This document shows, piece after piece, positions 1-64,000 of a DNA stretch of 64,000 nucleotides (the stretch's first letter is position 1; each line of letters begins with the position of its first letter). The stretch lies in contig JBEPZY010000001.1 in assembly GCA_041640595.1 (NCBI GenBank), positions 288,001 through 352,000 on the forward strand, in the 5' to 3' direction. A program made the position numbers and the translations under genes. This DNA comes from Gemmatales bacterium. Its GTDB lineage: Bacteria; Planctomycetota; Planctomycetia; Gemmatales; HRBIN36. The notes under the pieces are model-generated. The model had not been told where the DNA came from. It saw only the letters and a list, made by a program, of their open reading frames with translations, and searched no databases.

Positions 1-69
1 ATTCCGGGTCGGATTCGTTCACCGTGCCAGAAGTTGCTTATTGGCTCCGGGTGGCCAGCGAAAGCACTC

Positions 70-360
70 TCATTTGATGACCTTGGCCAGGATGTCGCTT
101 TCCCGCATAATCTTGTATTCGTTGCCGTTGATCTTGACATCGCTGCCGGCGTATTTGCTGAAGATCACTTCATCGCCGACGGCGACGTTCATGGCGGCGC
201 GGCTGCCGTCGTCCAGTAGTTTGCCTGGACCGACCGCGACCACTTTGCCCCGTTGCGGTTTTTCCTGGGCAGTATCGGGGAGAACAATCCCGCCGGGAGT
301 TCGCTCTTCCGATTTCAGCGGTTCAATCACCACCCGATCATCCAATGGCCGCAGTTTCAT
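70..360 (-). CDS. groES: Co-chaperonin GroES
   Basis: 96 aa; [22 protein letters not shown] mobile loop, KYAG, RESDILA. Confidence 0.98.
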
Positions 361-483
361 AGGCTCTTTCCTCCTTTCGTGTATTCGTGCACCGTTTCCA
401 GGGTGTCTGCATTTATCCCGTCAGAGCTAGCCAAATGGGCCTGGGCTCCTTTTACCCGTTATGACGCCACCGTTTCGTGCGGA

Positions 484-2115
484 CTAGAACTCATCCATGT
501 GCTCGTCGTGATGCGGTTCTTCCTTTTCCTTCTTGGGGATGTCCGCAACGAGCGTTTCGGTGGTCAAGAGCAAGCAGGCGACACTGGCGCCGTTCTGCAG
601 TGCCGAGCGTGTGACCTTGACCGGGTCAACAATGCCTGCCTTGCGCAGGTCGGTGTATTTCAGTTCCAGGGCATCAAAGCCCCAGGTCTTTTCCTTGGCC
701 TTGCGGACGGCATTGACGACCACAGAGCCATCGAGGCCAGCATTTTCAGCAATCGCCCGGCAGGGCACCTCCAGCACCTCTTTCAGCAGCTCGACGCCGA
801 CCTGTTCGTCGCCCTCCAGTTGCAGTTTGTCCAGAGCACGGGCCGCATGCACTAACGCCACCCCACCGCCAGGAACAATGCCCTCGGCGATAGCGGCGCG
901 AGTAGCGGCGAGGGCGTCTTCATACAACGCCTTCCGCTCCTTCATTTCCGTCTCGGTAGCAGCACCCACTTTGATCACAGCCACACCGCCGGACAACTTC
1001 GCCAATCGCTCCTGCAACTTTTCGCGATCGTACTCGCTATCGGTCTTTTCAATCTCCTGGCGGATCTGCTGGCAACGTCCTTCGATGGCCTCTCGTTTGC
1101 CCGCCCCTTCAATGATGGTGGTGTTCTCAGCATCTACGCGGACTTTCTTGGCCTGACCGAGGTCGGTCAGCTTGACGTTCTCCAGCTGGATGCCCAGGTC
1201 TTTGAAAATCGCTTTGCCGCCGGTCAGAATGGCGATGTCTTCGAGCATGGCCTTACGCCGATCGCCGTAACCGGGGGCCTTCACCGCGCAGCATTCGACA
1301 ATGCCACGCAGTTTGTTCACCACCAGCGTCGCCAGCGCTTCGCCTTCGACATCTTCGGCGATAATCAGCAATGGTCGCTTGGCTTTCGATACCGCTTCCA
1401 AGAGCGGCACCAGAGCGCGGGCGCTGGAAATCTTGTCCTCGTAAATGAGGATGTACGGTTTCTCCAGTTCGCAAACGACTTCCTCCTGGTTGGTAACAAA
1501 GTGCGGCGACAGGTAACCGCGGTCAAACTGCATACCTTCCACCCATTCCACTTCGGTGGTGATTCCTTTGCCCTCCTCGATAGTGATAACGCCGTCGGCT
1601 CCAACGCGTTCCAGTGCCTCGGCAATGCGCTCGCCGATTTCGCTGTTGTTGTTGGCGGCGATGGTGGCCACCTCGCGGATTTCCTTTTTGTTTTTGACGT
1701 CAATCTTCTCGGCCATTTTGCGGAGTTCGGCGACGACCGCGTCCACGGCCTTGTGAATCCCGCGGCTCATGGCCATGGGATCTACGCCAGCGCTGATGCG
1801 GCGCAGTCCCTCACGGAAAATTGCCTCGGCCAGGACCGTCGCAGTGGTGGTACCGTCGCCGGCAACGTCGCTGGTCTTGCTTGCCGCTTCCTTGACCAGC
1901 TGGGCACCCATGTTTTCATAGGGGTCTTCCAGTTCGATATCCTCAGCTACGGTGACGCCGTCTTTGGTAATGTTGGGCGCACCCCAACCTTTATCAAGCA
2001 CAGCATTGCGTCCGCGCGGGCCAAGTGTGCATTTCACTGCTCGCGCCAGTTTCGACGCGCCACTCAAAAGCTTTTGTCGTGCTTCATCTCCGTAGGCCAG
2101 TTGCTTGGCACCCAT
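484..2115 (-). CDS. groEL: Chaperonin GroEL (His/acidic C-tail paralog)
   Basis: 543 aa; [34 protein letters not shown]; ends [12 protein letters not shown]. Confidence 0.98.
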
Positions 2116-2412
2116 TCGTCTGCCTCCTCTGAGAATTTCACCGTAGGCAAAGCAGGACGGAATCTAACGTTGGCTATCTGGGGCGATGGAAAAGCAGTGC
2201 GCCCAATGTGCAACGTACATGCCGGGAACAATCTTCGACATAAGTCCAAGAAATTTCAGTCGTTATGGAACATCGTCAACAACAGCCCCGAGCATTGTGC
2301 CTGCCAAGTTGACAGGCGGAAACCGGTTCCGTGCCGATTTGGAAATGGCCATCGTCGTGGCCGGTGTTCGGCCCACCAGAAGCAAGGGCTTCAAGAGAGT
2401 TTGTCTTTGCAC

Positions 2413-2440
2413 TTGACGCTAAGGAACCATACACTATAGT
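2413..2440 (+). promoter_or_regulatory. Possible sigma70 promoter upstream of the DUF1559 gene
   Basis: TTGACG-N16-TATAGT in an AT-richer intergenic stretch; consensus match only. Confidence 0.3.
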
Positions 2441-2763
2441 GACGATTTAGATAGTAATGATGACTAATTTGCAAAACAATTTTGCTGGGCTGGATTTTCA
2501 GCACTGCTCCGGATTCGGGCGGGGAAGGCACCGAGCAAACGAATTGAGAAACCCAAGCTAAAAAAGCTACGGAATGCAATCCTGTGGCCTTTTAGTGGCC
2601 CTTCAGGGCCAAAGGAAACAGACGCGGTAAACAGTCCGGCATTCCCTTCAAACCTACGCAATAGGAGCGAACTATGCGCGAAACCATTGGGATAAGCTGC
2701 ATCAGATTGGTCGAAGGCAATTACCGGAAAGTCTGGCCCATCTACACAAGAAAGGAGGAACCC

Positions 2764-3822
2764 GTGCAGATCTCACGCTTTCGCTTGCTGCCCGTCGGTT
2801 CTCCGAAACTGTCGGGGCGGACTCGCGCCCGTGTCGCAGCATTCACGCTGGTTGAGCTGCTGGTGGTCATTGCCATCATCGGGCTGCTGATGGCCCTATT
2901 GCTACCGGCCATCCAGCGGGTGCGCGAAGCCGCCAATCGGATGCGTTGCGCCAGTAACCTTTCCCAGATTGCGCTGGCTTTTCACAACCACCATAACGAC
3001 TTTAACTATTTCCCCACGGGCGGTCTTTCCGTGAGCGACGGTAACGATGTGGTCGGTCAGAATTACGCAGTGGACTTCAAAGACGCTTCCGGGTCGCCGG
3101 TTCCGCGCACCTGGGCGGGTGGATACGCTCCAGCTGTAGGGGCGGATCAAGCCTGGGGCTGGGCGTATCAAATCCTGCCGTATATCGAGCAGACGGCATT
3201 GTATCGCAATGCGGACGATAACGCAGTGCGGCAGACGCCAATTCCGCTGTACTTCTGCCCAGCCCGTCGTCGGCCGGGAGTGGACATCAACGGTTGGGCA
3301 CAGATCGACTATGCCGGGAGCGCCGGTGCCTATGAGGAGGATTCGCAATGGTTTGCCCCGGCGGGTTGGTCCCGGCCGACGATCCGTCATTCCAGCGGCG
3401 TGATCGTTTCACGGGCACCGAGCGAACCTCCGAGTATTCGCCGGGTTGTGGATTTGGAAAGCGGCATTCCGGATGGCACCTCAAACACCATTTTGGCCGG
3501 AGAAAAGTATCTCCGCCGATTCCAGTACAACATGGCGCCGCCCGAGGACAACGACAGCTTCATTGCTGGATTTGTCAACGATGTGGTTCGCTGGGCGCGT
3601 GCACCGCAACTGAATGAAGCCCAGCCTTTCCCGGACGGCAAGTTATACGGCTCGGACGCCAACCACCCGCGGCGCTTCGGCAGCGCGCATCGCTCGGGAG
3701 CCAATTTCGTCTTTGCCGATCGCTCGGTTCGTCTCGTTCGTCATGGCGCGGATCCGGCAATCTTCTATCTGCTGGCTATCCGCTTTGATCACCTTGCCGT
3801 GGACCCGGCCAAAGTGCAGTAA
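2764..3822 (+). CDS. DUF1559 family prepilin-type N-terminal cleavage/methylation protein
   Basis: FTLVELLVVIAIIGLLMALLLPAIQRVREAA, CASNL, DGTSNT, FGSAH..GANFVFAD; GTG start after AAAGGAGG. Confidence 0.92.
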   Translation: MQISRFRLLPVGSPKLSGRTRARVAAFTLVELLVVIAIIGLLMALLLPAIQRVREAANRMRCASNLSQIALAFHNHHNDFNYFPTGGLSVSDGNDVVGQNYAVDFKDASGSPVPRTWAGGYAPAVGADQAWGWAYQILPYIEQTALYRNADDNAVRQTPIPLYFCPARRRPGVDINGWAQIDYAGSAGAYEEDSQWFAPAGWSRPTIRHSSGVIVSRAPSEPPSIRRVVDLESGIPDGTSNTILAGEKYLRRFQYNMAPPEDNDSFIAGFVNDVVRWARAPQLNEAQPFPDGKLYGSDANHPRRFGSAHRSGANFVFADRSVRLVRHGADPAIFYLLAIRFDHLAVDPAKVQ

Positions 3823-3906
3823 GCAACACAAGCGCCGGCCGTGGGCACCAGGACGGCAGGGCAAGCGCTCAGTGTCCCGCCATCGTCAAGCGAATCCCCC
3901 GCTGCC

Positions 3907-5673
3907 TCAACTCCGGGCTTTTTCCGGTGAAATCTCGACCTCAGACGCGGGGGATTCGCTGTACAAGGCGTCCAGCAAAGGGCGATACTTATTCAGCACA
4001 AACTGACGGCGGATTTTCAGGCTGACAGTCAGTTCCTCAGCTTCGACGCGAAACGGCTGCGGCAACAGGACGAATTTGCGAATCTGCTCCCAGGGGGGCT
4101 GGTGAACCAGCAGGCGGTCCAATTCCTGGCGGAAGAACTGCTGCACTTCCGGATGCTGAACCAGTTGCTCTGGGGGTAACTCCATAAGGCCGTGCTGCTG
4201 GCCGAGTTGTTGGAGAGTGTCGCGGCTGGGAACAATCAGGGCCGTGAGATAGTTCTTGCCGTCGCCGTGGATCACGGCCTGTTCGATATGCGGACTGGCC
4301 ACCAGCAGACTTTCCAGCTCGGTCGGAACAACCTTCTTGCCATTGGAGAGGACGAGTAAGTCCTTTTTGCGACCGGTAACGGTCAGAAAGCCGTCGGCAT
4401 CGAGAAAACCCAGGTCGCCGGTGTGGAACCAGCCGTCGGCCAGGGCTTGCTGGGTCGCTTCGGGATTGCGCCAGTATCCGGGAGTAACATTTGGCCCGCG
4501 TACCAGGATTTCGCCATCTGCAGCAATGCGGATTTCCACGCCGGGTACTGCCTGGCCGACCGTGCCAATTTTGTTTTTGCCCAGACGATTGAAGCTGACC
4601 ACGGGAGAAGTTTCGGTCAATCCATAACCCTGCAGAAGTGGCAAACCCGCATCCCAGTACGCCTGGGCTACGTGCACCGGTAAGGGAGCACCGCCGGAAT
4701 TGAGCCGTTCGATTCGCGGGCCGAAAATGCTGCGAAGTCGGCGGCGCTGTTTTTCCTGGTCAGTATCCCGGCAGGCCGCCAGGATTTTCTCGTACACCCG
4801 CGGCACGGCAGCAAATGAGGTCGGTTGCACCTGTCGCAGGTCCTCGACAATGTTGTCCACGGACTCGGCCAGCACAAGCAAAAACCCTCCGGCCAGGCTC
4901 AGATAGTAGTCCACCAGCCGACCGTAAATGTGGCTATATGGCAGCCAGCTAAGCACTACCGTGTGCGGCCCCAAGCTCACCGATTCGAGCATGGCCAAGG
5001 CGTTGCTCAGCAGATTCCCGTGGGTCAGCATCACTCCCTTGCAATCGCCGGTAGTCCCCGAGGTGTACATGATGGTTGCGAGGCTATCACGGGAGAGCTC
5101 GGCGATGCGGCGAGCCAGTTCGGAGAAAAAACGCGAGCGTTGTTGCCAGCCGCGACTTACCAGCACCGACCAGCGCTGGGCATGTGGCGAGGGGAAATCG
5201 GTCAAGGCCCAGATTTTCCTTGGCGGTTGCGACTGGCTGGCCCAGTGGGCGAGTGCAGCAGCTTTTGCGGCATCGCTCACGAATACCAGCCGCACCTCGG
5301 CATGATCGAACTGGGCAATCACCTGTTTTGCCGGAAGCGGTGCATGGGCCGGGACACACACGCCGCCCACCGCAAGAATAGCCAGATCAGCCAGCAACCA
5401 TTCCGGACGATTCTCCGACCACAAGCCGATGCGGTCGCCTGGAGCAACTCCTTCGCCCAGCAAAGCTGCCGCCAACGCCAGCATGCGTTCGCTAAAATCT
5501 TCCCACGACCAATTCTGCCACCAACCGTGTTGCTTCCAGCGAACAGCGGGGCGAGGCCCCAGGCGTTCGGCTTGTTGCAAAAGCAGCGCCGGGATGCTGG
5601 TCACCAGGTTCAACGCAGGCATTGGCCTGGCGGGCGGAGCACCAGAAGTTACGGCCGAAATGGAGGCGGTCAT
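3907..5673 (-). CDS. Long-chain fatty acid--CoA ligase (AMP-binding family)
   Basis: YTSGTTG, GYGLTE, GWFHTGDLG, GRKKDL. Confidence 0.92.
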   Translation of the reverse strand: MTASISAVTSGAPPARPMPALNLVTSIPALLLQQAERLGPRPAVRWKQHGWWQNWSWEDFSERMLALAAALLGEGVAPGDRIGLWSENRPEWLLADLAILAVGGVCVPAHAPLPAKQVIAQFDHAEVRLVFVSDAAKAAALAHWASQSQPPRKIWALTDFPSPHAQRWSVLVSRGWQQRSRFFSELARRIAELSRDSLATIMYTSGTTGDCKGVMLTHGNLLSNALAMLESVSLGPHTVVLSWLPYSHIYGRLVDYYLSLAGGFLLVLAESVDNIVEDLRQVQPTSFAAVPRVYEKILAACRDTDQEKQRRRLRSIFGPRIERLNSGGAPLPVHVAQAYWDAGLPLLQGYGLTETSPVVSFNRLGKNKIGTVGQAVPGVEIRIAADGEILVRGPNVTPGYWRNPEATQQALADGWFHTGDLGFLDADGFLTVTGRKKDLLVLSNGKKVVPTELESLLVASPHIEQAVIHGDGKNYLTALIVPSRDTLQQLGQQHGLMELPPEQLVQHPEVQQFFRQELDRLLVHQPPWEQIRKFVLLPQPFRVEAEELTVSLKIRRQFVLNKYRPLLDALYSESPASEVEISPEKARS

Positions 5674-7508
5674 GGTTCGGCTCCGGAAGTCTCCCGAACC
5701 TGGAATTCGAGTTTCCAGCGTTGCTTCGGTTCACGTCCCAGACACCAGAGTTCCAACGTACCGATAGGCGTGACATGGCTGTGCAACCGCACCGGTACGA
5801 CTTTCCCTTCCAGACCGGGGGCCTGCAAAGTAACCTCCAGCGGATCGAGTTCCTGCAGCTCCTGCTCGTCCCACTCGTCCAGCACCGTGCCGATGGTGTC
5901 TTTGCGACGCACACTGGAACCGAAAAAGCGGAATCGAGCCGGCACCCCGACTACCAGGCCAAATTCCTGTCCCGGCACATCTGCTTCGGTTCCTTCTTCC
6001 ATGCCGAAAGGAGCAACGCAAACGGCTTTGACGGGCGGAGGCATACCCGGAACTGCCGGGAGATTGACCGCCACGCCGATGTAGTAAGCCCGAGCTGTCC
6101 CGCCGCGGATACGGATACCGCGACCCCGTCGTACCATGCCGTAACAGGCCGCGCCGCGAGCCACCGCCAGGTCGAGATCGGTTCCGGTCAGGACACGGAC
6201 AGGTTTGGCACCGAGTTGTTGTGCCCAACTGTTGAGGACCTGCACCAGGCGATCGACCAAAGGCTGTGCTTTGAACACGCCGCCATTGAACAGCACCGCG
6301 GTCGGAAAAGCGGCAGAATCGCGGCCTTCTTGTCTTTCCGACATGGCCGACTGATGCCGACGCAGGAAACTGGCCAGGTGCCGCGTGATCGCCGCATCGC
6401 TGGCGTATGGCAGCCCCAGTTCCTGAAAGCCGATGGCTGCCGATCGTTTCACCTCCGCGTCAAAGTCAACATGGGGGAAAAAGCCTTCGAGTAACACCTC
6501 CCGCAACTCTTCCTGGGTCAATTCCGCGGTCAGCGTCCCGCCAATCACTCGGCTGCCGCGACCAAGAATGGTTACCGGGACTGCCGGAAGTTGCGAGTCG
6601 GAGAATAACTTTTCCTTGGCCTGTCGGCAAGCGTAGGCCAGCTGGCGAAACTGACCGAAATCGAGTCGCACACCCTGCCGTGCGAATTTCTGTTGCAGAT
6701 AGTGAGCCAGGGCCAGGTCCATGTTGTCGCCACCCAGCAGAATGTGGTCGCCCACGGCCAAGCGGTCGAGCACGAGATTGCCGGATTCCTCACCCACAGC
6801 GATCAGGGTGAAGTCGGTGGTACCGCCGCCCACGTCGCACACCAGGATGCAATCGCCGACTCGTACCTGCTTGCGCCAGTCCGGGTGCGTGTGAATCCAG
6901 GCGTAGAAAGCGGCTTGCGGTTCTTCCAGCAGGGTCAACTGTTCCAGACCCACGGCCCGAGCGGCTTCCACGGTCAGGTCGCGAGCCGATGCATCAAACG
7001 ATGCCGGCACGGTCAAAACCACATCCTGGGCGATCAGCGGTTCCTCGCCGAAACGTTCCCGCTGACGAAACTGCCAGGCTTCGATGAGATGTTGTAAATA
7101 GCGGCTACTGGCTTCCACCGGCGAAACGCGACGGACTCCTTCGGGGGCTTGCCAGGGCAAGATCGGCGCTCGCCTGTCCACACCGACATGAACCAGCCAC
7201 GACTTCGCCGAACTGACCAACCGCGTCGGCACCCGCGAGCCCAGCTGTCGCGCCAGTTCACCGACCGCATAATCACGCCGCGGGTCCCAGGGCAGTTGTA
7301 GACTTCCTGCTGGCAGTTCACCTTCCGTAGGCAGGTACAGAAACGACGGCAACAACGTCCGGTCCTCCACGACGCCTAGCTCCACCAGTTGCGGGATCGG
7401 CAAATTTTCCACCGCGAACGTATCTGCTTCTGGTTCGATAGCAGTATCTGTCCAGGCCAGTGCACAATTGGTCGTGCCGAGATCAATCCCTACGGCAAAT
7501 CGGCTCAT
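5670..7508 (-). CDS. Hsp70-family protein (non-canonical, DUF2760-associated type)
   Basis: GIDLGTTN, TVPASFD, EEPQAA, DVGGGTTD, GGDNMD; stop/start overlaps with both neighbours. Confidence 0.9.
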   Translation of the reverse strand: MSRFAVGIDLGTTNCALAWTDTAIEPEADTFAVENLPIPQLVELGVVEDRTLLPSFLYLPTEGELPAGSLQLPWDPRRDYAVGELARQLGSRVPTRLVSSAKSWLVHVGVDRRAPILPWQAPEGVRRVSPVEASSRYLQHLIEAWQFRQRERFGEEPLIAQDVVLTVPASFDASARDLTVEAARAVGLEQLTLLEEPQAAFYAWIHTHPDWRKQVRVGDCILVCDVGGGTTDFTLIAVGEESGNLVLDRLAVGDHILLGGDNMDLALAHYLQQKFARQGVRLDFGQFRQLAYACRQAKEKLFSDSQLPAVPVTILGRGSRVIGGTLTAELTQEELREVLLEGFFPHVDFDAEVKRSAAIGFQELGLPYASDAAITRHLASFLRRHQSAMSERQEGRDSAAFPTAVLFNGGVFKAQPLVDRLVQVLNSWAQQLGAKPVRVLTGTDLDLAVARGAACYGMVRRGRGIRIRGGTARAYYIGVAVNLPAVPGMPPPVKAVCVAPFGMEEGTEADVPGQEFGLVVGVPARFRFFGSSVRRKDTIGTVLDEWDEQELQELDPLEVTLQAPGLEGKVVPVRLHSHVTPIGTLELWCLGREPKQRWKLEFQVRETSGAEP

Positions 7509-8005
7509 GCGACCTCCACCTCCGCCGGCATCACCACCCGCAGGTCCTGCCCTTCCGGTGCGGCCGGTAACCGTAATTCACGCACACGCCAGCCCGGATG
7601 CTTCACCGTACCGCGAAACGGCGGCTGACCGCTCACCGCTCCGCTCAACCGGATCGCCGACGGGTCGAAACCGGCTTCCACAGTGACTTCTTCTCCTTCC
7701 TCCTTGGGCAAAACCTTTTCAAGCACCATCATTTTTTCCAGGGCTTCGCGGCACTTGCGGTGAATTTCACGCACGGCTGCTCCGATCTGGGCGTCGCTGT
7801 AGGCGTCTATGGGTTCCAGCAGGAAGTCCAGGAGTCGCCCCTCACGTTGCAATACCGCTAGCAAACGCAGCGCGGGGGCAAGGTCGTCCGAAGGTTTCGT
7901 AGCTGGCGAAACCCGGCTGCGCAGCCACCAGCCGATAGTCCCCCCCACTAAGAATCCTGCCAATCCCGCCAGGGCAATCCACCAAACGGCCACACCGTCC
8001 GGCAT
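7505..8005 (-). CDS. DUF2760 domain membrane protein
   Basis: N-terminal TM; LQREGRLLDFLLE, DAQIGAAVR, G.PPFRG..HPGW, PAEVEV. Confidence 0.85.
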   Translation of the reverse strand: MPDGVAVWWIALAGLAGFLVGGTIGWWLRSRVSPATKPSDDLAPALRLLAVLQREGRLLDFLLEPIDAYSDAQIGAAVREIHRKCREALEKMMVLEKVLPKEEGEEVTVEAGFDPSAIRLSGAVSGQPPFRGTVKHPGWRVRELRLPAAPEGQDLRVVMPAEVEVA

Positions 8006-8020
8006 GATTGGTTTTCCTCC

Positions 8021-8110
8021 TGCTCGACAGTTCGCCTATCCGAGTCCGCTTGTTCGACAGTTCGCCTGTCCGGATCCGCCTGTTCGACGGTTCGCCTATC
8101 CAAATCCGCG
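8021..8110. repeat. 30-bp tandem repeat x3
   Basis: TGYTCGACRGTTCGCCTRTCC... units at 8021, 8051 and 8081; no spacers. Confidence 0.9.
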
Positions 8111-8301
8111 ATATCTCTCGTTCCCGACCGAGTCCGCGATTTTGCTCGTCTGCCAACCGCTCTCCAAAAGCATACGCAGCCACCTCGGCACAGCCCAGCC
8201 GCCCCGCATCCAACCGTAATCGAACCGAGGTGCATGTTAGACTGGCTTGCCGATGTGCAAAACCAGCACCTGTCTGACACACGTTATGGTGCTTGCGGGG
8301 C

Positions 8302-8411
8302 ACGCTGGATGGAACTTGTCGCGGATAAGCTCGGCGGCGCTGGAGCGGAAATCCATGACTCTGACCTCCACAGGGACGCTGGATGGAACTTTTCACGAAC
8401 AAGCTCGGCGG
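8302..8411. repeat. 36-bp direct repeat pair with 38-bp unique insert
   Basis: ACGCTGGATGGAACTTGTCGCGGATAAGCTCGGCGG (8302) / ACGCTGGATGGAACTTTTCACGAACAAGCTCGGCGG (8376). Confidence 0.85.
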
Positions 8412-8512
8412 GGCTGTCCAGCTCATGGTTAGGCATAATGCAATCCCGCAACAAACAAACAGCGAACCTGGCACGAAATAACGAAGTTACCTGCCTGGGT
8501 CGAGACAATTTT

Positions 8513-8978
8513 GCCCTGTCGAAAACACGGCTGGCTCTGGGCGAAAACTAGCGGCGAACGGCGTGGGCCAGTAACCACAGAGCCGCTTCATTGCCCAATC
8601 GCCACTTCCGCCGCGCCCTCAATTGCAGGTGACAAGGCATTGCCTGGCTGGGCCCAATCTCGTTGAGCGCCGGGCCGCAACTGGAACCGAGTGAACTGGC
8701 CGGGCTTTTCGGCTGCGAAGACGGGGGCAACACCTGCTGGGCTAATTCCAGGCCCATCCTGGTTACAGCTTAGAGCAAATGCGTCCTTGCGTCCGAAGCA
8801 ATTTTCTCCGCATCCGATTGCATCATGGTTACAGCCAAGAGCAAATGGGTTCCTTCCATGGCCGAGCATCGTAGCTCATCCCGCTTCGTGGTGGTTCCAT
8901 CAGAAGCTGTCGTGGTCGTGTCCCACGACCGAGCATCCTAAATCCTCTCGCCCGGCGCGAAGCTCTTTTCGACAGAGC
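8513..8978 (-). mobile_element. Internally deleted IS (MITE-like), copy A of the DDE (IS5/IS4-like) element also at 33255 and 40697
   Basis: Ends GCCCTGTCGAAAACA / TCTTTTCGACAGAGC; reverse complement matches both ends of 40697-41960; keeps only transposase N- and C-terminal bits (LELAQQVLPP, NEAAL). Confidence 0.85.
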
Positions 8979-9088
8979 AAGAGGGTTCCAGCCCCATGCC
9001 CGACCGGTACTGGTATAACTCCAATGCCGGAATAATGTTAGTCGTGGTGGGGAATATTTGCGGGCAGCGGGGACAGTGTCACTGGTCG

Positions 9089-9200
9089 GCCCTGATAACA
9101 GGGTGCTGCTTCCGGAATGATTCTACTCCGGTCCGGCGCCCTCCAATGGGCGCTGGAGGCTCCGCCCTGGTGACAGGATGCTGCCTCCTGATGATTCAAC
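9089..9200. repeat. ~37-bp direct repeat pair with 37-bp unique insert
   Basis: GCCCTGATAACAGGGTGCTGCTTCCGGAATGATTCTAC (9089) / GCCCTGGTGACAGGATGCTGCCTCCTGATGATTCAAC (9164). Confidence 0.75.
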
Positions 9201-9274
9201 GGCTGATCACCCGAACCTGGATGGAAAACGATCTGTTCAACACTGGCCAGCGCACGAACATGGAGTGAATCACC

Positions 9275-12200
9275 ATGATCCAGGTAGGCGACTGGGTGCG
9301 GATTGACCCGTATCCAGAAAAGGCGGAAGTCTTTGAAGTTCGGCAACAAGGTGGGCACGTGGTGCTGGGCATAATCTTCCTGGTCTCGCAAAAGGCGCAG
9401 CGAATGGTGTTCACGCCCGAGGAACTGGCGCAGAGAGTTCAGCGTCTGCCCAAACTCGGGGAGCGTTTCGAGCAAGACAGCTTGCGAACGCGTGAACCGT
9501 TCGTGCTTTTCCTGGAGGCGCTGCGCATGCGTCTGGCGTACACGTTTGATCCGCATTATGCGGTGAGCGTGACGCAGGTGGACCTGCTGCCCCATCAGGT
9601 GGACGCCGTCTATGGCCACATTCTGCCGCTGCCCCGCATTCGCTTCTTGTTGGCGGACGACCCGGGACTGGGCAAGACGATCATGGCGGGATTGGTGCTG
9701 AAGGAACTGAAGGTGCGCGGCGCAGTTCGTCGGACTCTGCTGGTGGTCCCTGCTCACTTGCAGGATCAATGGCAGCGGGAAATGCGCGACTGGTTCCGCG
9801 AGGACTTTGTCCCGCTGCGTCGGGAGCTATTGCAGAACCTGTACGCGACGGACTTTTTCGAGCGGCACGCTCAGGTGCTGGTGTCGTTGGATTTTGCCCG
9901 GCAGGTGGATGTCCGCGAGCTATTGGCGCGTCAGTCCTGGGACTTGCTGATTGTGGATGAAGCGCACAAACTGTCGGCGACCCGCTACGGGCAGAGAATT
10001 TTCAAGACGCAACGTTACCAGCTGGGCGAAGCCCTGGCCCCTCGGGCCACGCATCTGCTGTTGCTGACGGCCACGCCGCACAAGGGGGATGACGATGCGT
10101 ATTTCCTGCTGCTCAACCTGCTGGAGCCCCGTTTATTTGCAACGGCCGAGCATTTGAAGCAGGCAGCGCGCAGTGAGGGGCTTCCATTTGTACTGCGGCG
10201 TAGTAAGGAGCAGGTTACCGATCTGGAGGGACGCAAGCTGTTCCGCCGCCGCGAGGTGCAGAGCCTGGGTATCACCCAGAGCGAAGGGGAGAAGCAACTT
10301 TACGAAGCGGTCACCCAGTATGTCCGCCGCTGGTACGCTGCCGTTTCCGGCAAGACCGACCGGAAAAGTCGTAACGTGGCCCTGGCTCTGACGGTGCTGC
10401 AACGCCGACTTTCTTCCAGTCTGTTTGCTGTGCGGGAGTCGCTGCGTCGTCGCGGGGCCAAACTGCAGAATCTCCTGCAGGAATGGGAGCGTCGGCTCCA
10501 GGAGAACGAGTTGCCGGAATGGGACGAGGAGACCGAGCAGGACCTGGCCGAGATGACCTCCCAGGAGTGGGAAGGGTTTCAAGAGCGGCTGGAAGGAATC
10601 ACCGCTGCCCGGAACCCCGAGGAGTTGCGGGAGGAACTGGGCGAACTCAAGGAACTGCTTCGCCTGGCGCTGGAAGTGGAGAAAGCAGGTGAGGAAGCCA
10701 AAGTGCAGGAATTACGCCGCGTCATCGAGGAACGGTTGCGGCATCATCCCGACGAGAAGTTGCTGATTTTCACCGAATTCAAGGATACGCTGTCAGCGCT
10801 GGAGCAGAAAATCCGGAGCTGGGGCTTTCCTTGCGTGAGCATCCACGGGCAGATGTCGCTGGGGGACCGCATCGAAGCGGAGCGGCGTTTCCGGGACGAA
10901 GTGCAGGTGATGGTCGCCACCGATGCCGCCGGCGAGGGCATCAACCTGCAGTTCTGCCGACTCATGGTCAACTACGATCTCCCCTGGAACCCCAATCGGC
11001 TGGAACAGCGTATGGGACGCATTCATCGTTACGGACAGCAGCGGGATTGTTATGTCTTCAATCTGCTGTATCCCGAAACCCGCGAAGGCGAGGTGCTGCA
11101 GCGGCTCATGGAGAAACTGGAACGGATGCGAGAACGCCTGGGTGACAGCGTGTACGACGTGATCGGCACCTTGCTCGAAGGGGTGCGGCTGGAAGAACTC
11201 CTGATGCAGGCCATTGTCCAGGGCCCATCCGGCGAACTGGAGCGTGTCCTTGATGTGGACCTGGGGCAACGACTCGAGCAATACTGGCAAACGCTCCGGG
11301 AAAACGCCCTGGCTGGCCATTACATTGACCTTACCACCGTTCAGAAAAACGAGACGGACTCGCTCTTGCGTCGGCTGGTGCCCTGGGATGTCCAGCGCTT
11401 TACCCAACTGGCAGTGCCGACCGTGGGCGGGCAGATCAGCGAGGACCGTCGCCAACGCCAGGTCTTTCGCCTCAGCGTGCCCAGAGAGTTCCTCAAGCAA
11501 CACGGCCTGCAGAACGAGTCGTTCGCCCGTGGTCTGCGGATTGCCTTTCAGCGGGACGTGGCACGACGGGCCGATGCTGAGTTCTTCGCTCCAGGTCATC
11601 CCTTGCTCGAAGCCCTCACCGATCACTTCCTGAATAAGAACCGCCCTGTCCAGGCCATCCTGGTGGATGAGCAAGGGCGTAAGGGTACACTGTGGCTGTA
11701 TCGGGTTCGGCTGCAGGACGGTCGGAGCCAGGCGGTTCTGGAACGGTTACTGGCGTTGTTTCACGATCTGACCAGCGGCGAGATACGCGAAGTGGACCCC
11801 CGCATGGTCTGGGAGCTGGCCAGTCCGCCGGATCACCTCGACCTGCCCCCGAACCTGCCCAATCTCCTGGACGAAGCCAGTCAGCGAACTCGAGAGCACG
11901 TGCTCATTTGCCTGCAGGCGCTGCAACACGAAGCGCAACAGCGGCGGGAGCGGGAATGCACCATCAAGCACGACTGGCTGAACCGCTCCTACACGTATCT
12001 CATCGCCGAGTCCCAGGGCAAACTTATCGAGTACCACCAGCGCCAGCAAGCCGGCGAAGACATGGCCGTCGCTATCCGTCAGGAAGAGGAAAATCTCAAA
12101 GTCCTCCTACGCGAGAAGGACGAGCGTTTGAAAGAAATCGAAAAGGAGCGGCAAATCACGTTGCTGGAACCGGAGCTGGAAGCGGTCGCCCTCATCCTGC

Positions 12201-12616
12201 CCAAAGCCGCAGCCACTTCAGCTACGCCGGCCGAAGACGAAGAAATCAAGCGTCGGGTCGAAGAAGCCGGCATGCGGTACGTGATGGAACACGAACGCCA
12301 AGAGGGCCGTCAGCCCCAGGATGTCAGCCGTGAATTCCGCGGCTACGATATTGAGTCCCGGTCGGATTCGGAGGTCCGCTATATCGAGGTGAAATCGCTT
12401 GCGACAACCGGCCCCTGGGAGTTCACGGTCCACGAGTGGCAAGTCGCTGAGCGCCTGGGCGCCCGCTACTGGCTTTATGTGGTGGAGCATGCCCTCACCA
12501 AGCCCCGGTTGCGCCCCTACGATAATCCCGCCGCCCGCTTCAAGCCCAAGCTTGTCATGGGGGTAGTGAAGATGGTGGTGGAAGAATCGGAACAGGGGGG
12601 CGAAAATGACGCCTGA
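9275..12616 (+). CDS. SNF2-family helicase with C-terminal DUF3883-type nuclease domain (operon 1)
   Basis: LLADDPGLGKT, VDEAH, TATPH, NYDLPWNPNRLEQRMGRIHR; C-terminal GYDI..YIEVK..EW. Confidence 0.92.
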   Translation: MIQVGDWVRIDPYPEKAEVFEVRQQGGHVVLGIIFLVSQKAQRMVFTPEELAQRVQRLPKLGERFEQDSLRTREPFVLFLEALRMRLAYTFDPHYAVSVTQVDLLPHQVDAVYGHILPLPRIRFLLADDPGLGKTIMAGLVLKELKVRGAVRRTLLVVPAHLQDQWQREMRDWFREDFVPLRRELLQNLYATDFFERHAQVLVSLDFARQVDVRELLARQSWDLLIVDEAHKLSATRYGQRIFKTQRYQLGEALAPRATHLLLLTATPHKGDDDAYFLLLNLLEPRLFATAEHLKQAARSEGLPFVLRRSKEQVTDLEGRKLFRRREVQSLGITQSEGEKQLYEAVTQYVRRWYAAVSGKTDRKSRNVALALTVLQRRLSSSLFAVRESLRRRGAKLQNLLQEWERRLQENELPEWDEETEQDLAEMTSQEWEGFQERLEGITAARNPEELREELGELKELLRLALEVEKAGEEAKVQELRRVIEERLRHHPDEKLLIFTEFKDTLSALEQKIRSWGFPCVSIHGQMSLGDRIEAERRFRDEVQVMVATDAAGEGINLQFCRLMVNYDLPWNPNRLEQRMGRIHRYGQQRDCYVFNLLYPETREGEVLQRLMEKLERMRERLGDSVYDVIGTLLEGVRLEELLMQAIVQGPSGELERVLDVDLGQRLEQYWQTLRENALAGHYIDLTTVQKNETDSLLRRLVPWDVQRFTQLAVPTVGGQISEDRRQRQVFRLSVPREFLKQHGLQNESFARGLRIAFQRDVARRADAEFFAPGHPLLEALTDHFLNKNRPVQAILVDEQGRKGTLWLYRVRLQDGRSQAVLERLLALFHDLTSGEIREVDPRMVWELASPPDHLDLPPNLPNLLDEASQRTREHVLICLQALQHEAQQRRERECTIKHDWLNRSYTYLIAESQGKLIEYHQRQQAGEDMAVAIRQEEENLKVLLREKDERLKEIEKERQITLLEPELEAVALILPKAAATSATPAEDEEIKRRVEEAGMRYVMEHERQEGRQPQDVSREFRGYDIESRSDSEVRYIEVKSLATTGPWEFTVHEWQVAERLGARYWLYVVEHALTKPRLRPYDNPAARFKPKLVMGVVKMVVEESEQGGENDA

Positions 12617-15600
12617 AGATCGCGTGCGTTTTCTCATTGAAAGGGCGATGCCGCTGCGGGAGTTGTCGGCGGAGGCGCGGCGGGAGAAGGCGATTCGCCA
12701 CGGGCACATCTCCACGCTGCATGTCTGGTGGGCAAGGCGGCCGCTGGTGGTCGCCCGCGCTGCTGTGCTTGGCGCCCTGCTGACCGACGAAGCTGACATC
12801 GCCCCCGATTTCGTCCAGAATCTCTGCCGCTGGGAAGTGCATGATGGCGATGCCGGCGGGCGTTCTCTGCTGAATGAGGCACGGGCGCTTGTGCGCCAGC
12901 GTTTCGGCTCGACGCCCCCGAAAGTGCTGGACTCGTTTGCTGGCGGCGGATCGATCCCGCTGGAGGCTCTGCGGTTAGGTGCCCAGGCCTTCGCCGTCGA
13001 ATACAACCCCGTCGCCTACCTCATCTTGAAGGCGACCATTGAGTTCCCACAACGGTTCAGGCAAGGGATTAGGGATGAGGGGCGAGGGACGAAGGAGGAG
13101 ATGCATCATGAGCATTCGGTCATATCAGGACCTGGCAATTTGGAAAAAGGCGATGCAATTGGTTGTTCAAGTGTATCACCTGACCAGGCGCTTCCCTCGG
13201 GAGGAAATGCACGGTCTGACCAGCCAAATGCGCCGAGCAGCAGTTTCCATACCCACAAACATTGCGGAAGGATGGGGGCGAGGGAGCAGGAAGGAATACA
13301 TCCAATTTCTGCGGATTGCCAGAGGTTCACTTCTGGAACTGGAGACCCTTCTGGCTATCTCCAGAAACCTTCGTTACCTGAGCCAAGAGGATATGCAGGC
13401 AAGACTGGCTCTGGTGGAGGAAATCAGCCGCATGCTCAGTGGGTTGATTGCGAGCCTGAAGAGAGGCATGAGGGCTTAGGGGCAGGGGTCAAATCTTCTC
13501 CCTCATCCCTCACCCCTCACCCCTCGTCCCTCACCCCTGCCCCCTCCCCCCTCATCCCTCACCCCTCATCCCTCACCGACGCTGTTCTTTTTTGGGGCAA
13601 CTGGGTGCTTGAGCAAGCACGAAGGGAATTATCGCCCTTCTATCCCTCTGTCGCCCCTCATCCCTCGCCCCTCACCCCTCATCCCTCGCCCGAAACGCCC
13701 ATCGCCTACATCTGGAGCCGCACCATTCGATGTCCGAACCCCGATTGTGGCTCGGAAATTCCGCTGTTCCGGCAGTTCTGGCTTGCTAGGAAAGGGACGA
13801 GGGATAAGGGACGAGGGACGAGGGATAAGGGACGAGGGGCGAGGAAGGAGATTGCGTTAGCCCCTGTCGTTGATAGAGAGCGAAGGTGCGTCAATTTCAG
13901 AATCGTGCAGCGTCAAGGGGATTCTTGGCAGGTCATCGATGATTCCTCGGAGAGGGATAAGGGACGAGGGATTGGGGGCGAGGAACGAGGGACGAGGAAT
14001 GAGGGACGAGGAATGAGAGACGAGGCGCCTCTTTTATCCCCCAACCCTCACCCCTCACCCCTCAGCCCTCATCCCTCACCCCTCACCCCTCACCCCTCCA
14101 CCCTCATCCCTAACTCCTTTGACCCATCAAAGGGCACCGTCAGCCGCGGGCATGCCGTCTGCCTGGTCTGCAACACCAGCGTTCGGGACTCCTACGTGAA
14201 GGCGGAAGCCCAGGCCGAGCGCATGGGGCATCGCCTCGTCGCCGTCGTGACCACCCGCGGTCGTGGGCATGGCCGCAACTACCGCCTGGCCACCGAAGAA
14301 GACCTCGCCGCCTTCCGCAAGGCCGAGCAAGCCCTGCAAAACCTCCTGCAAACCCCATCCCCTTGGGCTTTCGGGCTCAGTTGGGTGCCCGAGGAGCCAT
14401 CGCCCGGAACTATCGGACAAGGACCTTCGCAGCGGCCGAGTTATGGGATGACTACCTGGGGTAAGTTCTTCAATCCCCGCCAGTTGCTGGCGCTGTGCAC
14501 CTTCGGCAAGTGGGTGCGGGAAGCCTATCGGCAAATCCTGCGGCAAACCGACGACCCCGACTTCGCCAAAGCCGTCGCAACGTATCTGGCGTTTGCGTTG
14601 GATAAACTTGCGAATTGGCTGTCTTGCGTATCCCGGTGGGAAGTAACCTGGGAGATGCCTAAAGAGGCGCTAACTGGTCACAGGCTCGCAATGGTGTTCG
14701 ATTATGCAGAGGGCAACCCGACAACCGGAGATGTTGCTTCCTGGCCAAAAGCGCTGGGGTACCTAGATAGAGGTCTCCGAGCTCTTTCTTGGATGAAAAA
14801 TGTTGGAGCCGTAGTAAAGGGCTCGGCGGCCAGTTTGCCCTTCCCCGACAAGCATTTTGATGCCGTCATCATAGACCCGCCGTATGCCGACAATGTGCCG
14901 TATGCCGACCTTTCGGATTTCTTCTATGTCTGGCTGCGTCGGACAGTGGGCGACCTTTACCCGGAAGCGTTCGGCACCGAACTGGTGCCCAAAGAGGAAG
15001 AGGCGGTGGTCAACCCGGCGCGGTTTGGCGGGGGCAAGAAAGGGGAGGCGGTCGCCCGCCGCCATTACCAGCGGCTGATGCAGAAATCGTTTGCGGAAAT
15101 CTACCGCGTGCTCCAACCCGATGGCATGGCGGTGGTGATGTTCACCCACCGTTCGACCGAGGCCTGGGAACGCCTGATGCTGAGCCTCCTGGAGGCGGGG
15201 TTGTACCCGACCGCTTCCTGGCCGGTGCACACGGAGATGGAGGCCTCGACGCATCAGCGCGGCAAAGGAGCGATCCAGAGCACGATCCTGATGGCGTGTC
15301 GCCGCCGTCCGGAGAATGCCGGGGTCGGCTGGTACTCTCAGGTACGGGACGACCTCGAGCGGGTAATCCGGGAGCGGCTGGAAGCGTTCTGGCGAGCGGG
15401 CATCCGCGGGGCGGATTTCTTCGTTTCGGCCATCGGGCCGGCCGTCGGGGTCTTCGGCAAGTATCGCAAGGTCATGCACCCGGACGGCCGGGAAGTCACC
15501 GTCAGCGATCTGCTGGACGAAGCCCGGTCGCTGGTAACCCGGTTTGCCCTGGAACAATTACGCCTGTCCACGCTGGATGCTCCGACGCGCTTTTATGTGC

Positions 15601-16130
15601 TTTACCGGTGGGCCTACGGCGGGGCCGAGCTTTCCTTTGATGAAGCCAACAAACTCGCCAAGAGCGTCGGCGCGGAACTCGATGCCCTGGCCGGCGAGCA
15701 TCACCTGGTGGAACGCCGACAGGACAAGGTGCAGACGCCCGCCTTCGCCCGGCGGTTCCAGAACCTCGACTTTTGCAAACGCCTGCAGCAGGCGCTGGAT
15801 GATGGCCAGTTGCCACAGTTGCCCGAGATCGATCAGGTGCACCTGTTGCTGTACCTGTGGCGCAAAGGCGAGCGGGAAAATATCTCCGCCGTGCTCGGAC
15901 GTGCCGGCGTGATGAGCGAAGACCATCCGCTGTGGCGAACCGCCCAGGCACTTCTGGAAGTGCAGCAGAACGACCAGAAAGCCGACGAAATCGGCGAAGA
16001 GGTTACCGTCCTGGCGCAATTGCTGGGGAGCAAACGCGGTCTGTTACGCGAGGTCGAGCAGACCCACACCACCGCCTTGCAGCTGCAATTTTTCGACGAC
16101 ACCGTAACCCCCCGCCGCCGCAGACGCTGA
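12606..16130 (+). CDS. DUF1156 adenine DNA methyltransferase (operon 1) with large in-frame insertions
   Basis: HISTLHVWWARRPL, DSFAGGG (motif I), CPNPDC/CLVC Zn ribbon, DPPY (motif IV), YADLSDFFYVW. Confidence 0.9.
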   Translation: MTPEDRVRFLIERAMPLRELSAEARREKAIRHGHISTLHVWWARRPLVVARAAVLGALLTDEADIAPDFVQNLCRWEVHDGDAGGRSLLNEARALVRQRFGSTPPKVLDSFAGGGSIPLEALRLGAQAFAVEYNPVAYLILKATIEFPQRFRQGIRDEGRGTKEEMHHEHSVISGPGNLEKGDAIGCSSVSPDQALPSGGNARSDQPNAPSSSFHTHKHCGRMGAREQEGIHPISADCQRFTSGTGDPSGYLQKPSLPEPRGYAGKTGSGGGNQPHAQWVDCEPEERHEGLGAGVKSSPSSLTPHPSSLTPAPSPLIPHPSSLTDAVLFWGNWVLEQARRELSPFYPSVAPHPSPLTPHPSPETPIAYIWSRTIRCPNPDCGSEIPLFRQFWLARKGTRDKGRGTRDKGRGARKEIALAPVVDRERRCVNFRIVQRQGDSWQVIDDSSERDKGRGIGGEERGTRNEGRGMRDEAPLLSPNPHPSPLSPHPSPLTPHPSTLIPNSFDPSKGTVSRGHAVCLVCNTSVRDSYVKAEAQAERMGHRLVAVVTTRGRGHGRNYRLATEEDLAAFRKAEQALQNLLQTPSPWAFGLSWVPEEPSPGTIGQGPSQRPSYGMTTWGKFFNPRQLLALCTFGKWVREAYRQILRQTDDPDFAKAVATYLAFALDKLANWLSCVSRWEVTWEMPKEALTGHRLAMVFDYAEGNPTTGDVASWPKALGYLDRGLRALSWMKNVGAVVKGSAASLPFPDKHFDAVIIDPPYADNVPYADLSDFFYVWLRRTVGDLYPEAFGTELVPKEEEAVVNPARFGGGKKGEAVARRHYQRLMQKSFAEIYRVLQPDGMAVVMFTHRSTEAWERLMLSLLEAGLYPTASWPVHTEMEASTHQRGKGAIQSTILMACRRRPENAGVGWYSQVRDDLERVIRERLEAFWRAGIRGADFFVSAIGPAVGVFGKYRKVMHPDGREVTVSDLLDEARSLVTRFALEQLRLSTLDAPTRFYVLYRWAYGGAELSFDEANKLAKSVGAELDALAGEHHLVERRQDKVQTPAFARRFQNLDFCKRLQQALDDGQLPQLPEIDQVHLLLYLWRKGERENISAVLGRAGVMSEDHPLWRTAQALLEVQQNDQKADEIGEEVTVLAQLLGSKRGLLREVEQTHTTALQLQFFDDTVTPRRRRR
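13064..14112. repeat. Complementary tracts of 7-bp repeats (GGGAYGA / TCAYCCC type)
   Basis: G-rich ~13064-13095, 13793-13844, 13953-14025; C-rich ~13498-13576, 13651-13692, 14036-14112. Confidence 0.9.
13108..13479 (+). CDS. Four-helix-bundle protein (23S rRNA intervening-sequence protein / Avd-like), nested in +1 frame inside the methylase
   Basis: SYQDLAIWKKAM, FPREEMHGLTSQMRRAAVSIPTNIAEG, FLRIARGSLLELET; AGGAGGAG RBS 7 nt upstream. Confidence 0.92.
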   Translation: MSIRSYQDLAIWKKAMQLVVQVYHLTRRFPREEMHGLTSQMRRAAVSIPTNIAEGWGRGSRKEYIQFLRIARGSLLELETLLAISRNLRYLSQEDMQARLALVEEISRMLSGLIASLKRGMRA

Positions 16131-16159
16131 ACCCTGTCCACCGCGACACCCCAACACGA

Positions 16160-16385
16160 GCAATCACCGCGAAAAACCTTAGTGCTCCCTGGTGCCTGAG
16201 CGGTTATAATACCGCAACAGGAAGGTACGGAACGCACGAAGGAACACCAACGAAATATGCGGTATCCCTTTGTGTCTTCGTGCCCTGCTGGTTAAAACTC
16301 AATTACGAAGACACCAGGACGCGAAGAAACCTCGAGAAAACCCTTCGTGTTGCGTGGTGTCTTTGTGTCCTGGCGGTTACAACCC
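16160..16385. repeat. Degenerate intergenic inverted-repeat cluster
   Basis: Alternating CACGAAG/GAAGACAC and CTTYGTGTC...GGTTA tracts between the methylase and ATPase genes. Confidence 0.5.
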
Positions 16386-16406
16386 TTCAGCGACGGGGGA
16401 AGAAGC

Positions 16407-19031
16407 ATGGCGAGGCAGTCAGCTCTGCGGGTCTGGGAGGTGTGCGAACCGCATCGGGATGTGTTTTCGCGTGATCCGGACCCATCGCTGTTCGCTATCA
16501 GTCTGCACCACGTGATGCGAGGCTCGGCGGATCGGGATTACACTGACCCGGAGCGCTTCTTCGCCCGGACCTGCATGACGCGAGCCCTGTCGAACTTGTT
16601 GCAGCGAGTGCTCGGTCGGCTGGCGGGTCAGGGTCGCGGGGCACCGGTGTTGCGGCTGGAAACGCCATTCGGCGGCGGCAAAACCCACACCATGACAGCC
16701 CTCTGGCATATCGCCCGGTACCCGGAAGTCTGCAGCGAGCAGGAATCGCTCCGACCCATCCTGGAGGCGTTGAACCTGCGCAGCGTTCCGAACGATCTCC
16801 GCGTGGCCGTGCTCGATGGCCGGGGACTTGACGCCCGCGAACGACGTACCGACGACGGATTGACCGTCCGCACCCTGTGGGGCGAGCTGGCGTATCAGCT
16901 CGGCGGTCGGACGGGTTATGAGATGCTGGCCGATGCCGACCAGACGCGGACCTCCCCCGGCGGGGCCTTGCTCACCGAGTTGCTCCGCCGCTATCAACCC
17001 GCGCTCATCCTTATGGACGAAGTGCTCGACTACCTCATCAAGGCCCGGGCGGTGTCGGTGGGATCGAGCAATCTGATGGAACAGACCGGCACCTTCCTGG
17101 GAGAACTGACCTCAGCCGTCAGCGCGGTCCCCCAGAGTGCGCTGGTGCTAGCGTTGCCCGCCTCCTCGCTGGAAATCCCCGCCGAGAACCAGGAATCCGC
17201 CGAACGGCTCTTCCAGTACGCCAAGAAAGTGCTGGGACGAATGGAACTGGTGGAGACGCCCGTCGCTCAGGATGAAGTGTTCGAGGTGCTGCGCCGTCGC
17301 CTGTTTCAACGGGTCGCCGAAGAACGCGACCGCAAAAAAGCTGTCGAGGCTTTCCGCGCTTACTACGAAGAGTATGCCCGCTTTTTCCCCGATCGGTTGC
17401 GGTCGCCGGATTATCGCGAGCGCATGCTCCAGGCCTATCCCTTCCATCCCGAACTGGTGGATTTGCTCTATGAGCGGTGGGGTCCGCATCCGCAGTTTCA
17501 GCGTACCCGCGGAGCGTTGCGGCTGCTGGCGCTGGTGCTGCGGCGGATCTGGCAGCAACGACCGGGTTCGGCGCTGTTGATTCAGCCCCACCATATTGAT
17601 CTCCATGACCGCCATATTCGCGGCGAAGTGGTGCGGCTGCTGGACAGCAGTTGGGAAGCTATTGTCACGGGCGATGTCCTCCGACGGGCGGAAGAACTGG
17701 AACGGCAATTGGGCGGCGAGTACAGTCGCGAACAACTGGCCCGAGGAACTGCCAGTGCCGCTTTTGTGTACAGCATCTCCGCCGCCACCCGCGATGTCGG
17801 CGCCACCGAAGAGGAAATCCGCACCGCTTTGCTCCGCCCGTCGATCAACCCGGCGATGGTCTCCGAGGTGCTCGGACGCTTACGCGAACGACTCTGGTAT
17901 CTTCGTTACCGCGACCACCGCTATTTCTTCACAGCCAAACCGAACCTGAACAAGGTCATCCTGGACTTTGAGAACGAAGTTACCGACGAGCAGGTCGAGA
18001 AAGCCCTGCGGGAGCGTATCACCCAGTGCACTGGCAAGGCTGGCGAGGGGTTTCAACTGGTGATCGCTCCGGCAGAGCCCAAACTCGTTCCCGACCGGGC
18101 TCAACCGACTCTGGTTGTCCTCCCGCCGGATGTCCACCAGCCGCAGCAGTGGATGGAACAAGCGGTTCAGGCCGCCGAAAGCGGTATCCGCGTCAACAAA
18201 AACATGCTCATCTTCCTCGTGCCGGAACCGACGCAAATCTCCGCTTTGCGATCCGCCATTCGTCGCTGGCTCGCCCTCAAAGCCGTCTCCGACTCCCATT
18301 CCTTCAAAGAAATGGACAGCGATGACCGGGAACAGGTGAAGTTGCAACTCAAGGACAAGGAAGCGGAACTGGAGGCCCTCCTCCGCCGAACCTACCAGGA
18401 GATTTACCGTCCCAGCAACGGCAGTGTCAAGCGCATCACCGGCATCGGCCCCGAAACCATCAAGGCCAAAACACTCGCTGCGTTCGTCGAGGAAACGCTG
18501 AGAAATAAAGGCGAGCTGGTGGATAGCGTCGCCCCGGAGTATCTCAAAGATGTGCTGCGGATCGACCAGCAACAGCAGGTACCGCTGGCACAGGTGAGCA
18601 ACCTCTTCACCGGCGTAACCAGCCAACCGGTGCTCAGGAATCCCGAGGAGGCGGTTCGCCGGACCGTTCAGCAGGGCGTGCAGCAGGGGCTGTTCGCTGT
18701 GCGTGTCGGCGAGCAGGTTTACTCGCGTCAGGAAGTGCCCGATGACATCCTGAAACGCAAGGACGTGGTGCTCGTCCCGCCACCTGATGATAAGAAGCAA
18801 CCACCTCCGCCGCCGGCCCAGCCTAAGCCCCTCACCCTGCGGGTGCGAACCAGCGCCAGCGTGTTCTATCCGATTACGGTTGTGGCTAAGCAGTTGCAGC
18901 AGTTGAATGACGCGACGATTGTGCTCGAAGTCCGCGACCCGTCGGGCAAACTGTCCACCATGCAGGCGGAGATCGACAAACTCGTGCGCGACTACGGTTG
19001 CACCTGTGAGTGGGTCTCATCTACTGAGTGA
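16407..19031 (+). CDS. DUF499 family ATPase (operon 1)
   Basis: TPFGGGKTH Walker A, LILMDE Walker B, YPFHPEL, FQRTRG; ATG start at 16407 chosen. Confidence 0.9.
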   Translation: MARQSALRVWEVCEPHRDVFSRDPDPSLFAISLHHVMRGSADRDYTDPERFFARTCMTRALSNLLQRVLGRLAGQGRGAPVLRLETPFGGGKTHTMTALWHIARYPEVCSEQESLRPILEALNLRSVPNDLRVAVLDGRGLDARERRTDDGLTVRTLWGELAYQLGGRTGYEMLADADQTRTSPGGALLTELLRRYQPALILMDEVLDYLIKARAVSVGSSNLMEQTGTFLGELTSAVSAVPQSALVLALPASSLEIPAENQESAERLFQYAKKVLGRMELVETPVAQDEVFEVLRRRLFQRVAEERDRKKAVEAFRAYYEEYARFFPDRLRSPDYRERMLQAYPFHPELVDLLYERWGPHPQFQRTRGALRLLALVLRRIWQQRPGSALLIQPHHIDLHDRHIRGEVVRLLDSSWEAIVTGDVLRRAEELERQLGGEYSREQLARGTASAAFVYSISAATRDVGATEEEIRTALLRPSINPAMVSEVLGRLRERLWYLRYRDHRYFFTAKPNLNKVILDFENEVTDEQVEKALRERITQCTGKAGEGFQLVIAPAEPKLVPDRAQPTLVVLPPDVHQPQQWMEQAVQAAESGIRVNKNMLIFLVPEPTQISALRSAIRRWLALKAVSDSHSFKEMDSDDREQVKLQLKDKEAELEALLRRTYQEIYRPSNGSVKRITGIGPETIKAKTLAAFVEETLRNKGELVDSVAPEYLKDVLRIDQQQQVPLAQVSNLFTGVTSQPVLRNPEEAVRRTVQQGVQQGLFAVRVGEQVYSRQEVPDDILKRKDVVLVPPPDDKKQPPPPPAQPKPLTLRVRTSASVFYPITVVAKQLQQLNDATIVLEVRDPSGKLSTMQAEIDKLVRDYGCTCEWVSSTE

Positions 19032-19127
19032 CACGTCGTTCTCATCCCGCAGTGGCCTCGGTTGTCCCCATCGCAATCGCTCCACTCAGGCATCTGCTGA
19101 GTGACACACCGTTGTCAACCCGCAGTG
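19018..19127. repeat. 37-bp direct repeat pair with 36-bp unique insert over the ATPase stop codon
   Basis: CATCTACTGAGTGACACGTCGTTCTCATCCCGCAGTG (19018) / CATCTGCTGAGTGACACACCGTTGTCAACCCGCAGTG (19091), 32/37 identical. Confidence 0.9.
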
Positions 19128-19555
19128 AGTCTGATTCATCCCCAGTTTTTGATTGGGCCGGCTATTTCGCAGCACCTGACGAGAGAATGGTTTGTCGAAT
19201 GTCCTATTTTCCAGGGCCTGAGGCTCGCCCGTTCGCATCATACCAGCGTTCGGCCAAGGCGATCGGGTCTAACCGGGTGCCTGGCAGTCGGCAGCCTTTT
19301 CCAAAAACCGAAGATGCTCAAACAGATCTTGCATCTCCTGCGATCTGTGCGGTGCTTCGAGACAAGGAGACCTTTTCAAAAACCTGAAGAGGCTCTGCAT
19401 CTTCCAAGTGCCCCGAAAAACAGCGTCAGGATTGACGCCACCCCGACCGACACCGTGTCTTCCATGCTCCAAGTCTCCGCCTAAGAACAGACCATCCGAC
19501 GTAACCGTTATCATTCAGACGCCTTACCTCCAGCGGGGCTCCCGTCAAAACCGGG

Positions 19556-20041
19556 GATAAGTCAGAACTGGAGCCTTCAGGTAATCGCGGACGGGGTAGG
19601 GAACGCCGATAATGCGGATTTAGAGTCTGGGATAAGTCAGAACTGGGCCATCAGGCAATCGCGGACGCGGTGGGGAACGCCGATAGTGCGGATTTAGAGT
19701 CTGAGATAAGTCAGAACAGGGGCCTTCAGGTAATCGCGGGCGGGGTAGGGAACGCCGGTAGTGCGGATTTAGAGTCTGAGATAAGTCAGAACTGGGGCCT
19801 TCAGGTAATCGCGGACGCGGTGGGGAACGCCGATAGTGCGGATTTAGAGTCTGGGATAAGTCAGAACTGGGGCCATCAGGCAATCGCGGACGGGGTAGGG
19901 AACGCCGATAGTGCGGATTTGGAGTCTGAGATAAGTCAGAACTGGGGCCTTCAGGTAATCGCGGACGGGGTAGGGAACGCCGATAGTGCGGATTTAGAGT
20001 CTGAGAGAAGTCAGAACTGGGGCCTTCAGGTAATCGCGGAC
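19556..20041. repeat. 75-bp tandem repeat, ~6.5 copies
   Basis: Units GATAAGTCAGAACTGGGG... start at 19556, 19631, 19705, 19780, 19855, 19930, 20005. Confidence 0.95.
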
Positions 20042-20111
20042 CGTCGGCTTGCAGGAAGCGCCGACACTATTCTGCCAATCAAACGGCCGGCCAGGCATTC
20101 CAACCGAAGGA

Positions 20112-20134
20112 ACTACCCCCGGCAGGACTCGAAC
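20112..20134. repeat. att core: duplicated 3' end of tRNA-Arg
   Basis: ACTACCCCCGGCAGGACTCGAAC identical to 52512-52534. Confidence 0.93.
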
Positions 20135-20545
20135 ATCCTGCGAATTTCCCAGGAAAATGCGAGGTTGAGGATTCCGGCGCAGCAAAATCCGCAGCACTTA
20201 GCCGCAGTTTCGAGGAAGAAACCAAGCATAACTGTCCCACTGCCGCAAGCCGCAAGCCTGCCCAGCCGCAAGCGTCTGAACTTGGTAACCGATTGGCCGA
20301 GGCACTGCTGATTATCGCATCACTATCCGAAAGCGAACGCCAGTTATTGATCCGGTTGCTGGAAAGTTTCGGCAAAACCAAGCCATAACCGGCCGGACCC
20401 ATCCCTAGTTTCGGCTGAAAGCTCCGCTGGAACGCTAACTGGCTCTTTCTAACTTACTCATTATCTGCCGGACTTATCCCCAGTTTTGACTGAGCGTCCC
20501 CAGGACATAAGTCGTTGGGATGGCGTTTATTTCTCCGGATGGCCA

Positions 20546-20772
20546 GTTTTCGGGGCACATGGAGGACGGTAAACGACACTGCTTATAAGACACGCACGTG
20601 CGTTAAACCCGGTTTTTGGGGCACAGGGAGGGCAGTGAACTCAGGCTCCAGATAATAATCCTTGCCACGAGCGGACGTTTTTCGGGGTATGCGAAGGACG
20701 GCGAACTTGTTAAAGGTCCTGGTGGTCCGCCAACTTCATCTCATTTTTCGGGGTACATGGAGGACGGTGAAC
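20546..20772. CRISPR. Degenerate CRISPR-like mini-array, 4 repeats / 3 spacers, no cas genes in window
   Basis: 29-30-bp repeats ~GTTTTCGGGGYACATGGAGGACGGTGAAC at 20546, 20612, 20677, 20743; unique spacers of 37, 36 and 36 bp. Confidence 0.65.
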
Positions 20773-21735
20773 CCAGCCGAGTTTCTTCGGGGCTTACAAA
20801 AAGGCTCGCCGAACGCCAAGCATACGGTCGGCTGCAATCGGCTTGACCGAACATTGCAACGATGTGAGCGCCCTACCCGAGGTCGGAAAATGGAACTTTT
20901 CGTTAGCCATTTTGTGGTCAGGTGTTGCGAATTAGCTTGCCCCCGCCACAACTGGCGATAGGTCAGTGCTTGCCCACCTACTGGGAGAAACTGCTGCGGC
21001 GATTGCGACTCCGCAAGGTCCCCGCATCCGTCCACATCCTCCGCAGTTCGACAGAGCTGGCAATACACGGCGTTGATCGGCGAGTGAAAAGTTCTGCCTT
21101 ATCCTGCCGCTTCGGACAACGGGCAACCGAAACATCGCCCGCTTCGTTGTCGGTTGCCACACCGCACCTGCGAGACCGGCAGCAGCGGCATGCTCCATCG
21201 AGCCATCGTCCGCTCCGGTGGGAACTGCTAGTCTATGCATGGATTAGCCGTTTGTGCAGGCTAGAGCGGCAAAACGGCGGTGGCGAAACCACGAAGGAAC
21301 GCAAGGCGGGGAAGCAGCAGCGCGAAGAATTTCCAGCACAGCCAGGCTCAGCGGACAAGGACCGTGCAAGCCGAGAACAAGTTCCTTACGCAGATCGAGA
21401 TCGAGGATGAATACTGCGACTCAGCGGCCAAACAACGCGCATGCTGGGAGAGCGTCCATCCAGGAAAGAGCACAGCGTCAGGTGCGGCGCCATAATTTCG
21501 ACGGTGCCCGATTCTCCTCGCTCTCATTGTGCGATACGCCAGTGTGAAGTGCGGCGTTATGAATACAACACACACTTAGGCCGTGCATTGGCCATGACCG
21601 GCGAAGTATAATTGACCCGCTTCGATCCGCTCCGTGGCATCAAGTACGCCGGCAAATTCCAAACGTGAACGTGCCGGCACGATTGACAGGGGAAGGACAT
21701 CACTCGTGGGAAGCACGTCTGGGGGGAGCTGCGAT

Positions 21736-24700
21736 ATGCAAGGGGAGCGTAGCGGTGAGAAGACTCTGAAACCCGACGATGTTCTTCAGGGGGATTTCTG
21801 GCCTGAGCCTGTACGCATTGTGAGGCTGGTCCGGTTCGGCGAACGCACTAAGATTGAAGCCGTCGGTACTAAGACCAGGCAATTTTACGAACACATTCTC
21901 AGAGCGCAAGACCTGGGACAGGTGCGAGTGGTTACCGAAACGGGACGGGATTACGGCGGACGTGGCGAAGCTTTTTTCCTGGTCATGGAAGCACACCGCA
22001 TCCGCTCGGCTTATCAATTTGATCCGCTCTTTGCCGTCACCGTTTCCCAGGTGGATCCCCTGCCGCACCAGATCGAGGCAGTCTATCACTACATCCTGCG
22101 TAATCCGCGCATTCGCTTCCTGTTAGCCGATGATCCTGGGGCAGGCAAAACCATAATGACGGGTTTGCTGCTCAAGGAACTGAAATACCGCGGACTGGTA
22201 CAGTGGACGCTCATCGTGGTGCCGGGTCATTTGCGAGACCAGTGGCTGAGGGAAATGAAAGAACGTTTTGGTGAAACCTTTACCGCAGTTGACCGCAACA
22301 TCATCAATGCCACCTGGGGGCGCAACGTCTGGCAAGAGCAGCCCCAGATTATCACCTCCATGGACTTTGCCAAACAGAGCGATGTGATGGCGACTCTGAG
22401 CGAGGTACACTGGGATTTGGTGATCGTGGATGAAGCCCATAAGATGGCTGCCTACCGTTATGGCGAAAAAACCGCACGCACTGAACGCTACCGTTTGGGC
22501 GAACTCCTATCGCGGAAAAGCAACTTTTTGCTGTTTCTAACTGCTACCCCTCATCGCGGTGATCCCGAGAACTTCCTGCTGTTCCTTGACCTGCTTCAGC
22601 CCGGTTTCTTCGCGAACGCCGACCTGCTTCAGGAATCCGTGCGCAACAAGGATAATCCCCTCTACCTTCGCCGGTTGAAGGAGGACCTTAAAGATTTTCA
22701 GGGGCGACCGCTCTTTCCGCCCCGTCGTGTAACCACGAAACCGTACCGGCTGAACGACGAGGAAAAGCGGCTTTACAACGCTGTGACCGAATACGTGGAA
22801 AAGTCGTACAACAAGGCCCTGGCAGCGGAAAAGCGAAATGTGGCGTTCGCTCTGTTGATTCTGCAGCGGCGGTTGGCATCCAGCGTCCGGGCAGTGCGTC
22901 GCTCACTGGAACGCCGTAAACAGCGACTGCAAGAGTTGCTCCAGTTGGGCAAATGGCTCGCCGAACGCGACAGCATTGACGAGGAAGAGCTCGAAGACGC
23001 ACCCGAAGCCGAACGCCTTAAGCAGGAGGAAGAGTTGCTGGAGCGGCTCACCGCGGCCGAAACCCGTGAGGAATTGCAGGAGGAGATCGCCAACCTGGAT
23101 CAGTTAATTCGCCTTGCCCGTGACGCCGAACGCCACGGTATCGAAACCAAGCTCAACGAGCTACGCAAGGTAATGGAAGACGAACATATCCAGCTCAGCG
23201 GCGAAAAACTCCTTGTTTTTACCGAATCACGCGAGACGCTGGAATATCTGGCGGAGAAACTCAAGGAGTGGGGCTATACCGTAAGCACTCTGCACGGTGG
23301 TATGGACCTGAATCAGCGCATTCGTACCGAGCATGAGTTCCGCGAACGAGCGCAGGTGATGGTATGCACTGAAGCGGGCGGGGAAGGCATCAACCTGCAG
23401 TTTTGCTCGCTGATGGTCAATTACGACATCCCTTGGAACCCCAACCGTCTGGAACAGCGTATGGGGCGGATTCATCGCTACGGCCAGCAAAAAGAGGTGC
23501 ACATCTATAACCTGGTCGCCGCCGATACCCGTGAAGGCAAGGTACTGGAGGCGCTGTTTCGCAAGCTGGAACGGATTCAGGAAGCGCTGGGCAGCGACCG
23601 CGTTTTCGACGTCATCGGCGAAGTGATGCCGGGACGCAGCCTGCAAGAACTGATCGTCGAAGCGATCGCCAACCGGCGCACCCTGGAGGAAATCGTGGCC
23701 GCTATCGAAGCGGTGCCCGATGAAGAAGCGGTGCGTAAGGCACGCGAAGCCGTACTGGAAGGTTTGGCCACCCGGCACATTGACCTGCAAAGCGTGCTGG
23801 GCGAAGAGCGACGCGCCCGCGAGAACCGTCTGGTGCCGGAATACATTGAGCGCTTTTTCGAACGTGCCTGTCAGTTTTTGAAAATCCCTCTGGAACGCCG
23901 CCGTGATGGACTCTGGCGCGTCCCCAGCGTGCCCTACGAAATTCGCCATGTTTCACAGGAATTTCGGCACCGCTTCGGTGAGGTTTTCCGGGAATACAGC
24001 AAAGTGGCGTTTGACAAAAAGATGGCTCGTGAGCAGAACGCGGTCCTGGTAGCGCCAGCCCATCCATTGCTGGAGGCGATCATCGAACGCCTGCTCACCG
24101 ATTGCGCCGACGATGTTCGCCGCGGAGCCGTATTTACCGACCCCGACGGTCGGCTTAACGGTTGGCTCTTCTTTCTGGAAGGGGAAATCCGCGACGGCAC
24201 CAACCAGGTGGCCGGCAAGCATGTTTTTGCTCTCTACCGCTCCGTTGCCGGCGATCTGCGGCTCGTCAACCCATCCATTCTCTGGGACCTGAAACCGGAT
24301 GGCGAACGGCAGGAGATGCACCCCCAGCTAGGCGAGGAAGAAGTTATCGCCTACGCCATTGAACACGTTCTGGAGCCGTATCGTGCGGAATTGCTGAAAA
24401 GGCGTGAGTGGGATGCCGCTATCAAGCGTAAATACGGCGTGCGTTCGCTGGAGCAAATGATTCTGGACTCGGAGGCGAAACTGATTGACTACGAAACTCG
24501 CCGGGCCAAAGGCGAAAACTTTCCCGACGTGGAAATACTCAATGAGCAGCGGAAGAAGGAAGAGCTTCAGGCACGCAAACAGGCGCTGGAAGAACAGATC
24601 CGCCGTCAGACCAGTCTGCTGCCGGCCAGCCCGAAGGTGCTGGGTGTGGTGCGCGTCCTGCCGCAAGTCGCTACCGATGACGACATGCGATCCGATGCCG

Positions 24701-25065
24701 AGATCGAAGCCATCGGCATGCAGGTGGCCATGCAGCGCGAGCGGGAACGCGGACGCTTGCCCGAGGATGTTTCGGCACAAAACCTGGGCTACGACATTCG
24801 CTCGACCAGCCCCGCGGGCGAAGTGCGCTACATTGAAGTCAAAGCCCGCGCCACCACCGGCCCCATAGCGCTCACCCCGAACGAGTGGCTCATGGCGCAA
24901 CGCCTCGGCAATGACTACTGGCTTTATATCGTCGCGCATGCTGCCAGCGAGCCACACCTGCATACTATTCAAAACCCCGCCGCTAAATTGCGCCCCGAAG
25001 AACAGGTCGAAACCGTGCGCTATGTCATAAAAAACTGGCAGGAGGTAAGCGATGAAGCCACGTGA
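21736..25065 (+). CDS. SNF2-family helicase with DUF3883-type domain (operon 2)
   Basis: LLADDPGAGKT, VDEAH, NYDIPWNPNRLEQRMGRIHR, GYDIRS..YIEVK..NEW; paralog of 9275-12616; start uncertain. Confidence 0.92.
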   Translation: MQGERSGEKTLKPDDVLQGDFWPEPVRIVRLVRFGERTKIEAVGTKTRQFYEHILRAQDLGQVRVVTETGRDYGGRGEAFFLVMEAHRIRSAYQFDPLFAVTVSQVDPLPHQIEAVYHYILRNPRIRFLLADDPGAGKTIMTGLLLKELKYRGLVQWTLIVVPGHLRDQWLREMKERFGETFTAVDRNIINATWGRNVWQEQPQIITSMDFAKQSDVMATLSEVHWDLVIVDEAHKMAAYRYGEKTARTERYRLGELLSRKSNFLLFLTATPHRGDPENFLLFLDLLQPGFFANADLLQESVRNKDNPLYLRRLKEDLKDFQGRPLFPPRRVTTKPYRLNDEEKRLYNAVTEYVEKSYNKALAAEKRNVAFALLILQRRLASSVRAVRRSLERRKQRLQELLQLGKWLAERDSIDEEELEDAPEAERLKQEEELLERLTAAETREELQEEIANLDQLIRLARDAERHGIETKLNELRKVMEDEHIQLSGEKLLVFTESRETLEYLAEKLKEWGYTVSTLHGGMDLNQRIRTEHEFRERAQVMVCTEAGGEGINLQFCSLMVNYDIPWNPNRLEQRMGRIHRYGQQKEVHIYNLVAADTREGKVLEALFRKLERIQEALGSDRVFDVIGEVMPGRSLQELIVEAIANRRTLEEIVAAIEAVPDEEAVRKAREAVLEGLATRHIDLQSVLGEERRARENRLVPEYIERFFERACQFLKIPLERRRDGLWRVPSVPYEIRHVSQEFRHRFGEVFREYSKVAFDKKMAREQNAVLVAPAHPLLEAIIERLLTDCADDVRRGAVFTDPDGRLNGWLFFLEGEIRDGTNQVAGKHVFALYRSVAGDLRLVNPSILWDLKPDGERQEMHPQLGEEEVIAYAIEHVLEPYRAELLKRREWDAAIKRKYGVRSLEQMILDSEAKLIDYETRRAKGENFPDVEILNEQRKKEELQARKQALEEQIRRQTSLLPASPKVLGVVRVLPQVATDDDMRSDAEIEAIGMQVAMQRERERGRLPEDVSAQNLGYDIRSTSPAGEVRYIEVKARATTGPIALTPNEWLMAQRLGNDYWLYIVAHAASEPHLHTIQNPAAKLRPEEQVETVRYVIKNWQEVSDEAT

Positions 25066-25423
25066 GATTCCCCAATCGGTGCGGCTGGCCTTGGAGGAAC
25101 TCAAAGCGTCGCTCGTCGAACTCTATGGCGAGCGGCTGGAGGGGGTCTATCTCTACGGCTCGTACGCGCGAGGCGATTTCACCGAAGATTCGGACATAGA
25201 TGTGCTTATCGTTCTCCAGGGCGATGTCAAGCCAGGAGCCGAGATTACCAGGCTCAGCCCGCTTCTGTCGGAAATATGTTTGCGCCATGATGTGCTCATA
25301 AGCACATATCCTGTGCCAGCAACATGCCTAAGGGAGCGGCAAAGTCCTTTGTTCATCAACATACGTCGTGAGGGCGTGCCGATGGGCGAGTTTCTCGAAA
25401 GAACCAACCATGCGGGAGCGTGA
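25052..25423 (+). CDS. Minimal nucleotidyltransferase (MNT)
   Basis: LYGSYARGDFTEDSDIDVLIV, C-terminal IRREG. Confidence 0.88.
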   Translation: MKPREIPQSVRLALEELKASLVELYGERLEGVYLYGSYARGDFTEDSDIDVLIVLQGDVKPGAEITRLSPLLSEICLRHDVLISTYPVPATCLRERQSPLFINIRREGVPMGEFLERTNHAGA

Positions 25424-25835
25424 GGTGGTGCGCATAGTTGCTGAGCGGCTGAAAAGCGAAGGTGCCCGGCACCTTCAGGTGCGTTACGCTCGTGAACCTG
25501 GCCCGGATATCGAGGCCGTGTTGCCTAACTCCCATCGTCAGTTGTTTATCGAAGCCAAGGGGGACGTAAAATCGGCCGAATCGGCGCTCGGTGTTGCCCT
25601 CTACCAGATCCTTTGCCGCTATGATGGCCAGGCCGTTTGCGCAATTGCCGTGCCCTTCTCCAGTCGTTATCAAGACCTTCTGAGAAAAGTCCTGGCTGGC
25701 CTTGGGCAGTTGCGCGTGCATGTGCTCCTGGTCAGGGAGGCCGAAGTCTGGCATCTTCCGCCCAACGCAAAAGGATTTCTGCCGACCAAACCTTCTTCGC
25801 TCGTCGAGGCTCTGGAAAATGAGCAAAGACATTAA
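25410..25835 (+). CDS. Small putative PD-(D/E)xK nuclease-fold protein
   Basis: GPDIEA...LFIEAKG motif; overlaps both neighbours. Confidence 0.6.
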
Positions 25836-27393
25836 GCTGCGGCTCATTGAAGTAGATTTCCCGTTGAGGAAGGTTTCCGAAGAATCGGTGCGGGAAAAGA
25901 ACATTCGCCACGGGCACATTTCCACGCTGCACATCTGGTGGGCCCGCCGACCGCTGGCCGCTTCCCGTGCTACCGCACTGGCGGCACTTCTGCCCGATGA
26001 CCACAACCGCCGCGACGAGCTGCTCCGGCTCATCGAGGAGCTTGCTCCCTGGGAAGCCGTTTCCGGTAAAGCTTCGAGGAGCCAATCCCTTCAGAAAGCC
26101 CGCGAGCTTCTCCGCGAAGCCTTTGGCGGACGTGCTCCGCGGGTGCTCGATTGCTTCGCCGGTGGCGGGGCCATTCCCCTCGAAGCGCTGCGCCTGGGCT
26201 GCGAAACCTATGCCCTCGACTACAACCCCGTCGCCGTCCTTATCAACAAAGCTGTCCTCGAATTCCCGCAGAAGTTCGGACGACCTGACCAGGTCACAAC
26301 CGTACCGCTCCCGCCTGCTTCGCAAAACCAGTCGCGGACCGATGGGCGACTTCTCGACGTGGAAGTCGAGCCTGTCGAAAATCCCCTGCTTCAAGCGGTC
26401 TCCGCCTGGGGAGCGTGGGTGTTAGAGGAAGCACGCAGGGAATTAGAGCCATTCTACCCGAAGGACCACGATGGTTCGATTCCGGTCGGCTACATCTGGG
26501 CGAGGACCTTGCCGTGTCAGAATCCCGCCTGCGGCGCCGAAATCCCGCTCATGCGCCAGACCTGGCTGGCCAAAAAAGATAAGAGGAAGGTTGCACTCAA
26601 GCTCATCCCGAACCGGGGAGCACGGCGCGTGGAGGTCGAAATCGTCGGGGCGGACGGCCGTCCGATTGATTTTGACCCCGAAGAGGGCACCGTCTCGCGC
26701 GCTCACGTGCGCTGCCCGCTCTGCGGCGGCACGTTTGACGACAAGACGACCCGCCGCCTCTTCCGCGAGGGCAAATCCGGCCAGCGTCTGATGGCGGTCG
26801 TGCTCCACCATCCGAAGCGCACAGGCAAGACCTACCGCCTGCCCAGCAAACGCGATCTGGAAGCCTACCACGCCGCCGAAACCGCACTGGAACACAAACG
26901 GGCCCGCCTCCGCGAAGAATGGGGCATCGAACCCGTGCCGGATGAGCCGTTGCCGCCGCTGGAGACGCTCGGCTTCCGTGTCCAGCGCTATGGTCTCACC
27001 CGCTGGGGCGACCTGTTCAACCCGCGGCAGAAGCTGGCGCTGATCACCTTCGCCGAGAAAGTCCGCCAGGCCCACGCCCAAATTCTCTCCCAAGGCGCCG
27101 AGCCGGAGTTCGCCAAAGCGGTGGCAACGTATCTGGCGTTGGTTGTCGATGAATTAGCTCGCTTTACCTCGGTCCTCAACCCTTGGAAAGTCGATGCCGA
27201 AGCTATTGTTCATGTTTTTGGCAGGCAAGCACTACCTATGCTCTGGGATCACTGCGAAAACGTTCCCGTCGGCTCGCACGGTGGAACATGGGAGCACCGC
27301 CTTACGGAAATAATTGCAGTGGCTGAAGCGCTATACGTACATGAAAGGTCCAACCTCAGTGGCATCGCTGCGGGAGAGCGAACGACTCAGTGA
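25819..27393 (+). CDS. DUF1156 methyltransferase, N-terminal part (operon 2)
   Basis: [31 protein letters not shown]; stops before DPPY. Confidence 0.88.
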
Positions 27394-27481
27394 AGGTACG
27401 CAAAGCCAGATTCACCAGCTGGAAATGGTCGCCAGCGAAGTGCGACGGCGATACCGAGCAGAGACTCGATTGGAACAATAA
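27341..27481 (+). pseudogene. 46-aa ORF, possible truncated MNT N-terminus
   Basis: MKGPTSV...QLEMVASEVRRRYRAETRLEQ*; weak resemblance to the helix preceding the MNT GS motif; not in the ORF track. Confidence 0.35.
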
Positions 27482-27491
27482 AGGAGAGAGA

Positions 27492-27788
27492 ATGAAAACA
27501 CGGAACGAAATTCTGGCGATCTTGAACGAACACCGGCAGGTTCTGCAGGAGCGCTACGGGGTCGAGGAACTGGCCCTTTTTGGTTCCTATGCCCGAGGGG
27601 AGCAGTGTCCCGTGAGCGATGTGGACATCTTGGTGCGGGTCCGTCGGCCCATCGGACTCAAGTTCTTTGAACTCTGGGATTACCTGGAGGAAATTCTGGA
27701 CTTGAAAGTGGACCTCCTGACGCCGGAGGCCCTTCAACAGAAGCCCGCCCTGTGGGAGAACGTTCAGGAAGACCTCGTCTATGTCTAA
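27492..27788 (+). CDS. MNT antitoxin
   Basis: LFGSYARGEQCPVSDVDILV, KVDLLT; AAGGAG RBS. Confidence 0.9.
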   Translation: MKTRNEILAILNEHRQVLQERYGVEELALFGSYARGEQCPVSDVDILVRVRRPIGLKFFELWDYLEEILDLKVDLLTPEALQQKPALWENVQEDLVYV

Positions 27789-28128
27789 GCGTGATTGGAC
27801 TCTCTTTTTGCAGGATATGCTGGACATCATCGGTAAGATCGGGCAGTACACGAGCGGGATGAGTTTTCAGGAATTTCTCCAAGACAGCCGAACCCAAGAT
27901 GCAGTAGTCAGGAACCTCGAAGTCCTGGGAGAAGCAGCGAGGCGGATTCCCCCCCACATCCAAGAGCGCTACCAGGAGATTCCGTGGGCCCAAATTGTGG
28001 GGCTGAGGAACCGGCTCATCCACGGTTACTTCCTCGTGGACTATGGCATTGTCTGGGAGATCGTCCAGAACGAACTGTCACCGTTGCGTGAAAAATTGGA
28101 ACAGATCGCGCGAGAGGTATCCGGATGA
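27781..28128 (+). CDS. HEPN/DUF86 (HepT-like) RNase toxin
   Basis: DAVVRNLEVLGEA, IPW, RNRLIHGY (intact Rx4HxY). Confidence 0.92.
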   Translation: MSKRDWTLFLQDMLDIIGKIGQYTSGMSFQEFLQDSRTQDAVVRNLEVLGEAARRIPPHIQERYQEIPWAQIVGLRNRLIHGYFLVDYGIVWEIVQNELSPLREKLEQIAREVSG

Positions 28129-28418
28129 CAAGCCTTGAGGAGATCAAAACGATACTTCAGCAACACAAAGAAGAGCTGAGAGCAAAGTATAAGGTCAAGG
28201 AGATAGGCGTTTTTGGCTCATACGTCCGGGGTCAACAGAGAAAGCAAAGCGACATAGATATCCTGGTGGAGTTTGAAGTGGTTCCTGGGCTGCTGAAATT
28301 TATAGAACTTGAAGATTACCTGTCCGAACTGCTTGGAGTCAAAGTTGACCTTGTCCGAAAGAGTTCTATCAGGGAGGAACTGCGGGACACAATCCTTCAA
28401 GAGGTGGTGGTGCTTTGA
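28125..28418 (+). CDS. MNT antitoxin
   Basis: VFGSYVRGQQRKQSDIDILVEF, KVDLV. Confidence 0.9.
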   Translation: MTSLEEIKTILQQHKEELRAKYKVKEIGVFGSYVRGQQRKQSDIDILVEFEVVPGLLKFIELEDYLSELLGVKVDLVRKSSIREELRDTILQEVVVL

Positions 28419-28648
28419 AGCGGCAATATCTTCTGTTTATCCAAGACATCCTGGAGGCGATACAGAAAGGGGAGGAATTCGCTGGCGCCATCATCCCCTG
28501 GAGCAGCATGGCAAAAATGAGGGATAGATTGGCTCATGGTTATTGGGCTGTGGATGATGAGATAGTGCGGAAAATTCGCAAAGAAGAGTTGCCGGAACTC
28601 AAGGCGAAAATCATGGAGGTCTATGAAAATGAACAGAAGCGTTCCTGA
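28415..28648 (+). pseudogene. HEPN/DUF86 toxin with internal deletion
   Basis: 77 aa; keeps QDILEAI and IPW..RDRLAHGY but lacks the central DAVVRN..GEA segment of 27781-28128. Confidence 0.75.
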
Positions 28649-29903
28649 AGTATTACAAGGCACCGCCACCGTCCTCCCCTGGCCCGACAACTATTTCGAT
28701 GCCGTGCTCACCGACCCGCCGTATTACGACAACGTGCCCTATAGCGACCTTTCGGACTTTTTCTACGTCTGGCTCAAGCGCACCGTTGGCGACCTGTACC
28801 CAGAGCTGTTTGCCACCCCGCTTACGCCAAAGTCCGAGGAAATGGTGGCCGATGCCAGCAAAGCAGGTGGTATGGAAAACGCCATGCGTCGGTTCGAGGA
28901 GATGCTTACCCAGGCGTTCCGCGAAATCCACCGCGTGCTCAAGCCCGATGGCATCGCCGTCATCGTCTTCGCCCACAAGACCACTGAAGCCTGGGAAACC
29001 GTGATCAACGCCCTGTTAGAGGCTGGCCTCTACATGACCGCCTCCTGGCCCATTCACACCGAGATGCAGGCGCGGTTGCGCGCCCAGGAATCCGCGGCGC
29101 TGGCCTCCTCCATCTACATGGTCTGTCGCAAGCGCACCACGAGCGAAGTGGGCGAGTATCCCAAAGTGCGACGCGAAATTGAAGAGCGCGTGCGGCAGAA
29201 ACTCACGCAGTTCTGGGATGAGGGCATTCGCGGGGCGGACTTTTTCATGAGTGCCATCGGCCCGGCGGTGGAAGCGTTCGGCAAATACGTCCGCGTGGAG
29301 AAACTTTCCGGAGAACCGGTCACCGTGGCCGAACTGCTCGAATACGTCCGCAAGGTGGTCAGCGAGTTTGCCCTGGAGCGTATCCTGACGCCTGCAGCCC
29401 ATCCAACAGGAGCCGGGATGGGAATCGGCGGAGTGGATGCCCCGACCCGCTTTTATCTTCTGTATCGGTGGACTTACAATCACGCGCGCGTCCATTTCGA
29501 CGAGGCGCGCAAATTGGCGCAGGGAGCGGGTGTGGAACTGACCAGCCTGTGGGAGGCCGGCGGATTGGTGGAAAAGGACAAAGAGTATGTCCGTCTGCCC
29601 ATGCCGACGGAGCGTGCCCGCCATGCCCACTTTGTCAAAAGGACGCATTTCGCTACCATGATAGATGCTCTGCACTACGCCGCCTGGCTATGGGAGCGAA
29701 ACGACCAGACCAGGCTGCAGGAGCACCTGGCGGCCACTTACGGCGACAACGAGATCTTCTGGCAGGTGGCCCAGGCGATTGCGGAGGTGTTACCCCAGAA
29801 CGACAAGGAAAAACAATTGTTGCAGGGCCTGCTGTACGGGCGCAGAAGCCTTCAGTCAGCTCGTGATAAGCAGGCAGGTAGCTTATTTGGTGGAGCACCA
29901 TGA
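28623..29903 (+). CDS. DUF1156 methyltransferase, C-terminal part (operon 2)
   Basis: TDPPYYDNVPYSDLSDFFYVW; collinear with the C-half of 12606-16130; GGAGGT just upstream of ATG AAA ATG. Confidence 0.88.
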   Translation: MKMNRSVPEVLQGTATVLPWPDNYFDAVLTDPPYYDNVPYSDLSDFFYVWLKRTVGDLYPELFATPLTPKSEEMVADASKAGGMENAMRRFEEMLTQAFREIHRVLKPDGIAVIVFAHKTTEAWETVINALLEAGLYMTASWPIHTEMQARLRAQESAALASSIYMVCRKRTTSEVGEYPKVRREIEERVRQKLTQFWDEGIRGADFFMSAIGPAVEAFGKYVRVEKLSGEPVTVAELLEYVRKVVSEFALERILTPAAHPTGAGMGIGGVDAPTRFYLLYRWTYNHARVHFDEARKLAQGAGVELTSLWEAGGLVEKDKEYVRLPMPTERARHAHFVKRTHFATMIDALHYAAWLWERNDQTRLQEHLAATYGDNEIFWQVAQAIAEVLPQNDKEKQLLQGLLYGRRSLQSARDKQAGSLFGGAP

Positions 29904-32545
29904 TGAAACCGTGGCATGAGGTGGCTACTCCGCATCCGGATATTCGGGCGGGCAGGTTTGATGAATCGGTTTTTGCGGCGGATCTTGCCGATGTCCTTGC
30001 CGACCGGGGTCCTCTGGAATACCGCGATGCCGACACCTTCTTTCGCAAGACCTATCCGACGCAAGGGCTGGTGAAGCTGCTTTCGGCCGTTGCCTCGCGG
30101 CTGTCCGGTCGGGGAAAAGGCCCGGCGGTCATCCAGATCCAGACCCCCTTTGGCGGCGGCAAGACCCACAGCCTGATTGCGCTTTACCACCTGTTCAAAA
30201 ATCCCCAACGGCCAGCGGCCGCCTCCGAACTCATCTCGAAAGTTCTCGAAGATGCCCAGCTGGATGAGCTTCCGGTGGCGCGGGTGGCGACCTTCACCGG
30301 CACTGCGGCCGACCCGCTCACGCAAAAAACGCCCTGGGGCGAAATCGCCGACCAGTTGGGCAAGTATGCCCGGCTGGCCGAGCACGATCAGAAGCGGCGT
30401 GCTCCGGGCAAAAACCTGCTGCATCAGCTCCTGGCCGGCTCACCGACGCTCTTGTTGATGGATGAGGTCGCAGAGTACGCCGCCAAGGCCAAAGACTTCC
30501 GCGAGCAGGTGAACGCCTTTTTCCAGGAACTGACCGAAACAGTCAAGGTCTTGCCGCAGTGTGCCCTCGTGGTGACGCTTCCTTCCAGCGCTCCTTACGG
30601 CGAAGAAGGCGAACGGGCACTCTACCAGCTGGGGCAGATCTTCGGTCGAATGGAGGCTATCTACGTACCGGTTGAAGGCGAGGAGATTTACGAGATCATC
30701 CGTCGCAGGCTTTTTGAAAATTCGCCCGACCCCGTTGAGGTCCGCAAGGTAGCGGATAGTTATTGGGAGATGTACAGACGGCTTGGGGATGATCTGCCGC
30801 ACGATGTGCGCGAAACTTCCTATCGCGACAAACTGCGCAAGGCTTACCCTTTTCATCCGGAGTTGATTGACCTGTTGTTAGAACGTTGGAGCACCTTCCC
30901 CAGCTTCCAGCGTACCCGTGGTGTGTTGCGTTTGCTGGCCGAAATCGTGGCAGACCTTTACCGCCGCGACCACAGTGCACCGCTCATCCAGCCGGCTCAC
31001 GTCAATCTCAACAATTCGGTCATCCGAAGCGAACTACTCAAACACATTGGCAACCAGTATGAAGGCGTCATTACCGCCGACATCGCCGGTGGCAACGCCA
31101 AAGCGCAGAGGATCGACCGCGAGATCGGTTCCGAATACGACCGCTTCAACGTAGCCAGCGGACTGGCCACCGCCATCTTTTTCGCTTCGTTCAGCGGAAG
31201 CGAGAAAAAAGGGGTGAGTGTGCAACGGCTACGCCTGGCGTTGTTACGCGAGAGTATCCCCCCGGCCGTGGTTGGCGATGCGCTTAGACGACTGGAAGAA
31301 GAACTCTGGTATCTGCATGTGGAAGGCGGATTTTACTCCTTCTCCAGTCAGCCCAACCTCAACCGCATTCTGGTAGAGAAGGAAGAGGCGGTCGGGGATG
31401 AGCTTATCACCGAAGAAATTCGTACCCGCCTGGAAAAGCTCGCCGGCAGCGATTTGCGTGTGACGCTCTGGCCCAAAGCCTCACAGGATGTGCCCGATAC
31501 AAAAGAACTGAAACTGGCCATCCTGTCACCGGAGCACTCAAAACAAAGTTGCACGACCCAGGATTTTGTGGATGAGCTTTTGAAAAAAACTGGCAGCACT
31601 TTCCGCACCTATCAGAACACGCTCCTGGTTCTCGCTGCTGACAACGACGAGTTTTCCTCTCTACGTCAGAAGGTCAAACGCTGGCTGGCTCTCCGCGCTA
31701 TTCGCGACGACAAAAAGCTCAACCGCCAGCTCTCGGAAGATAACAGGAAAACACTGGACAGCAAATGGAGAGATTTAGATAGCGCAATACCTTTCAGTCT
31801 GCTTTCGGCGTATCGGCATCTGGCAAAACCTGGTGAAAACGGTGCGGAGTGGTGCGATCTGGGCTTACCTACCACTGGCGCGAAAGAGTCGCTGGCCAGC
31901 CGGGTACGCGAGTTCCTCAGAAGCCAGGATTACTTGCTGGAACACCTCTCGCCTGCCCATCTCCTCAAAAAGGCAGTCCGTCCGGAAGAACACGAAAAGC
32001 CGGTATCCGAGATCGTGGAGGCCTTTTTGCGCTACCCGCAACTGCCGATGATTCAAAGCCCAGCGGTGATCGAGCAAGCCTTGAGCAAGGGAGCACAGGA
32101 AGGGATTTTTACCGTCCGGATTGGCGACCGCGTGTATTTCCAAGAATCACCGCCTGCATCCATTCTCGGTACCGACGCAGTATTGGTTCGCAAAGAACGA
32201 GTTGAGTCACCTCCCGCTGATCGCAAACCCGGACCAAGCCCCTCGCCGGATACGATTGCGGTTGGTCCTCAGCCCAGCGGGACGCCATCGGTTCGTACTC
32301 CACCGCCAGTGGATGGTGACCGGCGTCGTTTGACGCTCCGCGTCCGCGTACCCTGGGACAAACTTTCGGACTTTGTCCGCGGTGTCATCATGCCGCTACG
32401 CAACGATGGGGCCGAACTGCAAGTGGAAGTGCTCGTTCAGGCGCAGGCGACATCCGGCAGCATCAAACCGGCGACCCTGGAGCACAAGGTCAAAGAAACC
32501 ATCCGGCAAATCCATGCGGAAATTTTGGAGGAGACCTACGAATAA
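29900..32545 (+). CDS. DUF499 family ATPase (operon 2)
   Basis: TPFGGGKTH, LLLMDE, YPFHPEL, FQRTRG. Confidence 0.9.
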   Translation: MMKPWHEVATPHPDIRAGRFDESVFAADLADVLADRGPLEYRDADTFFRKTYPTQGLVKLLSAVASRLSGRGKGPAVIQIQTPFGGGKTHSLIALYHLFKNPQRPAAASELISKVLEDAQLDELPVARVATFTGTAADPLTQKTPWGEIADQLGKYARLAEHDQKRRAPGKNLLHQLLAGSPTLLLMDEVAEYAAKAKDFREQVNAFFQELTETVKVLPQCALVVTLPSSAPYGEEGERALYQLGQIFGRMEAIYVPVEGEEIYEIIRRRLFENSPDPVEVRKVADSYWEMYRRLGDDLPHDVRETSYRDKLRKAYPFHPELIDLLLERWSTFPSFQRTRGVLRLLAEIVADLYRRDHSAPLIQPAHVNLNNSVIRSELLKHIGNQYEGVITADIAGGNAKAQRIDREIGSEYDRFNVASGLATAIFFASFSGSEKKGVSVQRLRLALLRESIPPAVVGDALRRLEEELWYLHVEGGFYSFSSQPNLNRILVEKEEAVGDELITEEIRTRLEKLAGSDLRVTLWPKASQDVPDTKELKLAILSPEHSKQSCTTQDFVDELLKKTGSTFRTYQNTLLVLAADNDEFSSLRQKVKRWLALRAIRDDKKLNRQLSEDNRKTLDSKWRDLDSAIPFSLLSAYRHLAKPGENGAEWCDLGLPTTGAKESLASRVREFLRSQDYLLEHLSPAHLLKKAVRPEEHEKPVSEIVEAFLRYPQLPMIQSPAVIEQALSKGAQEGIFTVRIGDRVYFQESPPASILGTDAVLVRKERVESPPADRKPGPSPSPDTIAVGPQPSGTPSVRTPPPVDGDRRRLTLRVRVPWDKLSDFVRGVIMPLRNDGAELQVEVLVQAQATSGSIKPATLEHKVKETIRQIHAEILEETYE

Positions 32546-32771
32546 GCTCCACCTCATGCCGAAAAATATCACCCATGCTCCTGAAACCGCTCCTTCCCCC
32601 GATCCCTAATCCCGAACCCCGATTCCCGACTCCGAATTCCCAATCACTTTCGTAGCAGCTCCACCAGCATAGGCAACCTTTACTGCAATTTGCACGTAAG
32701 CCGGAGACAGACTTCCCCACTTTTGCACTCACCCCACCAGGATGAACCAGCTTCACTGTTATTTACCTGAC

Positions 32772-33170
32772 TCATCCCCACTTTTGGGCCTCGGATAAAA
32801 GCGCTCCGAGAAGGGCATTAAGTGCTTCGGCGGCCCGCACTTGCATTCGCTCGATCCTCTGTCGCCCCATGAAAAACTCTTCTCTGCTCAGCAGACCACT
32901 AAGAACTTCCAAATCTTGCAGTTGCTCTGTCATCTGGCGCCCAATGAAAAACAGACTGTACGCTCCCTGGCGATTACTGCTGCACCACATCCCAGGCAAT
33001 TAGCGCTGCATGGCCACCAAAGCCGCTGCCAGCAAAATCCAATACGCCAACGCCAGAATCAACAGCATGCGATCCAACCAATCGGGGCACATCCGTCCCG
33101 AGTTACGTTAAGAAACACCAATGCAAGAATCAGTAGCAAGCGATTCAACCAGTTGGCACGAGTGATGATA
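32772..33170 (-). pseudogene. IS4-like transposase C-terminal remnant
   Basis: LDRMLLILALAYWIL..., PGMWCSSNR, terminal KWG*; broken by a stop and two duplication+insert events; family from recall. Confidence 0.55.
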
Positions 33171-33254
33171 TAGGTCGCCATGAGTGATCAACGTGTCGCG
33201 CTAGCCCCAGCCTAATCGCCGGTTCTAAGCATGCTGTTTATATTAGGTTCATAT

Positions 33255-33926
33255 TAGCCTGGAGGCCCCGGGAGGATACATCGCGTACAGCCAGGACTCG
33301 CAATCGGCATGTCCACGTGCTTGGGCAGGTGCACAGAGTGCGGTGGAATGACGCAAGTGCAAGTCGCAATCTGCTGGCCAAAGCGTTGGCTCAGGTATTT
33401 CCGCAGCCGTTGGTGGCCGATGCGGGCTATGATGCGGAGTGGGTGCACGAGTTTTGTCGGGAGCGATGGCGGGTGAACAGTTGGATACCGCTGGCGGTGC
33501 ATAGTGGGGATGGTCAGGTGCGAGGCCGCTGGCGTTCCCGAATGAGGGAGATGCCGAAGGTGTACCGTCAGCGTTGGCACGTGGAATCGTTCCTAAGTGG
33601 GCTGAACCGAACCACTGGATCGCAATTGACACGCTGTGTCCGATACGGCAAAGTCGGACGACGAAGGGCTGAACCGAACCACTAGATCGCAATTGACGGC
33701 GTGGCGGTAAAGTTAAGCCTGGCAACCAGGCGCTATACTGTCAGCCACAGTCGAGGACGTAGCGAGACAAGACGTTGAACAATGAAGCGGCTCTGCGCCA
33801 CAACCGACACTACGACGACGTCGAGCACCACGAGAAGACGTTGAACAATGAAGCGGCTCTGCGGGTGGTGGCTTACGCCATTCGCTGTTAGTTTGCGCCC
33901 ACACGCGACCATGTTTTCGGCAGAGC
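33255..33926 (+). mobile_element. IS remnant, copy C (3' part) of the DDE element
   Basis: LVADAGYD, YRQRWHVESF; right end TGTTTTCGGCAGAGC at 33912-33926; left boundary approximate. Confidence 0.8.
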
Positions 33927-34222
33927 AAAATAGGTTCTAGCAAATGGAAATGCTTGCTCACTATCCAGAGATTTGGTCAACCGGAAAGACACCCCTACTG
34001 GCCTGGCCGACCAATTCTCTCCGGCGAATCCAAGAACAGGTTTAGTGCGGTACTTTTATGTCGGCGGCATGCTGAAAAATTTTGGCACCTTTTGCCAGCA
34101 GCCTTCGGTTAATTAGGTAGAGGCGGACGTGAGCCGGCCAGCGTTCGCAACGGTGCAAGCGAATCAACAACCCAACCGCCAAACCAATTCACAACCCAAC
34201 CACCAACAGAGGAGGACGAACC

Positions 34223-34690
34223 ATGCTGCGGAAATTTGCTCTCGCTGGAGTGCTTGCCCTGAGCGTGCACCTTGCACAACCTGTCGCCCGACTCGGCTCC
34301 GAAGCTGCTGCACAGTCTGTTACCCCAACCGACTACTACATCGCACGAGCCCTGCTCATCGCGGACAGGTATGAACGCGTTGCCAGTATGGCAGCTCAGC
34401 GGGGCGATATCTTCACTGTCGCTCTTGCCTATAGACAAATGGCTATAGAACTCTCCTGGCTTCCCACCTGGGGCGTTGATCCCGACGTGGTGAGAGTTAC
34501 TTACAAGGTAGCCGGGTTGGCCTTCTCCTATGGCAATGCAGTGCTCGAGCTAAACAACCCCTGGCTCCACGATCATTGGAAAGCAATGAGACTGCTGGAA
34601 CTGGCAGCGCGGATGGCCGACCTCGAAAACGAAATCAGGCACGCCCAGCTTAGAGCCGTGCTGAGGGCCAGTTCGGGCCCGTTCGACTAA
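34223..34690 (+). CDS. Hypothetical secreted helical protein
   Basis: GAGGAGG RBS, signal-peptide-like MLRKFALAGVLALSV; 155 aa. Confidence 0.65.
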   Translation: MLRKFALAGVLALSVHLAQPVARLGSEAAAQSVTPTDYYIARALLIADRYERVASMAAQRGDIFTVALAYRQMAIELSWLPTWGVDPDVVRVTYKVAGLAFSYGNAVLELNNPWLHDHWKAMRLLELAARMADLENEIRHAQLRAVLRASSGPFD

Positions 34691-34812
34691 GCTGCCGACA
34701 AGTGTCCTTATATTCGAGTAGCAGGTCGCCCAGGCGGGAGGTCGCTCCGAAACGGGGGTGGCCTTCCCCAATTTTTGTTGCTGTACGCTTTTTTGTACTG
34801 GGCGCTCGCTGG

Positions 34813-36633
34813 CTATTTCCCACCGAGATCGCGATACAACTTTTCTACCAGCTTCAGAAGTTCTTGCGGTTCGGCCAAATTGGGATAGTTATCCACGACC
34901 TCGAGTAAAATTTTTCTCGCACGCTGTAGGTGCCGCAGGGCTTCCTCGGTTTTTCCTTGAGTTGCGTAAAGAATACCCACTGCGCCTAGCACCCTGCCGA
35001 GGTCAACCTTGTACTCTACCACCTGGGGATGCTCGGCCACCAGTTGCTCGCGCAGTTGCAAGGCCTGGCGATGGGCTTTTTCCGCCTCGGCCACGCGACC
35101 GGTGGCTTTCAGCAACAGGCCCAGGTTGTTGTGCGTGGTGGCCAGTTGCTGGCGGTACTCGGGCACCTGGGGATGCTCAGCCACCAGTTGCTCGCGCAGT
35201 TGCAGGGCCTGGCGATGGGCTTTTTCCGCCTAGTCCGCTCGACCGGTGTCTTTCAGCAACACGCCCAGGTTGTTGTGCGTGGTGGCCAGCTCCTGGCGGT
35301 ATTCAGGCACCTGGGGATGCTCAGCCACCAGTTGCTCGCGCAGTTGCAGGGCCTGGCGATAGGCTTTTTCCGCCTCGGCCACTCGACCGGTGGCTTCCAG
35401 CAACACGCCCAGGTTGTTGTGCGTGGTGGCCAGCTCCTGGCGGTATTTAGGCACCTGGGGATGCTCGGCCACCAGTCGCTCGCGCAGTTGCAGGGCCTGG
35501 CGATGGGCTTTTTCCGCGTCGGCCAGTCGACCGGTGACTTCCAGCAACAGGCCCAGGTTGTTGTGCATCCCAGCCAGTCCCTGGCGGTGCTGGGGCACCT
35601 GGGGATGCTCGGCCACCAGTTGCTCATAAAGTTGCAAGGCTTGGCGATACGCTTTTTCCGCCTCGGCCACTCGACCGGTGTCTTCCAGCAACAGGCCCAG
35701 GTTGTTGTGCGTGCTGGCCAGGTCCTGGCGGTATTCGGGCACCTGGGGATGCTCGGCCACCAGTCGCTCGCGCAGTTGCAGGGCTTGGCGAAAGGCTTTT
35801 TCCGCCTCGGCCACGCGACCGGTGGCTCGCAGCAACACGCCCAGGTTGTTGTGCGTGGTGGCCAGTTCCCGGCGGTGCTCGGGCACCTGGGGATGCTCGG
35901 CCACCAGTCGCTCGCGCAGTTGCAGGGCCTGGCGAAAGGCTTTTTCCGCCTCGTCCGCCCGACCGGTGGCTACCAGCGACACGCCCAGGTCGTTGTGCGT
36001 GCTGGCCAGGTCCTGGTGGTACTCGGGCACCTGGGGATGCTCGGCCACCAGACGCTCTTGCAGTTGTAAGGCTTGGCGATGGGCTTTTTCCGCGTCGGCC
36101 AGTCGACCGGTGGCTTGCAGCAACAGGCCCAGGTTGTTGTGCGTCATGGCCAGTTGCTGGCGGTACTGGGGCACCTGGAGATGCTCGGCCACCAGTTGCT
36201 CGCGCAGTTGCAAGGCTTGGCGATAGGCTTTTCCCGCCTCGGTCACTCGACCGGTGGCTTGCAGCAACGCGCCCAGGTTGTAGTGCGTGGCGGCCAGCTC
36301 CTGGCGGTATTTAGGCACCTGGGGATGCTCGGCCACCAGACGCTCGCGCAGTTGTAAGGCTTGGCGATGGGCTTTTTCCGCCTCGGCCACTCGGCCGGTG
36401 GTTTCCAGCAAGATGCCCAGGTTGTAGTGCGTTCTGCCCAGTTCCTGGCGGTACTCGGTCACCTGGGGATGCTCGGCCACCAGTCGCTCGCGCAGTTGCA
36501 GGGCCTGGCGATAGGCTTTTTCCGCCTCGGCCAGTCGACCGGTGGCTTGCAGCAAGTTGCCCAGGTTGTTGTGCGTGCTGGCCAGTTCCTGGCGGTATTC
36601 AGGCACCTGCGGATGCTCGGCCACCAGTTGCTC
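34813..36633 (-). pseudogene. TPR array (48-aa/144-bp units, ~11-12) lacking an N-terminus, with internal TAG
   Basis: ORFs 35230-36624 and 34813-35184 share a frame; TAG at 35230-35232 where a sister repeat has GAG; begins mid-repeat at the kinase stop. Confidence 0.85.
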
Positions 36634-39223
36634 ACTTCAAGTCGGCGATATACCACACGCGCACCGTCTTATCAGCACTCCCCGACACGAAACTGCGGCC
36701 GTCCGGCGTCACCGTTACGCTGGTGACCCGATCTTGGTGGCCAGAGAACCGCCGCACTTCTTTCCCCCTCGCCAAGTCCCACAAACGCACCGTTTTGTCC
36801 TCGCTTCCCGAAACGATGTATTTGCCATCGGGCGTCACCGCGACGCTACTGACCCCGCTCTCGTGCCCCGTGAACCGCCGCACTTCTTCCCCCGTCGCAA
36901 GCTGCCACAAACGCACCGTTTTGTCCTCGCTTCCCGAAACGATGTATTTGCCATCGGGCGTCACCGCGACGCTACTGACCCCGCTCTCGTGCCCCGTGAA
37001 CCGCCGCACTTCTTTCCCCGTCGCCAGGTCCCACAAACGCACCGTTTTGTCCCAGCTTCCCGAAACGACGTATTTGCCATCGGGCGTCACCGCGACGCTA
37101 CTGACCCCGCTCTCGTGCCCCGTGAACCGCCGCACCTCTTGCTCCGTCAACAACAGCGCCCACAAACGCCACAAACGCACGGTTTTGTCGCCGCTTCCCG
37201 AAACGACGCATTTGCCATCGGGCGTCACGGCGACACTCCAGACCGAACCCGCGTGCCCCGTGAACCGCTGCACTTCTTTCCCCGTCGCCAGGTCCCACAA
37301 ACGCACGGTCTGATCCGTGCTTCCCGAAACGACGTATTTGCCATCGGGCGTCACGGCGACGCTCAAGACCGGATTCTGGTGCCCCGTGAAACTGCGGACT
37401 TCCTCGGCACTGGCCAGGTCCCAGACGCGCAGCGTCATGTCCGAACTCCCTGACACTGCATGGCGTCCATCAGGGGTTACCGCAACGCAATTTACGGCGC
37501 GTTCGTGTCCGATCAGTCGCGTGCCTCGAGACTCTTGTAGCGCTAACCACAATAGCCTCTCTGCGTCGGCTAGCCTTCTTTCTGATTCAAGCAGCCTTCT
37601 CTGCATTAGAACCAGCCTTGTCTCTGTTTCATCTAACCTTCGCAGGAGATCGTGAGAAATCTGCTCTGCTTGTAGACGTAATTTGCGGGTAGATTCTAAT
37701 TCCTTAGCCAAGGACAGAACGCGTTCTCTTTCTGCTGCTAGCTGCTTTCGTGTTTCAGCTAATTCAAGAGCTAATTCCCGGCTAGCTTCTAATTCCTTCA
37801 CCAAAGACAGAACGCGTTCTTTCTCTGCCGCTAGCTGCTTTGTGATTTCAGCCGATTCGCGCTCCAATCGAAGAAGACGTTGTTCAGTGTCCCGTCGGTC
37901 CTCCTCCGTCTGCTTCAATTTCTCGTCCAAAGAGTCCAGGGCCGATGCCAGGTCGCGATTGGTCTGAGACAGCTGATGGTTCCTGGTGGCCAGCAGCAGG
38001 GAGAAAGCAACGGTCAAAGTCAGCACGAGAATCATTGACACTGCAGCGGCACCGGCCAGCCTCCCTTGCCGCCGCAACCATCGCGCCAACCGCTGCCCCA
38101 GCGGCTCACGATAAACCGCCACCGGCTCATCCGCCAGCCAGCGTTTTACATCCGCTGCCAGCTGCTCAGCGGTGGCATAGCGCGCCTGCGGGTCGTCCGC
38201 CATCGCCTTGCGGCAAATCGCTTGCAGTGCCGCCGGTATCCACGGCTTCAGCTGCCGCGGTGGTTTAGCCGGCCGGCCCAGACAAAATGGAGGCTGTCCG
38301 GTTAGCAGGTGATACAGTGTCGCTCCCAGGAGAAACACATCGGTACGCTCGTCGGCCGGCTTACCATCCACCTGCTCCGGAGCCATGTAGGCTTCCGTGC
38401 CCAGTTTTGCTCCGAGTCGGGTGTGGTGATCGTCCGCACCGTCGGGCGGCTTGGCCGAATCCGGAAAACCAGCGTCGCCGTCCACCAATTTCCGCCGTGC
38501 TAATCCCCAATCGAGCACAATGGTCTCGCCGAACCGGCCCAGGATGATGTTGTTCGGTTTCAGGTCGCGATGGATGATGCCCCTGCTGTGGGCATACGCC
38601 ACCGTCTGGCACACCGCCACAAACCGCTGCAACAGTTCACGAAATTGCAGTTGCACTTTCGTCCGGCGGAAGTCGCGGACACTCTGGCAGCTTTCGTGCC
38701 AGGCGTGGATGGCCTGGTCGAACCTTTCACCTTCGACATACCGCATCACGTAGTAGAGCCGGCCATCCTGCTGCCCGCGCATCAACACCGGCACCACGCC
38801 GGGATGTTCCAGCAACGCGGTGATTTCCGCTTCCCGCTGGAAACGGGCTGGCAGAGTGGGTGTACGGGCAAACTTGATGGCCACCTTGCGATTGAGGACC
38901 AGGTCGTCGGCCAGGTACACCACTCCCATGCCGCCTTTGCCGATTTTTTTCACGGTGCGATACTGAGCCACCTGCATAACCTTTTCCGGCGGCGGCACCT
39001 CAGGCGGAGGCTCTCTCCCAGCTCCCGGCGGTTGCAGGGAATCTTCCTCGAGCGACGTAAGGGTGTCTTCTTTTTCGGAAGGCGTGGCGGCCTGGCGTGA
39101 CGCCTCCGACTGCTCATTAGGTGGGTTTCCCCCTGCTAACTTTTGCGACTCCGCAGGTGGCTGCGTGGATTGCTGGTCCTGGGGCCTGTGAAACTCACCC
39201 TGGGCTCCCGGTTGCGTAGCCAT
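36632..39223 (-). CDS. Ser/Thr protein kinase - TM - coiled coil - 7 WD40 repeats
   Basis: GKGGMG, VAIK, HRDLKPNN, DWG, YMAPE; GH...VAVTPDG...SGS.D.TVR.W x7. Confidence 0.93.
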   Translation of the reverse strand: MATQPGAQGEFHRPQDQQSTQPPAESQKLAGGNPPNEQSEASRQAATPSEKEDTLTSLEEDSLQPPGAGREPPPEVPPPEKVMQVAQYRTVKKIGKGGMGVVYLADDLVLNRKVAIKFARTPTLPARFQREAEITALLEHPGVVPVLMRGQQDGRLYYVMRYVEGERFDQAIHAWHESCQSVRDFRRTKVQLQFRELLQRFVAVCQTVAYAHSRGIIHRDLKPNNIILGRFGETIVLDWGLARRKLVDGDAGFPDSAKPPDGADDHHTRLGAKLGTEAYMAPEQVDGKPADERTDVFLLGATLYHLLTGQPPFCLGRPAKPPRQLKPWIPAALQAICRKAMADDPQARYATAEQLAADVKRWLADEPVAVYREPLGQRLARWLRRQGRLAGAAAVSMILVLTLTVAFSLLLATRNHQLSQTNRDLASALDSLDEKLKQTEEDRRDTEQRLLRLERESAEITKQLAAEKERVLSLVKELEASRELALELAETRKQLAAERERVLSLAKELESTRKLRLQAEQISHDLLRRLDETETRLVLMQRRLLESERRLADAERLLWLALQESRGTRLIGHERAVNCVAVTPDGRHAVSGSSDMTLRVWDLASAEEVRSFTGHQNPVLSVAVTPDGKYVVSGSTDQTVRLWDLATGKEVQRFTGHAGSVWSVAVTPDGKCVVSGSGDKTVRLWRLWALLLTEQEVRRFTGHESGVSSVAVTPDGKYVVSGSWDKTVRLWDLATGKEVRRFTGHESGVSSVAVTPDGKYIVSGSEDKTVRLWQLATGEEVRRFTGHESGVSSVAVTPDGKYIVSGSEDKTVRLWDLARGKEVRRFSGHQDRVTSVTVTPDGRSFVSGSADKTVRVWYIADLK

Positions 39224-39325
39224 GGTTCAGCCTCCGATGGAGATAACCTCGGCTGATGACCCGTCGCCTGCTACGTTTCGACTGGATTTTTATATACGGG
39301 CCGCCCTTCGGTGCCAGCCTATTGT

Positions 39326-39650
39326 CCACGGTGGGCTGACGCCCACCGCTCCTGGTTGTGTGTTCGCCAGTTGCCGAACAGCCCTTGATTTTCACCGCGC
39401 CGGGACGGTTTCACACACCACGGTGGGCTGACGCCCGCCGCTCCTGGTTGTGTGTTCGCCAGTCGCCGAACGGCCCTTGATTTTCACCGCGCCGGGACGG
39501 TTTCACACACCACGGTGGGTTGACGCCCGCCGCTCCTGGTTGTGTGTTCGCCAGTCGCCGAACGGCCCTTGATTTTCACCGCGCCGGGACGGTTTCACAC
39601 ACCACGGTGGGCTGACGCCCACCGCTCCTGGTTGTGTGTTCGCCAGTCGC
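39326..39650. repeat. 92-bp tandem repeat x3.5 with REP-like hairpin
   Basis: Units at 39326, 39418, 39510, 39602; GGTGGGC-TGAC-GCCCRCC palindrome. Confidence 0.92.
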
Positions 39651-39787
39651 AATTTGCAATCTGACGTTCACACCTGTGGCACTTAGCACAACTGGTCCAG
39701 ATCGAGTCCAGCGTTGCGTAGGACCGATTACAAATTGCCCAGGCACATTGCACTACGACGGCGGGCGGGACCAAAGACAATAACCCC

Positions 39788-40692
39788 ATGGTGCACGACG
39801 TTACAGGACAGCAATGGCCGCTCATCCACGTAGCGAGTAGTAAATGGCGAGTAGAAAGGTAGCCAACTAATCTTTCCGCCACCCAATACCCGTGGCCGAC
39901 CACACGCCGACGACCGCAAAACCCTCAATGGCATCCTCTAGGTGCTCCGTACCGGTTGTGCTTGGGAGGATATGCCCCGCTGTTATGGCAGTCCCATCAC
40001 CTGCTGGCGACGGCTGCGGAAGTGGCAAGAAGAAGGGGTCTGGGAAGGGATTGAGCGGGTGTTGTTAGCGAGCCTGGACGAACAGGGCAGGTTGGCCTGG
40101 CAACGGGCCTTTCTGGACGGCACGTTTGTGGCGGCAAAAAGGGGCGAAGCCGTGGGGCAGGTCAAGCGTGGCCAGGGCAGCAAGGTGATGGTGCTGGTGG
40201 ATGGTCAGGGATTGCTGTTGGGGACTATGGGGGCCAGTGCTCAGGAGGCAGAGGTGCATCTGACGGAAGCTACAGTGGAAACGGTTCGGATATAGCAGCA
40301 GCGCCGGCGCCTGTCTAAGCGAGCACGCGAGTTAATGTAGAAACCTTAGAACTGCGAGTTCGACACTTAGATTCATGCTCAGAAGCGGGTGCGGCAGTTG
40401 GTGGCGGACCGGGCATACGACAGCGATAGGTTGCGGGTTTGGCTTCGTCGGTGAGGGATTCGGCCCTGCATTCCGCGACGGTGAAATCGTCGTCAGTGGG
40501 GACGCTCGCCGGTGTTATCGGGGTATCGGGAGCGGTGGGTAGTGGAGCAACCGTGGTGGCGTTGGCGAAAGATCCGTGGTTGGTGGTATGTTAGGAGAAC
40601 TGGTGGTGCGTTATGAGCGGAAGGTGGAAATGTACCGTGCCTTTGTGCTCATAGCCTTCATTCTCATCTGCCTATGCGCATTTTTGAAATAG
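39788..40692 (+). pseudogene. IS5-family transposase pseudogene
   Basis: DDRKTLNGIL*VLRTGCAW, TCWRRLRKW, DGTFVAAK, ADRAYDSD, VRYER; several stops. Confidence 0.85.
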
Positions 40693-40696
40693 GTTT

Positions 40697-41960
40697 GCTC
40701 TGTCGAAAACATCTTGGCGCGTGGGGCAGGAAGAGTTGGGATGCTCGGTCGTCGGACACGACCACGACAGCTCCCGATGGAACCGCCACGAAGTGGGATT
40801 AGCTACGATGCTCGGTCATAGATGGACCAATCATTGTCGGTCTTTGTTGCAACGGGTCCTCCTGCCCCTTTCGGGGGCACCCAGTCATGGAAGGACCAAT
40901 CATTGTCGGTCTTTGCTGTAACGTCCACACTCATTAGCTAAAATGCTCACCATGGAAGGAACCCATTTGCTCTTGGCTGTAACCAGGATACAACCGGATG
41001 CGGAGAAAATTGCGTCGGACGCAATGACGCATTTGCTCTAAGCTGTAACCAGGATCTAGCTTGATAGCTTCATACGGATCCTTGACTTCCGGCGACGCAT
41101 TTGCTCTAGGCTGTAACTAGGATACACCGCGTCCCTGGCGTGTGATTGTCGAAATGACAAGACGCATTTGCTCTAAGCTGTAATTAGGATGGCCCTGGAA
41201 TTAGCCCAGCAGGTGTTGCCCCCGTATTCGCACCCCAAAAGCCCACACCAATTCACCCAGCCGCAGTTGCTGGCCTGCTTGATTGTGAAAGCCTACCTGC
41301 GACAGAGCTATCGGGGCATCGTCGAACTGTTGGCCCTGTCGGATGGTCTGCGGCGGGTGCGTCCGCAGCCGTTGGTGGCCGACGCGGGCTATGGTGCGGA
41401 ATGCGTGCACGAGTTTTGTCGAGAGCGGTGGCGGGTGAACAGTTGGATACCGTGGCAGCGTCTGGACGGAAAGGGTAAGTGCAATCACCGCCTGCGGCTT
41501 CGGCCAACCAGGCACCCCGCTGGCAGTGTCTGGTCGGAATGGCCAAGTGCAATCACACCGTTGGAGGGCGTGGTCAATGACCCATGTTCCGAGCTGGCAG
41601 CGTCTGACCGAAAAGGGCAAGTGCGAGGCCGCTGGCGTTCCCAGATGGGAGATGCCCAAGGTGTACCGTCAGCGTTGGCACGTGGAATCGTTCCTAAGTG
41701 AGCTGAAGCGAACCACCGGCTCGCAATTGACGGCGCGGCGGTAATGTTAAGCTTGGCAACCAGGCGCTACACTGTCAGCCACAGTTGGGGGCGCGGCGGG
41801 GAAAAAACTGTAGGAGGATGGTCATGTGCAGCGCCGGTGCTATACTGTCAGCCACAGCTGAGGAGGTGGCGGGAGTGGACGTTGAACAATGAAGTGGCAT
41901 TGCGGGTGGCGGCCTACGCCGTTAGTTTGCGCCCACACGCAACTATGTTTTCGACAGAGC
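40697..41960 (+). mobile_element. Decayed IS, copy B, with both terminal inverted repeats
   Basis: Perfect 15-bp IR GCTCTGTCGAAAACA / TGTTTTCGACAGAGC; YSHPKSPHQFTQPQLLACL, ADAGY, QRWHVES; central deletion and several inserts. Confidence 0.88.
40815..41190. CRISPR. CRISPR-like repeat-spacer array at the transposase start of IS copy B
   Basis: 30-bp GACGCATTTGCTCTAAGCTGTAACCAGGAT-type repeats at 40960, 41026, 41094, 41161 (spacers 36, 38, 37 bp) plus a 39-bp pair at 40815/40884. Confidence 0.65.
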
Positions 41961-42030
41961 AAAGCTTGTTCTCTCAAGGAGAGGCGCATATAAAAGGGCC
42001 AAAAGGTAACAACAGAAGAAAGGTGTTCCT

Positions 42031-43053
42031 ATGCGCTCAGAGTCGCCCTTTCGGACCAAGTCTCTTCGGTTACTGGGGCTGGGGATTCTGGTTGCAGTTA
42101 TTGACTGTCTTCTGCTCGTGAGCGCCCTCCGTGAAAGGCATTTCGCTGGCATTGTCCTGGCGCTGCTGGCCAGTCTGGCTGCTGTCGGCCTGGTATGGCT
42201 GCTTTGGAGAGAAACGCGTGCAGGACTGGTTCAGCGTGCAACTTCCGAAAGCAGAGAGAGCCAGAAGACAACTCCAGGTGCCGAAGTATCTTCTCCCTCC
42301 TTGACGTCTGCAGAAGGTCCGGTCCCAGGTCTGGCAAATACTCCGTCTGTCCCCACGGAGCCCGAAGGCTTCGTCGCCGTTCGCACTGCACAAGCTGAAA
42401 GCCCTGCAAGCACTTCCGTTCCTTCCAGGGAACAACCTGAAGCGTATGCCGATCAGCCGAGTCCTGGGGCGGAAAAAGCCTTGCCCACAATCCAACCCGG
42501 TATTCCCCCACTGACGGCCGACCCGCTGGACAATCGCCCCTGGGTAAAACTGGTTGAGGAAGTGGTCGAGCTGTTCGACGAAATAGAAAGCATACACCCG
42601 CGCCTGCATCCCCCGGCACAGGAACTGGCCAAGCACCTGAAAGATAGGCTGGTGGAAATTCTGGAGCGTAATCAGGTAGAAATTCTCCACAAAGGGGAGA
42701 TCGGCGTGCGCTTCAACAGAGCGCGCCACCAGCCAGCGATGCCTCCTGCGGATGCCGAACTCGCCGTGGTTGCGGAGGTGCTGAGTCCGGGCTTCGTTGT
42801 AGGTCGGCGTGTGTTGCGCCGGGCACACGTGCGTCTGGCTTCGGCAGGGGATCTTGAGGCTCCTGTCAAGAGCCAATCATCTCTTGCACCTCCTTCTCAG
42901 CCGGGAACCCGATTTTCTCAGAGTACCTCCGCCGCATCTGGAGGAGGTGCGTTGGAAGGCCAGCCGGTTCCTCCACTTGACCCTGGCAGAGAGCCGCTGT
43001 CACCGAATCCGGAACGAAGTCGTTTTGAGGAGAGGGAACCAAACCCACAATAA
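42031..43053 (+). CDS. Membrane-anchored GrpE-like protein
   Basis: Two TM segments, Pro/Ser linker, then FNRARHQ...EVLSPGF..GRRVLRRAHV resembling the GrpE head. Confidence 0.7.
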   Translation: MRSESPFRTKSLRLLGLGILVAVIDCLLLVSALRERHFAGIVLALLASLAAVGLVWLLWRETRAGLVQRATSESRESQKTTPGAEVSSPSLTSAEGPVPGLANTPSVPTEPEGFVAVRTAQAESPASTSVPSREQPEAYADQPSPGAEKALPTIQPGIPPLTADPLDNRPWVKLVEEVVELFDEIESIHPRLHPPAQELAKHLKDRLVEILERNQVEILHKGEIGVRFNRARHQPAMPPADAELAVVAEVLSPGFVVGRRVLRRAHVRLASAGDLEAPVKSQSSLAPPSQPGTRFSQSTSAASGGGALEGQPVPPLDPGREPLSPNPERSRFEEREPNPQ

Positions 43054-43070
43054 AACACAAGGAGAACATC

Positions 43071-45008
43071 ATGGCCGCTACTGCTGACCTGCTTGCTCAG
43101 ACGGAACGATTGCGTCGTCAGACTCTGGACCTTTTGAGCCAGATGGAGGAACACGGGCAGCGATTGGGACTGCCGCCCTTTCCCGATGTGTTGCAGATGT
43201 GTCGGGAGAAACTGCAAGAAAATATCTATCGCGTCCTGGTTGTTGGCGAGGCCAAGCGCGGCAAAAGTTCCTTCATCAACGCGTTGCTAGGCCGGGACCT
43301 GCTGCCCGTTGATGTGGATGTGGCCACGTGTCAGGTCTTTCGCATTCGCCGGGCAGCACAAGAGGCATACCGCCTGCGATTTGAAGACGACTCGGAGCAA
43401 GTCATCCGTGCCGAAGACCTGCCCCGTTATGGTTCCCAGGTGCTGGCTGACCTAAATGAAATCCCGCGTCTGGATCAGATCATTCGCTGGATTGAGGTGG
43501 ATGTACCTGCGCCATTTCTGCCGCCCAATTTATGGTTGCTGGATACTCCGGGACTGGGCTCGCTGTATGCGTTTCATGCGCGGATCACTTATCGTTTTGT
43601 CCCGGAGTGTGATGGGGTTGTGTATGTGCTCGATTCGCAGGCACCGATCAGCCAGCCAGAGTTGCAGTTTATCGAGGACCTGCTGAAGGTGACGAATCAT
43701 CTGTTTTTCATCCAGACCAAGATAGACCTTTTCGATCAGGATACCTGGCAAAAGATACTGCAGCGCAACGAGGATATTCTGCGACAGCGATTTGGCGACC
43801 AATTGGGCCAGGTGCGCGTGTGGCCGGTTTCTAACCAGTTGTTACGTAAGGCCTCGGAAACTCAGGATGAAGATTATCTTGAGGCCAGCAAATATAAAGA
43901 ACTGTCAGAAGCCTTGCAGTTGTTCTTGTACCGCATCGCCGGTCTGGTCAAGACCAGGGCGACCGCTGCTTTAGGGATAGAGCATCACCGTTCCTGCCAG
44001 CAGGTGTTGCAGCAGCGCCTGGATAACCTGAAGATGGAGTCCAAAGAGAAACAGAAGGAGTTGCACCAGCAGTTGCGCAAACTTCGGGAGCAGATGGAGA
44101 CCGACTGCGGGCCGCATGGCCAGAAGCGTCGTGAATTTCTGGAAAAGGTTCAGCAAGTCTGCAACGCAGGTCGGCAACACATTCATCAAGAATTGCAAAA
44201 AATACTCTCCGATTACCAGCGTAAAGTAGAGCAATTACCTCTGGAGGAAGTCGAAAAAGAGGGATCCACTATCTTCAATGAGATGGTAACGGAAGTCAGT
44301 GATCTTTGGAAACGCACAGTGAGCGACACTCAGCAAAAGCTAGCTCAGCATCTAGGAGAGTTCATCGTTTCCTTGCCTGCGGGGCCCGTACTTTCCACGG
44401 TTGATTCAGCATCTCCTCCAGTGAGGGACACTAATAAGTTTAGTGAGATAATGAGTGATGTCGGTAAAGTGATGAAAGGAGCAGGCATGGGTGCACTAGT
44501 CGGCGCGGCAGCTTTTCTGGGTGCCAATGTGATTCTTGCCACCGGTTTCTTCGCCACTATAGGTGCCTTGATATCAGGACTGCTGGGCATCAAATCTGCT
44601 GCTGCATTTGGGAGTATAGTTGGCGGCCTTGGTAGCCTTTGGAACTTGTTCAAAGGCAAGAAAGCCAAACTCGAAGCGGCAAAACAAGAATTACGAGCAC
44701 GCTTGGACAGGGCATGGAATCAGATTCATTACCATTATCTCGGCCCATCTGGGGCGGTAGAGCAATCTTTCGAGATGTTAAAAAACCAGGCGGAGGAGCA
44801 GATTGATAAACTGGTGCAACAAGAATTGCAGCAGAGAGAGGCTGAGATTCAGCGGTTGGAAAAGGATGCGCAGCTGCAGGAGCGGGCTCGCAGGGAAAGG
44901 GTCCAGGAAGTGCGCCAGCAACTGGCCGATTGGGATAAATTGGGTCAAGAGTTGCAGAATGTCCAGAACGAACTGCACGGACTGGAAAAGATACTGGCCG
45001 CTGCTTGA
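43071..45008 (+). CDS. Bacterial dynamin-like GTPase with membrane paddle
   Basis: GEAKRGKSS, DTPG, TKID; Gly-rich hydrophobic segment and coiled coils. Confidence 0.88.
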   Translation: MAATADLLAQTERLRRQTLDLLSQMEEHGQRLGLPPFPDVLQMCREKLQENIYRVLVVGEAKRGKSSFINALLGRDLLPVDVDVATCQVFRIRRAAQEAYRLRFEDDSEQVIRAEDLPRYGSQVLADLNEIPRLDQIIRWIEVDVPAPFLPPNLWLLDTPGLGSLYAFHARITYRFVPECDGVVYVLDSQAPISQPELQFIEDLLKVTNHLFFIQTKIDLFDQDTWQKILQRNEDILRQRFGDQLGQVRVWPVSNQLLRKASETQDEDYLEASKYKELSEALQLFLYRIAGLVKTRATAALGIEHHRSCQQVLQQRLDNLKMESKEKQKELHQQLRKLREQMETDCGPHGQKRREFLEKVQQVCNAGRQHIHQELQKILSDYQRKVEQLPLEEVEKEGSTIFNEMVTEVSDLWKRTVSDTQQKLAQHLGEFIVSLPAGPVLSTVDSASPPVRDTNKFSEIMSDVGKVMKGAGMGALVGAAAFLGANVILATGFFATIGALISGLLGIKSAAAFGSIVGGLGSLWNLFKGKKAKLEAAKQELRARLDRAWNQIHYHYLGPSGAVEQSFEMLKNQAEEQIDKLVQQELQQREAEIQRLEKDAQLQERARRERVQEVRQQLADWDKLGQELQNVQNELHGLEKILAAA

Positions 45009-45115
45009 AAGGCCCGTGAGATGAAAAACACCCGGTCTCAAAGGAAAAGACCGCGAAAGTAGGACCGTCTTCAGGGCAAAAGAGCGAAGCCTGGTTTCCA
45101 AAGAGGGCTGAGACC

Positions 45116-47296
45116 ATGAAGAAGGAACCTGTCTTGGGAATTGATTTTGGCACGACCTACAGCAGCATGGCGTGGTTTAATCCGCAGACGGGCCGGGCGG
45201 AAGTGCTCCGCAATGCAGAAGGAGAAGAAAAGACGCCATCGGTAGTTTATTATGGGGATAAGGAAGTAGTGGTGGGCAAGGTGGCAGAATACTACGTGGA
45301 GGATCCCCAGGCGTGCAAGCGGGTTCTTCGAGCAGTCAAACGACACTTGGCGGAGGACACCCGGTACGCGGTGGGTTCACGACAGGTTCGGCCGGTGCAA
45401 GCGGCGGCGGAGATTTTGCGGAAGCTGAAGCAGGATGCCGAAGGAGGACATTTTCGCCGGGAGGTGCAGCGGGTGGTGTTGACGCATCCTGCCGTTTTCG
45501 ACGAAGTGGAGAAGGAACGTCTGCGCGAAGCAGCACGGCTGGCCGGTTTTGCGGAGGTGGTGCTGCTGGAGGAACCGGTAGCGGCCGCGCTGGCTTATCT
45601 GGCAGCAGGTGTGGGGCCGGTTGAGCAGGGAATTCTCGTTTATGATCTGGGAGGGGGTACGTTTGATTTGACGCTGGTGGTGCCTGACGAGGGTCCTGCG
45701 GGTTTTCGTGTGGCGTTGCCGCCCAGGGGATCACGTATCGGCGGGGAAGATTTCGACCGTGCGATCTATGATGATTTCGACAATTTCGTGCGGCAGTATG
45801 GAGCTTCTCTTGGGAAAGACGGTTTGAACCTAGCGTTCTTGAAACGATGCCAGAAATATAAGGAGAATCTGTCCGTGGTGGAGGAGCCGGCAGCGCCCCT
45901 GGGATGGTTCTGGAGCGAAGGGCGCGAGTTGATAAGCCGGAGCATGACGCGCCGGGATTTCGAGCGATTAATCAATGCGCATGTTGAGGATACGGTGAAG
46001 CTAACCAGACAGTTGCTTCGAGAGGCAAACAAGAAGGGTCTGCAAGCTAAGCATGTGCTTTTGATCGGGGGGTCGTCGCGGATTCCTTTGATCCAGCGGC
46101 GTCTGAAAGAGGAATTGCAGACGGAGCCATTGGTTTGGGAGCAGCGGGATATTGCAGTGGCTCTGGGAGCAGCGATTTATGGGGCACGCTATGATCAGAA
46201 AACAAATTGCACAAATCCAGCTGCTATCCGGGAACATCGTCTCGATGAGAAAGGCCCATCCCTTGGGGAGTTAGTACAGCGTGCCAGGGACGGGGACGTA
46301 ATCATCATTCCGGCGGGGGACTGGTATCTGCGCCAGGGAGTAATCATAGACAAGCCGTTGGTGTTGCGAGGGGAGGGAAGAGAACATAGCCGGCTGAGGT
46401 CGGAAGCCGAGGGGTATGTGCTGTGTTTTCAGGGGACAGGTCCGTGGCGGTTGGAGGGGTTGACGGTGGAACATGTAGGCAAGAGATGGGCGCATGTGGT
46501 AAAGGTGGAAGGGGGGCAGATCGAGATACGGGATTGTGTCTGCCGGGGCGGGGTGTGGGACGAGTCGAACAGCAGAGGCGGTTTAGGGATATGGCTTCGA
46601 GGTGGCGCACGGGGTGTTATATCAGGGTGTATTTGTGGGCCGAACGGTCTGCATGGGATCGGGGTGAGTGGTCAGGCGCAGGCGCAATTGGAAGCCAACA
46701 CCTGTAACAACAACCAACAATGTGGTATTGTTTACTGTGAATCTGCCGAGGGCACGGCGCGGCAGAATATCTGCCGGCACAATGGCCTGCATGGCATCGG
46801 GGTTCAGGGACAGGCGCAGCCGCACCTGGAGGACAACACCTGCGAGAACAACCAGCAATGCGGCATTTTGTATTCAGATTCTGCCTGGGGCACGGCACGG
46901 TATAATGTCTGCCGGCAGAATGGCTATCATGGCATCGGGGTTCGGAGACACGCGCAGCCCAAATTGGAAAGCAACACCTGCGACTGCAACCAGCGATGCG
47001 GCATTATGTACCTTGAGTCCGCCAGGGGCGTGGCGTGGCACAATATCTGCCGCCAGAATGGCAATCATGGCATCGGGGTTCAGGGTCAGGCACAGCCGCA
47101 ATTGGAAAGCAACGCCTGCGAGAACAACCAGCAAGACGGAATTCGTTACTTCGACTTTGCCGGCGGGCATGCGCGGCAAAACACCTGTTCAGGCAATCGG
47201 CAGTATGGCATCTATGTAGCTTCCACGGCAAAGCCTGTGCTGGACGCCAATAACTGCTACGAAAACCTTAGCAGGAACATTTTTAACGAAGCGTAG
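45116..47296 (+). CDS. Hsp70 ATPase domain fused to a right-handed beta-helix
   Basis: GIDFGTT, EEPVAAA, DLGGGTFD, GGEDFD, GGSSRIP; then repeats N.C..N...GI. Confidence 0.88.
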   Translation: MKKEPVLGIDFGTTYSSMAWFNPQTGRAEVLRNAEGEEKTPSVVYYGDKEVVVGKVAEYYVEDPQACKRVLRAVKRHLAEDTRYAVGSRQVRPVQAAAEILRKLKQDAEGGHFRREVQRVVLTHPAVFDEVEKERLREAARLAGFAEVVLLEEPVAAALAYLAAGVGPVEQGILVYDLGGGTFDLTLVVPDEGPAGFRVALPPRGSRIGGEDFDRAIYDDFDNFVRQYGASLGKDGLNLAFLKRCQKYKENLSVVEEPAAPLGWFWSEGRELISRSMTRRDFERLINAHVEDTVKLTRQLLREANKKGLQAKHVLLIGGSSRIPLIQRRLKEELQTEPLVWEQRDIAVALGAAIYGARYDQKTNCTNPAAIREHRLDEKGPSLGELVQRARDGDVIIIPAGDWYLRQGVIIDKPLVLRGEGREHSRLRSEAEGYVLCFQGTGPWRLEGLTVEHVGKRWAHVVKVEGGQIEIRDCVCRGGVWDESNSRGGLGIWLRGGARGVISGCICGPNGLHGIGVSGQAQAQLEANTCNNNQQCGIVYCESAEGTARQNICRHNGLHGIGVQGQAQPHLEDNTCENNQQCGILYSDSAWGTARYNVCRQNGYHGIGVRRHAQPKLESNTCDCNQRCGIMYLESARGVAWHNICRQNGNHGIGVQGQAQPQLESNACENNQQDGIRYFDFAGGHARQNTCSGNRQYGIYVASTAKPVLDANNCYENLSRNIFNEA

Positions 47297-47413
47297 AACG
47301 GAGAACGGTGCGCTGATATTTGATAGCGCATGTGCCTGGAAAAACTAAGCTCGCAAAGCATCGAGCCCTGCGACGAGGATAACACTTAGTGTGATAAGTC
47401 AAAGGTGATAGAT

Positions 47414-49138
47414 ATGGATAGCTTCCAGAGCCAGCTAGAGAAATTGTTGCGGCGCAGCGCTGAGCAGTTGCGGCAGGTAAGATTGCCGGAGACCCTGGCG
47501 GATTATCCGGACCGTCTGGAAAGACTGGCAGAGCAGGTGTACCACCCCTGTACTCTGGCAGTTGTGGGCCGGGCCAAGGCCGGCAAGAGCACGTTCATCA
47601 ATGCTTTTCTGGAAGACGACCTGGCCAAAGTCGGCGTCACGGAAACGACGGCCACCCTCAACTTCTTTCGCTATGGAAATCCTCCGGACCCAGCACGTCC
47701 CATCCGCTGCTTCTGGCGCAATGGCCAGGATGAGTACGTCGATCGACAATTCCTGGACAGCCTGCAAGGACATGCTCCGGAAATCGTGCAGCGGGCTGCG
47801 CAAATTGATCATCTGGAATATCTCCTGCCCCATCCCAGTCTCAGGGAAGTGACGCTGGTGGATACTCCCGGCACCGAAGCGGCTGTGCTGGAACACCATG
47901 AACAGACCAAAGAGTTCCTCCAGTTGCGCCAGCAACACGCACAGGCCACGCGCCAGTGGGCCGAACGTGCCGATGCCGTGATTTATCTGGTTGGCCCTGT
48001 AGCCCGACTTACCGATCAGCAGTTGCTGGAGGAGTTTACTCAGGCGACCAGCGGGCAGGCACGGGCACTGAACGCCCTGGGAGTGCTGGCCAAAGTAGAT
48101 TTGCAACCGGAATTGCTACAGCGTCGCGAGCAATTGGCCGCCAAGATTGCTCAGCAACTGCGGGACAGTCTAAACACGGTGCTGCCTGTCTCCGCCGGTC
48201 TTCGCCGAGCTCTGGACCGGTTCCAGAAAGACAAGGACTCCTTCCGCAAGCTCCGCCAGCAACTCCAGCAGATTCCCGCCAAACTGCTGAGCAAACTCCT
48301 GGACAGTGAGGAACTTTACAAAAAGGATTATCCGGACTGTCCTGTGAGCGTTGCTGAGCGAATAGGTTTGCGCGGCGATATGCCTTGGGGCGTATTCACA
48401 ACCATCGCTCGTCTGGCCGCCGATGCCACCCTCACTGATGAAGAGGTATTGGAGAAGCTGGAGGAATGGTCTGGCTTTGGCCCCTTGAAAGAAGTGCTGG
48501 AGCAACACTTCTTCCGCCGCAGCAAGCTGCTGCGCTGCTTTAGCATTCTGCGCGAAGTCCGCACCTTGCTGGACGACCTGCGCTACAATTATCTGCCGCA
48601 ATTGCAAAAGAAAGACCAGCAGGACCAAGCCCTGTGCGAGCGTTACCAACTCCTGCTGCGCACCGTCCAGGAGCACGAGGCGGGCGATCTGGCAAGGCGA
48701 CTGCACTGGCCGGAGCGGGAAGTGCGCACGACGGTCAAAGAGTTAGTCGATCTCGTGAACCGCGTGATACCTACCGATCGGGCAGACCTCCTGAGCGCAC
48801 TGCTTCAGGACCTGGACCGGCAATTTAGCGAGCTATACCACAAACTGGAAGAGTACAACGCCGATTTTGAAGGTCTGCTGAAATTGGAAAAGAGACCTGA
48901 GTTCCTGACCGATGGAGAATGCGAGGAATTGCGCCGCTTGTTTGGCTTACACGGCTTAGACCCGGGTACCCGTCTGCCCCCAGATCTGCCGCCAGGGGAG
49001 AAACTGAGATACATACAAAGCCGCCAGGAATACTGGCGTGAAAGGCAGTGGCGGGGTCGGCAACCGGAACTCCAGCAGCTTGCAGAGCTGGCTGAACGGC
49101 GCTACGGCTGGTTGCTGGCCCAGGAGACAGCGCGCTGA
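47414..49138 (+). CDS. Second dynamin-like GTPase
   Basis: GRAKAGKST, DTPG, AKVD, PVSA; alternative GTG start at 47405. Confidence 0.85.
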   Translation: MDSFQSQLEKLLRRSAEQLRQVRLPETLADYPDRLERLAEQVYHPCTLAVVGRAKAGKSTFINAFLEDDLAKVGVTETTATLNFFRYGNPPDPARPIRCFWRNGQDEYVDRQFLDSLQGHAPEIVQRAAQIDHLEYLLPHPSLREVTLVDTPGTEAAVLEHHEQTKEFLQLRQQHAQATRQWAERADAVIYLVGPVARLTDQQLLEEFTQATSGQARALNALGVLAKVDLQPELLQRREQLAAKIAQQLRDSLNTVLPVSAGLRRALDRFQKDKDSFRKLRQQLQQIPAKLLSKLLDSEELYKKDYPDCPVSVAERIGLRGDMPWGVFTTIARLAADATLTDEEVLEKLEEWSGFGPLKEVLEQHFFRRSKLLRCFSILREVRTLLDDLRYNYLPQLQKKDQQDQALCERYQLLLRTVQEHEAGDLARRLHWPEREVRTTVKELVDLVNRVIPTDRADLLSALLQDLDRQFSELYHKLEEYNADFEGLLKLEKRPEFLTDGECEELRRLFGLHGLDPGTRLPPDLPPGEKLRYIQSRQEYWRERQWRGRQPELQQLAELAERRYGWLLAQETAR

Positions 49139-49774
49139 TGGCTCGGCACTGCCTGCTGCGAGCACTCTTCACTTGCAGTGCCAATAACTTCCAGGCCATC
49201 TAACATATCTCGGCGTTTGCTGCCGCAGGAACTCTTCACTTGCGTGGCCTGATTCTTTCCAGCGCACCGGACACCAGCCAACCAATGTTTCGAGCGGAAA
49301 ACCTGTGAGATTCCCCTGCCCAATTAGTTTTTTGCCACAGCTCCAGCGACCATCAGCAATAACCGTTGGCGGCAGAGACTCGCCGCGTAACTGTGGCATG
49401 GGCTGCGCAACTATACCAACTATCAGTGGCAAACATCGGCAACAGTGGCGGGCCTACCCAGTAGTTACCAGGCCGACCCGGTTGACACCGATAAGCATCG
49501 GCGGTGCTGGCAGACCACGTCGGCAACCAGCTTGGCCCGAAACACTCGCCTTTTCGCGGAAACGGGAAAAGCCGGCAGCTGATATGTTTGCATCGGCTAG
49601 CAACTCTTATGCAGCCTTTTGCAGAAACGCAGAGAAACTGGTGCACAACCTGGGAGTGATCAAGACGACCTGCAGCAAGCTAACCGCTCTAATAGTTTTG
49701 GCAACGGCTTCTAACCATATGCGAATCGTCGTGGCAACGAGCCTTGGCGGAACTGTCCAGGTTCGATTCGGACA

Positions 49775-49876
49775 CCGCAATTACACAAATCCGCTCCCGC
49801 AATTATATAAGTCGGCCGCCGCAATTACACAACTCTACCGCCGTGACTATATAGACTAGCCCTGGCAATTATATAT
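49775..49876. repeat. Five iteron-like motifs at 22-bp spacing
   Basis: CCGCAATTAYAYAA-like at 49775, 49797, 49819, 49841, 49863. Confidence 0.7.
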
Positions 49877-50280
49877 ACGATCCGCACCTACCTGCCGCAC
49901 ACATTATGGGATCCCGCTTCTTCTGGCAATCAGAAAAATATAAGAGCGGGACTAAAGTCAGCCAGCTAATTGCTTGTCCAGCACAGTACGGATTTGTGGA
50001 ACGGGACGGTGCAATTTCTGGAGGCCTCGATTATCGTCAAGCATGTAAAGCTCACCTGCCGGGTAATGGTTCAGATGCACCCTGCTGCATTTGCATCCTT
50101 GCAAGTCCACGCAATGAAACAGCAACTGGCGTGCCGTGACGCTGAACTTTATGAGCCTGCTAATTTCTAAGCGAAATAGCCCAGAAAATCAAGGCTGACG
50201 CTTATGCAATAAAAATGAAAATGGGCATGAGCGTGAGCAACGAGGTGTGCTTTTCATGGACCATCCGAATTTAGATACAT

Positions 50281-50344
50281 TGTTACTGGGCGGGGTAGTT
50301 ACTGCACGAGATAGTTGCTCGGCGGGATAGTTACTGGGCAGGAT
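50281..50344. repeat. 16-bp tandem repeat x4
   Basis: AGTTACTGGGCGGGAT-like at 50281, 50297, 50313, 50329. Confidence 0.75.
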
Positions 50345-50483
50345 AGGGCAATGCAATGTCTAAGATTGGTTTCGAAGACGCCATCGTTTAGTCATTGATT
50401 TTCCAGTAAATGCGGGCACAAACGCACCTTGTAATGCGGCAAGAAGTGTGTTATATTAACCGCTCCTAGCCAGAGGCGGTGAC

Positions 50484-50663
50484 ATGCGGACATTGAGGAA
50501 TTGGTTGCGGCAGGGGCGGATTCCTTATCGCAAGGTGGGCCGAGTCGTGCTCATCCCAAAGAAAGCTCTAGAGGACTGGGCCAATAGCCACACGCTTGAA
50601 AATGGGAGCCAGGCAAGGATGTTCTCTGGGGAGTCCGACGGGCATTCGAATAGCAAGCCGTGA
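50484..50663 (+). CDS. Excisionase-like winged HTH, possibly N-truncated
   Basis: 59 aa MRTLRNWLRQGRIPYRKVGRVVLIPKKALEDW...; below the ORF-track cutoff; upstream of the integrase. Confidence 0.7.
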   Translation: MRTLRNWLRQGRIPYRKVGRVVLIPKKALEDWANSHTLENGSQARMFSGESDGHSNSKP

Positions 50664-51075
50664 AAGGGTGACTTGAAGGTAGATGTGGCTCTTTTCAAGA
50701 AAGCCATTCAACTAGGAAAACAATGGTGCTGCAGGGAAGTGCCCGCAGCAGCATCTTATAAACCGGCCTGCGAGGTGAAGAGAATAGGTGGGTCGTGTTT
50801 GGCATACACCGGATGGGGGTATAAGTGCCGCGATATGGTATTAACATGGGAGTCTGGACAAGGTCGCGGTCGGGTTGAGCTGGCGTGTAGTCGGTAGTGC
50901 ATGGGCTGCGTAAGAACAGAGGGGATGTGACACAGGAATCAGTCTTTTGAGGATCAGGATATTTAGGCTTAGAGCTAAGTCGGCTTCAACGTAATGTCGC
51001 ATGGCCGAATGAAAAGGCCGGCTATTCGGGCAGTTGGTGAGAACTAAGTCAGCGGGCTGCAGTAAGGAGTCAAGT

Positions 51076-52545
51076 GTGGCGAGCTTGGTGCGGGAAAGAA
51101 AAGGTGGCTATCGGATAGACTGGCTGGACCAGGAAGGGAAGCGGCATAGTTTGCGGTTGGGTATTGGCAATCGCAAGCTGGCCGAGCAAGTGCTGGCCCA
51201 TGTTGAAACCCTCATTGCTGCCCGCGAGATGAATGTGTCGCTGGACCGGGCAACGCAACTCTGGCTAGCAAGCATCGGGCCGGAGTTGCGAGCTCGACTT
51301 GAACGAGCAGGGTTAGTTGATTCACTGCCGCGAATACCGACATTGGCCGAGTTTGTGCAAGGCTACCTGACCCGGCGCGAACAAGACCTGAAGCCCCGTA
51401 CACTGGACAAACTGCGCGACACGGCCAGGAAACTATGCGAGTTTTTCGGGGAAAATTGTCCGCTGGACAAAATTACTTCGGGTCGGGCTCAGGATTGGGT
51501 GTGCTGGCTGCGCGAACGTGGCTATGCCCCGTACACGATTTACAAGTTCCTCGTGAAAGCTCGTGGCATTTTGCAAGATGCTGTGCAGCGTGAGTTGCTT
51601 GTGAAAAACCCACTGGCGGGTGTCAAGGTGCAGGCAAAACCGGATGAATCCCGCCGAGTGTTCATTACCCGCCAGGAAATTGCTCGCCTGCTGGCCGTGC
51701 TACCGCCGGTGTGGCGTACGGTAGTTGGTCTGGCGCGGTATGCCGGCTTGCGTTGTCCCAGTGAGGTGATGAGTCTGAAGTGGCAGCACATCCGCTGGGA
51801 ATCGGGCCTGATTACCGTGCCGCAACCCAAGCTGGAACATTTGCCGGGCAAGGCCTACCGCGTGGTGCCGCTTTTCCCGGAGGTCCGGGCGATTCTTGAG
51901 GAGGCTCGGAAGTTAGCCCCGGCGGATTCGGAATATGTGGTCTGGGAAGCTCGGCTCCGGGAAAGTGTCGTTACGAGCCGGGGCTGGCAAAACTGCAACC
52001 TGCGGACGGCGTTGTATCGTTACCTGCGGCGTGCAGGGCTGCCCTGCTGGCCGAAGCCGTTTGTCAACATGCGAAGCTCCCGGCAAACTGAACTGGCAGA
52101 GTTTTTCCCGGAGCACGTGGTTGCCGCTTGGCTGGGCAATTCGCCAACAGTGGCCCGTGCACACTACCTGCAAGTTACGGACGCTCATTTTCGCCAGGCC
52201 CAGGAACGAATCACCGCTCTCGAAAGCGAAAGTGGGCACGGCGATAGCAAAGGAAGTAAGCTGACAATTCCGTTTTGCTACTTGCGGACCGAGAGTTTAC
52301 GGACGCAGGCACAGGAAGGTCAAGGACAGACTCACGCGGAAGTAACACCAGAAAACCGTGCAGCAAAATCCGCAGCAATGCCGCAGCAAAATCCGCAGCT
52401 GCAGGAGACGGCAGCCAGCAGCAAACAGCGGAAAAATTCTCAGCAAGTTGCGGCAGATTGGGACATTGCGCCGTCAGGTGCCGCCTGGTGCCTCTTCGCA
52501 CCGGCGATCGCACTACCCCCGGCAGGACTCGAACCTGCAACCTAG
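51076..52545 (+). CDS. Tyrosine recombinase/integrase
   Basis: YAGLRCPSE, NMRSSR, WLGNS...AHY; GTG start after AAGGAG; 3' end overlaps the tRNA/att. Confidence 0.92.
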   Translation: MASLVRERKGGYRIDWLDQEGKRHSLRLGIGNRKLAEQVLAHVETLIAAREMNVSLDRATQLWLASIGPELRARLERAGLVDSLPRIPTLAEFVQGYLTRREQDLKPRTLDKLRDTARKLCEFFGENCPLDKITSGRAQDWVCWLRERGYAPYTIYKFLVKARGILQDAVQRELLVKNPLAGVKVQAKPDESRRVFITRQEIARLLAVLPPVWRTVVGLARYAGLRCPSEVMSLKWQHIRWESGLITVPQPKLEHLPGKAYRVVPLFPEVRAILEEARKLAPADSEYVVWEARLRESVVTSRGWQNCNLRTALYRYLRRAGLPCWPKPFVNMRSSRQTELAEFFPEHVVAAWLGNSPTVARAHYLQVTDAHFRQAQERITALESESGHGDSKGSKLTIPFCYLRTESLRTQAQEGQGQTHAEVTPENRAAKSAAMPQQNPQLQETAASSKQRKNSQQVAADWDIAPSGAAWCLFAPAIALPPAGLEPAT

Positions 52546-52587
52546 GGATTAGAAATCCCTTGCTCTATCCAGTTGAGCTACGGGGGC
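52514..52587 (-). tRNA. tRNA-Arg (anticodon UCU), CCA not encoded
   Basis: GCCCCCG acceptor, TAGCTCAACTGGATAGAGCA D-arm, AGGGA-TT-TCT-AA-TCCCT anticodon arm, GCAGGTTCGAGTCCTGC T-arm. Confidence 0.96.
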
Positions 52588-53195
52588 AATGTGGATGCCT
52601 TCCATCGCGTAGTGCTTGCCCTCTGCGGAGCCCAGGCCGCCAAGACTCTCAGCCGGGACGATGTAGATGCTTCCCATCGCGTAGTACTTGCCGGCCGTCA
52701 GGCGCAAGTCAGCAAGACTCCCTGTCGAGAGGCAAATGCAGATGCATCCGGTCGGCTAATGATAAGCCCTCGCCAGGGGCAGGCCAGCAAGGCTCCCAGT
52801 CGGGGGCGGTGTAGATGTATCCGGTCGCCTAGTGCTTGTCTCCTGCCAAGCCAGCAAGACTCTCAGTCGAGAGGCAATGGAGATATATCCGGTTGCCTAA
52901 TGATAAGCCCTCGCCAGGGGCAGGCCAGCAAGGCTCCCAGTCGGGGGCGGTGTAGATGTATCCGGTCGCCTAGTGCTTGTCTCCTGCCAAGCCAGCAAGA
53001 CTCTCAGTCGAGAGGCAATGGAGATATATCCGGTTGCCTAATGATAAGCCCTCGCCAGGGGCAGGCCAGCAAGGCTCCCAGTCGGGGGCGGTATAGATGT
53101 ATCCGGTCGCCTGGTGCTTGTATCCTGCCAAGCCAAGTCAGGAAGACTGCCAGTCGAGAGGCAATGTAGATGCATCCGCTCGGCTAATGCTTGCT
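52588..53195. repeat. 141-bp tandem repeat x3 built of ~70-bp subunits, with degenerate subunits reaching the tRNA 5' end
   Basis: TAATGATAAGCCCTCGCC... at 52757, 52898, 53039; related CAAGACTC..GGCAATG.AGATG subunits upstream. Confidence 0.88.
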
Positions 53196-53570
53196 CCCGT
53201 TCTAAATCTTACGGAACCAATGCGTCGGAAAGTAGCCAGATGTTGGCTGATCCCATTGGGCACCGTTGCCTTGCATGGTGTCCCGATAGATGGAAAGAGG
53301 TGCCTCGAATCAGTTTCGCCAGCCTCAGGCGGAGTGAATCGTCTAGCCGGCCGGTGGCTATCATAACATTGGGCCTGATAGCGTGACCGACACGTGGTCG
53401 GTGAGCGGGACGGAATGGAGAGCTGGCTCGCCGCGGGTCGAGCATTTCAGCTGGCCGCTTCGTATCGAGAAGAACAGCGCGAGCCAGGCTGTCGGCTCCG
53501 AACAGTGACGACCGGCAGGGTGAAACGGGAAAGCAAGGAGGCGGGCCCAAACCGCCATCAGGGACTCGCA

Positions 53571-54503
53571 ATGCAAAAGCCACGGCGTGAAAACCGCTTG
53601 CCCCACCTGGAGACGTTTTGCCTGGCTGCGGAGTTAGGGAGTTTCACTGCCGCAGCGCGGGCAGTTGGCATTACCCAGGCCGCTGTCAGTCAAAGGATGC
53701 ACGCGCTGGAAAGGCGCTTGGGAGTGGCGTTGTTTCAGCGTCGGGCTGGGCGGTTACAACTGACCCAGCCCGGTGAAAAATTGTATGAATACGCACAACG
53801 GTTGCGGCGGCTGGAACAGGAGGCGGTAGCCCGCGTGACCGGCTGTCGTGCAGAACAGTCGGGCGGACTGCGAATCGGAACCAGCACTGTACCAGGCGAA
53901 CATCTTCTGCCGGAGATTCTGGCTCGGTTTCAGGGACGGTTTCCACAGATCCAGATGCGGGTACAGGTGACGAATACGCAACAGGTCTTGCAGCTGGTTG
54001 AGCGAGGCCAGGTAGATGTTGGCTTGGTTGGCGCACGCAGCGACAGCCCGCGGTTGGAATTTCGGGGTTTCGCTTGGGATCGCCTGGTGCTGGTGGTTTC
54101 ACCGCAACATCCGTTGGCGAGGCGTTCGGTGGTCAATTTGCGGGAACTGACCGGGCAGCGACTCATTGTTCGGGAACCGGGGTCTGGCTCGCGACAGTGT
54201 CTGGAGCAGGCCCTGCGTCGGGCAGGATTTTCTCTGGATGACTGGCAGTCAGTGATGGAATTGGGCAGTAACTTGGCAATCCAGGAGGCGGTACAACACG
54301 GTGTCGGGATCGCCATTCTCTCCCAATACGCAATTCGTGATTGGGTCGAATCCGGCCAGTTGGTTCAGGTTTGCATCGCTCGATGGCAAGCAGCACGGCG
54401 GTTTTACGCGGTGTGGCGACGCCATAAACCGCTACCGGTTTCTGCGCAATTGTTCCTCGACGTGCTCTTTTCCCATGGCCGTCCGAGTCGAATGGTTGTG
54501 TGA
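53571..54503 (+). CDS. LysR-family transcriptional regulator (CysL-like)
   Basis: GSFTAAA...TQAAVSQ..ALE..LGV.LF.R, REPGSGSR, ELGSN.AI. Confidence 0.92.
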   Translation: MQKPRRENRLPHLETFCLAAELGSFTAAARAVGITQAAVSQRMHALERRLGVALFQRRAGRLQLTQPGEKLYEYAQRLRRLEQEAVARVTGCRAEQSGGLRIGTSTVPGEHLLPEILARFQGRFPQIQMRVQVTNTQQVLQLVERGQVDVGLVGARSDSPRLEFRGFAWDRLVLVVSPQHPLARRSVVNLRELTGQRLIVREPGSGSRQCLEQALRRAGFSLDDWQSVMELGSNLAIQEAVQHGVGIAILSQYAIRDWVESGQLVQVCIARWQAARRFYAVWRRHKPLPVSAQLFLDVLFSHGRPSRMVV

Positions 54504-54538
54504 TTCGCCTGCTGCTGACGTAAACTGCTTTTCGGAGT

Positions 54539-54555
54539 CATAAGCGGCGTTTATG
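54539..54555. promoter_or_regulatory. Putative LysR binding box
   Basis: CATAA-N7-TTATG dyad (T-N11-A) between the LysR and desaturase genes. Confidence 0.4.
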
Positions 54556-54713
54556 CCGGGACGTCGGGCTATAAGCGTTGCCCCATATCGCGGAATTTCT
54601 GAACAGGCTAGCATCACAACGAAGGGCAAAGGAACTGTACGGCTCTATGAAAGACGGGCGGATTTCTCGCAGATGCTCTACCCGAATTCGGCAAAGGTGG
54701 GAGACTCAGGGGC

Positions 54714-55556
54714 ATGTCCTGGTGGGTGTCGGAAATCAGCCTGCGGCTTCTAATCTTTCCGGCGTTGATGTTGGTGCTCGCCGTATGGGAAGCGATGCTA
54801 CCGCGTCGGCGCTGGCAACTGGCGAGACCGTGGCGGTGGATCAGCAATTTGGGTCTGGCGCTGCTCAACAATGTGGTGCTGCGTGTCCTGGCACCACTGG
54901 GATTGGCCGGCATTGCCCTGTGGGCCGAGGAACGCCGCCTCGGGTTGCTCCACCTTTTTGATTTGCCAGAAGTCGTGGGCGTCGTGCTTACTGTGCTGCT
55001 TTTAGACCTGATTGTTTACACGCAACACGTCGTCTTTCACCGGGTGCCGATACTGTGGCGGCTGCACCTGGTGCATCACGCAGACCTGGATTTTGACTTC
55101 ACCACGGGGGTACGGTTTCACACGCTGGAGATATTGCTTTCATTTGGCATCAAGGCTGCGGCTGTAATCTTTTTGGGCGGGACGGTGTTGGGAGTGGTAA
55201 TCTTTGAGCTGTTGCTGACAGCGACGTCGCTTTTTAATCACGCCAATGTTCGGTTACCAGTTCGACTGGAGCGCTGGCTGCGCTTGCTTGTAGTCACTCC
55301 TGAAATGCATCGCGTGCACCATTCTGCGGTCACCCAGGAACTCAACAGTAACTTCGGATTCAACCTACCCTGGTGGGATTTTCTCTTTCGAACTTACCGA
55401 CCAGAACCGTGTGATGGCCACCAAAAGATGCATATCGGGCTTGGCTGGCTGCGTGAGGAGCGTCAGGCCAACCGTTTGCCGTCTATGCTGGTGCTGCCGT
55501 TCCTGGTACGTTTACCGCAGCAGAACCAATCGCAGCAAAACCGGTCGGCGAAGTAG
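54714..55556 (+). CDS. Sterol desaturase / fatty acid hydroxylase family protein
   Basis: His boxes HVVFH, HLVHH, FNHAN, HRVHH; NFG..WWD; TM segments. Confidence 0.9.
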   Translation: MSWWVSEISLRLLIFPALMLVLAVWEAMLPRRRWQLARPWRWISNLGLALLNNVVLRVLAPLGLAGIALWAEERRLGLLHLFDLPEVVGVVLTVLLLDLIVYTQHVVFHRVPILWRLHLVHHADLDFDFTTGVRFHTLEILLSFGIKAAAVIFLGGTVLGVVIFELLLTATSLFNHANVRLPVRLERWLRLLVVTPEMHRVHHSAVTQELNSNFGFNLPWWDFLFRTYRPEPCDGHQKMHIGLGWLREERQANRLPSMLVLPFLVRLPQQNQSQQNRSAK

Positions 55557-55585
55557 CTGCCCATATTTAGGAGCAGCTCAATAGA

Positions 55586-57928
55586 TCAAGGTTTGGCCGG
55601 CGTTGCTGGTAGCGGAAGCTGCTGCAACTGTTGACCGGTGGTTTGCCGATCCGCGGCCAGTTGCAGTTGCAAACGCCTCAGTGTTTGCTGCACTGGTGAA
55701 GGATGAGGCTTTTGTGTTAGCTGGCGAAGTTGCTCGCGCTCCTTGTCGCCGAGAAGCCAGGTGTGAGCCTGCACGTGGCCGTAGAGCGCCTGCGCTAGCG
55801 CTACCTGGACATTATCCGGACGCTGCTGGCTCATCAGGGCCTGCAGTAAAGCACGCTGCACCTGGGGGCCACGGACGTGGCTAAGAATCAGCGCGGAAGC
55901 AGGAGCCAGTGTGTCCTCGTTCAGTGTATTGAGCAGCACCGGAATAGCTGGTTCAATGGAGAAGGCAGAAAGTTCTCCGCGTGCGATACGGCTGAGCGCA
56001 TCGAGAGCTTGTTGGCGCATGGCTTGTTTTTGTTCCGGAGTGAGCGATGGGCTGGTCGGTGAAGAAACGCTTTGCAAAACGTGTTGCAGCATAGGTTCGC
56101 TAAGCGGGGCCGGGACGGCGATACCGACCGGCGCATACCGATTTGCCAGCCGTTGTGCCAGAGGTTGCAGCGATTCCGGGCCCCAGAATATCACGGGGAC
56201 AGCTGCCGCTTCCGGGCTTTGTCGCAGGAACAACAGGACGTCTTCGAGTGGGTAATCGGACAGCCGCAGGTCAAGCACAACCAGCTCGGCTGGTGCTTTG
56301 GCAACTTCGCGGAGCACGGCCCGCGCGCTACCGGTGATGACAGTCTCGTAACCCAGAGGGCGTAACCGTTCGGCTAGCTGTCGAGCCTCGACGGCGTCGC
56401 TGAAAGCCAGGAGGGCGCGTCGGCCATCGCCTCCAGTAATAGTGCGGGCCAGAATGTCCACAACGCGTGTGCTGCCAGGAAACGACGCTGACAGCGGCGT
56501 ATCAAGAATTGTCTGTGCCGCCTGCCACTGGACTCGCGGGTCTGGGTAACTGAGCGCTCGCACCAAAGGGGGCAACTGACCTGACTGAGGGCGAACTAAA
56601 CGGGCGTCGCGGATTTGAGATAGTACCTGCAGGGCGGCGAATGCCGTCATAGTTTTGCGTTCGCTGAGGGCCCGGCCGAGCACTTCTTCTATCAAACGCG
56701 GATCGGTAACGCTCAAAGCGTTCACCAGTTCAGGAGCGGTCTCGGTCAACGGCTTGTCCCAGCCGCCCAATTCGACAGCCCGTTCCAGAAGCAAGCTGGT
56801 CAGCAGTACCTGAGCCGGACGGTAATCGGGTTCGATAGCCAGTAACTTCTTGCACCAGTAGGTGCCGGCGAGGACTTCGTACTCGCGGCGGTCAACACTT
56901 TGCGCTACCAGTCCCTGGCGAGGTTCCCAGCGCCACCAAGTTAGCCGGTTGCCGGATGGTAAGGCGATGCGGCGATGGTAATGATCTTCGGCTTCACGCA
57001 TAATTGCCAGTCGCCAGTCGCCCAAGGCGAATGCCGGGTTTTCCGGCGCAGGCTGCGGCAAGGGTTGATGCAACATGGAGGCCAGAATGAGGCGGGCCTG
57101 ATCACGCAGAAGCGGTGTTTCCTTTGGATTTGCCTGCACCAGCCACAAGTACGGAAGCATACGCGGATCGCGTTCCTCCGCGGCGATTTGCAAGGCAATG
57201 CTGCGCAGTCCGGCTGATGGTGCCTCACTCAGCACGACCAACAAAGGCGCCACTGCAGCACCACGCATGTTTCGGAGAACCGTAATCACGGCATTATGTA
57301 CATCCTTTTGCTGCGGGTCAGTGAGCACCTGGATGAGTCGCGGTACGGCTCGTTCTCCTGCCAACACCAGCTGCGACATGGCGTAATGACGCTCACCAGG
57401 TCGGCCTTTGAGACGCTCTACATAAAACTGCAACAGTTTGTCATCGCCGAACCGTTTCGCCAGTGCCGAGTTCAATTCCTGCAAAAGCGCCCGTGCAACT
57501 GGAATCTGTTGTTCAGCTTTCGGGTCTTTTACCACCACCTTGTCGAGTTCCGTATGCGTCATCAGTCGGACAAACGGCGACATTCCCTGTCGGTCATGGA
57601 CCTCGAGGAGAAATTTCTGCCGTTCCTCCGGCCCGGTTTTTTGCAAAAGGTCCCAGAATCGCCTGAGCCAGTCTCCAGCACGCTGATAGTTGCCCGCATC
57701 CAGGTCAAAGAAGATGGCGTTCCAGTATTCCGGCAAAGTCGTTGGCGTGCGAACATACGGCAAAGCCACTCCTAGCTGCGCACTCGCCCGACTCGGCGTA
57801 ACTCCTGCAATCGCAGCCACCGCTACGAGCGCGCCTATCCACGCGGCTCCAATGACAGACAACCGAACCAGCGCAGGAAAAGGTTTTGCCCGTAATAGAC
57901 CCGTCAAACCGCGGATGATGGTGCTCAT
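55586..57928 (-). CDS. HEAT-like helical repeat protein with receiver-like domain
   Basis: N-terminal hydrophobic segment, AVPRLIQVL / LVRALSYPDPRV repeats, LVVLDLRL...VPVIF; start chosen at MSTIIRG. Confidence 0.7.
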   Translation of the reverse strand: MSTIIRGLTGLLRAKPFPALVRLSVIGAAWIGALVAVAAIAGVTPSRASAQLGVALPYVRTPTTLPEYWNAIFFDLDAGNYQRAGDWLRRFWDLLQKTGPEERQKFLLEVHDRQGMSPFVRLMTHTELDKVVVKDPKAEQQIPVARALLQELNSALAKRFGDDKLLQFYVERLKGRPGERHYAMSQLVLAGERAVPRLIQVLTDPQQKDVHNAVITVLRNMRGAAVAPLLVVLSEAPSAGLRSIALQIAAEERDPRMLPYLWLVQANPKETPLLRDQARLILASMLHQPLPQPAPENPAFALGDWRLAIMREAEDHYHRRIALPSGNRLTWWRWEPRQGLVAQSVDRREYEVLAGTYWCKKLLAIEPDYRPAQVLLTSLLLERAVELGGWDKPLTETAPELVNALSVTDPRLIEEVLGRALSERKTMTAFAALQVLSQIRDARLVRPQSGQLPPLVRALSYPDPRVQWQAAQTILDTPLSASFPGSTRVVDILARTITGGDGRRALLAFSDAVEARQLAERLRPLGYETVITGSARAVLREVAKAPAELVVLDLRLSDYPLEDVLLFLRQSPEAAAVPVIFWGPESLQPLAQRLANRYAPVGIAVPAPLSEPMLQHVLQSVSSPTSPSLTPEQKQAMRQQALDALSRIARGELSAFSIEPAIPVLLNTLNEDTLAPASALILSHVRGPQVQRALLQALMSQQRPDNVQVALAQALYGHVQAHTWLLGDKEREQLRQLTQKPHPSPVQQTLRRLQLQLAADRQTTGQQLQQLPLPATPAKP

Positions 57929-58110
57929 GCGAAGCTGCCTCCAGAGAGCGTTGCTCGGGCAGTTGCAGGATAAGCCGAATGTTACAGGGCGATCAACGTC
58001 CAGCCCCGACCTGGCACTCGATATTGGGCCGGACACTGCCGACCATCGCCGGTCGAGGAATCACTCCGATATCAGCCCCTGCAGCGCTGCCCAGGTGTGC
58101 CCTATTGCGA

Positions 58111-59394
58111 TCATACTTCCAATTCCTGGCGAATGAGGTCGGCGTAAGTTTCCCGACGACGAATCAGCCGGTGTTTGTCGCCATCTACGAGCACTTCGGC
58201 AGCTCGGCAACGACTGTTATAATTGGAACTCATGGCCATCCCGTAAGCGCCGGCACTAAAAATCGCCAGCAAATCGCCCCGTTTTACTTCCGGGAACCAG
58301 CGGTCGCGTGCCAGAAAATCGCCGGATTCGCACACCGGGCCGACGATGTCTGCCAGGCGAGTGTGCGCTATGGGAATTTCGTAATCGTCGGGTGGTGCAG
58401 GAACCTCGGCGGGTGGTTCGACGGGCCAGATGCGGTGAAAGGCGTCGTAAAGTGTTGGCCGTATCAGATCATTCATGGCAGCGTCCTGGATGATGAAACG
58501 CTTGCCCCCGCTCTCCTTGACGTACAGCACCCGACTCACCAGGATTCCGGCGTTACCAACAATAAACCGGCCGGGTTCCAGAATGAGTTGGCAACCGGTT
58601 TCTCGCACCGCGGGCACAATCACCTCGGCAAAAGCGTCCGCGGGTAGCGCTTCCTGTTTTCGGTAGTGGATACCGAATCCGCCACCTGTATTCAGATAGC
58701 GAATACCGTGGCCTTGCCGGCGTAAGGTGGCAATGAGCGGCACGGCTCGTTCCAGTGCGGCACGATAGGGTTCCGTCGTGTAGATGGGAGAGCCCAAATG
58801 CATGTGCACGCCAACCAGTTCGATGTGGGGATGATGGACCAGACCGGCCGCGATTTTCTCGACTCGCTCCCAGTCTAAACCAAATTTCGTGCCTCGTTTG
58901 CCGGTGGTGGTCTTGGTATGGGTTTTCGGATCAACATCGGGATTGACACGCAGAGCAATGCGCACCCGCTGATTTCGCCGGGTTGCGATTTCACTCAGCG
59001 CTGCCAGCTCGCCTTCGCTTTCGACGTTGAACATCAGAATCCCGGCATCGAGTGCCTCATGCATCTCCCGGTCGGTTTTGCCTACGCCTGCGAAAACAAT
59101 CCGGTCGGGAGCACCGCCGGCTTGCAAAGCGCGATACAATTCGCCACCGCTGGTCACGTCAAAACCCGTGCCGTTTTCCCGCATCAATCGGCAAATGGCC
59201 AGATTCGGGTTGGTCTTGATGCTATAGCAGATCAGCGGCTGTGCTGCTGCGAAAGCCCGTTGCAATTGATGCAGATGATGAAGCAGCGTCCGCTTGCTAT
59301 ACACGAACAGTGGCGTACCGTATGTTCCCGCTAATTCCGCGATCGGTACCCCTTCGCAATAAAGGACTCGACCACTGTAGTGAAAATGATCCAT
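58111..59394 (-). CDS. lysA: Diaminopimelate decarboxylase
   Basis: YGTPLFVY, YSIKTN, HMHLGS, EPGR, GPVCESGD, GAYG.AMSSNYN. Confidence 0.96.
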   Translation of the reverse strand: MDHFHYSGRVLYCEGVPIAELAGTYGTPLFVYSKRTLLHHLHQLQRAFAAAQPLICYSIKTNPNLAICRLMRENGTGFDVTSGGELYRALQAGGAPDRIVFAGVGKTDREMHEALDAGILMFNVESEGELAALSEIATRRNQRVRIALRVNPDVDPKTHTKTTTGKRGTKFGLDWERVEKIAAGLVHHPHIELVGVHMHLGSPIYTTEPYRAALERAVPLIATLRRQGHGIRYLNTGGGFGIHYRKQEALPADAFAEVIVPAVRETGCQLILEPGRFIVGNAGILVSRVLYVKESGGKRFIIQDAAMNDLIRPTLYDAFHRIWPVEPPAEVPAPPDDYEIPIAHTRLADIVGPVCESGDFLARDRWFPEVKRGDLLAIFSAGAYGMAMSSNYNSRCRAAEVLVDGDKHRLIRRRETYADLIRQELEV

Positions 59395-59634
59395 GGCTGG
59401 TGTTCCTTTCGTTGGCGGCCAATCGAACTTGCTGACCCCTGTCGAGCGTCCAGTTACCTGCATGGCAGCGAATGCCTGGACGAATGAAGCACTGGCGACC
59501 TTCTTCTGAGGACAATAAGCCAGCCGACACAGGCTCGCTATTTTTGTCGCACGGCAGGCTCGGAATACCGCCGTTGCATCGTTTTCTTTCGGCGGTACCC
59601 TGGGCATTTGCGTCAGGCGAGCGATAGTCGGCAA

Positions 59635-61020
59635 TCATCCGCGCGGTTCAAGGCGCTGTCGCCAGTATTCAAGCTGTTTTTCCACTTCCGCATAAGCAGT
59701 CGAGCCAGCGCTCCGAAAGGCAGCAAGGGCGTTTTTGACGCCTAGCACCTGGTACACACTGCTGCTCAGGCCAGGGCGTATTTCTTCCCAGGTTTCCGAC
59801 GGGAGTTCACTCAGAGTGCATCGCCGATGTTCACACTCCTGCACCAATCGGCCCACAATTTCGTGGGCTGTGCGCAGCGGAATCCCCTGTTTCACCAGAT
59901 GTTCCATGAGCGTCGTGGCGTCGAGAAAGCTGTTTTCCAGTCTCTCGGCAATGCGTTCCGGGCGTAGCCGACTGGCACGCACCAGAGGAATAGCCACCGT
60001 CAGGCAACCTTCCACGGTCTCGCTGGCATCGAAGACAGCCGGCTTATCTTCCTGGAGATCGCGGTTGTAAGCCAGTGGCAATGCTTTGAGCAACGTTAGC
60101 AGTTGCACCAATCGCCCGATCACACGTCCACATTTGCCACGAATCAGCTCCAGCACATCTGGATTTTTCTTATGCGGCATAATACTCGAACCGGTGCAGA
60201 AACGGTCCGGCAATTCCAGAAAACCAAATTCGGCAGTTGCCCAGAGAATCCATTCTTCTGCCCAGCCGCTCAAGTGCACCGCCAGGAGTGACAGGGCACT
60301 GACAAACTCTACCGCGAAATCACGGTCACTAACGGCGTCGAGGCTGTTGCGGCAAATCTCGGTAAACCCGAGTTTCCGGGCCACGCTGACACGGTCAATC
60401 GGCAACGAGGTCCCGGCCAGCGCAGCCGCACCGAGAGGAGAGATATTGACTCGTCTGCGGCAATCGGCCAGGCGGTCGCGATCCCGCTGCCACTTTTCGA
60501 TCCAGGCACAGAAATAGTGCCCTGCCAGGATCGGCTGGGCTCGCTGCAAATGGGTATAGCCGGGCAGAATCACATCAAACTGGGCTTCTGCCCGTTCCAG
60601 AAACGCACGCTGGAATTCGCTCAGCAGGGCATCTATCCGGTCAATGGCTTCGCGGATCCAGAGCCGCAGGTCGGTTGCCACCTGATCGTTTCGGCTGCGA
60701 GCAGTGTGCAGCTTCCGTCCCAAATCACCTAATCGCTCGATCAGCGCCCGTTCCACGTGGGTGTGAATGTCCTCCAGTTCCGCCCGCCAGGTAAATTGAC
60801 CACTGGCGATTTCATCCCGAATACTTGCCAGGGCTTGCACAATCTGCTCAGCTTCTTCAGCGGTGAGCAATCCCACTTCGGCCAGCATCTGGGCGTGGGC
60901 CTGACTGGCACGGATATCCTGCTCATACAGCCGCGCATCAAAGCTAATGGATTCCGTGAAGCGTTCAACAACGTGTTCCGTCGGCTCGCTAAATCTGCCA
61001 CCCCAGGTTTTACCGCTCAC
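59635..61020 (-). CDS. argH: Argininosuccinate lyase
   Basis: [44 protein letters not shown]; start uncertain. Confidence 0.96.
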
Positions 61021-61192
61021 AGTTGGCCTCGTTTCCTGTTTACTTGCCGGCTTATCGCGCAGAAGTTCGGTCGGACCGGATACCAATTACCGCAGGGCAC
61101 GGCGTGCATCCGAAGATTGCCCCTCCACGCGATTTTCGGGCGTGCCTTCGGGGACACAGGCAGTCCGATGATGCGTTCCCCTGCACCCGAAG

Positions 61193-62953
61193 CTACGCCA
61201 GCCCAAGCTCTTTCAATTGTTTTATATCCACCGGCGCAGGAGCACCGGTCATGAGGTCTTGGGCGCGTTGAGTCTTGGGGAAGGCGATGCAGTCGCGGAT
61301 ACTGTTCAAACCCGCCAGCAGCATCACCAGGCGGTCCAAACCCAGAGCGATGCCTCCGTGCGGCGGAGCTCCAAATCGCAGGGCATCTAACAAAAAGCCA
61401 AAGCGTTTGCGGGCCTGTTCCTCGTCCATGCCGATGCAACGAAAGACTCGCTGCTGGACATCCGGGCGATGGATACGGATACTGCCTCCGCCCAGTTCAT
61501 ATCCATTCACGACCAGGTCGTATGCTTTCGCCCGAACCGAGCCGGGCTCACTTTCCAATCGGTGCAAATCTTCGTCCATCGGACTGGTAAACGGATGATG
61601 GTTAGCAACCCAGCGGTTTTCTTCATCGTCCCAGACAAGCAATGGAAAGTCCACCACCCACGCCAGAGCAAACTGTCCTGGCTTCACCAGGCCGAGTTCA
61701 GCCGCCAGGTGGTTCCGCACTGCTGCCAGAGTATCGCAAACGACCTTCTCAGTGTCCGCAACAAAAAGCAGCAGATCGCCAGGCCGAGCCTGGAATCGCT
61801 CCCGCAAACTTTGCTGGACGGCCGACGGGAAAAACTTTTCGATCGGTGATGTAAACTTCTCCGCTTCGACCTTGAGCCAGGCCAGTCCCTTCGCACCATA
61901 CCGCCGGGCAAACTCTTCCAGTTCCTCCAGACGTTTCCGGGAGAATTTCTCCGCTGCTTGCGCTGCACATAAGCCGCGTACCACGCCACCTTGTTCGACG
62001 GCCGCTCGAAAGACGCGGAAATCGCTAGCCGGAGCCAGATCGGTCACGTCCACAATTTCCATGCCGAAGCGGAGGTCGGGTTTGTCGGTTCCGAATCGCC
62101 GCATGACTTCCGCGTACTTCAACCGCGGTAATGGCGTGGCCACGCTATATCCAAGCAATTCTCCGAACACACGAACCAGGAAACCTTCGATCACTTCCAT
62201 CACGTCGTCCATCTCTACAAAAGACATTTCCACGTCCAGTTGCGTAAACTCGGGCTGGCGGTCGGCGCGCAGGTCTTCGTCGCGCAGGCACCGTGCGATC
62301 TGATAATACCGATCCAGCCCCGCGACCATGAGAATCTGTTTGTAAAGCTGCGGCGATTGCGGTAGGGCATACCAGCAACCGCGATGCAATCGGCTGGGCA
62401 CCAGGTAATCACGTGCACCCTCCGGTGTGCTGCGGCCTAGCATCGGCGTCTCGACTTCCACAAAACCTCGCTCGTCGAAATAGCGATGCACCAGTTTATT
62501 GAGGCGATGACGCAACAACAGAACCTGCTGCATGGCCGGGCGACGCAAATCCAGATAGCGATAACGCAAACGAATTTCCTCGTTGACCGGCTCATTACCG
62601 CTGATCTCGAAAGGGGGAGTGTCAGCACGGTTGAGCACTTCTAAGGCTTGAGCGCGGACTTCGATGTCGCCTGTGGCCAGTTTCACATTACGCGTTCCTT
62701 CTGGTCGAGCGGTTACGGTTCCGGTAACGGCGATTACCCATTCCGCCCGCAATTCCCTAGCCTGGGCGTGCATCTCGGCACCCGCGGCCGGGTCAAACAC
62801 CACCTGCGTTATGCCATAACGGTCTCGCAGGTCAACAAACACCAATCCGCCGTGGTCGCGGTATGAGTGAACCCAGCCACAAAGTGTTACCGTCTTGCCA
62901 GCATCCCTCAGACGTAATTCGCCACAAGTGTGGGTTCGTCGCCAAGTTGCCAT
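61193..62953 (-). CDS. aspS: Aspartate--tRNA ligase
   Basis: RTHTCGEL, DLRDRYG, STPEGARDY, FTQLDVEMSF, GAPPHGGIALGLDR. Confidence 0.97.
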   Translation of the reverse strand: MATWRRTHTCGELRLRDAGKTVTLCGWVHSYRDHGGLVFVDLRDRYGITQVVFDPAAGAEMHAQARELRAEWVIAVTGTVTARPEGTRNVKLATGDIEVRAQALEVLNRADTPPFEISGNEPVNEEIRLRYRYLDLRRPAMQQVLLLRHRLNKLVHRYFDERGFVEVETPMLGRSTPEGARDYLVPSRLHRGCWYALPQSPQLYKQILMVAGLDRYYQIARCLRDEDLRADRQPEFTQLDVEMSFVEMDDVMEVIEGFLVRVFGELLGYSVATPLPRLKYAEVMRRFGTDKPDLRFGMEIVDVTDLAPASDFRVFRAAVEQGGVVRGLCAAQAAEKFSRKRLEELEEFARRYGAKGLAWLKVEAEKFTSPIEKFFPSAVQQSLRERFQARPGDLLLFVADTEKVVCDTLAAVRNHLAAELGLVKPGQFALAWVVDFPLLVWDDEENRWVANHHPFTSPMDEDLHRLESEPGSVRAKAYDLVVNGYELGGGSIRIHRPDVQQRVFRCIGMDEEQARKRFGFLLDALRFGAPPHGGIALGLDRLVMLLAGLNSIRDCIAFPKTQRAQDLMTGAPAPVDIKQLKELGLA

Positions 62954-63176
62954 AGTTCGCTTTCTCCTGTGTACGATTGTTTCGTTGCAGGCCCGATCCC
63001 TGGGGAAGATTGATAAGTTGATTGCTCCAAAATGGTCTGGCACATTGTGTAAGTCTCTTCAGGAGCCGGGCTATTGCTCCGCCAGCTTTGAACAAACTGG
63101 CCAAGCAACGCCTCATTATACACCGTTTGGAATACCAGGAACCCACATTACCACCCAGTCTAGGCAAGCATGGTGC

Positions 63177-63337
63177 GTTGCTATCCCGGTCAAAGTTAAC
63201 AGAAACTTAGCACCGGTTTGAGCCTCATGACTGTGGCTCGTGGTTACTGCACCGGTCAGGGTGTGGCGGGAACGGGAGCGAGGGAGGCAAAAAAAGCCCT
63301 GGCAAAGTTGCTATACCGATTAACGTGTGGCAGGAAC
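63177..63337. repeat. Three degenerate 30-31-bp GTT...AAC repeats with 36- and 33-bp spacers
   Basis: GTTGCTATCCCGGTCAAAGTTAACAGAAAC / GTTACTGCACCGGTCAGGGTGTGGCGGGAAC / GTTGCTATACCGATTAACGTGTGGCAGGAAC. Confidence 0.6.
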
Positions 63338-63468
63338 CCTTGTTGACCGGCATCATAGCCGGAGTCAGCCTTTCGTATTGCCGGGATGCTTTTTGATTGC
63401 CTGATGACAGTCGGCGTGCATAAACTAAGCGAAAACCACGCGATGGTTCACGTTCCTGGCCGTTGCGG

Positions 63469-64000
63469 TCATTTGGCCGGCTTGCCCTCGGTACGCAAGT
63501 CAATTGTTCGCAGCGGGACTAATAATGTGGTACGCCGCGCAGTTCCCGGTTCGGTTGCCTGAATGCTAATAAGAAACTTTCCCGCTTCTTGAACAGGCAC
63601 ATCAAAACGAACATCGAGGAAATCCAGGTCGCCGGGAATCTTACGGAATTGGCCATTAATGGGATAACCGTTTGCCACCGGCTTACCCTGTTCATCTAAT
63701 AATCGCATCTGGACATCTAAGTTCCAGGTTTCATCGGGTTTACCTTTTTTCCCGCGCAAAACGACAGCGGTAACGTGGAGGGTCTGCCCAACCACACCTA
63801 CTCCGGGACAGGGCAATTGCACTTGCGGAGTATAAATACTATAGAGCTGGAACTGGACTATACCGAAATCGAGAGGCAAGACCTTGAATGTAAGAGCCTG
63901 CTGAGCGCTTTTGCTCCCAGGATTGAGTGAATCTTCAACGGTGATCTGAACGCGGTAATCGCCGGGCGATAAGTCTTGTGGCAGGGCTATGTGTAAGGCT
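63469..64000 (-). CDS. Hypothetical beta-rich protein, 5' end outside the window
   Basis: Frame of ORF 63469-63879 stays open to the window edge (PGDYRVQITVED). Confidence 0.65.
   Translation of the reverse strand, partial: ALHIALPQDLSPGDYRVQITVEDSLNPGSKSAQQALTFKVLPLDFGIVQFQLYSIYTPQVQLPCPGVGVVGQTLHVTAVVLRGKKGKPDETWNLDVQMRLLDEQGKPVANGYPINGQFRKIPGDLDFLDVRFDVPVQEAGKFLISIQATEPGTARRTTLLVPLRTIDLRTEGKPAK

Follow-up and report, generated by a model that had tools for sequence, protein, structure and literature searches.

Has an integrase been inserting spacers outside CRISPR arrays in this genome? Scattered over the window, by which we mean the whole 64-kb stretch of DNA that was analysed, are short segments occurring twice in direct orientation around an insert of spacer size, and the first-pass annotation took them for the scars of one or two promiscuous integrases with rulers of 30 and 37 bp. 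The scarred non-coding DNA belongs to a hot-spring planctomycete.

Scar loci in the window

Each pair listed in that annotation was re-aligned at its offset, and the window was also scanned independently for repeats. Fourteen of the 17 listed sites proved to be real direct-repeat pairs, and three are unsupported: 33298/33364 matches at just 10/11, 40317/40383 at just 5/5, and 49164/49231 has an exact 13/13 with nothing beyond. The following loci, none with an assigned strand, were retained or added; fractions are identical positions between copies.

8299-8342 and 8373-8416: 37-class scar around a ~30-nt insert, period 74, 38/44, family D14
8755-8850 (8755/8821): 30-class scar, period 66, 26/30
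9086-9191 (9086/9161): degenerate 37-class pair, period 75, 25/31
19018-19127 (19018/19091): 37-class scar, period 73, 32/37
19295-19395 (19295/19371): degenerate, visible pair, period 76, 21/25
19556-20041: whole units of 75 nt in tandem, 6.5 copies, 92% alike over the full length (Tandem Repeats Finder), D1
20543-20772: 30-class mini-array, four diverged ~32-nt copies, period 66, with a poor middle step
32840-32952 (32840/32915): 37-class scar, period 75, 31/38
33044-33151 (33044/33115): 37-class pair, period 71, 30/37
33599-33697 (33599/33666): young 30-class scar, period 67, 31/32
33766-33863 (33766/33832): young 30-class scar at a recurrent target near an IS end, period 66, 31/32
40815-40923 (40815/40884): copies of 40 nt, period 69, 36/40, off both rulers
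40960-41190: mini-array of 30-class geometry with its own repeat, four 30-nt copies at steps of 66, 68 and 67, D8
41453-41630: three 36-nt copies, steps 68 and 74, spacers of 32 and 38 nt, D11
41766-41873 (41766/41839): 37-class scar from the independent scan, period 73, 29/35
52583-53193: block of 3.4 units of 141 nt from the independent scan, each unit combining a step of 72-75 with one of 67, D5 and D6
63177-63337: weak degenerate three-copy set between aspS and the next ORF, steps 66 and 64, the better step (63243/63307) matching at 23/31

The 36-nt copies of the 41453 set stand at period 68 and are thus off both rulers. That the sites are unrelated to one another is true in general, the exception being 8755/8821, which is paralogous, in inverted orientation, to the 40960 array: its repeat and insert match 40960-41029, and it holds only the first spacer of that mini-array. 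The array at 40960-41190 has gained two spacers that this paralog is without, which may reflect repeated hits at one end. Its three spacers (36, 38 and 37 nt) are unrelated, being 27-36% alike pairwise, and the three of 20543-20772, of 34 nt each, are likewise mutually unrelated, so that the proposed seeding of new arrays has the support of both mini-arrays.

Concerning genes, the first copy of the 19018 scar covers the final 14 nt of a DUF499 gene (ORF 16347-19031, called by ORF prediction and Pfam), and the gene end is therefore kept. The 33599 scar lies within a DDE transposase relic (Pfam DDE_Tnp_1, ORF 33317-33685); inserts do sit inside transposase coding sequence, as the suggestion of broken transposases had it. 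A second process is needed for the two tandems of whole units, 19556-20041 and 52583-53193, and we infer that the former is one 37-class unit amplified through unequal recombination and the latter a two-unit scar amplified later.

Periods and copy lengths across the genome

Direct-repeat pairs with a score of at least 14 were collected from the genome, with canonical arrays masked and an order-3 Markov shuffle as control. The genome holds 1402 such pairs and the shuffle 4, which excludes chance. The period distribution is not flat, as had been predicted, and peaks at 66 and at 73-74: periods 65-68 account for 38, 95, 70 and 32 pairs respectively and periods 72-76 for 44, 73, 76, 60 and 22, against ~5 pairs per period in the flanking bands. 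The two size classes, with copies of ~30 and ~37 nt, were also called correctly; the copied segment has its mode at 30 nt in the 65-68 class and at 37 nt in the 72-76 class. Judged from neighbouring periods, ~70 of the 470 class pairs are background expectation. These 470 pairs fall into ~440 sequence clusters (singletons 184 + 207); the two copies are alike within each pair and there is no relation between different pairs. The window is rich in them, with 17 detected pairs of both classes where 6.8 are expected from the genome mean.

Slippage or unequal crossing-over in a minisatellite (VNTR) could in principle duplicate units of ~66 and ~74 bp, the inserts then being decayed neighbouring copies. 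Genuine whole-unit tandems do exist at 19556-20041 (75 nt x 6.5, 92% alike) and 52583-53193, 32 pairs at periods 72-75 match over more than 90 nt, and whole steps have been gained or lost between paralogs and in one metagenome. However, in most pairs the match ends at 30 or 37 nt, the insert bears no relation to the DNA that follows copy two, and head-to-tail whole units are found in a minority of loci.

The copies of a pair range from identical to ~20% diverged. Since divergence between copies is ~13% and that of paralog flanks ~11%, most scars are old and no tie to the present proteins is possible.

Resident CRISPR systems

Cas1-Cas2 genes and arrays of matching size were sought, and two modules were found. 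System 1, on contig C8, has a 30-nt repeat, 35-38-nt spacers (n=36, 153, 95 and 25 for 35, 36, 37 and 38 nt), type I-B cas genes and an array period of 66. System 2 has a 37-nt repeat, spacers of 35-39 nt, mostly 36-38, and an array period of 74; its genes are cas2, a group-II-like reverse transcriptase (RT) and cas1. The first-pass caveat that the window is devoid of cas genes is answered by their position, as cas2, RT and cas1 of system 2, together with array B, start 4.2 kb beyond the window's end.

C8:22440-23816: cas1 of the type I-B module, adjoining an array
C8:22207-22422: cas2 of the type I-B module, adjoining an array
C1:358589-359617: cas1 of the RT-associated module, adjoining an array
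C1:356211-356405: cas2 of the RT-associated module, adjoining an array

Repeat length and range of spacer lengths in the two canonical arrays both recur in the scar classes, and slippage does not account for two periods equal to the resident CRISPR geometry. The loci themselves have no common conserved repeat; each has its own, the ~440 clusters being unlike the canonical repeats, and the Rfam CRISPR-DR families gave no match in the window.

Empty target sites

A paralog with a single target copy and no insert was found for 24 of the 470 pairs, and five alignments of this kind are clean (nos. 237, 17, 45, 449 and 128). Alignment 17 concerns the window scar at 32840, whose empty paralogous allele lies at C3:426030-426349. 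For the 41766 scar there is a filled paralog with an identical insert (C3:419213) and an empty one (C2:80241-80461). At C2:407699 and C3:561426, paralogs of the IS-end target of the 33766 scar hold a different insert, and 8 further paralogs are empty; the paralog alignment sets two independent fillings against these eight. In these empty alleles the "repeat" is native local sequence, transposase coding sequence included. The inserts are accordingly not decayed local copies, as was to be expected if the annotation was right: duplication ends after 30 or 37 nt and the empty paralogs are entirely without the insert, which contradicts the minisatellite explanation for the pairs that have empty alleles.

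In metagenome run X2 the filled form of 33599/33666 (contig depth 63) coexists with a form 67 nt shorter (joint 33617->33685, depth 51), the latter seen in a single contig that extends 60 nt from the joint on the shorter side. This shorter form could be a recombinational collapse and not the ancestral empty site.

Origin of the inserts

The comparison covered 463 inserts and 587 canonical spacers. One insert overlaps the source of the canonical spacer C8:12371-12406 with a 2-nt offset. Another, which occurs at a pair of paralogous loci, has a 93% match in contig C15; C15 is also matched by 31 of the 587 canonical spacers (E<=1e-3), and the HGG motif that flanks canonical protospacers does not adjoin the match of this ectopic insert. 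Such matches to a 9.6-kb element targeted by the canonical array speak against slippage as the source. Two inserts match the 23S rRNA gene. Those of two window loci gave no match to named phages. Altogether ~6 of the 463 inserts have a traceable origin; for 416 nothing else in the genome matches, and such matches as exist are mostly to paralogous loci. Some inserts show a link to the same invaders as the canonical array and may be captured spacers; the rest of the 463 are untraceable.

A duplicated target flanking an insert is formally the pattern of transposition, and the window does contain an integrase gene (51034-52545) and IS relics, so that another mobile agent making 30- and 37-bp target duplications (very short insertion elements or a non-CRISPR integrase, be it a casposase or a recombinase of the tyrosine or serine type) has to be weighed. 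No transposase with target duplications of 30 or 37 bp is known. The inserts have neither a common sequence nor terminal repeats, the great majority matching nothing else in the genome; the only two Cas1 homologues of the genome both stand beside arrays, and the classes mirror the canonical repeat length and spacer-length spread. We consider such an agent extremely improbable. Equally so is the proposal that the pairs are diverged remnants or transposed fragments of old canonical arrays, which a few near-canonical loci recall (e.g. the C3:328836 repeat, with a spacer matching C15) but which is contradicted for the bulk, because empty alleles show the repeat to be native even in transposase coding sequence, the copies agree only within their own pair, and targets are canonical-like beyond random DNA in only ~5/161 of the 30 class and ~2-5/143 of the 37 class.

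Scar borders and relatives

The 30-class copy starts with G in 49/94 cases and ends with C in 48/94, against a background of 29% and, at other control periods, a G start in 33/115 and a C end in 30/115. In the 37 class the bias is weak (33/74 and 31/74).

Three related genomes were sampled over 308-400 kb each. The first (G003) has both cas1 types, and in 308 kb the two classes account for 4 + 5 non-canonical scars, 12 of 13 pairs being at periods 66-67 or 72-74. In the second (G002), whose single cas1 type is that of the 37 class, 393 kb contain 4-5 scars of this class and no 30-class scar. The third (G015), with no cas1, shows no period clustering in 400 kb. Scar classes thus track cas1 types across the three relatives, which, being related, are not independent samples. 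Congeners are only ~75% identical to this genome, and scar density here is ~4-9x that of the two sampled congeners. Slippage does not account for classes that follow cas1 content, and taking all the evidence we judge the minisatellite explanation very improbable, if marginally less so than the other two.

Proposed origin and significance

Several findings together favour the scars being products of off-target spacer integration by Cas1-Cas2 ("neo-CRISPR"), carried out by the two adaptation modules of the cell itself: repeat geometry, empty alleles, both modules in the genome, some inserts linked to the canonical spacer pool, biased borders, and scar classes that agree with cas1 content in relatives. 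From the sequence evidence we assign this reading a probability of about 0.88, with roughly 400 scars in the genome, some of them amplified later. The annotation's one or two integrases, with rulers of 30 and 37 bp, are supported by the period peaks, the two Cas1-Cas2 modules and the empty paralogs, and all of its proposed checks that could be carried out gave the outcome it foresaw.

Cas1-Cas2 would make staggered cuts in ordinary DNA one repeat length apart, the type I-B module at 30 bp and its RT-associated counterpart at 37 bp; a spacer-sized fragment of 35-39 nt would be joined between the cuts, and gap filling would duplicate the native target on either side of the insert. Scars would persist in dispensable DNA, i.e. 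IS relics, intergenic DNA and positions just beyond gene ends. Repeated hits would turn some of them into mini-arrays of several unrelated spacers, while others would be amplified as whole units by unequal recombination, collapse, or be copied along with their IS.

Most of what is known of off-target integration comes from E. coli over-expression and test-tube assays, and the present scars bear on its relevance in nature and on what adaptation costs the host genome. Here it can be read how old the scars are, how their targets are bordered, where hot spots lie and what became of the scars afterwards, which gives natural data on the target choice of integrases, the RT-associated module included. 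The scar count also gauges the mutational load of adaptation, because the survivors are insertions in dispensable DNA alone, and the scars point to a concrete way in which arrays with new repeats could come about. It is rather unlikely, yet worth stating, that the lineage preserves a natural fossil record of CRISPR array birth, in which ordinary sequence is repeatedly turned into new "repeats" and a few neo-arrays become, or already are, transcribed and used and so open a route to new repeat families. In a bolder version of this unlikely reading, the hits that recur in transposase genes and at IS ends, in two independent cases, would reflect selection for IS silencing and not chance. It should be noted that array finders and repeat annotators will mislabel such loci.

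Comparison with known systems

The mechanism is already known from the laboratory; such a scale in nature appears to be new. Nivala, Shipman and Church reportedly described, in Nat Microbiol in 2018, how non-canonical integration creates neo-CRISPR loci when E. coli over-produces type I-E Cas1-Cas2. Those loci and ours are reportedly alike in having a spacer-sized insert between two repeat-length copies of a native target, outside arrays, and in being able to grow into small arrays. In contrast to the induced E. coli events, those described here are natural, ~400 in one wild genome; two modules would be at work side by side, type I-B with Cas4 and RT-associated Cas1-Cas2, instead of type I-E; and scar ages vary, later amplification has affected some scars, and the congeners behave alike.

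Natural evidence for neo-CRISPR is called merely "circumstantial", in two other species, in a preprint that cites this work (10.1101/148544). Pyrococcus furiosus Cas1-Cas2 performs off-target full-site integration in vitro, at paired sites 30 bp apart with G/C borders (PMC6698737). The spacing of one repeat length (30 bp) is the same, and the G/C borders resemble the G start and C end of our 30 class; its targets are plasmid DNA in a test tube, whereas ours are fixed chromosomal products. The internal positions conserved for P. furiosus were not recovered in the scars beyond weak signals at positions 12 and 19. In Streptococcus thermophilus and S. mutans, ectopic spacer acquisition takes place within arrays (PMC7999890, PMC8265633). 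There the integrase misses the leader-proximal repeat, and in this the cases are alike, but the Streptococcus events use a canonical repeat inside the array and the target here is unrelated genomic DNA.

Finally, bacterial intergenic VNTRs also gain and lose whole steps, as in the tandems at 19556-20041 and 52583-53193; unlike in VNTRs, what is repeated here is mostly just a 30- or 37-nt segment, around unique inserts.

Scar sites in the window

The window corresponds to C1:288001-352000 in the genome under study, which comprises 4.45 Mb in 42 contigs (57.6% G+C), and the metagenome runs that contain the window stretch are labelled as hot springs or microbial mats. From ORF and Pfam analysis, the long ORFs of the window include those for housekeeping, dynamin-like and Hsp70-like proteins, a WD40 kinase, a TPR protein and a DUF1559 protein, which carries a methylation motif at its N terminus and is indicative of a planctomycete. 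Two paralogous, defence-like sets of three genes, each composed of an SNF2/NOV_C helicase, a DUF1156 methylase and a DUF499 protein, lie in tandem (9275-19031 and 21634-32545). The methylase of the second set is broken into two ORFs (25702-27393 and 28623-29903), and at 13500-14111 a 1174-aa DUF1156 methylase ORF passes without interruption through stretches of a repeated 7-nt sequence (CCCTCAC and its complement) that occur in both orientations.

The first-pass annotation had proposed 17 sites at which a local target is duplicated around a spacer-sized insert. We re-aligned each of them at its given offset and also ran a separate, independent scan. Fourteen of the 17 are real, while 33298, 40317 and 49164 found no support (49164 consists of an exact 13-mer only); the independent scan added the pair 41766/41839 and the block 52583-53193. 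These duplications, called scars here, occupy the gaps between genes at 8.0-9.3, 19.0-21.6, 32.5-35.0, 39.2-42.0, 52.5-53.4 and 63.0-63.5 kb. Two of these gaps also contain a transposase fragment identified with Pfam:

33317-33685, DDE_Tnp_1 transposase fragment
39942-40295, DUF4096 transposase fragment

Apart from transposase relics, no confirmed pair of the window falls inside a Pfam-matching ORF, in agreement with the first-pass annotation, which had seen scars only in IS relics, intergenic DNA or gene ends. At 19018/19091, for example, the duplication takes in the final 14 nt of the DUF499 gene along with downstream DNA, and the gene was left intact. The window holds 17 of the 55 pairs detected on its contig, C1.

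Genome-wide periods and copy lengths

When offsets of 20-220 were scanned over the whole genome without masking, sharp peaks appeared at 65-68, at 72-76 and at multiples of these periods, with much of the signal supplied by two large canonical CRISPR arrays. Both peaks persisted, as the first-pass annotation had expected near 66 and 74, after these arrays were masked: periods 65-68 retained 38, 95, 70 and 32 pairs and periods 72-76 retained 44, 73, 76, 60 and 22, neighbouring periods having about 5 each. Pairs with a score of at least 14 numbered 1402 in the real genome and 4 in an order-3 Markov shuffle of it. In total 470 pairs were detected in the two classes, of which about 70 are expected from the neighbouring-period background, so that about 400 remain; full-length copies are present in about 194, of which 99 have copies of 28-33 nt and 95 have copies of 34-40 nt. 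The copied segment has a mode of 30 nt in the first class, dropping beyond 31-32 nt, and of 37 nt in the second, dropping beyond 39 nt; we refer to them as the 30 and 37 classes.

The sites had been described as unrelated in sequence. Within the window this does not hold for 8755/8821, which is an inverted paralog of the array at 40960 and has its repeat and first spacer in common with it, so that the two sites are not independent. Across the genome the description stands, since BLAST clustering separated the two classes into about 440 unrelated clusters, including 184 and 207 singletons. What the classes have in common is therefore geometry, not sequence.

A third peak, at 87-94, does not belong to the phenomenon, because 190 of its 215 pairs are members of one dispersed G+C-rich hairpin family forming one BLAST cluster. 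Copies of this family, usually about 92-93 nt apart, are dense on contigs C2 and C3, and a 92-nt tandem at 39326-39693 is its member in the window; the family resembles REP or MITE elements and has no relation to the scars of CRISPR size.

Resident CRISPR arrays and adaptation modules

The search for cas1/cas2 genes and canonical arrays found, in the whole genome, exactly two Cas1 and exactly two Cas2 homologues, distributed in two modules, A and B:

C8:1-21088, continuing at C10:65225-66999, array A, 30-nt repeat GTTTCAATCCCACCGTGGTTCGATTAGTAC
C8:21.7-35.6 kb, module A, Cas2, Cas1b, Cas4, Cas3, Cas5b and Cas7 (type I-B), then Cmr genes
C1:356211-356405, module B cas2, starting 4.2 kb beyond the window end
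C1:356904-358556, module B reverse transcriptase, group-II-intron-like, free-standing between cas2 and cas1
C1:358589-359617, module B cas1, with array B directly after it
C1:359744-377942, array B, 7.7 kb beyond the window end, 37-nt repeat CTCGCAACTTAGACCCCAACCAATAGGGGATTGAAAC

The caveat that the window itself has no cas genes is thus answered by the position of module B. The two repeat lengths are those of the two scar classes. Array A has spacers of 35, 36, 37 and 38 nt (n=36, 153, 95 and 25), and those of array B are mainly of 36-38 nt (n=81, 99 and 37). The scars thus fit the two resident arrays in their ruler as well as in how their insert lengths are spread.

Empty and refilled targets

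The match between copies stops at 30 or 37 nt, which means that the DNA following the second copy does not repeat the insert. Furthermore, for 24 of the 470 pairs a paralog of the surrounding DNA has a single target without insert, five of these alignments being clean. Clean empty alleles include C3:426030-426349 for the window pair 32840/32915 and C8:38083-38520 for C3:417921, where the flanks are 98.7% identical. Empty alleles were sought among paralogs, since genomes of the same genus share only about 75% identity, even in genes.

Some targets were used more than once. A target near an IS end is filled in the window (33766-33863), carries another insert at C2:407699 and C3:561426 and stands empty in eight further paralogs, of which the window contains two (near 8593 and 41878). 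A second recurrent target, with a GRSRGG motif, lies in transposase coding sequence; different inserts fill it at C1:1188417 and C10:64668, and an empty copy is found at C1:12146-12487, in support of the proposal that the inserts break transposases. Such repeated use of one site points to a target preference. From the end of the match at 30 or 37 nt, the empty paralogs and the refilled targets, the inserts are true insertions.

Target borders

In the 30 class the first base of the copy is G in 49 of 94 cases and the last base is C in 48 of 94, for a background of 29% (binomial p about 2e-6 and 4e-6, respectively); in control pairs at other periods the counts are 33/115 and 30/115. The bias is weaker in the 37 class (33/74 and 31/74). 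The canonical repeat of array A also begins with G and ends with C, and off-target integration by purified P. furiosus Cas1-Cas2 has been described at G or C bases with a spacing of 30 bp (PMC6698737). Beyond the borders, position-specific signals in the 30 class are weak, at positions 12 and 19 only, and the targets otherwise resemble random DNA. They are not look-alikes of the canonical repeats, to which they have on average 12.1 matches in 30 (random 11.4) and 14.1 in 37 (random 13.8), a slight excess due to a few orphan canonical repeats.

Origin of the inserts

Among the 463 inserts of at least 25 nt, 47 match elsewhere in the genome, most of these matches being paralogous filled loci. 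The insert at C2:174386 is framed by non-canonical copies of 32 nt. Over 31 nt, and with a single mismatch, it overlaps the sequence of canonical spacer C8:12371-12406; an offset of 2 nt between the ends of insert and spacer indicates a separate capture from the same source. The insert found at C2:407699 and C3:561426 is 93% identical over 30 nt to contig C15 (C15:1-9585, 9.6 kb). At E<=1e-3, canonical spacers with a match in this contig number 31 of 587, and nearly all of these lie at the cas-proximal end of array A; an orphan array at C3:328836, small and with repeats close to canonical, matches the contig as well. Most C15 protospacers have a 3' HGG motif (among array A matches in a looser search, G at +2 in 35/39 and at +3 in 32/39). 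C15 probably represents a virus or plasmid, so far unclassified, of the organism studied here. Nine ORFs compared with PHROGs have no match and the one ORF compared with IMG/VR has no relative there; Pfam reports a matrixin-like peptidase and, below threshold, a protein-primed polymerase B.

The 23S rRNA gene is matched by two inserts, of which a single one belongs to the 37 class; with its reverse transcriptase, module B may possibly take up spacers from RNA. The gene itself (C5:166219-170885) measures 4667 nt against a model of 2925 positions, with about 1.7 kb inserted, for example an intron or intervening sequence. The C15-matching ectopic insert, the one case available for a PAM comparison, has no HGG in either orientation, and the inserts of two window loci have no match among 50,697 named phage records.

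Later history of the scars

The first-pass annotation had also suggested that such events seed new arrays. At 40960-41190 four 30-nt copies enclose three unrelated spacers of 36, 38 and 37 nt (pairwise 27-36% alike), forming a mini-array in line with that suggestion, and the array at 20543-20772 is similar and older. Of the three spacers at 40960, the first alone is present in the inverted paralog (8755-8850); either two spacers were gained at one end after the duplication or they were lost by the paralog. In other places whole units were multiplied, likely by unequal recombination between copies: a 75-nt unit occurs 6.5 times at 19556-20041, and a two-step 141-nt unit is repeated at 52583-53193. 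Just before the latter block, a tyrosine integrase gene (51034-52545) overlaps a minus-strand tRNA gene (52514-52587), an arrangement that suggests an integrative-element junction.

In one metagenome run (X2) a contig at depth 51 joins 33617 to 33685, skipping 67 nt, and a contig of the filled form, without differences, has depth 63; the shorter form represents the ancestral empty allele or else arose when the two copies collapsed into one. Two further metagenome joints in the window stretch (33545 to 33837 and 33707 to 33832) were left out because their sides measure only 23-25 nt.

Copies are identical in 61 of the 470 pairs, many of them short. The mean divergence between copies is about 12-13%, equal to that of paralog flanks, suggesting that integration has been ongoing for a long time. 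An error-prone duplication is not indicated, as at 13 loci with flanks at least 85% identical the copies differ by 11-13% and the flanks by 11%. At a single locus, pair #237 (C3:417921-418034 compared with its empty paralog C8:38083-38520), the copies looked more diverged, with about 7 differences in 78 nt of copies and 2 in 160 nt of flank.

Related genomes

The same scan was repeated on small samples of four related genomes. G003, of the same genus, possesses cas1 genes of both types, and its arrays have repeats of 30 and 37 nt. Of the 13 pairs in its 308 kb, 12 have periods of 66-67 or 72-74; three of the 12 come from canonical arrays, and the two classes contribute 4 + 5 non-canonical scars. 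G002, also of the same genus, has only the 37-class cas1, and its 393 kb contain 4-5 non-canonical 37-class pairs and no 30-class pair. G004, of the same family, has one cas1 and one clear scar (period 75, 38-nt copy), and G015, of the same order, has no cas1 and 24 pairs in 400 kb without clustering. The scar classes thus follow the integrases present, a concordance that, given related genomes and small samples, is support rather than proof. The genome under study has 10.6 scars per 100 kb, a density 4-9 times as high as in G003 and G002.

Comparison with known systems

Taken together, the geometry, the empty alleles, the two Cas1-Cas2 modules and the agreement between class and cas1 in relatives support the first-pass proposal of ectopic spacer integration by one or two integrases with rulers of 30 and 37 bp, and we put the probability that the scars are off-target Cas1-Cas2 integration at roughly 0.88. 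In the work of Nivala et al. 2018, E. coli over-producing Cas1-Cas2 is said to have undergone non-canonical spacer integration, giving "neo-CRISPR" loci. The mechanism would be the same in our scars, although here the events are natural. A preprint citing that work (10.1101/148544) speaks of circumstantial natural evidence for neo-CRISPR in two other species, and a review describes off-target integration events as rarer than on-target ones. Natural scars in such numbers were not met with in the literature covered, a weak absence since subscription journals were largely outside it. The kind of event, off-target integration, is already known; what appears to be new is how extensive it is in nature, that two modules take part, one of them associated with a reverse transcriptase, and the presence of recurrent targets and mini-arrays.

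Follow-up and report, generated by a model that had tools for sequence, protein, structure and literature searches.

We found that a gene for a predicted anti-phage DNA methylase in the window (the whole stretch of 64,000 nucleotides that was analysed) holds a complete second gene, encoding a four-helix-bundle protein of the IVP family in a different frame. The nested gene lies on a cassette flanked by complementary heptamer arrays, and the methylase frame is open all the way through it. Our preferred reading, with a probability of about 0.7, is that a heptamer-armed IVP cassette resides inside the gene of an active methylase by read-through dual coding.

Results

The host gene and its operon

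The host gene was read in the window as one unbroken open reading frame (12606-16130, 1174 aa). The first gene of its operon is HmaA-like (Table 1). Helicase, methylase and ATPase genes stand in a row with HmaA, HmaB and HmaC as their best PADLOC matches, the composition by which an Hma system is recognized. Judged by these matches, the operon is an Hma anti-phage defence system, with methylase activity and phage defence predicted. We take the stretch at 12930-12950 to be the SAM-binding motif of the methylase and that at 14874-14885 to be its DPPY motif. Hma systems, or DUF499-centred systems related to BREX, are described in the accessible parts of three reports (10.64898/2026.09.23.753747, PMC8565338, PMC11232893). 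They have the same helicase, methylase and ATPase, and none of 36 other loci of the HmaB methylase family, some of which cover the gene partly, contained an IVP gene.

The locus L033 is 99-100% identical to the window over the cassette and 41-46% identical at 14600-14799. The segment 14500..14800 is probably the target-recognition (specificity) segment, and its swap relative to L033 is as expected of an active defence system. The MANTIS methylase likewise has a strain-variable segment, according to the available part of its description (10.64898/2026.09.23.753747). A methylase paralog in the window is split in two by MNT-HepT pairs.

Table 1. Features of the host operon, the cassette and the heptamer arrays
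Feature	Position	Strand	Basis
HmaA-like SNF2 helicase, C-terminal NOV_C domain	9275..12616	+	PADLOC HmaA, E 1.7e-179; Pfam
HmaB-like DUF1156 adenine methyltransferase, host gene, 1174 aa	12606..16130	+	ORF, Pfam, PADLOC
Left arm, G-rich heptamer array running into the ribosome-binding site	13064..13100	+	repeat search, fold
Cassette, 504 nt (168 host-frame codons, residues 154-321)	13065..13568	+	alignment with empty orthologues L242-L244, L246, L247
Shine-Dalgarno-like AGGAGG of the nested gene	13093..13098	+	sequence; 9 nt ahead of the ATG
Nested four-helix-bundle gene (23S_rRNA_IVP / TIGR02436), 123 aa, +1 frame	13108..13479	+	profile search
Right arm, C-rich heptamer array, 11.1 copies	13500..13577	+	repeat search, alignment, fold
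Solo C-rich heptamer array, in frame, common to relatives	13651..13691	+	repeat search
Solo G-rich heptamer array exceeding that of relatives by 42 nt, in frame, predicted coil	13793..13844	+	repeat search, AlphaFold
Pair of G-rich and C-rich arrays, hairpin without a gene	13952..14111	+	repeat search; in frame, predicted coil
Variable segment, probable target recognition	14500..14800	+	41-46% identity to L033; function presumed
HmaC-like DUF499 ATPase, third operon gene	16347..19031	+	PADLOC HmaC, E 8.6e-147

Limits of the cassette

The initial annotation had called the insert from the greater length of the methylase relative to its paralog (173 vs 38 codons). With our own anchors the segment measured 178 codons in the host and 43 in the paralog, the same excess of 135. 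The excess is thus real, but the paralog has an insert of its own and cannot stand for an empty site. A better reference was a set of six orthologues, taken from other genomes and 48-71% identical to the host: five (L242-L244, L246, L247) are empty at the site and the sixth (L248) has seven extra codons. Because the orthologues are mostly empty, the true insert is 168 codons, 13065-13568.

The site takes inserts of several kinds: seven codons in L248, about 35 in the paralog, and, at the position equal to that of the window's cassette, an IVP cassette with other repeats in P0045. By these comparisons, the cassette sits at an insertion-tolerant site in a host loop. Read in the host frame, it is predicted coil between helices 135-150 and 323-345. 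AlphaFold pLDDT was below 50 for residues 152-320, in a weak model (mean pLDDT 58.6, 13 sequences) and for an unalignable insert of which low pLDDT is expected anyway. Searching PDB structures with the model gave no match at E 0.001, only weak generic methyltransferase rows.

The nested gene

The open reading frames bear out that a complete 123-aa IVP gene is nested in the +1 frame of a stop-free methylase gene; it lies wholly inside the methylase ORF, 502 nt from the methylase start, and has the ribosome-binding site of its own that had been proposed (Table 1). The protein scored 139.8 bits against PF05635 (cut-off 33.8; model positions 1-106 of 106) and 135 bits against TIGR02436 (cut-off 24). 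It is the sole member of its family in the genome. By sequence it matches PDB 2GSC, XCC0516 (E 2.7e-26), a solved relative that forms a homopentamer.

The gene had been described as IVP/Avd-like, and only the first half of that name holds. Scores against the DGR Avd model NF033474 (39.5 bits, cut-off 80) and against bAvd (38.2 bits, cut-off 40) fell short; PF05635 and bAvd were the only Pfam matches. There is no reverse transcriptase beside the gene, the genome's sole PF00078 match being about 56 kb away (C1:357261). DGR Avd has a related fold and belongs to the family neighbourhood, as far as the available text of PMC10053308 goes. On these profile scores the nested gene is not a DGR Avd gene.

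The open host frame at the single locus

For a stop to arise in the host frame, a third position of the nested gene that is followed by AA, AG or GA must be a T. No T occurs at any of the 20 third positions so placed, compared with 23 of 74 elsewhere. Only 183 of 100,000 synonymous shuffles left the host frame open (P = 0.0018), and P was 0.006-0.015 after correction for a general avoidance of T before AA, AG or GA. In the genome, 4.7% (142/3049) of gene windows of 124 codons were open in that frame. On its own, the single locus suggests an open frame not due to chance, without being decisive. Every T-ending codon has a C-ending synonym, so this frame can be cleared by silent changes alone.

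Recurrence of nested IVP genes

We gathered IVP genes by protein similarity only, taking 130 of the 150 listed among 638 matches, and 80 of 208 metagenome matches. After partial, broken, N-containing and duplicate genes had been removed, 190 were kept, five of which are the window gene and its close relatives. Six of the other 185 lie inside long genes, and all six are open in the host frame. Three of the hosts belong to one PF01555 methylase family; the others are LeuRS (with HVGH and KMSKS), DnaE2 and an Eco57I-like methylase. Among free-standing IVP genes, 3 of 179 were open in that frame, all GC-rich; the counts were 0 of 118 below 50% GC and 1 of 32 matched for GC. Four of the nested genes have 42-46% GC. 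The other same-strand frame was open in none of the 190.

Silent Ts that would make a stop were absent from all 92 sites in five nested lineages and present at 359 of 1702 sites in 80 GC-matched free-standing genes, a test that is partly circular, although four of the five lineages were also found nested by collinear flank homology. In four other T contexts nested and free-standing genes did not differ significantly. The flank-homology test could assess 95 of the 190 loci (it missed L121). According to the initial annotation, the open frame could be put down to chance if homologous insertions usually broke their hosts; we found no distant homologue in a broken host among the 95 assessable loci, an absence that is partly survival bias, as broken hosts are lost quickly.

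Of the 20 proteins matched by the host-frame peptide, 13 were longer proteins with an internal homologous peptide; the others were one close relative and, set aside here, two repeat artefacts and four short ORFs. Eight of the 13 had methylase/DUF1156 Pfam matches, one was a histidine kinase, one a truncated flippase, and three had no match. A profile search extended this by 23 diverged proteins, all of one methylase family, in which the cassette occupies a single site and the frame is open. Both kinds of search can find open frames only. A first alignment of the host-frame peptides was too poorly conserved for a scan. These peptides were slightly less hydrophobic in nested than in free-standing genes (p 0.036, n 5), which is a hint only.

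Two sets of candidates were rejected. Long antisense frames over 15 + 4 IVP genes were mostly GC-rich shadows with no collinear flank matches, and five loci with both flanks matching one protein were non-collinear tandem paralogues or repeats. The viral contigs searched gave one 13-residue match and nothing usable.

On a tree of 27 of 187 rows the nested IVP genes were scattered, with differing hosts, sites and repeat units (five changes). A single nested clade appeared in 0% of 200 bootstrap trees and was not rejected by the AU test (p 0.086). Independent origins are suggested. Taken with the survey, the sequences indicate that the nested arrangement is real and more than chance.

Selection in the two frames

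We found that the two frames of the cassette evolve differently. Between the window and L040, 27 of 39 changes fall at third positions of the IVP gene; the 36 codons that differ change 11 residues in the IVP frame and 32 in the host frame. Between L037 and L040, both of which are filled, five conserved blocks of the methylase flanks had pS 0.39-0.60 and pN 0.03-0.05. The IVP frame gave pS 0.32 and pN 0.05, and the host frame over the insert gave pS 0.095 and pN 0.126. A comparison of L117, L127 and L144 showed the same pattern. These rates indicate that the nested protein and the methylase flanks are under purifying selection and that the host-frame peptide is constrained only against stops.

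Indels among the window, L037 and L040 were all of whole codons (7, 14, 14, 43 and 1), and those between intact alleles were mostly multiples of 21 nt in the arms. The methylase is nevertheless broken in 4 of 9 close loci. L038 has one TGA inside the cassette, on a contig with Ns and a further shift. L034-L036, which are identical and perhaps from one population, have a 1-nt deletion in the second array (13651..13691). Further afield, the protein records P0023 and P0027 leave the frame at an array, the host of L121 has frameshifts 5' and 3' of its cassette, and the host of P0046 ends at the cassette. Some of these breaks may be assembly errors, and some real loss or phase variation.

The breaks bear on two other explanations. 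One is that the open frame is luck or a left-over in a methylase that is dead or decaying. The 4.7% of genome windows and the single GC-matched free-standing gene with an open frame would fit luck; the broken loci would fit decay, as would the dispensability of defence genes. Against this, both flanks show purifying selection between filled alleles, the motifs are intact, five repeat insertions are in frame, the specificity segment has been swapped, and the arrangement recurs in LeuRS and the 23 diverged methylases. We regard luck or decay as quite unlikely. The other is that the arrays are a phase-variation switch, in which the methylase is switched off, and the IVP gene left on, when a base or heptamer is gained or lost. 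Frameshifts at arrays in L034-L036, P0023 and P0027 are what a switch would produce. However, the arrays are degenerate (65-88% matches), errors in metagenome assemblies concentrate in such repeats, contigs of one DNA run had no indel at the arrays, and a switch would leave the avoidance of stops unexplained. A switch is thus hardly probable at all.

Recent history of the filled allele

Identity between the window and L037 is 95-98% over 13000-13399, 94% in the 13600s and 61-83% in most other parts. Their pS is 0.08 in the IVP gene, 0.06-0.20 in the adjoining codons and 0.54-0.80 in distant blocks. With L040 as reference, the low pS of the cassette patch points to recent recombinational import. 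Such a pattern could come from a ShiLan-type spread with co-converted flanks, and ordinary recombination among defence alleles yields it as well. We infer that the genome recently gained the filled allele by homologous recombination of a patch of approximately 13000-13950 from an L037-like donor. A DNA search of 30 related genomes did not find the whole cassette, only short pieces.

Heptamer arrays and the predicted stem

The G-rich heptamers reported before the nested gene and the complementary C-rich heptamers after it were both found as arrays, and they pair in the predicted fold. As brackets they do flank the gene, but four more arrays of the heptamer lie further down the methylase gene, among them the pair 13952-14025 and 14045-14111, which makes the gene 43 codons longer there than in relatives. 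An exact pattern search for the C-rich unit elsewhere in the genome found none among the matches listed, and among those the genome's common heptamer is a different one. In the G-rich arrays, all six in-frame positions read CGA and 7 of 13 out-of-frame positions read TGA, TAA or TAG, the copies not being independent.

The arms form a predicted stem of at least 30 bp that closes the cassette (z -3.39; 0 of 100 shuffles as stable), and pair probabilities agree. When 1.2 kb was folded, the left arm paired preferentially with the last array (14045-14111). At 37 C the fold pairs part of the AGGAGG with the right arm. That arm's final heptamer doubles as coding sequence for S322-L323-T324, where a host helix starts; L323, the Leu at the head of that helix, is kept in all six orthologues. 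Free-standing IVP genes have similar surroundings: complementary repeated 6-mers in at least three copies flank 50 of 179, compared with 2 of 310 control places. Long-range pairing spanned 161 of 174 IVP genes vs 45 of 87 control stretches, a weak control.

RNA evidence and the possibility of skipping

Contigs from RNA libraries of relatives bridge the left junction (X14 and X16, from two runs) and the right junction (X16). No joint that skips the cassette was present in contigs of three RNA runs, which drop rare forms, may include DNA and do not resolve RNA ends. One apparent joint, 13091-13815, was rejected as repeat misplacement: its short side has 21 letters, and the true continuation lies between. 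RNA contigs had greater depth at the cassette than at the flanks, a difference that, with one figure per contig, cannot rank gene parts.

The insert resembles neither an intron nor an intein. The Rfam search of 12500-21500 for an intron core gave sub-threshold hairpin matches only, with no group I or II intron. Pfam had no match over host-frame 13065-13568 and no Hint domain there; the insert begins with Gly, has no terminal His-Asn, and its host-frame peptide is not conserved.

Ribosomes bypass a stretch of mRNA in T4 gene 60. Here, too, the arms might loop the cassette out so that most transcripts skip it, by bypass or by cleavage and religation, with the open frame as a safety net. The predicted stem and the complementary 6-mers around free-standing genes fit this, as does the length of 13065-13577 (513 nt, a multiple of three). 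Skipping would also explain how cassettes of low-GC donors with several stops first survived in a gene. However, a total absence of stops across nested cases needs regular read-through, and a cut at the stem base would lose the conserved L323. By eye there is no stop after a take-off site and there are no matched codons at the stem base; the intron and joint searches described above also count against skipping. In the accessible part of PMC4990558, rRNA intervening sequences are cut out by RNase III without ligation, which would destroy the frame of an mRNA. We therefore consider skipping or removal at the RNA level unlikely. The initial annotation had offered dual coding or removal or bypass at the RNA level. 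Stop depletion, together with purifying selection on the nested protein and on the host flanks, favours dual coding; removal of the insert from the RNA would relax selection against stops, which leaves that branch unsupported.

The methylase might instead be made as two pieces, through a transcript cut in the stem or a ribosome restart past the IVP stop that yields a separate C-terminal subunit. The window's split paralog would be a precedent, and a host-frame ATG or GTG shares bases with the IVP stop in L034-L040 (ATGA/GTGA). The window, however, lacks a start of this kind after the IVP stop, the TGAGG repeat produces the overlap as a side effect, and a split protein needs no stop-free N-terminal read-through. 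We judge this very unlikely.

Discussion

Read-through dual coding would work as follows. Ribosomes in the methylase frame would run through the cassette and make HmaB with a 168-residue unstructured loop, and initiation by other ribosomes at the internal Shine-Dalgarno site would yield the four-helix protein from the +1 frame. The arm stem may hide the internal ribosome-binding site, and host-frame ribosomes would melt it. We infer that both proteins are made and that the methylase is active. Fully nested same-strand dual coding of more than 120 codons is thought rare in cellular bacteria.

The closest parallels that we found are the ShiLan domain and the Pacc40 gp60 insertion, described, in the accessible part of the report, as HNH genes lying out of frame in methylase genes of phages (Arsenault et al. 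2025, PMC11855218). Like the cassette, ShiLan interrupts a DNA methylase gene without adding a stop, and another frame of the insert is taken by a real gene. Both have no intron or intein signature, a host-frame product predicted to be a disordered loop, and computational evidence only, as far as that text goes. In contrast to ShiLan, the cassette carries a four-helix-bundle gene without a nuclease domain, and complementary heptamer arms close the insert. Cassettes of its kind are also mostly intergenic (179/185), nest in LeuRS and DnaE2 as well, and have cellular defence genes as hosts. The cassette thus has the stop-free insert and the complete gene in another frame, and no HNH endonuclease. 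By analogy, it would work like a ShiLan insert without being one, as it has no nuclease.

ORF-bearing 23S rRNA intervening sequences with S23p (Coxiella, Leptospira) share the PF05635 family and complementary, stem-forming borders with the cassette, in the available text of PMC4990558. There the intervening sequence is 428 nt long, compared with 504 nt here, and the Coxiella ORF is decaying, whereas purifying selection acts on the ORF of the cassette, which also has a good ribosome-binding site. The stem borders of the cassette are predicted, and it lies in a protein-coding gene with no match to rRNA.

Heptamer repeats are known in other bacteria, such as the STRR of cyanobacteria. The TAACTGA repeats of Beggiatoaceae are unexplained in the available text of PMC4679880, where the terms four helix, intervening and methylase are absent. 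Those repeats and the arrays here are degenerate 7-mers in both orientations, sometimes inside ORFs (PMC4679880, accessible part); unlike them, the arrays here occur in a single gene and surround the only IVP gene of the genome. The literature searched, from which subscription journals were mostly missing, gave no account of IVP genes lying inside protein genes, and supplements or family-model comments may note an association with repeats.

The cassette encodes no nuclease, recombinase or reverse transcriptase. Free relatives of the low-GC cassettes carry mostly 3-15 host-frame stops, and the first entry of such stop-rich cassettes into a gene is the point at which skipping could still act. 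Tentatively, and as a doubtful proposition, IVP cassettes might be widespread mobile elements without nuclease, transposase or reverse transcriptase. The pentameric protein would act on the heptamer-armed hairpin and spread the cassette, and solo arms nearby, and the arms would let ribosomes skip a fresh insert until silent T-to-C changes cleared the frame. If true, nesting in essential LeuRS from donors with 3-15 stops would be explained, and bacterial heptamer repeats, so far unexplained, would gain a connection to an orphan protein family.

Nesting recurs in approximately 3% of a very common gene family (6/185 sampled), always in the frame that can be cleared silently. Gene callers report one of the two genes, and such cases are hidden in databases as odd low-complexity loops. 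For the function of PF05635 proteins and of heptamer repeats, the arrangement offers a direct experimental entry: the host frame and the nested gene can each be shut off without the other by a single silent base change, with the methylome as readout.

The second Hma methylase is split by toxin-antitoxin genes

We found that the methylase gene of the second of two helicase-methylase-ATPase (Hma) operons (Table), the paralog of the cassette-bearing methylase, is split. This gene (window 25819-29903) consists of two ORFs (25819-27393 and 28623-29903), with the SAM motif in the first half and the DPPY motif in the second. The split is caused by two MNT-HepT toxin-antitoxin pairs in tandem (27492-28648); the second of the two HepT genes is internally shortened.

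Variable segments of the cassette-bearing methylase and short inserts in its orthologues

Near-identical alleles of the cassette-bearing methylase (database records P0001-P0025) swap two short variable segments (window 14500-14800), and several of these records start or stop at the segments. The swaps might indicate specificity shuffling.

Two orthologues of this methylase contain short palindromic inserts, which we take to be REP-like. The insert in L248 is 7 codons long and is translated in-frame at the cassette site; that in L243 is likewise translated in-frame.

Arrays and reverse transcriptase in the source genome

Tandem arrays of several unit lengths are found in the window (Table). The array with the 75-nt unit had no match in Rfam. 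Dozens of arrays of a different heptamer family (CCACTGA / AGTGGCC type) occur throughout the source genome (contigs C1-C9); despite these, no second IVP gene was found in the same contigs. The sole reverse-transcriptase (PF00078) match of the genome (C1:357261-357923) is within a 564-codon frame, 5 kb past the window end.

Operons, tandem arrays and a host of a nested IVP gene
Feature	Position	Strand	Remarks
Complete Hma-type operon	window 9275-19031		adjoins the next; one defence island
Complete Hma-type operon	window 21634-32545		adjoins the preceding; same island
Short heptamer array	window 20242-20273		other unit
Short heptamer array	window 32598-32645		other unit
Tandem array, 75-nt unit	window 19556-20041		6.5 copies, 92%; between the two Hma operons
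Tandem array, 92-nt unit	window 39326-39650		3.5 copies, 97%
Tandem array, 141-nt unit	window 52705-53189		3.4 copies, 92%
Leucyl-tRNA synthetase with nested IVP gene	L072:2445-5372	+	frame relation as in window methylase

IVP genes nested in or joined to other genes

IVP genes are also nested in other hosts. The leucyl-tRNA synthetase of L072 (Table) contains two additional heptamer inserts without an IVP gene, both in-frame. In L233 and L181, the IVP domain is in-frame with a long reading frame upstream (447+ codons) or downstream, and these could be fusions.

In a family of PF01555 methylases (L117, L127, L144; P0047-P0070), the nested IVP gene has been kept at one site across long divergence. 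The peptide encoded by the host frame across the cassette appears less random in this family than in the window methylase. Domestication is possible in the PF01555 methylases.

Follow-up and report, generated by a model that had tools for sequence, protein, structure and literature searches.

A Repeat-Spacer Array at the End of a Genomic Island

The window, i.e., the whole 64,000-nucleotide stretch of Gemmatales DNA that was analyzed (positions 288001-352000 of contig C1), includes a 32-kb island bounded by an att core and by an integrase encoded at 51034-52545. Just inside the left att lies a regular succession of repeats and spacers, which a first-pass annotation had described as a CRISPR-like mini-array located about 410 bp from the att. 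The distance measured from the att core to the first repeat is 412 bp, and no Cas family was found among the 45 window ORFs scanned. The products include DUF1559 proteins, typical of planctomycetes, in keeping with a planctomycete host. The features of this region are as follows:

19132-19565, minus strand: neighboring element copy, outside the att, with an unrelated insert, 35 bp long, at site A, plus another unit, probably of the 37-bp type
20112-20134, no strand: att core, 23 bp, identical to 52512-52534, the 3' end of a tRNA-Arg gene (context only)
20468-20966, plus strand: element copy carrying the array, 499 bp versus the usual ~305 bp, owing to three 66-bp units
20546-20574, minus strand: R1, copy of element site A (model positions 79-108), putative leader-distal repeat
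20575-20611, minus strand: spacer 1 (S1), 37 bp, probably the oldest, variant of host type I-B spacers 112 and 129
20612-20640, minus strand: R2
20641-20676, minus strand: spacer 2 (S2), 36 bp, source not found
20677-20706, minus strand: R3, with three differences from R4 that are polymorphic among populations
20707-20742, minus strand: spacer 3 (S3), 36 bp, probably the newest, source not found
20743-20772, minus strand: R4, which runs into the right half of the element, putative leader-proximal repeat
20771-20777, minus strand: leader-repeat junction mimic GCTGG/GT (the slash marks the junction), with the same bases as in the host type I-B array

The array is borne out in number, length, and position, with four repeats of 29-30 bp and three spacers of 37, 36, and 36 bp, the GGGG cores of the repeats being spaced by exactly 66, 66, and 66 bp. 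The spacers are also unique, as claimed: mutual homology, which had been named as one of the observations that would speak against an array, is absent (pairwise local scores of 8-12). The repeats are degenerate, with 3-10 pairwise mismatches per 30 nt, and the GTTTT start attributed to them does not extend to R4, which starts with ATTTT. A proposed fifth copy at 20781 is in fact ordinary element sequence, 8 bp past R4, that is also present in uninterrupted copies of the element (see below). Elsewhere in the 4.45-Mb genome, a single match within 7 mismatches of R1 or R4 was found, in the neighboring element copy. Among Rfam models, tRNA alone passes the gathering threshold, and nothing meaningful appears around the array at E ≤ 10.

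The Array Interrupts a Dispersed MITE-Like Element

While these array features stand, the first-pass annotation overlooked the structure that hosts them, which is a copy (20468-20966) of a dispersed element bounded by terminal inverted repeats (TIRs). When the genome was searched with the array region, both flanks matched one multicopy sequence of ~305 bp, non-coding and with TIRs of ~20 bp, which fits the MITE criteria of being short, non-coding, multicopy, and TIR-bounded. The 30 profile matches correspond to 20 element loci, and there are 28 matches to the terminal motif. We nonetheless call the element MITE-like rather than MITE, because visual inspection of the flanking DNA of 15 copies revealed no consistent target-site duplication and no transposase partner was identified. 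The element was found in 0 of the 14 family genomes searched, which are 66-96% complete.

Six copies, of 296-305 bp and with 66-88% mutual identity, are uninterrupted. Empty copies are exemplified by C8:175559-175862 and by the type at C9:102433. The window copy aligns to positions 1-109 of the element model and then again from 80 to 305, at an offset of ~+196; the repeat of the array is thus model segment 79-108, named site A. By manual reading of the profile alignments, in which the empty copies are paralogues, site A is single in 14 of the 19 loci that cover it, duplicated in three, and overlapped by units with other borders in two; no empty orthologue of the window locus was seen. In the neighboring copy, the site-A pair is degraded (17/32 identical) and was placed through the model offsets 0, 65, and 131. 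A further candidate, at C3:569600, was rejected as a site-A event.

Copies of the element are spread over the chromosome. As one of them lies just outside the att and none is found at the paralogous island end on contig C4 of the host genome (G000), the position of the array inside the att is probably incidental, the island end having simply received an element copy. In 60 relatives, nothing but matches to the att end was recovered for the region.

The Repeat Is Unlike Those of the Host CRISPR Systems

The host encodes a type I-B system on contig C8, with cas1b (above cut-off), cas2, cas4, cas3, cas5, and cas7, adjoined by Cmr genes. Its array is made up of 30-bp repeats and 341 spacers, the latter measuring 36-37 bp in 273 cases, and the unit size of the window array (29-30 plus 36-37 bp) has this same geometry. 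On contig C1, a second locus combines genes for Cas2, a reverse transcriptase, and Cas1 with an array of 246 spacers, in which the repeat measures 37 bp. Two Cas6 matches lie at C5:156811-157164 and C23:7-126, on contigs other than those of the cas1 loci and arrays. Additionally, a six-repeat array with a different 30-bp repeat is present at C20:1210-1581, on a 4.7-kb contig that is possibly mis-binned or part of a further system.

The first-pass annotation proposed a comparison with host repeats, and its result does not favor kinship: R1-R4 agree with the I-B repeat at 8-10 of 30 positions, including 3-4 of the 8 bases of the crRNA handle, with the C20 repeat at 7-9 positions, and with the 37-bp repeat at 10 positions at most (ungapped). 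The idea, also raised there, of a mini-array carried by a mobile element and borrowing host Cas proteins is therefore not sustained, since the repeat is unlike that of the host and derives from a chromosome-wide element. No exact match to the repeat pattern was found in viral contigs or in species genomes, from which the host's own genome is perhaps absent. Neither does the locus resemble a solitary repeat unit (RNA anti-CRISPR), defined by a single host-like repeat, as four copies are present and are not host-like. Elsewhere, an orphan one-spacer unit at C3:328836-328932 has a repeat identical to that of the I-B array at 26 of 30 positions and a spacer matching contig C15 at 91%; judged on these similarities, it would be a better candidate than the window array for a usable solitary mini-array. 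Units of 30 + 36 bp are also found right beside the I-B array, in the interval separating its leader from the cas genes, at C8:21408, 21525, and 24708.

Spacer-Sized Duplications Occur Genome-Wide

Unrelated local duplications were scanned throughout the genome with arrays and N runs masked. They number 36, 104, 65, 34, and 17 at periods 65 to 69, respectively, and 28-71 per period at 72-76 (23 at 76), against a background of 0-11 per period at 45-64 and 2-14 at 77-86. After clustering, 255 units remain at periods 65-69 and 204 at 72-76, i.e., ~460 candidate units genome-wide, some tandem repeats and copied loci being included in these counts. The two size classes match both resident arrays, with their 30-bp and 37-bp repeats. 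Another peak, at 87-94 bp, was rejected as a source of spacer units, as it consists of REP-like palindromes. Multi-spacer chains at periods 65-69 number 45, of which five, including the window array, have three spacers; control periods yielded eight chains at 55-59 (two with three spacers) and two at 77-81. At several loci (C1:228872, C2:374688, C4:6795, and C4:7910, as well as C2:407700 and C3:561426) the insert is identical, indicating that unit-bearing DNA was copied after insertion.

Both period classes are also present, at lower density, in a congener (G003, L032-L051) that is ~73% identical and has a type I-B Cas1. In a 297-kb sample of this one genome, with contigs chosen to include its two cas1 loci, periods 65-69 or 73-75 account for 13 of 14 duplications, two of these 13 being real arrays, and 11 non-array units were counted. 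The tendency is thus not confined to one species.

The borders of the units carry a trace of the I-B leader-repeat junction. Where R4 meets its flank, the minus strand reads GCTGG/GT, seven bases identical to the junction of the C8 array, and the far end is similar. GG/GT occurs at 44 of the 255 ectopic units versus 6.6 in shifted controls, a ~7-fold enrichment, and the full seven-base word at 2 of 255 versus 0.22 in the control. With a motif derived exclusively from 149 ectopic sites, the true leader-proximal repeat obtains a score of 10.9 and R4 one of 4.8 on the minus strand; as the 99th and 99.9th percentiles of the background are 4.0 and 7.0, R4 stands at about the 99th percentile. In all seven sister copies examined, site A is outside the top six sites for this motif, which consequently does not explain the hotspot described below. 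An earlier motif search, on 34 units, gave noise, and the right half of the element shows no extended likeness to the I-B leader (local score 17).

One Spacer Is Related to Spacers of the Type I-B Array

S1 aligns to spacers 112 and 129 (numbered from the leader) of the C8 I-B array, with scores of 42 and 37, the best of 100 shuffles reaching 27. The similarity covers 34 aligned bases, 30 of them identical, with a 3-nt indel, and concerns the same strand and the same PAM-proximal end. When 459 inserts were compared with the 592 canonical spacers, two scored at least 34, both of the 30-bp class and against I-B spacers, versus 0 per shuffle. As read from contig C15, the I-B PAM is 5'-CCN (29 of its 36 protospacers), and its side is the very end that S1 has in common with spacers 112 and 129. 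Judging from these alignments, S1 was presumably excised next to this same PAM, out of a variant of the sequence that these two spacers target. The best host-spacer score of S2, 26, is inside the shuffle range (maximum 28).

The first-pass annotation had also called for a search with the spacers. It yielded no protospacer of S1-S3 beyond chance level in phages and plasmids (E 3-9), no match of the S1 pattern in viral contigs, no match of the three spacers to C15, and, in metagenomes, just two conspecific copies of the locus itself. C15 (L021, 9585 bp), a small element binned with the host genome, is matched by 36 type I-B spacers, with CCN as the PAM, as well as by a few ectopic inserts. Four such inserts match it with scores of 35-53 (null maximum 36) and ~91% identity; two of these are duplicates of a single event, and another, C3:328836, which is among the best matches, belongs to the unit with the host-like repeat described above and is not off-target. 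C15 has a weak match to family B polymerases, a matrixin-like gene, and no PHROG match, and no relatives were found in viral contigs; it is possibly an undescribed virus or plasmid of the host.

Inserts Recur at Site A

Six inserts are located at site A, i.e., three in the window array, one in the neighboring copy, and two at C3:609981, and all six are mutually unrelated. Among the 10 first 30-bp events in the element family, the 3-2-2 pattern has a P of ~0.001 and one bin of three a P of 0.036; these are modest statistics, based on uniform, hand-assigned bins.

Within the window array, one position is a T in both R3 and R4, as opposed to the C of R1, R2, and all six uninterrupted copies, and R3 and R4 also have in common an extra T in a T run. 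These one or two characters fit growth at the leader-like right end, in which S1 would have entered first and S3 last. No allele of the locus with 0, 1, or 2 spacers, such as would attest stepwise growth directly, was seen in eight runs and two contigs.

Populations Carry the Same Three Spacers

Population variation was followed in 8 of the 20 runs that hold the stretch, the possible source run being left out. In seven of them a single contig spans the array, which is covered in pieces in X17, and no joint is present in any of the eight. All three spacers are retained in 8/8 runs and in the two metagenome contigs, although one of these contigs, L019, shares variants with X3 and is perhaps not independent, and assembled contigs lose rare variants. 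Counted by hand among the variants listed, variable sites affect at least 7 of 118 repeat bases, at least 4 of 109 spacer bases, and at least 40 of 734 flank bases (Fisher p of 0.54 and 0.87).

Some of the alleles make the repeats more alike: 20571 A>G, found in 8/8 runs, brings R1 nearer to R4, and alleles at 20691, 20692, and 20702 (X14, X17) do the same for R3. Such convergence is what would be expected of copies that were identical at birth and are now drifting. On the minus strand, which would be that of a transcript, the repeats share no hairpin (z of 0.2-0.9), and no sigma-70-like promoter was found, in what is a weak test. Contigs of the one RNA run included, X8, cover the entire stretch evenly, a pattern uninformative as to transcription. 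Because the same three spacers are found in other populations and polymorphism is at a similar level in repeats and flanks, the array is probably old, neutral, and inert, i.e., a neutral scar that is one of the 45 multi-spacer chains of its size class.

Origin of the Array

Site A is single in sister copies of the element, and the window copy is longer than these by three repeat-spacer units of I-B size. Very probably, this is a natural three-spacer neo-CRISPR array, generated within a MITE-like element by the host type I-B Cas1-Cas2 (with Cas4), for which cas1b, cas2, and cas4 are encoded at C8. The first-pass annotation had mentioned a neo-array born of an ectopic process as one of two options, and this one is upheld by the empty homologous sites, the I-B geometry, the leader-junction mimic, and the homology of S1 to I-B spacers. 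Cas1-Cas2 (with Cas4) would have integrated three spacers successively at an off-target site that mimics the leader-repeat junction, each integration presumably duplicating the 30-bp target. The array would have been extended at its right, leader-like end in the order S1, S2, S3, from repeat copies identical at birth that have drifted since, and would now persist as an unprocessed, neutral relic. In a wider version of this scenario, the element would act as a mobile array seed, its built-in leader-repeat mimic being hit repeatedly by the type I-B integrase and extended in a polarized manner. New arrays with genuine anti-virus spacers would thereby arise on mobile DNA, and some of them, perhaps including the window array, which is fixed in all populations seen, would be transcribed and used by host Cas proteins; we consider this unlikely.

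The same origin could also have been followed by a gain of function, the neo-array being maintained because the element provides its transcription and the host Cas6/Cascade or Cmr its processing or use. Conservation of the three spacers in all eight runs and both contigs would agree with this, as would the location of the variants listed, none of which is inside S1 or S2 save at border base 20611; Cas6 is encoded in the genome, and two host spacers would have their target element in common with S1. However, the handle is like that of the host at just 3-4 of 8 bases, neither a shared minus-strand hairpin nor a sigma-70-like promoter was detected (the latter in a weak test), the repeats vary as the flanks do, and the deficit of variants in the spacers is not significant, making a kept function quite improbable.

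Very unlikely, too, is the insertion of 36-37-bp fragments by a process independent of Cas proteins, such as a transposase or integrase with a 30-bp stagger, or repair-mediated capture. The units do sit in a mobile-looking element, and their target is overall little like the host repeat. Such a process would, however, have to account for two size classes that match both resident arrays exactly, for the ~7-fold enrichment of the leader-junction word, and for S1, whose target and PAM-side end are also those of real spacers.

Highly improbable is a purpose-built mini-array of the island, or a decayed donor array, that would use host Cas proteins against competing elements. Its presence in an att-bounded island, where no cas gene is close by, and its unique, CRISPR-sized spacers are compatible with this, but the repeat is unlike those of the host and homologous to the flanking element. 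Furthermore, viral and species collections, perhaps without the host's own genome, gave no exact match to the repeat pattern, the region went undetected in 60 relatives save for att-end matches, and the paralogous island end lacks the element; the empty sister copies largely refute this possibility. Lastly, phased protein-binding sites (iterons) or a decayed tandem repeat might be evoked by degenerate motifs in a regular 66-bp phase near an island end, but this is hardly credible for mutually unrelated spacers, one of them homologous to CRISPR spacers, and a motif that is single-copy in sister elements.

Relation to Known Systems

A neo-CRISPR array of this kind has counterparts in the laboratory. 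Nivala, Shipman and Church reportedly described in 2018 the non-canonical integration of spacers by Cas1-Cas2, leading to neo-CRISPR loci in E. coli. Such loci are reported to arise by off-target integration in E. coli type I-E strains overproducing Cas1-Cas2 (10.1101/148544, PMC7054753, PMC6698737, PMC9456107, PMC11394691), and the natural evidence, from two other species, is termed circumstantial (10.1101/148544). By these accounts, the window array resembles the E. coli loci in its spacer-sized inserts and in the repeat-length duplication of a non-CRISPR DNA that partly resembles the leader-repeat junction. It differs from them in being natural and fixed in wild populations, without overproduction, in having I-B geometry, and in the three successive events at one site, other copies of the element having been hit independently.

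The Pyrococcus furiosus Cas1-Cas2 complex is described as having preferred non-CRISPR sites in vitro, with a 30-bp spacing (PMC6698737). Compared with that description, the sites seen here have the same 30-bp spacing of attacks, G/C borders, few positionally conserved bases, and one recurrent preferred site, the difference being that the P. furiosus sites were obtained in vitro on plasmids, whereas a chromosomal record with captured, foreign-looking spacers is found here. Virus- and MGE-borne mini-arrays and solitary repeat units (Racr) are described as having repeats identical to those of the host and one or two spacers against related viruses (PMC11656645). By that description, the window array is similar in its few spacers, its lack of cas genes, and its location on an integrated element, and is set apart by repeats that derive from the element, are identical to those of the host at 8-10 of 30 positions, and are drifting. 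In the literature surveyed, "ectopic acquisition" mostly refers to mid-array insertion. No account of natural multi-spacer neo-arrays in dispersed elements was found in the literature searched, which covered few subscription papers.

Off-target integration has been proposed as a route for the origin of CRISPR arrays, with support that, in the literature consulted, comes mainly from the laboratory. The present locus would provide a natural, multi-step case of array birth with internal controls, namely empty sister copies, sisters with one or two different spacers at site A, a leader-junction mimic, and S1, which shares its target with a real array. Array birth thereby becomes testable with a 300-bp substrate. 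The locus also calls for caution: a solitary mini-array found on an island is not necessarily a guide cassette.

Other Features of the Island and Its Surroundings

The same island contains a second three-spacer chain of 30-bp repeats, at 40960-41190, with a one-spacer relative at 8755. Positions 19556-20040 hold a 75-bp tandem repeat in which each period is one 37 + 38 repeat-insert unit, with seven heads and six near-identical inserts. Its counterpart in L019 (reverse 3340-3460) has two heads and one insert, and a paralogue adjoining tRNA-Arg(CCT) at C3:427819-427944 has one head and no insert. This repeat is likely a 37-bp-class off-target unit that was amplified in tandem afterwards. The att is furthermore flanked by HmaABC-like defense blocks, at 9275-19031 and 21634-32545; in the second of these, the methylase is found in two ORFs (25702-27393 and 28623-29903), with nucleotidyltransferase and HepT-like genes between them.

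Follow-up and report, generated by a model that had tools for sequence, protein, structure and literature searches.

The stretch of DNA that we analysed, hereafter called the window, is 64,000 nucleotides long and corresponds to positions 288001–352000 of contig C1 of the genome (G000). The sites described in the present paper lie in the 3′ part of an IS4/IS5-type insertion sequence, which we refer to as IS copy C (window positions 33297–33929, plus strand) and which has paralogs on contigs C1, C2, C3 and C8. Copy C is degenerate, retaining only a remnant transposase open reading frame of 122 amino acids (33317–33685, plus strand), which a profile search places in the DDE_Tnp_1 family (PF01609; E = 5.8e-5, 23.4 bits with a cut-off of 23) and whose final codons extend into the first of the two inserts described below. 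The conserved end of the element, ...TTTTCGGCAGAGCAAA, stops at about position 33929. BLAST searches located at least 12 fragments of the 3′ region of this IS family on contigs C1, C2, C3 and C8, and a MAFFT alignment of eight copies showed that the end ...TTTTCGACAGAGCA is common to most of them; a DDE transposase domain and multiple paralogs with a common end are what identify the host as an element of the IS4/IS5 type. In addition, a fragment of DUF4096 (IS4/5 family) is found upstream of another copy in the window, IS copy B.

Two units of the same anatomy are present in copy C, both of which are given here on the plus strand. At site 1, a 30-bp target, GCTGAACCGAACCACTGGATCGCAATTGAC, which is IS sequence coding ...GLNRTTGSQLT, occupies positions 33601–33630 and is followed by a spacer-like insert of 37 bp (33631–33667) and by a second arm (33668–33697) that is identical with the first at 29 of 30 positions, the exception being a single G>A change. 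At site 2, near the 3′ end of the element, the 29-bp target AAGACGTTGAACAATGAAGCGGCTCTGCG (33769–33797) is likewise followed by a 37-bp spacer-like insert (33798–33834) and by a second arm (33835–33863), which in this case is identical with the first. A repeat-pair scan gave a period of 67, an arm length of L32 and an arm identity of 0.97 for site 1, where two more G residues match on the left side, such that the divisions 30+37, 31+36 and 32+35 are all compatible with the sequence. For site 2 the same scan gave a period of 66, L29 and an identity of 1.00, and the bases adjoining the 29-mer differ at either end. The inserts of the two sites are unrelated to each other. An earlier, sequence-only reading of this DNA had described repeats, 29/30 matching and identical respectively, around 37-bp inserts at 33601/33668 and 33769/33835, and our re-reading of the sequence bears out this description.

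The targets of both sites occur only once each in copy B, at 41702–41731 (site 1) and 41876–41904 (site 2), both on the plus strand, which is where the earlier reading had placed them (approximately 41702 and 41877). Among the eight aligned copies, the site 1 target was single in all six of the other copies that cover it and the site 2 target in six of seven, the seventh being the copy at C8:39095, which has different inserts of its own there. The claim that both sites are filled in copy C and empty in copy B was therefore upheld, and it extends to the other covering paralogs. Also upheld was the proposal that insertion had duplicated approximately 30 bp of target, as the arms measure 30 and 29 bp, far above the target duplications of IS elements, which are typically much shorter than this.

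The filled state was also found in other data. A contig from another public run (X2) spans 33570–33861 with no differences, contigs from X3 cover 33573–33714 with no differences and 33768–33883 with one, and another assembly record (L016) matches at 100% identity across 837 bp. As the X2 and X3 contigs and L016 carry the units independently, the filled state is not an artefact of assembly. The runs containing the stretch are mostly labelled as hot-spring or microbial-mat metagenomes. One X2 contig skips 33618–33684 (67 bp; side 60), at a depth of 51 compared with 63 for the filled contig, and may represent either an empty allele of site 1 or a paralog, the latter because it was placed at 90% likeness and because two X2 loose ends at 33751 resemble the B-type paralog. 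Joints with sides under 30, namely a 291-bp skip in X2 and a 124-bp skip in X4, were disregarded.

The genome has only two cas1 genes and two kinds of CRISPR array. The type I-B arrays (C8:2–21080 and C10:65236–66999) have a 30-bp repeat and spacers with lengths of 35 (n = 36), 36 (165), 37 (108), 38 (26), 39 (5) and 40 bp (1), such that 37-bp spacers account for 108 of the 341 in the C8 and C10 arrays. The C8 array is neighboured by cas8-like, cas7 (Cst2/DevR), cas5, cas3, cas4, cas1b and cas2 genes, followed by a Cmr (III-B) operon. Both I-B adaptation genes, cas1 and cas2, are intact in the genome that carries the scars: Cas1b is encoded by a 458-amino-acid open frame on C8 and reaches 425.5 bits, where the cut-off is 304.1, and the cas2 frame (C8:22207–22422) is stop-free. 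In the I-B leader region, approximately 330 bp from the first repeat, a segment of 32 bp is also flanked by a perfectly duplicated 34-bp sequence (C8:21408–21507; period 66). The second kind of array (C1:359749–377934) has a 37-bp repeat and spacers of 33–40 bp (mode 37), and adjoins cas2, a stand-alone group-II-like RT (reverse transcriptase) and cas1; this RT-linked adaptation module is located at C1:356–359 kb, 7 kb past the window. The dimensions of the window sites, 30+37 and 29+37, match the I-B geometry of a 30-bp repeat and 35–40-bp spacers.

Given this match of a 30-bp repeat and 35–40-bp spacers, which implicates the I-B integrase rather than an IS or other mobile element, both sites are very probably off-target Cas1–Cas2 integrations by the type I-B adaptation machinery of this genome (Cas4, Cas1b and Cas2 on C8). 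Catalysis of these two events by Cas1b–Cas2 is suggested by their dimensions, the empty sites, the resident machinery and the genome-wide pattern described below. In such an event, Cas1b–Cas2 carrying a prespacer of 35–38 bp would attack ordinary DNA on both strands at points 29–30 bp apart, this spacing being the distance that the architecture of the complex would normally measure across a CRISPR repeat. Gap repair would then copy the 29–30 bp between the attack points to give the order target–insert–target. The landing place would have been in a defunct element of the IS4/IS5 type, at its 3′ end, and insertions there would presumably cost nothing. The duplication at site 2 is 29 bp, compared with the 30 bp of the I-B repeat. 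Neither site is a bona fide CRISPR array: each has just two arms, both derived from the IS, the leaders of the arrays show no similarity to the IS copies and the target of site 2 is unlike the I-B repeat.

The same dimensions recur throughout the genome. We took a census of direct-repeat pairs that were isolated, at least 20 bp long, not in tandem and located outside the arrays, at every offset from 36 to 130 bp. Each offset from 36 to 64 held 0–3 pairs, whereas offsets 65–69 held 11, 40, 22, 11 and 5 (89 in all), and this piling up excludes a chance origin of the sites. Offsets 72–76 held a further 13, 24, 19, 22 and 8 pairs (86 in all). With a looser criterion (30-bp window) the two classes contained 191 and 175 pairs, a total of 366. 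Duplication lengths cluster at up to approximately 31–32 bp in the first class, in which 8 of 89 pairs are longer, and at up to approximately 38 bp in the second, in which 7 of 86 are longer; the second class (periods 72–76) matches the RT-linked system with its 37-bp repeat. These data show that the genome is littered with units sized like those of its two CRISPR systems and of nothing else. The scars are overdispersed (mean 3.0 and variance 16.4 per 50 kb), but the densest bin (C2:150–200 kb, 19 scars) adjoins no CRISPR locus, and a comparison of ORF spans with and without units gave no clear in-frame excess. A third peak, at offsets 87–94, is due to a hairpin (REP-like) element that is unrelated to the CRISPR-sized units. 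This GC-rich hairpin, AAGAGCGGCGGGCGTCAGCCCGCCGTGG, and its variants are found at window positions 39326–39650 and genome-wide in pairs 87–93 bp apart, with about 220 pairs at periods 87–94 (30-bp-window threshold) and partly conserved intervening sequence; it resembles a family of REP or MITE type and has no apparent relation to CRISPR.

The presence of two size classes bears on the question of which integrase was involved. The RT-linked Cas1–Cas2 on C1, rather than the I-B enzyme, might have made these real off-target integrations, given that its module is much the nearer to the window and that its spacer mode of 37 likewise fits the inserts. However, the repeat of that system is 37 bp, and scars with duplications of 36–38 bp form a peak of their own with periods of 72–76, whereas the window sites have duplications of 29–30 bp and periods of 66–67; we therefore consider the RT-linked system to be a very unlikely source.

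Neither window insert has a second copy elsewhere in the genome. When searched by blastn against 50,697 phage records, the site 1 insert gave a best E value of 6 and the site 2 insert one of 0.1, both at chance level. Exact 37-mers of the two inserts gave 0 matches each in viral_contigs, and in metagenome_contigs the site 1 37-mer had a single match, its own locus in L016 at 100% identity. No protospacer of either insert was found in the genome, the phage records or viral_contigs, nor of the site 1 insert in metagenome_contigs, so that these searches point to no foreign source and no PAM for the window inserts.

Other ectopic inserts in the genome do have links to real adaptation. Of the inserts from the strict scan, 26 of 175 have non-self matches in the genome, mostly to paralogous or tandem copies. 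The insert at C2:174386 overlaps the array spacer at C8:12371, from which it is offset by 2 nt and differs by two mismatches, and is an independent capture from the protospacer region of that spacer. An insert present at both C2:407699 and C3:561426 has a match of 30 nt (93%) to contig C15, which is 9,585 bp long (L005), has a GC content of 0.50 and receives 34 matches from 33 I-B array spacers (32 in a stricter search), most of which lie towards the leader in the C8 array. NGG is found 3′ of 26 of these 34 array-spacer matches; the ectopic insert has no NGG after its own match in either orientation. C15 probably represents a phage or plasmid now present in the population and binned together with the genome. 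In addition, the 30-bp-class insert at C3:484583 corresponds to 34 nt of the genome's own 23S rRNA gene (C5:166631–166664, with an Rfam LSU match) and is antisense as read on C3. The GC content of the ectopic inserts in the 30-bp class is 0.548, compared with 0.551 for real I-B spacers and 0.576 for the genome.

These properties of the inserts also bear on whether a small mobile element or a non-Cas1 integrase, inserting approximately 37 bp and duplicating 30 bp of its target, could have produced the two units, a view implicit in the earlier sequence-only reading, which named no agent. The anatomy is formally that of an insert with a target duplication, and the agent of these two events is one that we infer; conserved ends and many copies would nevertheless be expected of an element, whereas the two inserts show no relationship and each occurs just once in the genome. 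Furthermore, each of the two size classes corresponds to one of the CRISPR systems of this genome, and two ectopic inserts are tied to a real spacer or to a spacer-targeted contig. We regard the chance that such an element was responsible as very small. Insertion of an IS or MITE was rejected in the same way, as the inserts do not recur and have no conserved termini in the genome.

With the two units removed, the 3′ part of copy C has 75.6–91.5% identity with its paralogs, the closest of which is at 91.5%. The arms of both duplications taken together differ at 1 of 59 positions, compared with a divergence of 8.5% from this closest paralog, indicating that the duplications are much younger than the IS copies. 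A query of 901 bp from the region found neither an orthologous empty locus nor the IS DNA in any of 40 related genomes, three of the same genus included. The polarity might still be the opposite one, with the filled state ancestral to the IS family and the unit lost from the other copies by precise recombination between the arms. Recombination between 30-bp direct repeats would exactly restore the empty sequence, and as just one copy is filled, the shape of a tree cannot by itself polarize the change. Arms of that age should, however, have diverged as copy C has from its paralogs (8.5–24%): approximately five differences would be expected at 8.5%, and the Poisson probability of at most one in 59 bp then lies between the values computed for 7% (0.08) and 12% (0.007). 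An ancestral filled state would also require the loss of both sites in every other lineage, and would leave the match with the dimensions of the I-B array as an unexplained coincidence, for which reasons we find it scarcely credible.

Tandem duplication of a 66–67-bp unit by replication slippage, with a middle that then diverged or was replaced, has practically no chance of being correct and is refuted by the sequence, since, common though head-to-tail repeats are in the window, the unrelated 37-bp middles are unlike the sequence after the second arm or before the first, the arms around them are 97–100% identical and the true tandem arrays found here keep the whole unit. One such array, at window positions 19556–20041, has a 75-bp unit that is kept whole in 6.5 copies with 92% matches; despite a period within the 72–76 class, it was rejected as a repeat–spacer structure because it is a true tandem repeat.

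For the preferred reading, off-target integration by the I-B machinery, we also examined how the targets might be chosen. Site 1 starts with G, finishes with C and shares CGAACCAC and ATTGA-C with the I-B repeat, a resemblance that 0.64% of 5000 random 30-mers score as high as; for site 2, 68% of random 30-mers score as high. Over all events, the similarity of target to repeat is weak (p = 0.03–0.06). The 5′ bases of the duplicated targets are G at 21 of 42 ends (p = 0.003). The enriched 5-mers AACCA (p = 7e-4) and ACCAC (p = 9.5e-6) did not clearly survive correction or repeat content, and neither array's leader showed similarity to the IS copies, with best E values of 0.12–0.5. Taken together, site 2, the weak overall similarity, the lack of a robust motif and the leader mismatch argue against a simple model of repeat mimicry.

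The choice of the IS end itself does recur. The 3′ ends of the IS copies, 7,027 bp in total, contain 20 of the 366 scars, compared with 0.6 expected, although not all 20 are independent because some are inherited or amplified copies. The C15-like insert occupies the 29-bp target of window site 2 in the same register, but the IS copy that holds it belongs to another, related lineage and the inserted sequence differs; one site was thus hit independently in two lineages.

The process that we propose is already known. Non-canonical integration by the type I-E Cas1–Cas2 of Escherichia coli produces ‘neo-CRISPR’ units (Nivala, Shipman and Church 2018, Nat Microbiol 3:310, as presented in the accessible text of 10.1101/148544 and PMC6698737), and in the accessible text of 10.1101/148544 these events required over-expressed Cas1–Cas2, natural cases being called circumstantial in two species. 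The window sites resemble those units, as far as the latter are described there, in having a spacer-sized insert and a repeat-length duplication of ordinary genomic DNA outside an array. Unlike the over-expression events, the scars described here are fixed in a wild hot-spring population, and unlike the I-E case the putative integrase is of type I-B with a 30-bp ruler, the two sites being part of several hundred scars in one genome. In vitro, the Cas1–Cas2 of Pyrococcus furiosus, in which the repeat is 30 bp and the spacer 37 bp, makes paired attacks 30–31 bp apart at non-CRISPR plasmid sites, with G preferred at the attacked base and with off-target sites that are partly repeat-like (accessible portions of PMC6698737). 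The dimensions, the preference for G and the repeat-likeness of site 1 agree with this portion of that work. In contrast with that archaeal plasmid assay, ours are repaired and inherited chromosomal scars in a bacterium, and unlike the off-target sites reported there, window site 2 has no detectable resemblance to the repeat.

Compared with canonical leader-proximal acquisition of type I-B, the presumed enzyme, the spacer length and the duplication length are the same, but there is no leader and no prior CRISPR repeat, the ‘repeat’ being IS sequence with one spacer per unit. As after insertion of an IS or MITE, the target is duplicated directly around the insert and paralogs with an empty site exist; unlike such elements, the window inserts have no shared ends, inverted repeats or other copies. 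The ‘ectopic’ acquisition described in Streptococcus thermophilus (accessible text of PMC7999890) likewise places a spacer away from the leader-proximal repeat, but those events stay within the array and between genuine repeats, which the window sites do not; the literature on ‘ectopic acquisition’, in its accessible portions, concerns positions within arrays. Full-text searches did not turn up any account of natural off-target integration that is fixed and genome-wide. What is new is the natural sites, the IS family as a recurrent target and the scars from two integrases in one genome. In the accessible papers, documentation comes from over-expression in E. coli and from assays in vitro, with natural occurrence called circumstantial (10.1101/148544, accessible text). 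Both window sites are clean and dated natural products, in that their arms are almost identical, their paralogs are empty and a resident system matches them. The scars constitute a data set on the errors of Cas1–Cas2, comprising G at the attacked base, a fixed ruler of 29–30 bp and an occasional resemblance to the repeat, and they bear on the mutational cost of CRISPR adaptation and on how new arrays might start. They also carry a warning for annotation, in that repeat–insert–repeat units within IS copies are not features of the IS.

It is possible, although doubtful, that the IS 3′ end is a preferred landing pad for both integrases, the resulting neo-repeats being reused for more spacers and carried along by copying of the IS. 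This suggestion is based on the independent hits on one 29-bp target and register in two IS lineages, on the excess of scars in 7 kb of IS 3′ ends, on a mini-array at window positions 40960–41190 that shares its first spacer with a copy at window position 8755, and on a 37-bp-class mini-array of approximately nine repeats in an IS copy on C8, at a distance of 2 kb from the cmr genes. If correct, it would provide a natural route for the birth and mobilization of arrays with new repeat sequences.

Further units were observed in the IS copies of the window. The mini-array at 40960–41190, in copy B, has four repeats of the 30-bp IS-derived sequence GACGCATTTGCTCTAAGCTGTAACCAGGAT with periods of 66, 68 and 67, and its first insert is common to a two-repeat unit in another IS fragment (8755–8850, minus strand). 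As this first insert is shared, it seems that two more spacers were added to the GACGCATTTGCTCTAAGCTGTAACCAGGAT neo-repeat in copy B. The same copy contains a three-repeat unit with IS-derived repeats of approximately 37 bp and two inserts (41453–41640), which is common to the C8:39095 copy, where amplification has brought it to approximately nine repeats with two alternating inserts, and a 37-bp duplication around 36 bp (41763–41873; period 73), which is common to C3:418810. Both of these units belong to the other size class and both are empty in copy C. At C8:39095–40250, some copies of one of the alternating inserts start with CAATCCCACCGT, a 12-mer that is found identically within the 30-bp I-B repeat. 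Finally, units with periods of 66–75 bp and with 24/30 to 32/37 matches are found at window positions 8299, 19018, 20543, 20676, 32840, 33044 and 40815, and these seven are candidates for older or weaker examples of both size classes.

Follow-up and report, generated by a model that had tools for sequence, protein, structure and literature searches.

Within the analysed window, a 64,000-nt stretch of the genome of a Gemmatales bacterium, an insertion sequence (IS) of the DDE_Tnp_1 (IS4/IS5-like) type occupies positions 40694..41963 of the plus strand. In this element, referred to in the following as copy B, inverted ends bound a DDE transposase gene: 18-nt terminal inverted repeats lie at 40694–40711 and 41946–41963, and the end sequence GCTCTGTCGAAAACA is found in inverted orientation at 40697 and 41960. 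The remaining transposase reading frame (41189..41701, plus strand) begins with 57 well-preserved N-terminal residues, 45–67% identical to PF01609 proteins of 301–320 aa among 17 database relatives, after which it is deleted and interrupted; the middle of the gene is missing, DDE_Tnp_1 homologues being about 315 aa long. As the transposase gene is both internally deleted and interrupted, copy B is a non-autonomous derivative. The same ends recur at 8513 and 8978 in a 466-bp derivative on the minus strand (copy A, 8510..8981). A third fragment of the same IS family lies at 33400..33929 on the plus strand and carries two repeat-spacer units of a 30-nt repeat class, at 33599 (period 67) and 33766 (period 66). 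No target-site duplications of the IS were recognised in a search by eye, and the IS was not found in the 30 other genomes of related species that were searched.

The start of the transposase gene in copy B is occupied by a repeat-spacer array. A repeat search returned four copies of a ≈30-nt sequence at 40961, 41027, 41095 and 41162, spaced 66, 68 and 67 nt apart. All units are on the plus strand. R1 (40960..40989) is the original 30-nt target and corresponds to transposase codons 4–13 (T H L L L A V T R M). It is followed by a 36-nt spacer, S1 (40990..41025), and by R2 (41026..41055), a duplicate of the target. Copies A and B have the same R2 sequence, which departs from R1 at 4 of its 30 positions, with three of the four changes clustered. 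Next come a 38-nt spacer, S2 (41056..41093), and R3 (41094..41123), an exact 30-nt duplicate of the R2 type whose boundaries are fixed by unlike flanks on either side (periods 68 and 67). The array ends with a 37-nt spacer, S3 (41124..41160), and the last 30-nt repeat, R4 (41161..41190), whose final two bases (41189–41190) supply the A and T with which the start codon ATG of the remaining reading frame begins. The duplication is thus exactly 30 nt for the S2 and S3 events, with inserts of 38 and 37 nt, and 26–30 nt for the S1 event, with a spacer of 36–40 nt; the four differences between R1 and R2 suggest that this first event was either old or imprecise.

Neighbouring repeats differ at 2 positions per 30 nt and are 93% alike. 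By contrast, S1, S2 and S3 are unrelated to each other and to two further inserts upstream, all pairwise alignment scores falling within the range of shuffled sequences. Tandem Repeats Finder reported nothing at 40815–41190, which, together with the unrelated inserts, argues against tandem duplication and for a repeat-spacer structure. A 26-nt core pattern of the repeat had six matches in the window against 0.00 expected (100 shuffles), four in copy B and two in copy A (8756–8847, minus strand). When up to six mismatches were allowed, the whole 4.45-Mb genome yielded seven core matches, namely these six and a single copy at C3:266254, and the repeat pattern had no match in the species-representative genome collection. 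In copy A, the order on the minus strand is R2 (8756–8785), S1 (8786–8821) and R1 (8822–8851).

A preliminary description of this DNA, based on the letters and their translations, had placed the array and the 38- and 37-nt spacers at the positions found here and had proposed that the repeat is coding sequence, broken up by the inserts. Reading through the inserts indeed gives MEGTHLLLAVTR... with stops, and the uninterrupted version that it had predicted exists, as shown below. Its observation that later repeats carry TAA or TAG in place of TTG applies to repeats 2–4, and the homology that it reported between the spacer of copy A and 40990–41025 amounts to 94% over 35 nt, with an alignment score reached by none of 500 shuffles.

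Directly upstream of the array, the plus-strand block 40798..40962 contains two nested events, U1 and U2. U1 consists of a 28–30-nt target (40798–40827 and 40933–40962) flanking a 36-nt spacer, of which an intact copy is present at 40897–40932; its target abuts R1 within 0–4 nt. U2 is a 40-nt duplication (40815–40854 and 40884–40923; spacing 69 nt) that flanks a 29-nt insert at 40855–40883. It sits across the U1 repeat/spacer junction, spanning the last 13 nt of the left U1 repeat and 27 nt of the U1 spacer. The preliminary description had seen here an extra 134 bp in two units that copy A lacks. The absence from copy A and the number of units stand, while the length is 135 bp (66 + 69) and the units are better described as nested events of different size classes.

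Further units are found in the body of the element. At 41452..41630 (plus strand), a coding target of 37 nt is present three times, at periods of 68 and 74, and forms a second ectopic array whose size class is that of a 37-nt-repeat system; at 41763..41860 (plus strand) there is a further single unit with a period of 73. Altogether, copy B holds eight units, four per size class, and inserted or duplicated sequence accounts for about 551 of its 1270 bp.

Scanning metagenome contigs with the 57-aa N-terminus of the transposase yielded 14 loci, which supplied the unoccupied site as well as intermediates. In one of them, L033, the DNA is uninterrupted at the transposase start and translates as MEGTHLLLAVTRMALELAQQ..., and the R1 sequence is single, as it also is in the C3:266254 copy. 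Of 17 full-length DDE_Tnp_1 transposases, 16 gave a gapless alignment with the restored N-terminus, whose residue 7 corresponds to their residue 5; the 17th aligned from restored residue 8 at its own residue 1. All 17 homologous proteins contain the segment once, without an insert. The uninterrupted copy that the preliminary description called for is thereby at hand, and the possibility it had raised, that intact homologues already contain the inserted segments, is contradicted by all 17 homologues and by L033.

The copies differ from each other by whole units. L033 carries U1 but lacks U2, S1, S2 and S3; L034 carries U1 and S1 and lacks the other three; window copy A has S1 and lacks U1, U2, S2 and S3; L025 has S1, S2 and S3 but neither U1 nor U2; and window copy B has all five. 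The presence of U1 without U2 in L033 and L034 fixes the boundaries of the nested events. L025 shares the internal deletion of copy B, yet lies at another site, its right flank being 97.6% identical to C8:122444-123442, which indicates that the non-autonomous IS was copied after it had gained all three spacers. In L025, the target of the second ectopic array (41452–41630) is single and uninterrupted, and the single unit of period 73 is present as in copy B; in contigs of the sequencing runs, joints skip 73 and 168 nt within the region of that array. Another locus, L024, has 100% identity with copy B along 3171 nt; it was not counted as independent because it may come from the same assembly. 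The samples carrying the staged copies include several hot-spring samples, according to their run labels. The S2–S3 part was recovered in contigs of four out of four runs, from four studies, with 0, 5, 1 and 1 differences, and the array is thus not an assembly artefact.

The idea of stepwise acquisition at a non-CRISPR site, put forward in the preliminary description, is borne out by these natural intermediates with zero, one and three spacers. Its alternative, that copy A had lost units, has merit too. One contig of run X11 joins 40980 to 41188 and so represents the uninterrupted variant, and loose contig ends at 40950 point to copies in which the upstream block is missing. U1 and S1 are therefore found in all four possible states, together, each without the other, and both absent, the last being known from contig joints and loose ends only. 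This implies that units were lost or that copies recombined as well. S1 is presumably the oldest spacer, as it stands alone in two copies (A and L034) and is common to these and L025, while S2 is present in copy B and L025 and absent from copy A, L034 and L033. A C>T change is common to R3 and R4 and absent from R2, in both copy B and L025, suggesting that S3 came last, entering at the repeat closest to the transposase body. These observations hint at an order S1<S2<S3 with polar growth toward the transposase body; with two informative steps only, the observed polarity would arise at random about once in six cases.

The genome contains two resident CRISPR arrays, and matches to two Cas1 and two Cas2 proteins above the cut-offs. 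Array 1, on C8 and C10, is of type I-B and consists of 344 copies of a 30-nt repeat with 342 spacers of 35–40 nt, the most frequent lengths being 36 nt (165 spacers) and 37 nt (109). It adjoins intact genes for Cas1b (425 bits; cut-off 304), Cas2 and Cas4 (79 bits; cut-off 65), as well as Cas3, Cas5b, Cas7 and a type III-B Cmr module. Its leader-side spacers gave 31 matches to C15, which belongs to the same assembly and is the main target contig of the array. A 5'-CC at positions −3/−2 is present in 29 of 32 protospacers. By these matches and this motif, the type I-B system is active. None of the nine C15 ORFs matched PHROGs. Array 2 (C1:359749-377935) starts 8 kb past the end of the window and consists of 247 copies of a 37-nt repeat, with spacers of 33–40 nt (mode 37), next to genes for a reverse transcriptase, Cas1 and Cas2. 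The cas genes nearest to the IS array are about 27 kb away.

The dimensions of the IS array match those of array 1, whereas its repeat sequence does not. The best ungapped match between the duplicated 30-mer and the two resident repeats comprised 11 and 12 bases, values that 792 and 731 of 1000 shuffles reached. The repeat had no Rfam match at E ≤ 1, and its predicted folds of −2.2 and −2.5 kcal/mol for the two strands were equalled or exceeded in stability by 169 and 146 of 200 shuffles. The locus is accordingly not a canonical array: its repeat does not belong to a resident family, and it has neither a leader nor adjacent cas genes. Some units fit the resident dimensions less well. U2, with its period of 69, matches neither system cleanly and would at best divide into 37 + 32, no canonical spacer of the 37-nt system being shorter than 33 nt; the mid unit of period 68 in the second ectopic array corresponds to 37 + 31, an insert that is short for canonical spacers.

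Units of the same two kinds are spread over the genome. Direct-repeat pairs outside the arrays peaked at offsets of 65–68 (40, 116, 80 and 36 segments) and again at 72–75 (95, 96, 93 and 92 segments, the count at 72 including protein repeats). Other offsets mostly gave 0–25 segments, the exceptions being 88–89 (38 and 32), 92–93 (52 and 90) and 126 (123). The peaks, at 65–68 and 72–76, coincide with the periods of the two resident arrays, and the duplicated length ended near 30–34 nt in the first peak and near 37–41 nt in the second. After removal of 35 candidates near long tandem repeats from a total of 170, there were 135 events, of which 77 belonged to the 30-nt class and 58 to the 37-nt class. 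Periods of 65, 66, 67 and 68 were found in 12, 26, 26 and 9 ectopic events, compared with 36, 165, 109 and 26 canonical ones.

Two of the ectopic spacers could be traced. The one at C2:174418 and the canonical spacer C8:12371-12406 derive from one protospacer and agree in register. Another, found at both C2:407730 and C3:561456, matches C15; for the C2:407730 spacer, the C15 protospacer has no CC motif. When the 135 ectopic spacers were compared with the genome by BLAST, the only match for the IS-array locus was copy A. A blastn search of 40855–41160 against 50,697 phage records returned only a chance match (E = 0.3), and exact degenerate scans of viral contigs gave no matches for S2 and none for S3. 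Thus, no protospacer for the five inserts of the locus was found in the genome, the phage collection or the two viral-contig scans.

In canonical integration, both ends of the 30-bp leader-proximal repeat are attacked, a spacer of 35–38 bp is ligated in, and gap repair duplicates the repeat. We consider it highly probable that the array in copy B is the scar of repeated off-target Cas1–Cas2 integration by the bacterium's own type I-B module, on a mobile, non-autonomous IS. In such a scheme, the integrase would have attacked the 5' end of the transposase gene, with a 36-nt spacer entering and codons 4–13 (30 nt) being duplicated. Two further attacks on the duplicate, both at whichever repeat was closest to the transposase body, would have given R1-S1-R2-S2-R3-S3-R4. 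A second target of 28–30 nt, abutting R1, would have taken up a 36-nt spacer as U1, and U2, a unit belonging to the longer size class, would later have entered the U1 repeat/spacer junction. Copying of the IS to new sites between these events would have left different stages in different copies, some of which also lost units or recombined. Judging from the genes next to array 1, the enzyme would be Cas1b–Cas2, with Cas4, and the resulting array is most likely non-functional.

Several other origins have to be weighed against repeated off-target integration. If the insertions were made by something ruler-like other than Cas1–Cas2, such as another integrase or a lineage-specific repair or copying error, U2 (40 + 29) and the 68-nt mid unit (37 + 31), both outside canonical spacer lengths, would be less of a difficulty, but the match in period would have to be coincidental. 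This is very unlikely, given that there are two separate peaks, which agree with the two resident arrays in their periods and also in the length duplicated, that the distribution of ectopic periods follows the canonical one, and that the protospacers of two ectopic spacers are shared with the type I-B array or lie on its target contig. Simple tandem duplication or minisatellite slippage of a 66–68-nt unit, followed by divergence, could account for the regular period. It would not leave unrelated inserts between repeats that are 93% alike and that Tandem Repeats Finder passes over, nor copies differing by whole units with exact 30-nt boundaries, and we give it next to no probability. Equally hard to sustain is the idea that a canonical array was captured by the IS, which the preliminary description had named as a refuting case, or that the IS landed in one. 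The architecture is array-like, and a large array does lie 8 kb beyond the window. Against this, the repeat is transposase coding sequence, single in L033 and in all 17 homologues, and its match to either resident repeat (11–12 bases) is at shuffle level; the array lies inside the IS inverted repeats at several unrelated insertion sites, and the scan of this genome and of the species-representative genomes found no canonical array with the IS repeat. Such a capture is extremely improbable.

A functional role was also considered, in which the IS would carry a CRISPR-like or guide-RNA array, transcribed from an IS promoter and serving in defence, transposase regulation or target choice. The array follows the IS 5' end and runs in the same sense as the transposase, its growth looks polar, it has been kept in samples of four studies, and contigs of one RNA library contain it. 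In that library (X11), contigs cover 41026–41215 to a depth similar to the flanking sequence, and neither transcription nor processing can be read from contigs. Neither a stable fold nor an Rfam match was found for the repeat, which is unlike the repeats that resident Cas6-type processing would act on, the repeats decay at a neutral-looking rate (2 differences per 30 nt between neighbours), and similar units occur at hundreds of unrelated sites. Taken together, these observations make a functional array highly improbable, and off-target integration is the reading followed below.

The locus would be an instance of off-target Cas1–Cas2 integration, or "neo-CRISPR" formation, which is a known phenomenon: inserts of resident spacer length are accompanied by duplications of resident repeat length, the target is single-copy at the empty site, and cas1 and cas2 are intact in the genome. 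As described in a bioRxiv paper (10.1101/148544), neo-CRISPR formation was reported for the type I-E system of E. coli with over-expressed Cas1–Cas2 (Nivala, Shipman and Church 2018, Nat Microbiol), the natural evidence being "circumstantial" and confined to two other species. Going by that description, both cases share a spacer-length insert with duplication of a non-CRISPR sequence as long as the resident repeat, repeated integration that starts an array, and the presence of a resident adaptation module, on which neo-CRISPR formation depends. The present case differs in being natural, in putatively involving a type I-B module and a second size class that fits an RT–Cas1 module, and in comprising a series of zero, one and three spacers on copies of a mobile element, with nesting into an earlier spacer.

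The comparison with canonical type I-B adaptation shows a similar mixture of likeness and difference. Canonical adaptation is leader-proximal and polar, with a 30-bp repeat as a ruler. The IS array shares the 30-nt duplication, spacers of 36–38 nt and, provided that the order S1<S2<S3 is correct, addition at one end; it differs in having no canonical repeat, leader, adjacent cas genes or recognisable processing signal in its repeat. Isolated or orphan arrays, the "CRISPR arrays away from cas genes" reportedly treated by Shmakov et al. in 2020, are said to be due in part to off-target integration. Like them, the IS array is small and far from cas genes, and its repeat need not match that of the main array; unlike them, the origin of its repeat is known to the base (transposase codons 4–13) and the empty site has been identified. 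What appears to be new here is the graded series of several steps at a single site, for which other samples supply independent intermediates, and the recurrent integration with identical boundaries in different IS copies. Outside subscription-only papers, the literature search turned up no account of a comparable multi-step series in nature, of an array that grew out of the start of a transposase gene, or of genome-wide natural ectopic integration in a planctomycete.

Off-target integration is known mainly from E. coli over-expressing Cas1–Cas2. The locus offers a base-resolved natural series at a single site, from empty through one and three spacers to nested integration, which shows that a non-CRISPR sequence, once it has received an insert, receives further ones and can become an array. 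Uninterrupted L033 and the occupied copies would be ready substrates for working out the target rules of the type I-B integrase. For annotation, such scars may account for frameshifted or "repeat-containing" pseudogenes and for small orphan "CRISPR" calls.

Some boundaries were used more than once. The IS copy at C3:265987 has the target of U1 (T1) occupied with the same boundaries by an unrelated 39-nt insert (902 of 2000 shuffles scored as high), an independent event. A site near the IS 3' end, with the core GACGTTGAACAATGAAGCGGCTCTGCG, is uninterrupted in six copies and occupied in three independent lineages by unlike inserts with the same right boundary; the unit at 33766 in the third IS fragment of the window falls within this 3' hot spot, which is occupied independently in other copies. 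As the same boundaries are occupied independently in different copies, the IS 5' end and this one 3' site might be true preferred targets of the spacer integrases; as the growth looks polar toward the transposase body, ordinary flanking sequence might serve as a surrogate leader; and as the IS is mobile, proto-arrays would be copied within and between genomes. We regard this extended reading as rather unlikely. If it were true, it would provide a natural route for the birth and spread of new CRISPR arrays with new repeats, and spacer integration would inactivate transposases as a side effect.

The targets of the ectopic events have some features in common. The first base of the target was G in 30 of 60 cases and the last base C in 30 of 60, against a background of 29%, and the canonical repeat likewise has G...C ends. 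Over all events, in-register identity to the canonical repeats was slightly higher than for random sequence, with 10.3 against 9.5 of 30 positions and 13.6 against 11.9 of 37. Multi-copy flanks were found for 73 of 135 events compared with 78 of 600 random sites; this enrichment was not taken as a sign of targeting, being explicable by purging of events from genes, in a genome that is mostly coding, and by copying of events together with their host elements.

The contig chiefly targeted by the type I-B array (the CRISPR array of 30-nt repeats on contigs C8 and C10) was C15 (locus L023; 9585 bp, 50% G+C), which was matched by 31 canonical spacers. Many of these matches were at 100% identity, from spacers near the leader end, and a 5'-CC motif was present at 29 of 32 protospacers on C15. 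None of the nine C15 ORFs of at least 100 aa had a match in PHROGs. C15 is a putative invader that was assembled together with its host.

Four units with a period of 66–67 were found at C8:21327–21678 (≈330–680 in locus L021). They are flanked on one side by the type I-B array and on the other by cas2, which places them within or beside the leader region. A small array of repeats of 30–36 nt with a period of 67–69, whose first copy starts with GTTTCAATACCACACTGG, was present at positions 1210–1581 of the 4.7 kb contig C20. Here the repeat is a variant form of the one in the type I-B array, and the small array may stem from a different strain or a different element.

Immediately upstream of the cas1 gene that belongs to the array of 37-nt repeats is a gene for a reverse transcriptase of 550 aa, which is of the group II intron type. 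The two proteins are encoded by separate genes and constitute an RT-associated adaptation module. This region, C1:356900–359470 (11905–14618 in locus L022), lies 5–8 kb past the end of the window.

In the array at the start of the transposase gene in insertion-sequence copy B, the positions at which the second 30-nt repeat (R2) differs from the first (R1) include three adjacent bases, TTG being replaced by CAA in the metagenome loci L025 (within 1350–1354) and L034 (within 823–827), and by TAA in the window (within 41037–41041). With CAA, the local 5-mer in R2 becomes CCAAG, the reverse complement of CTTGG in R1. The cluster could reflect a small inversion or a template switch instead of three point changes. 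A further copy from this insertion-sequence family (L005, C3:265987–267200) contains eight or more additional repeat-spacer units, which are located at different coding targets and have periods of 66–68 and 73–75. Among them is an array of three spacers at the 3' hot spot, a site of the element occupied independently in several copies.

Other periodic repeats were observed in the window. A long run at 19552–19968, with a period of 74–75 and matched segments of up to 162 nt, could represent either a protein repeat or an ectopic unit that has been amplified. Short repeats at 52594–53010 were offset by 72 at 52594–52620 and then alternately by 67 and 74 at 52783–53010; units of the two size classes (30-nt and 37-nt) may be interleaved here. 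The genome-wide offset histogram of repeat pairs had an additional peak at 92–93 (52 and 90 segments), suggesting that a family of 92–93-nt repeats is dispersed through the genome. Immediately upstream of insertion-sequence debris in the window, at 39326–39650, is a tandem repeat of 3.5 copies of a 92-bp unit with 97% matches.
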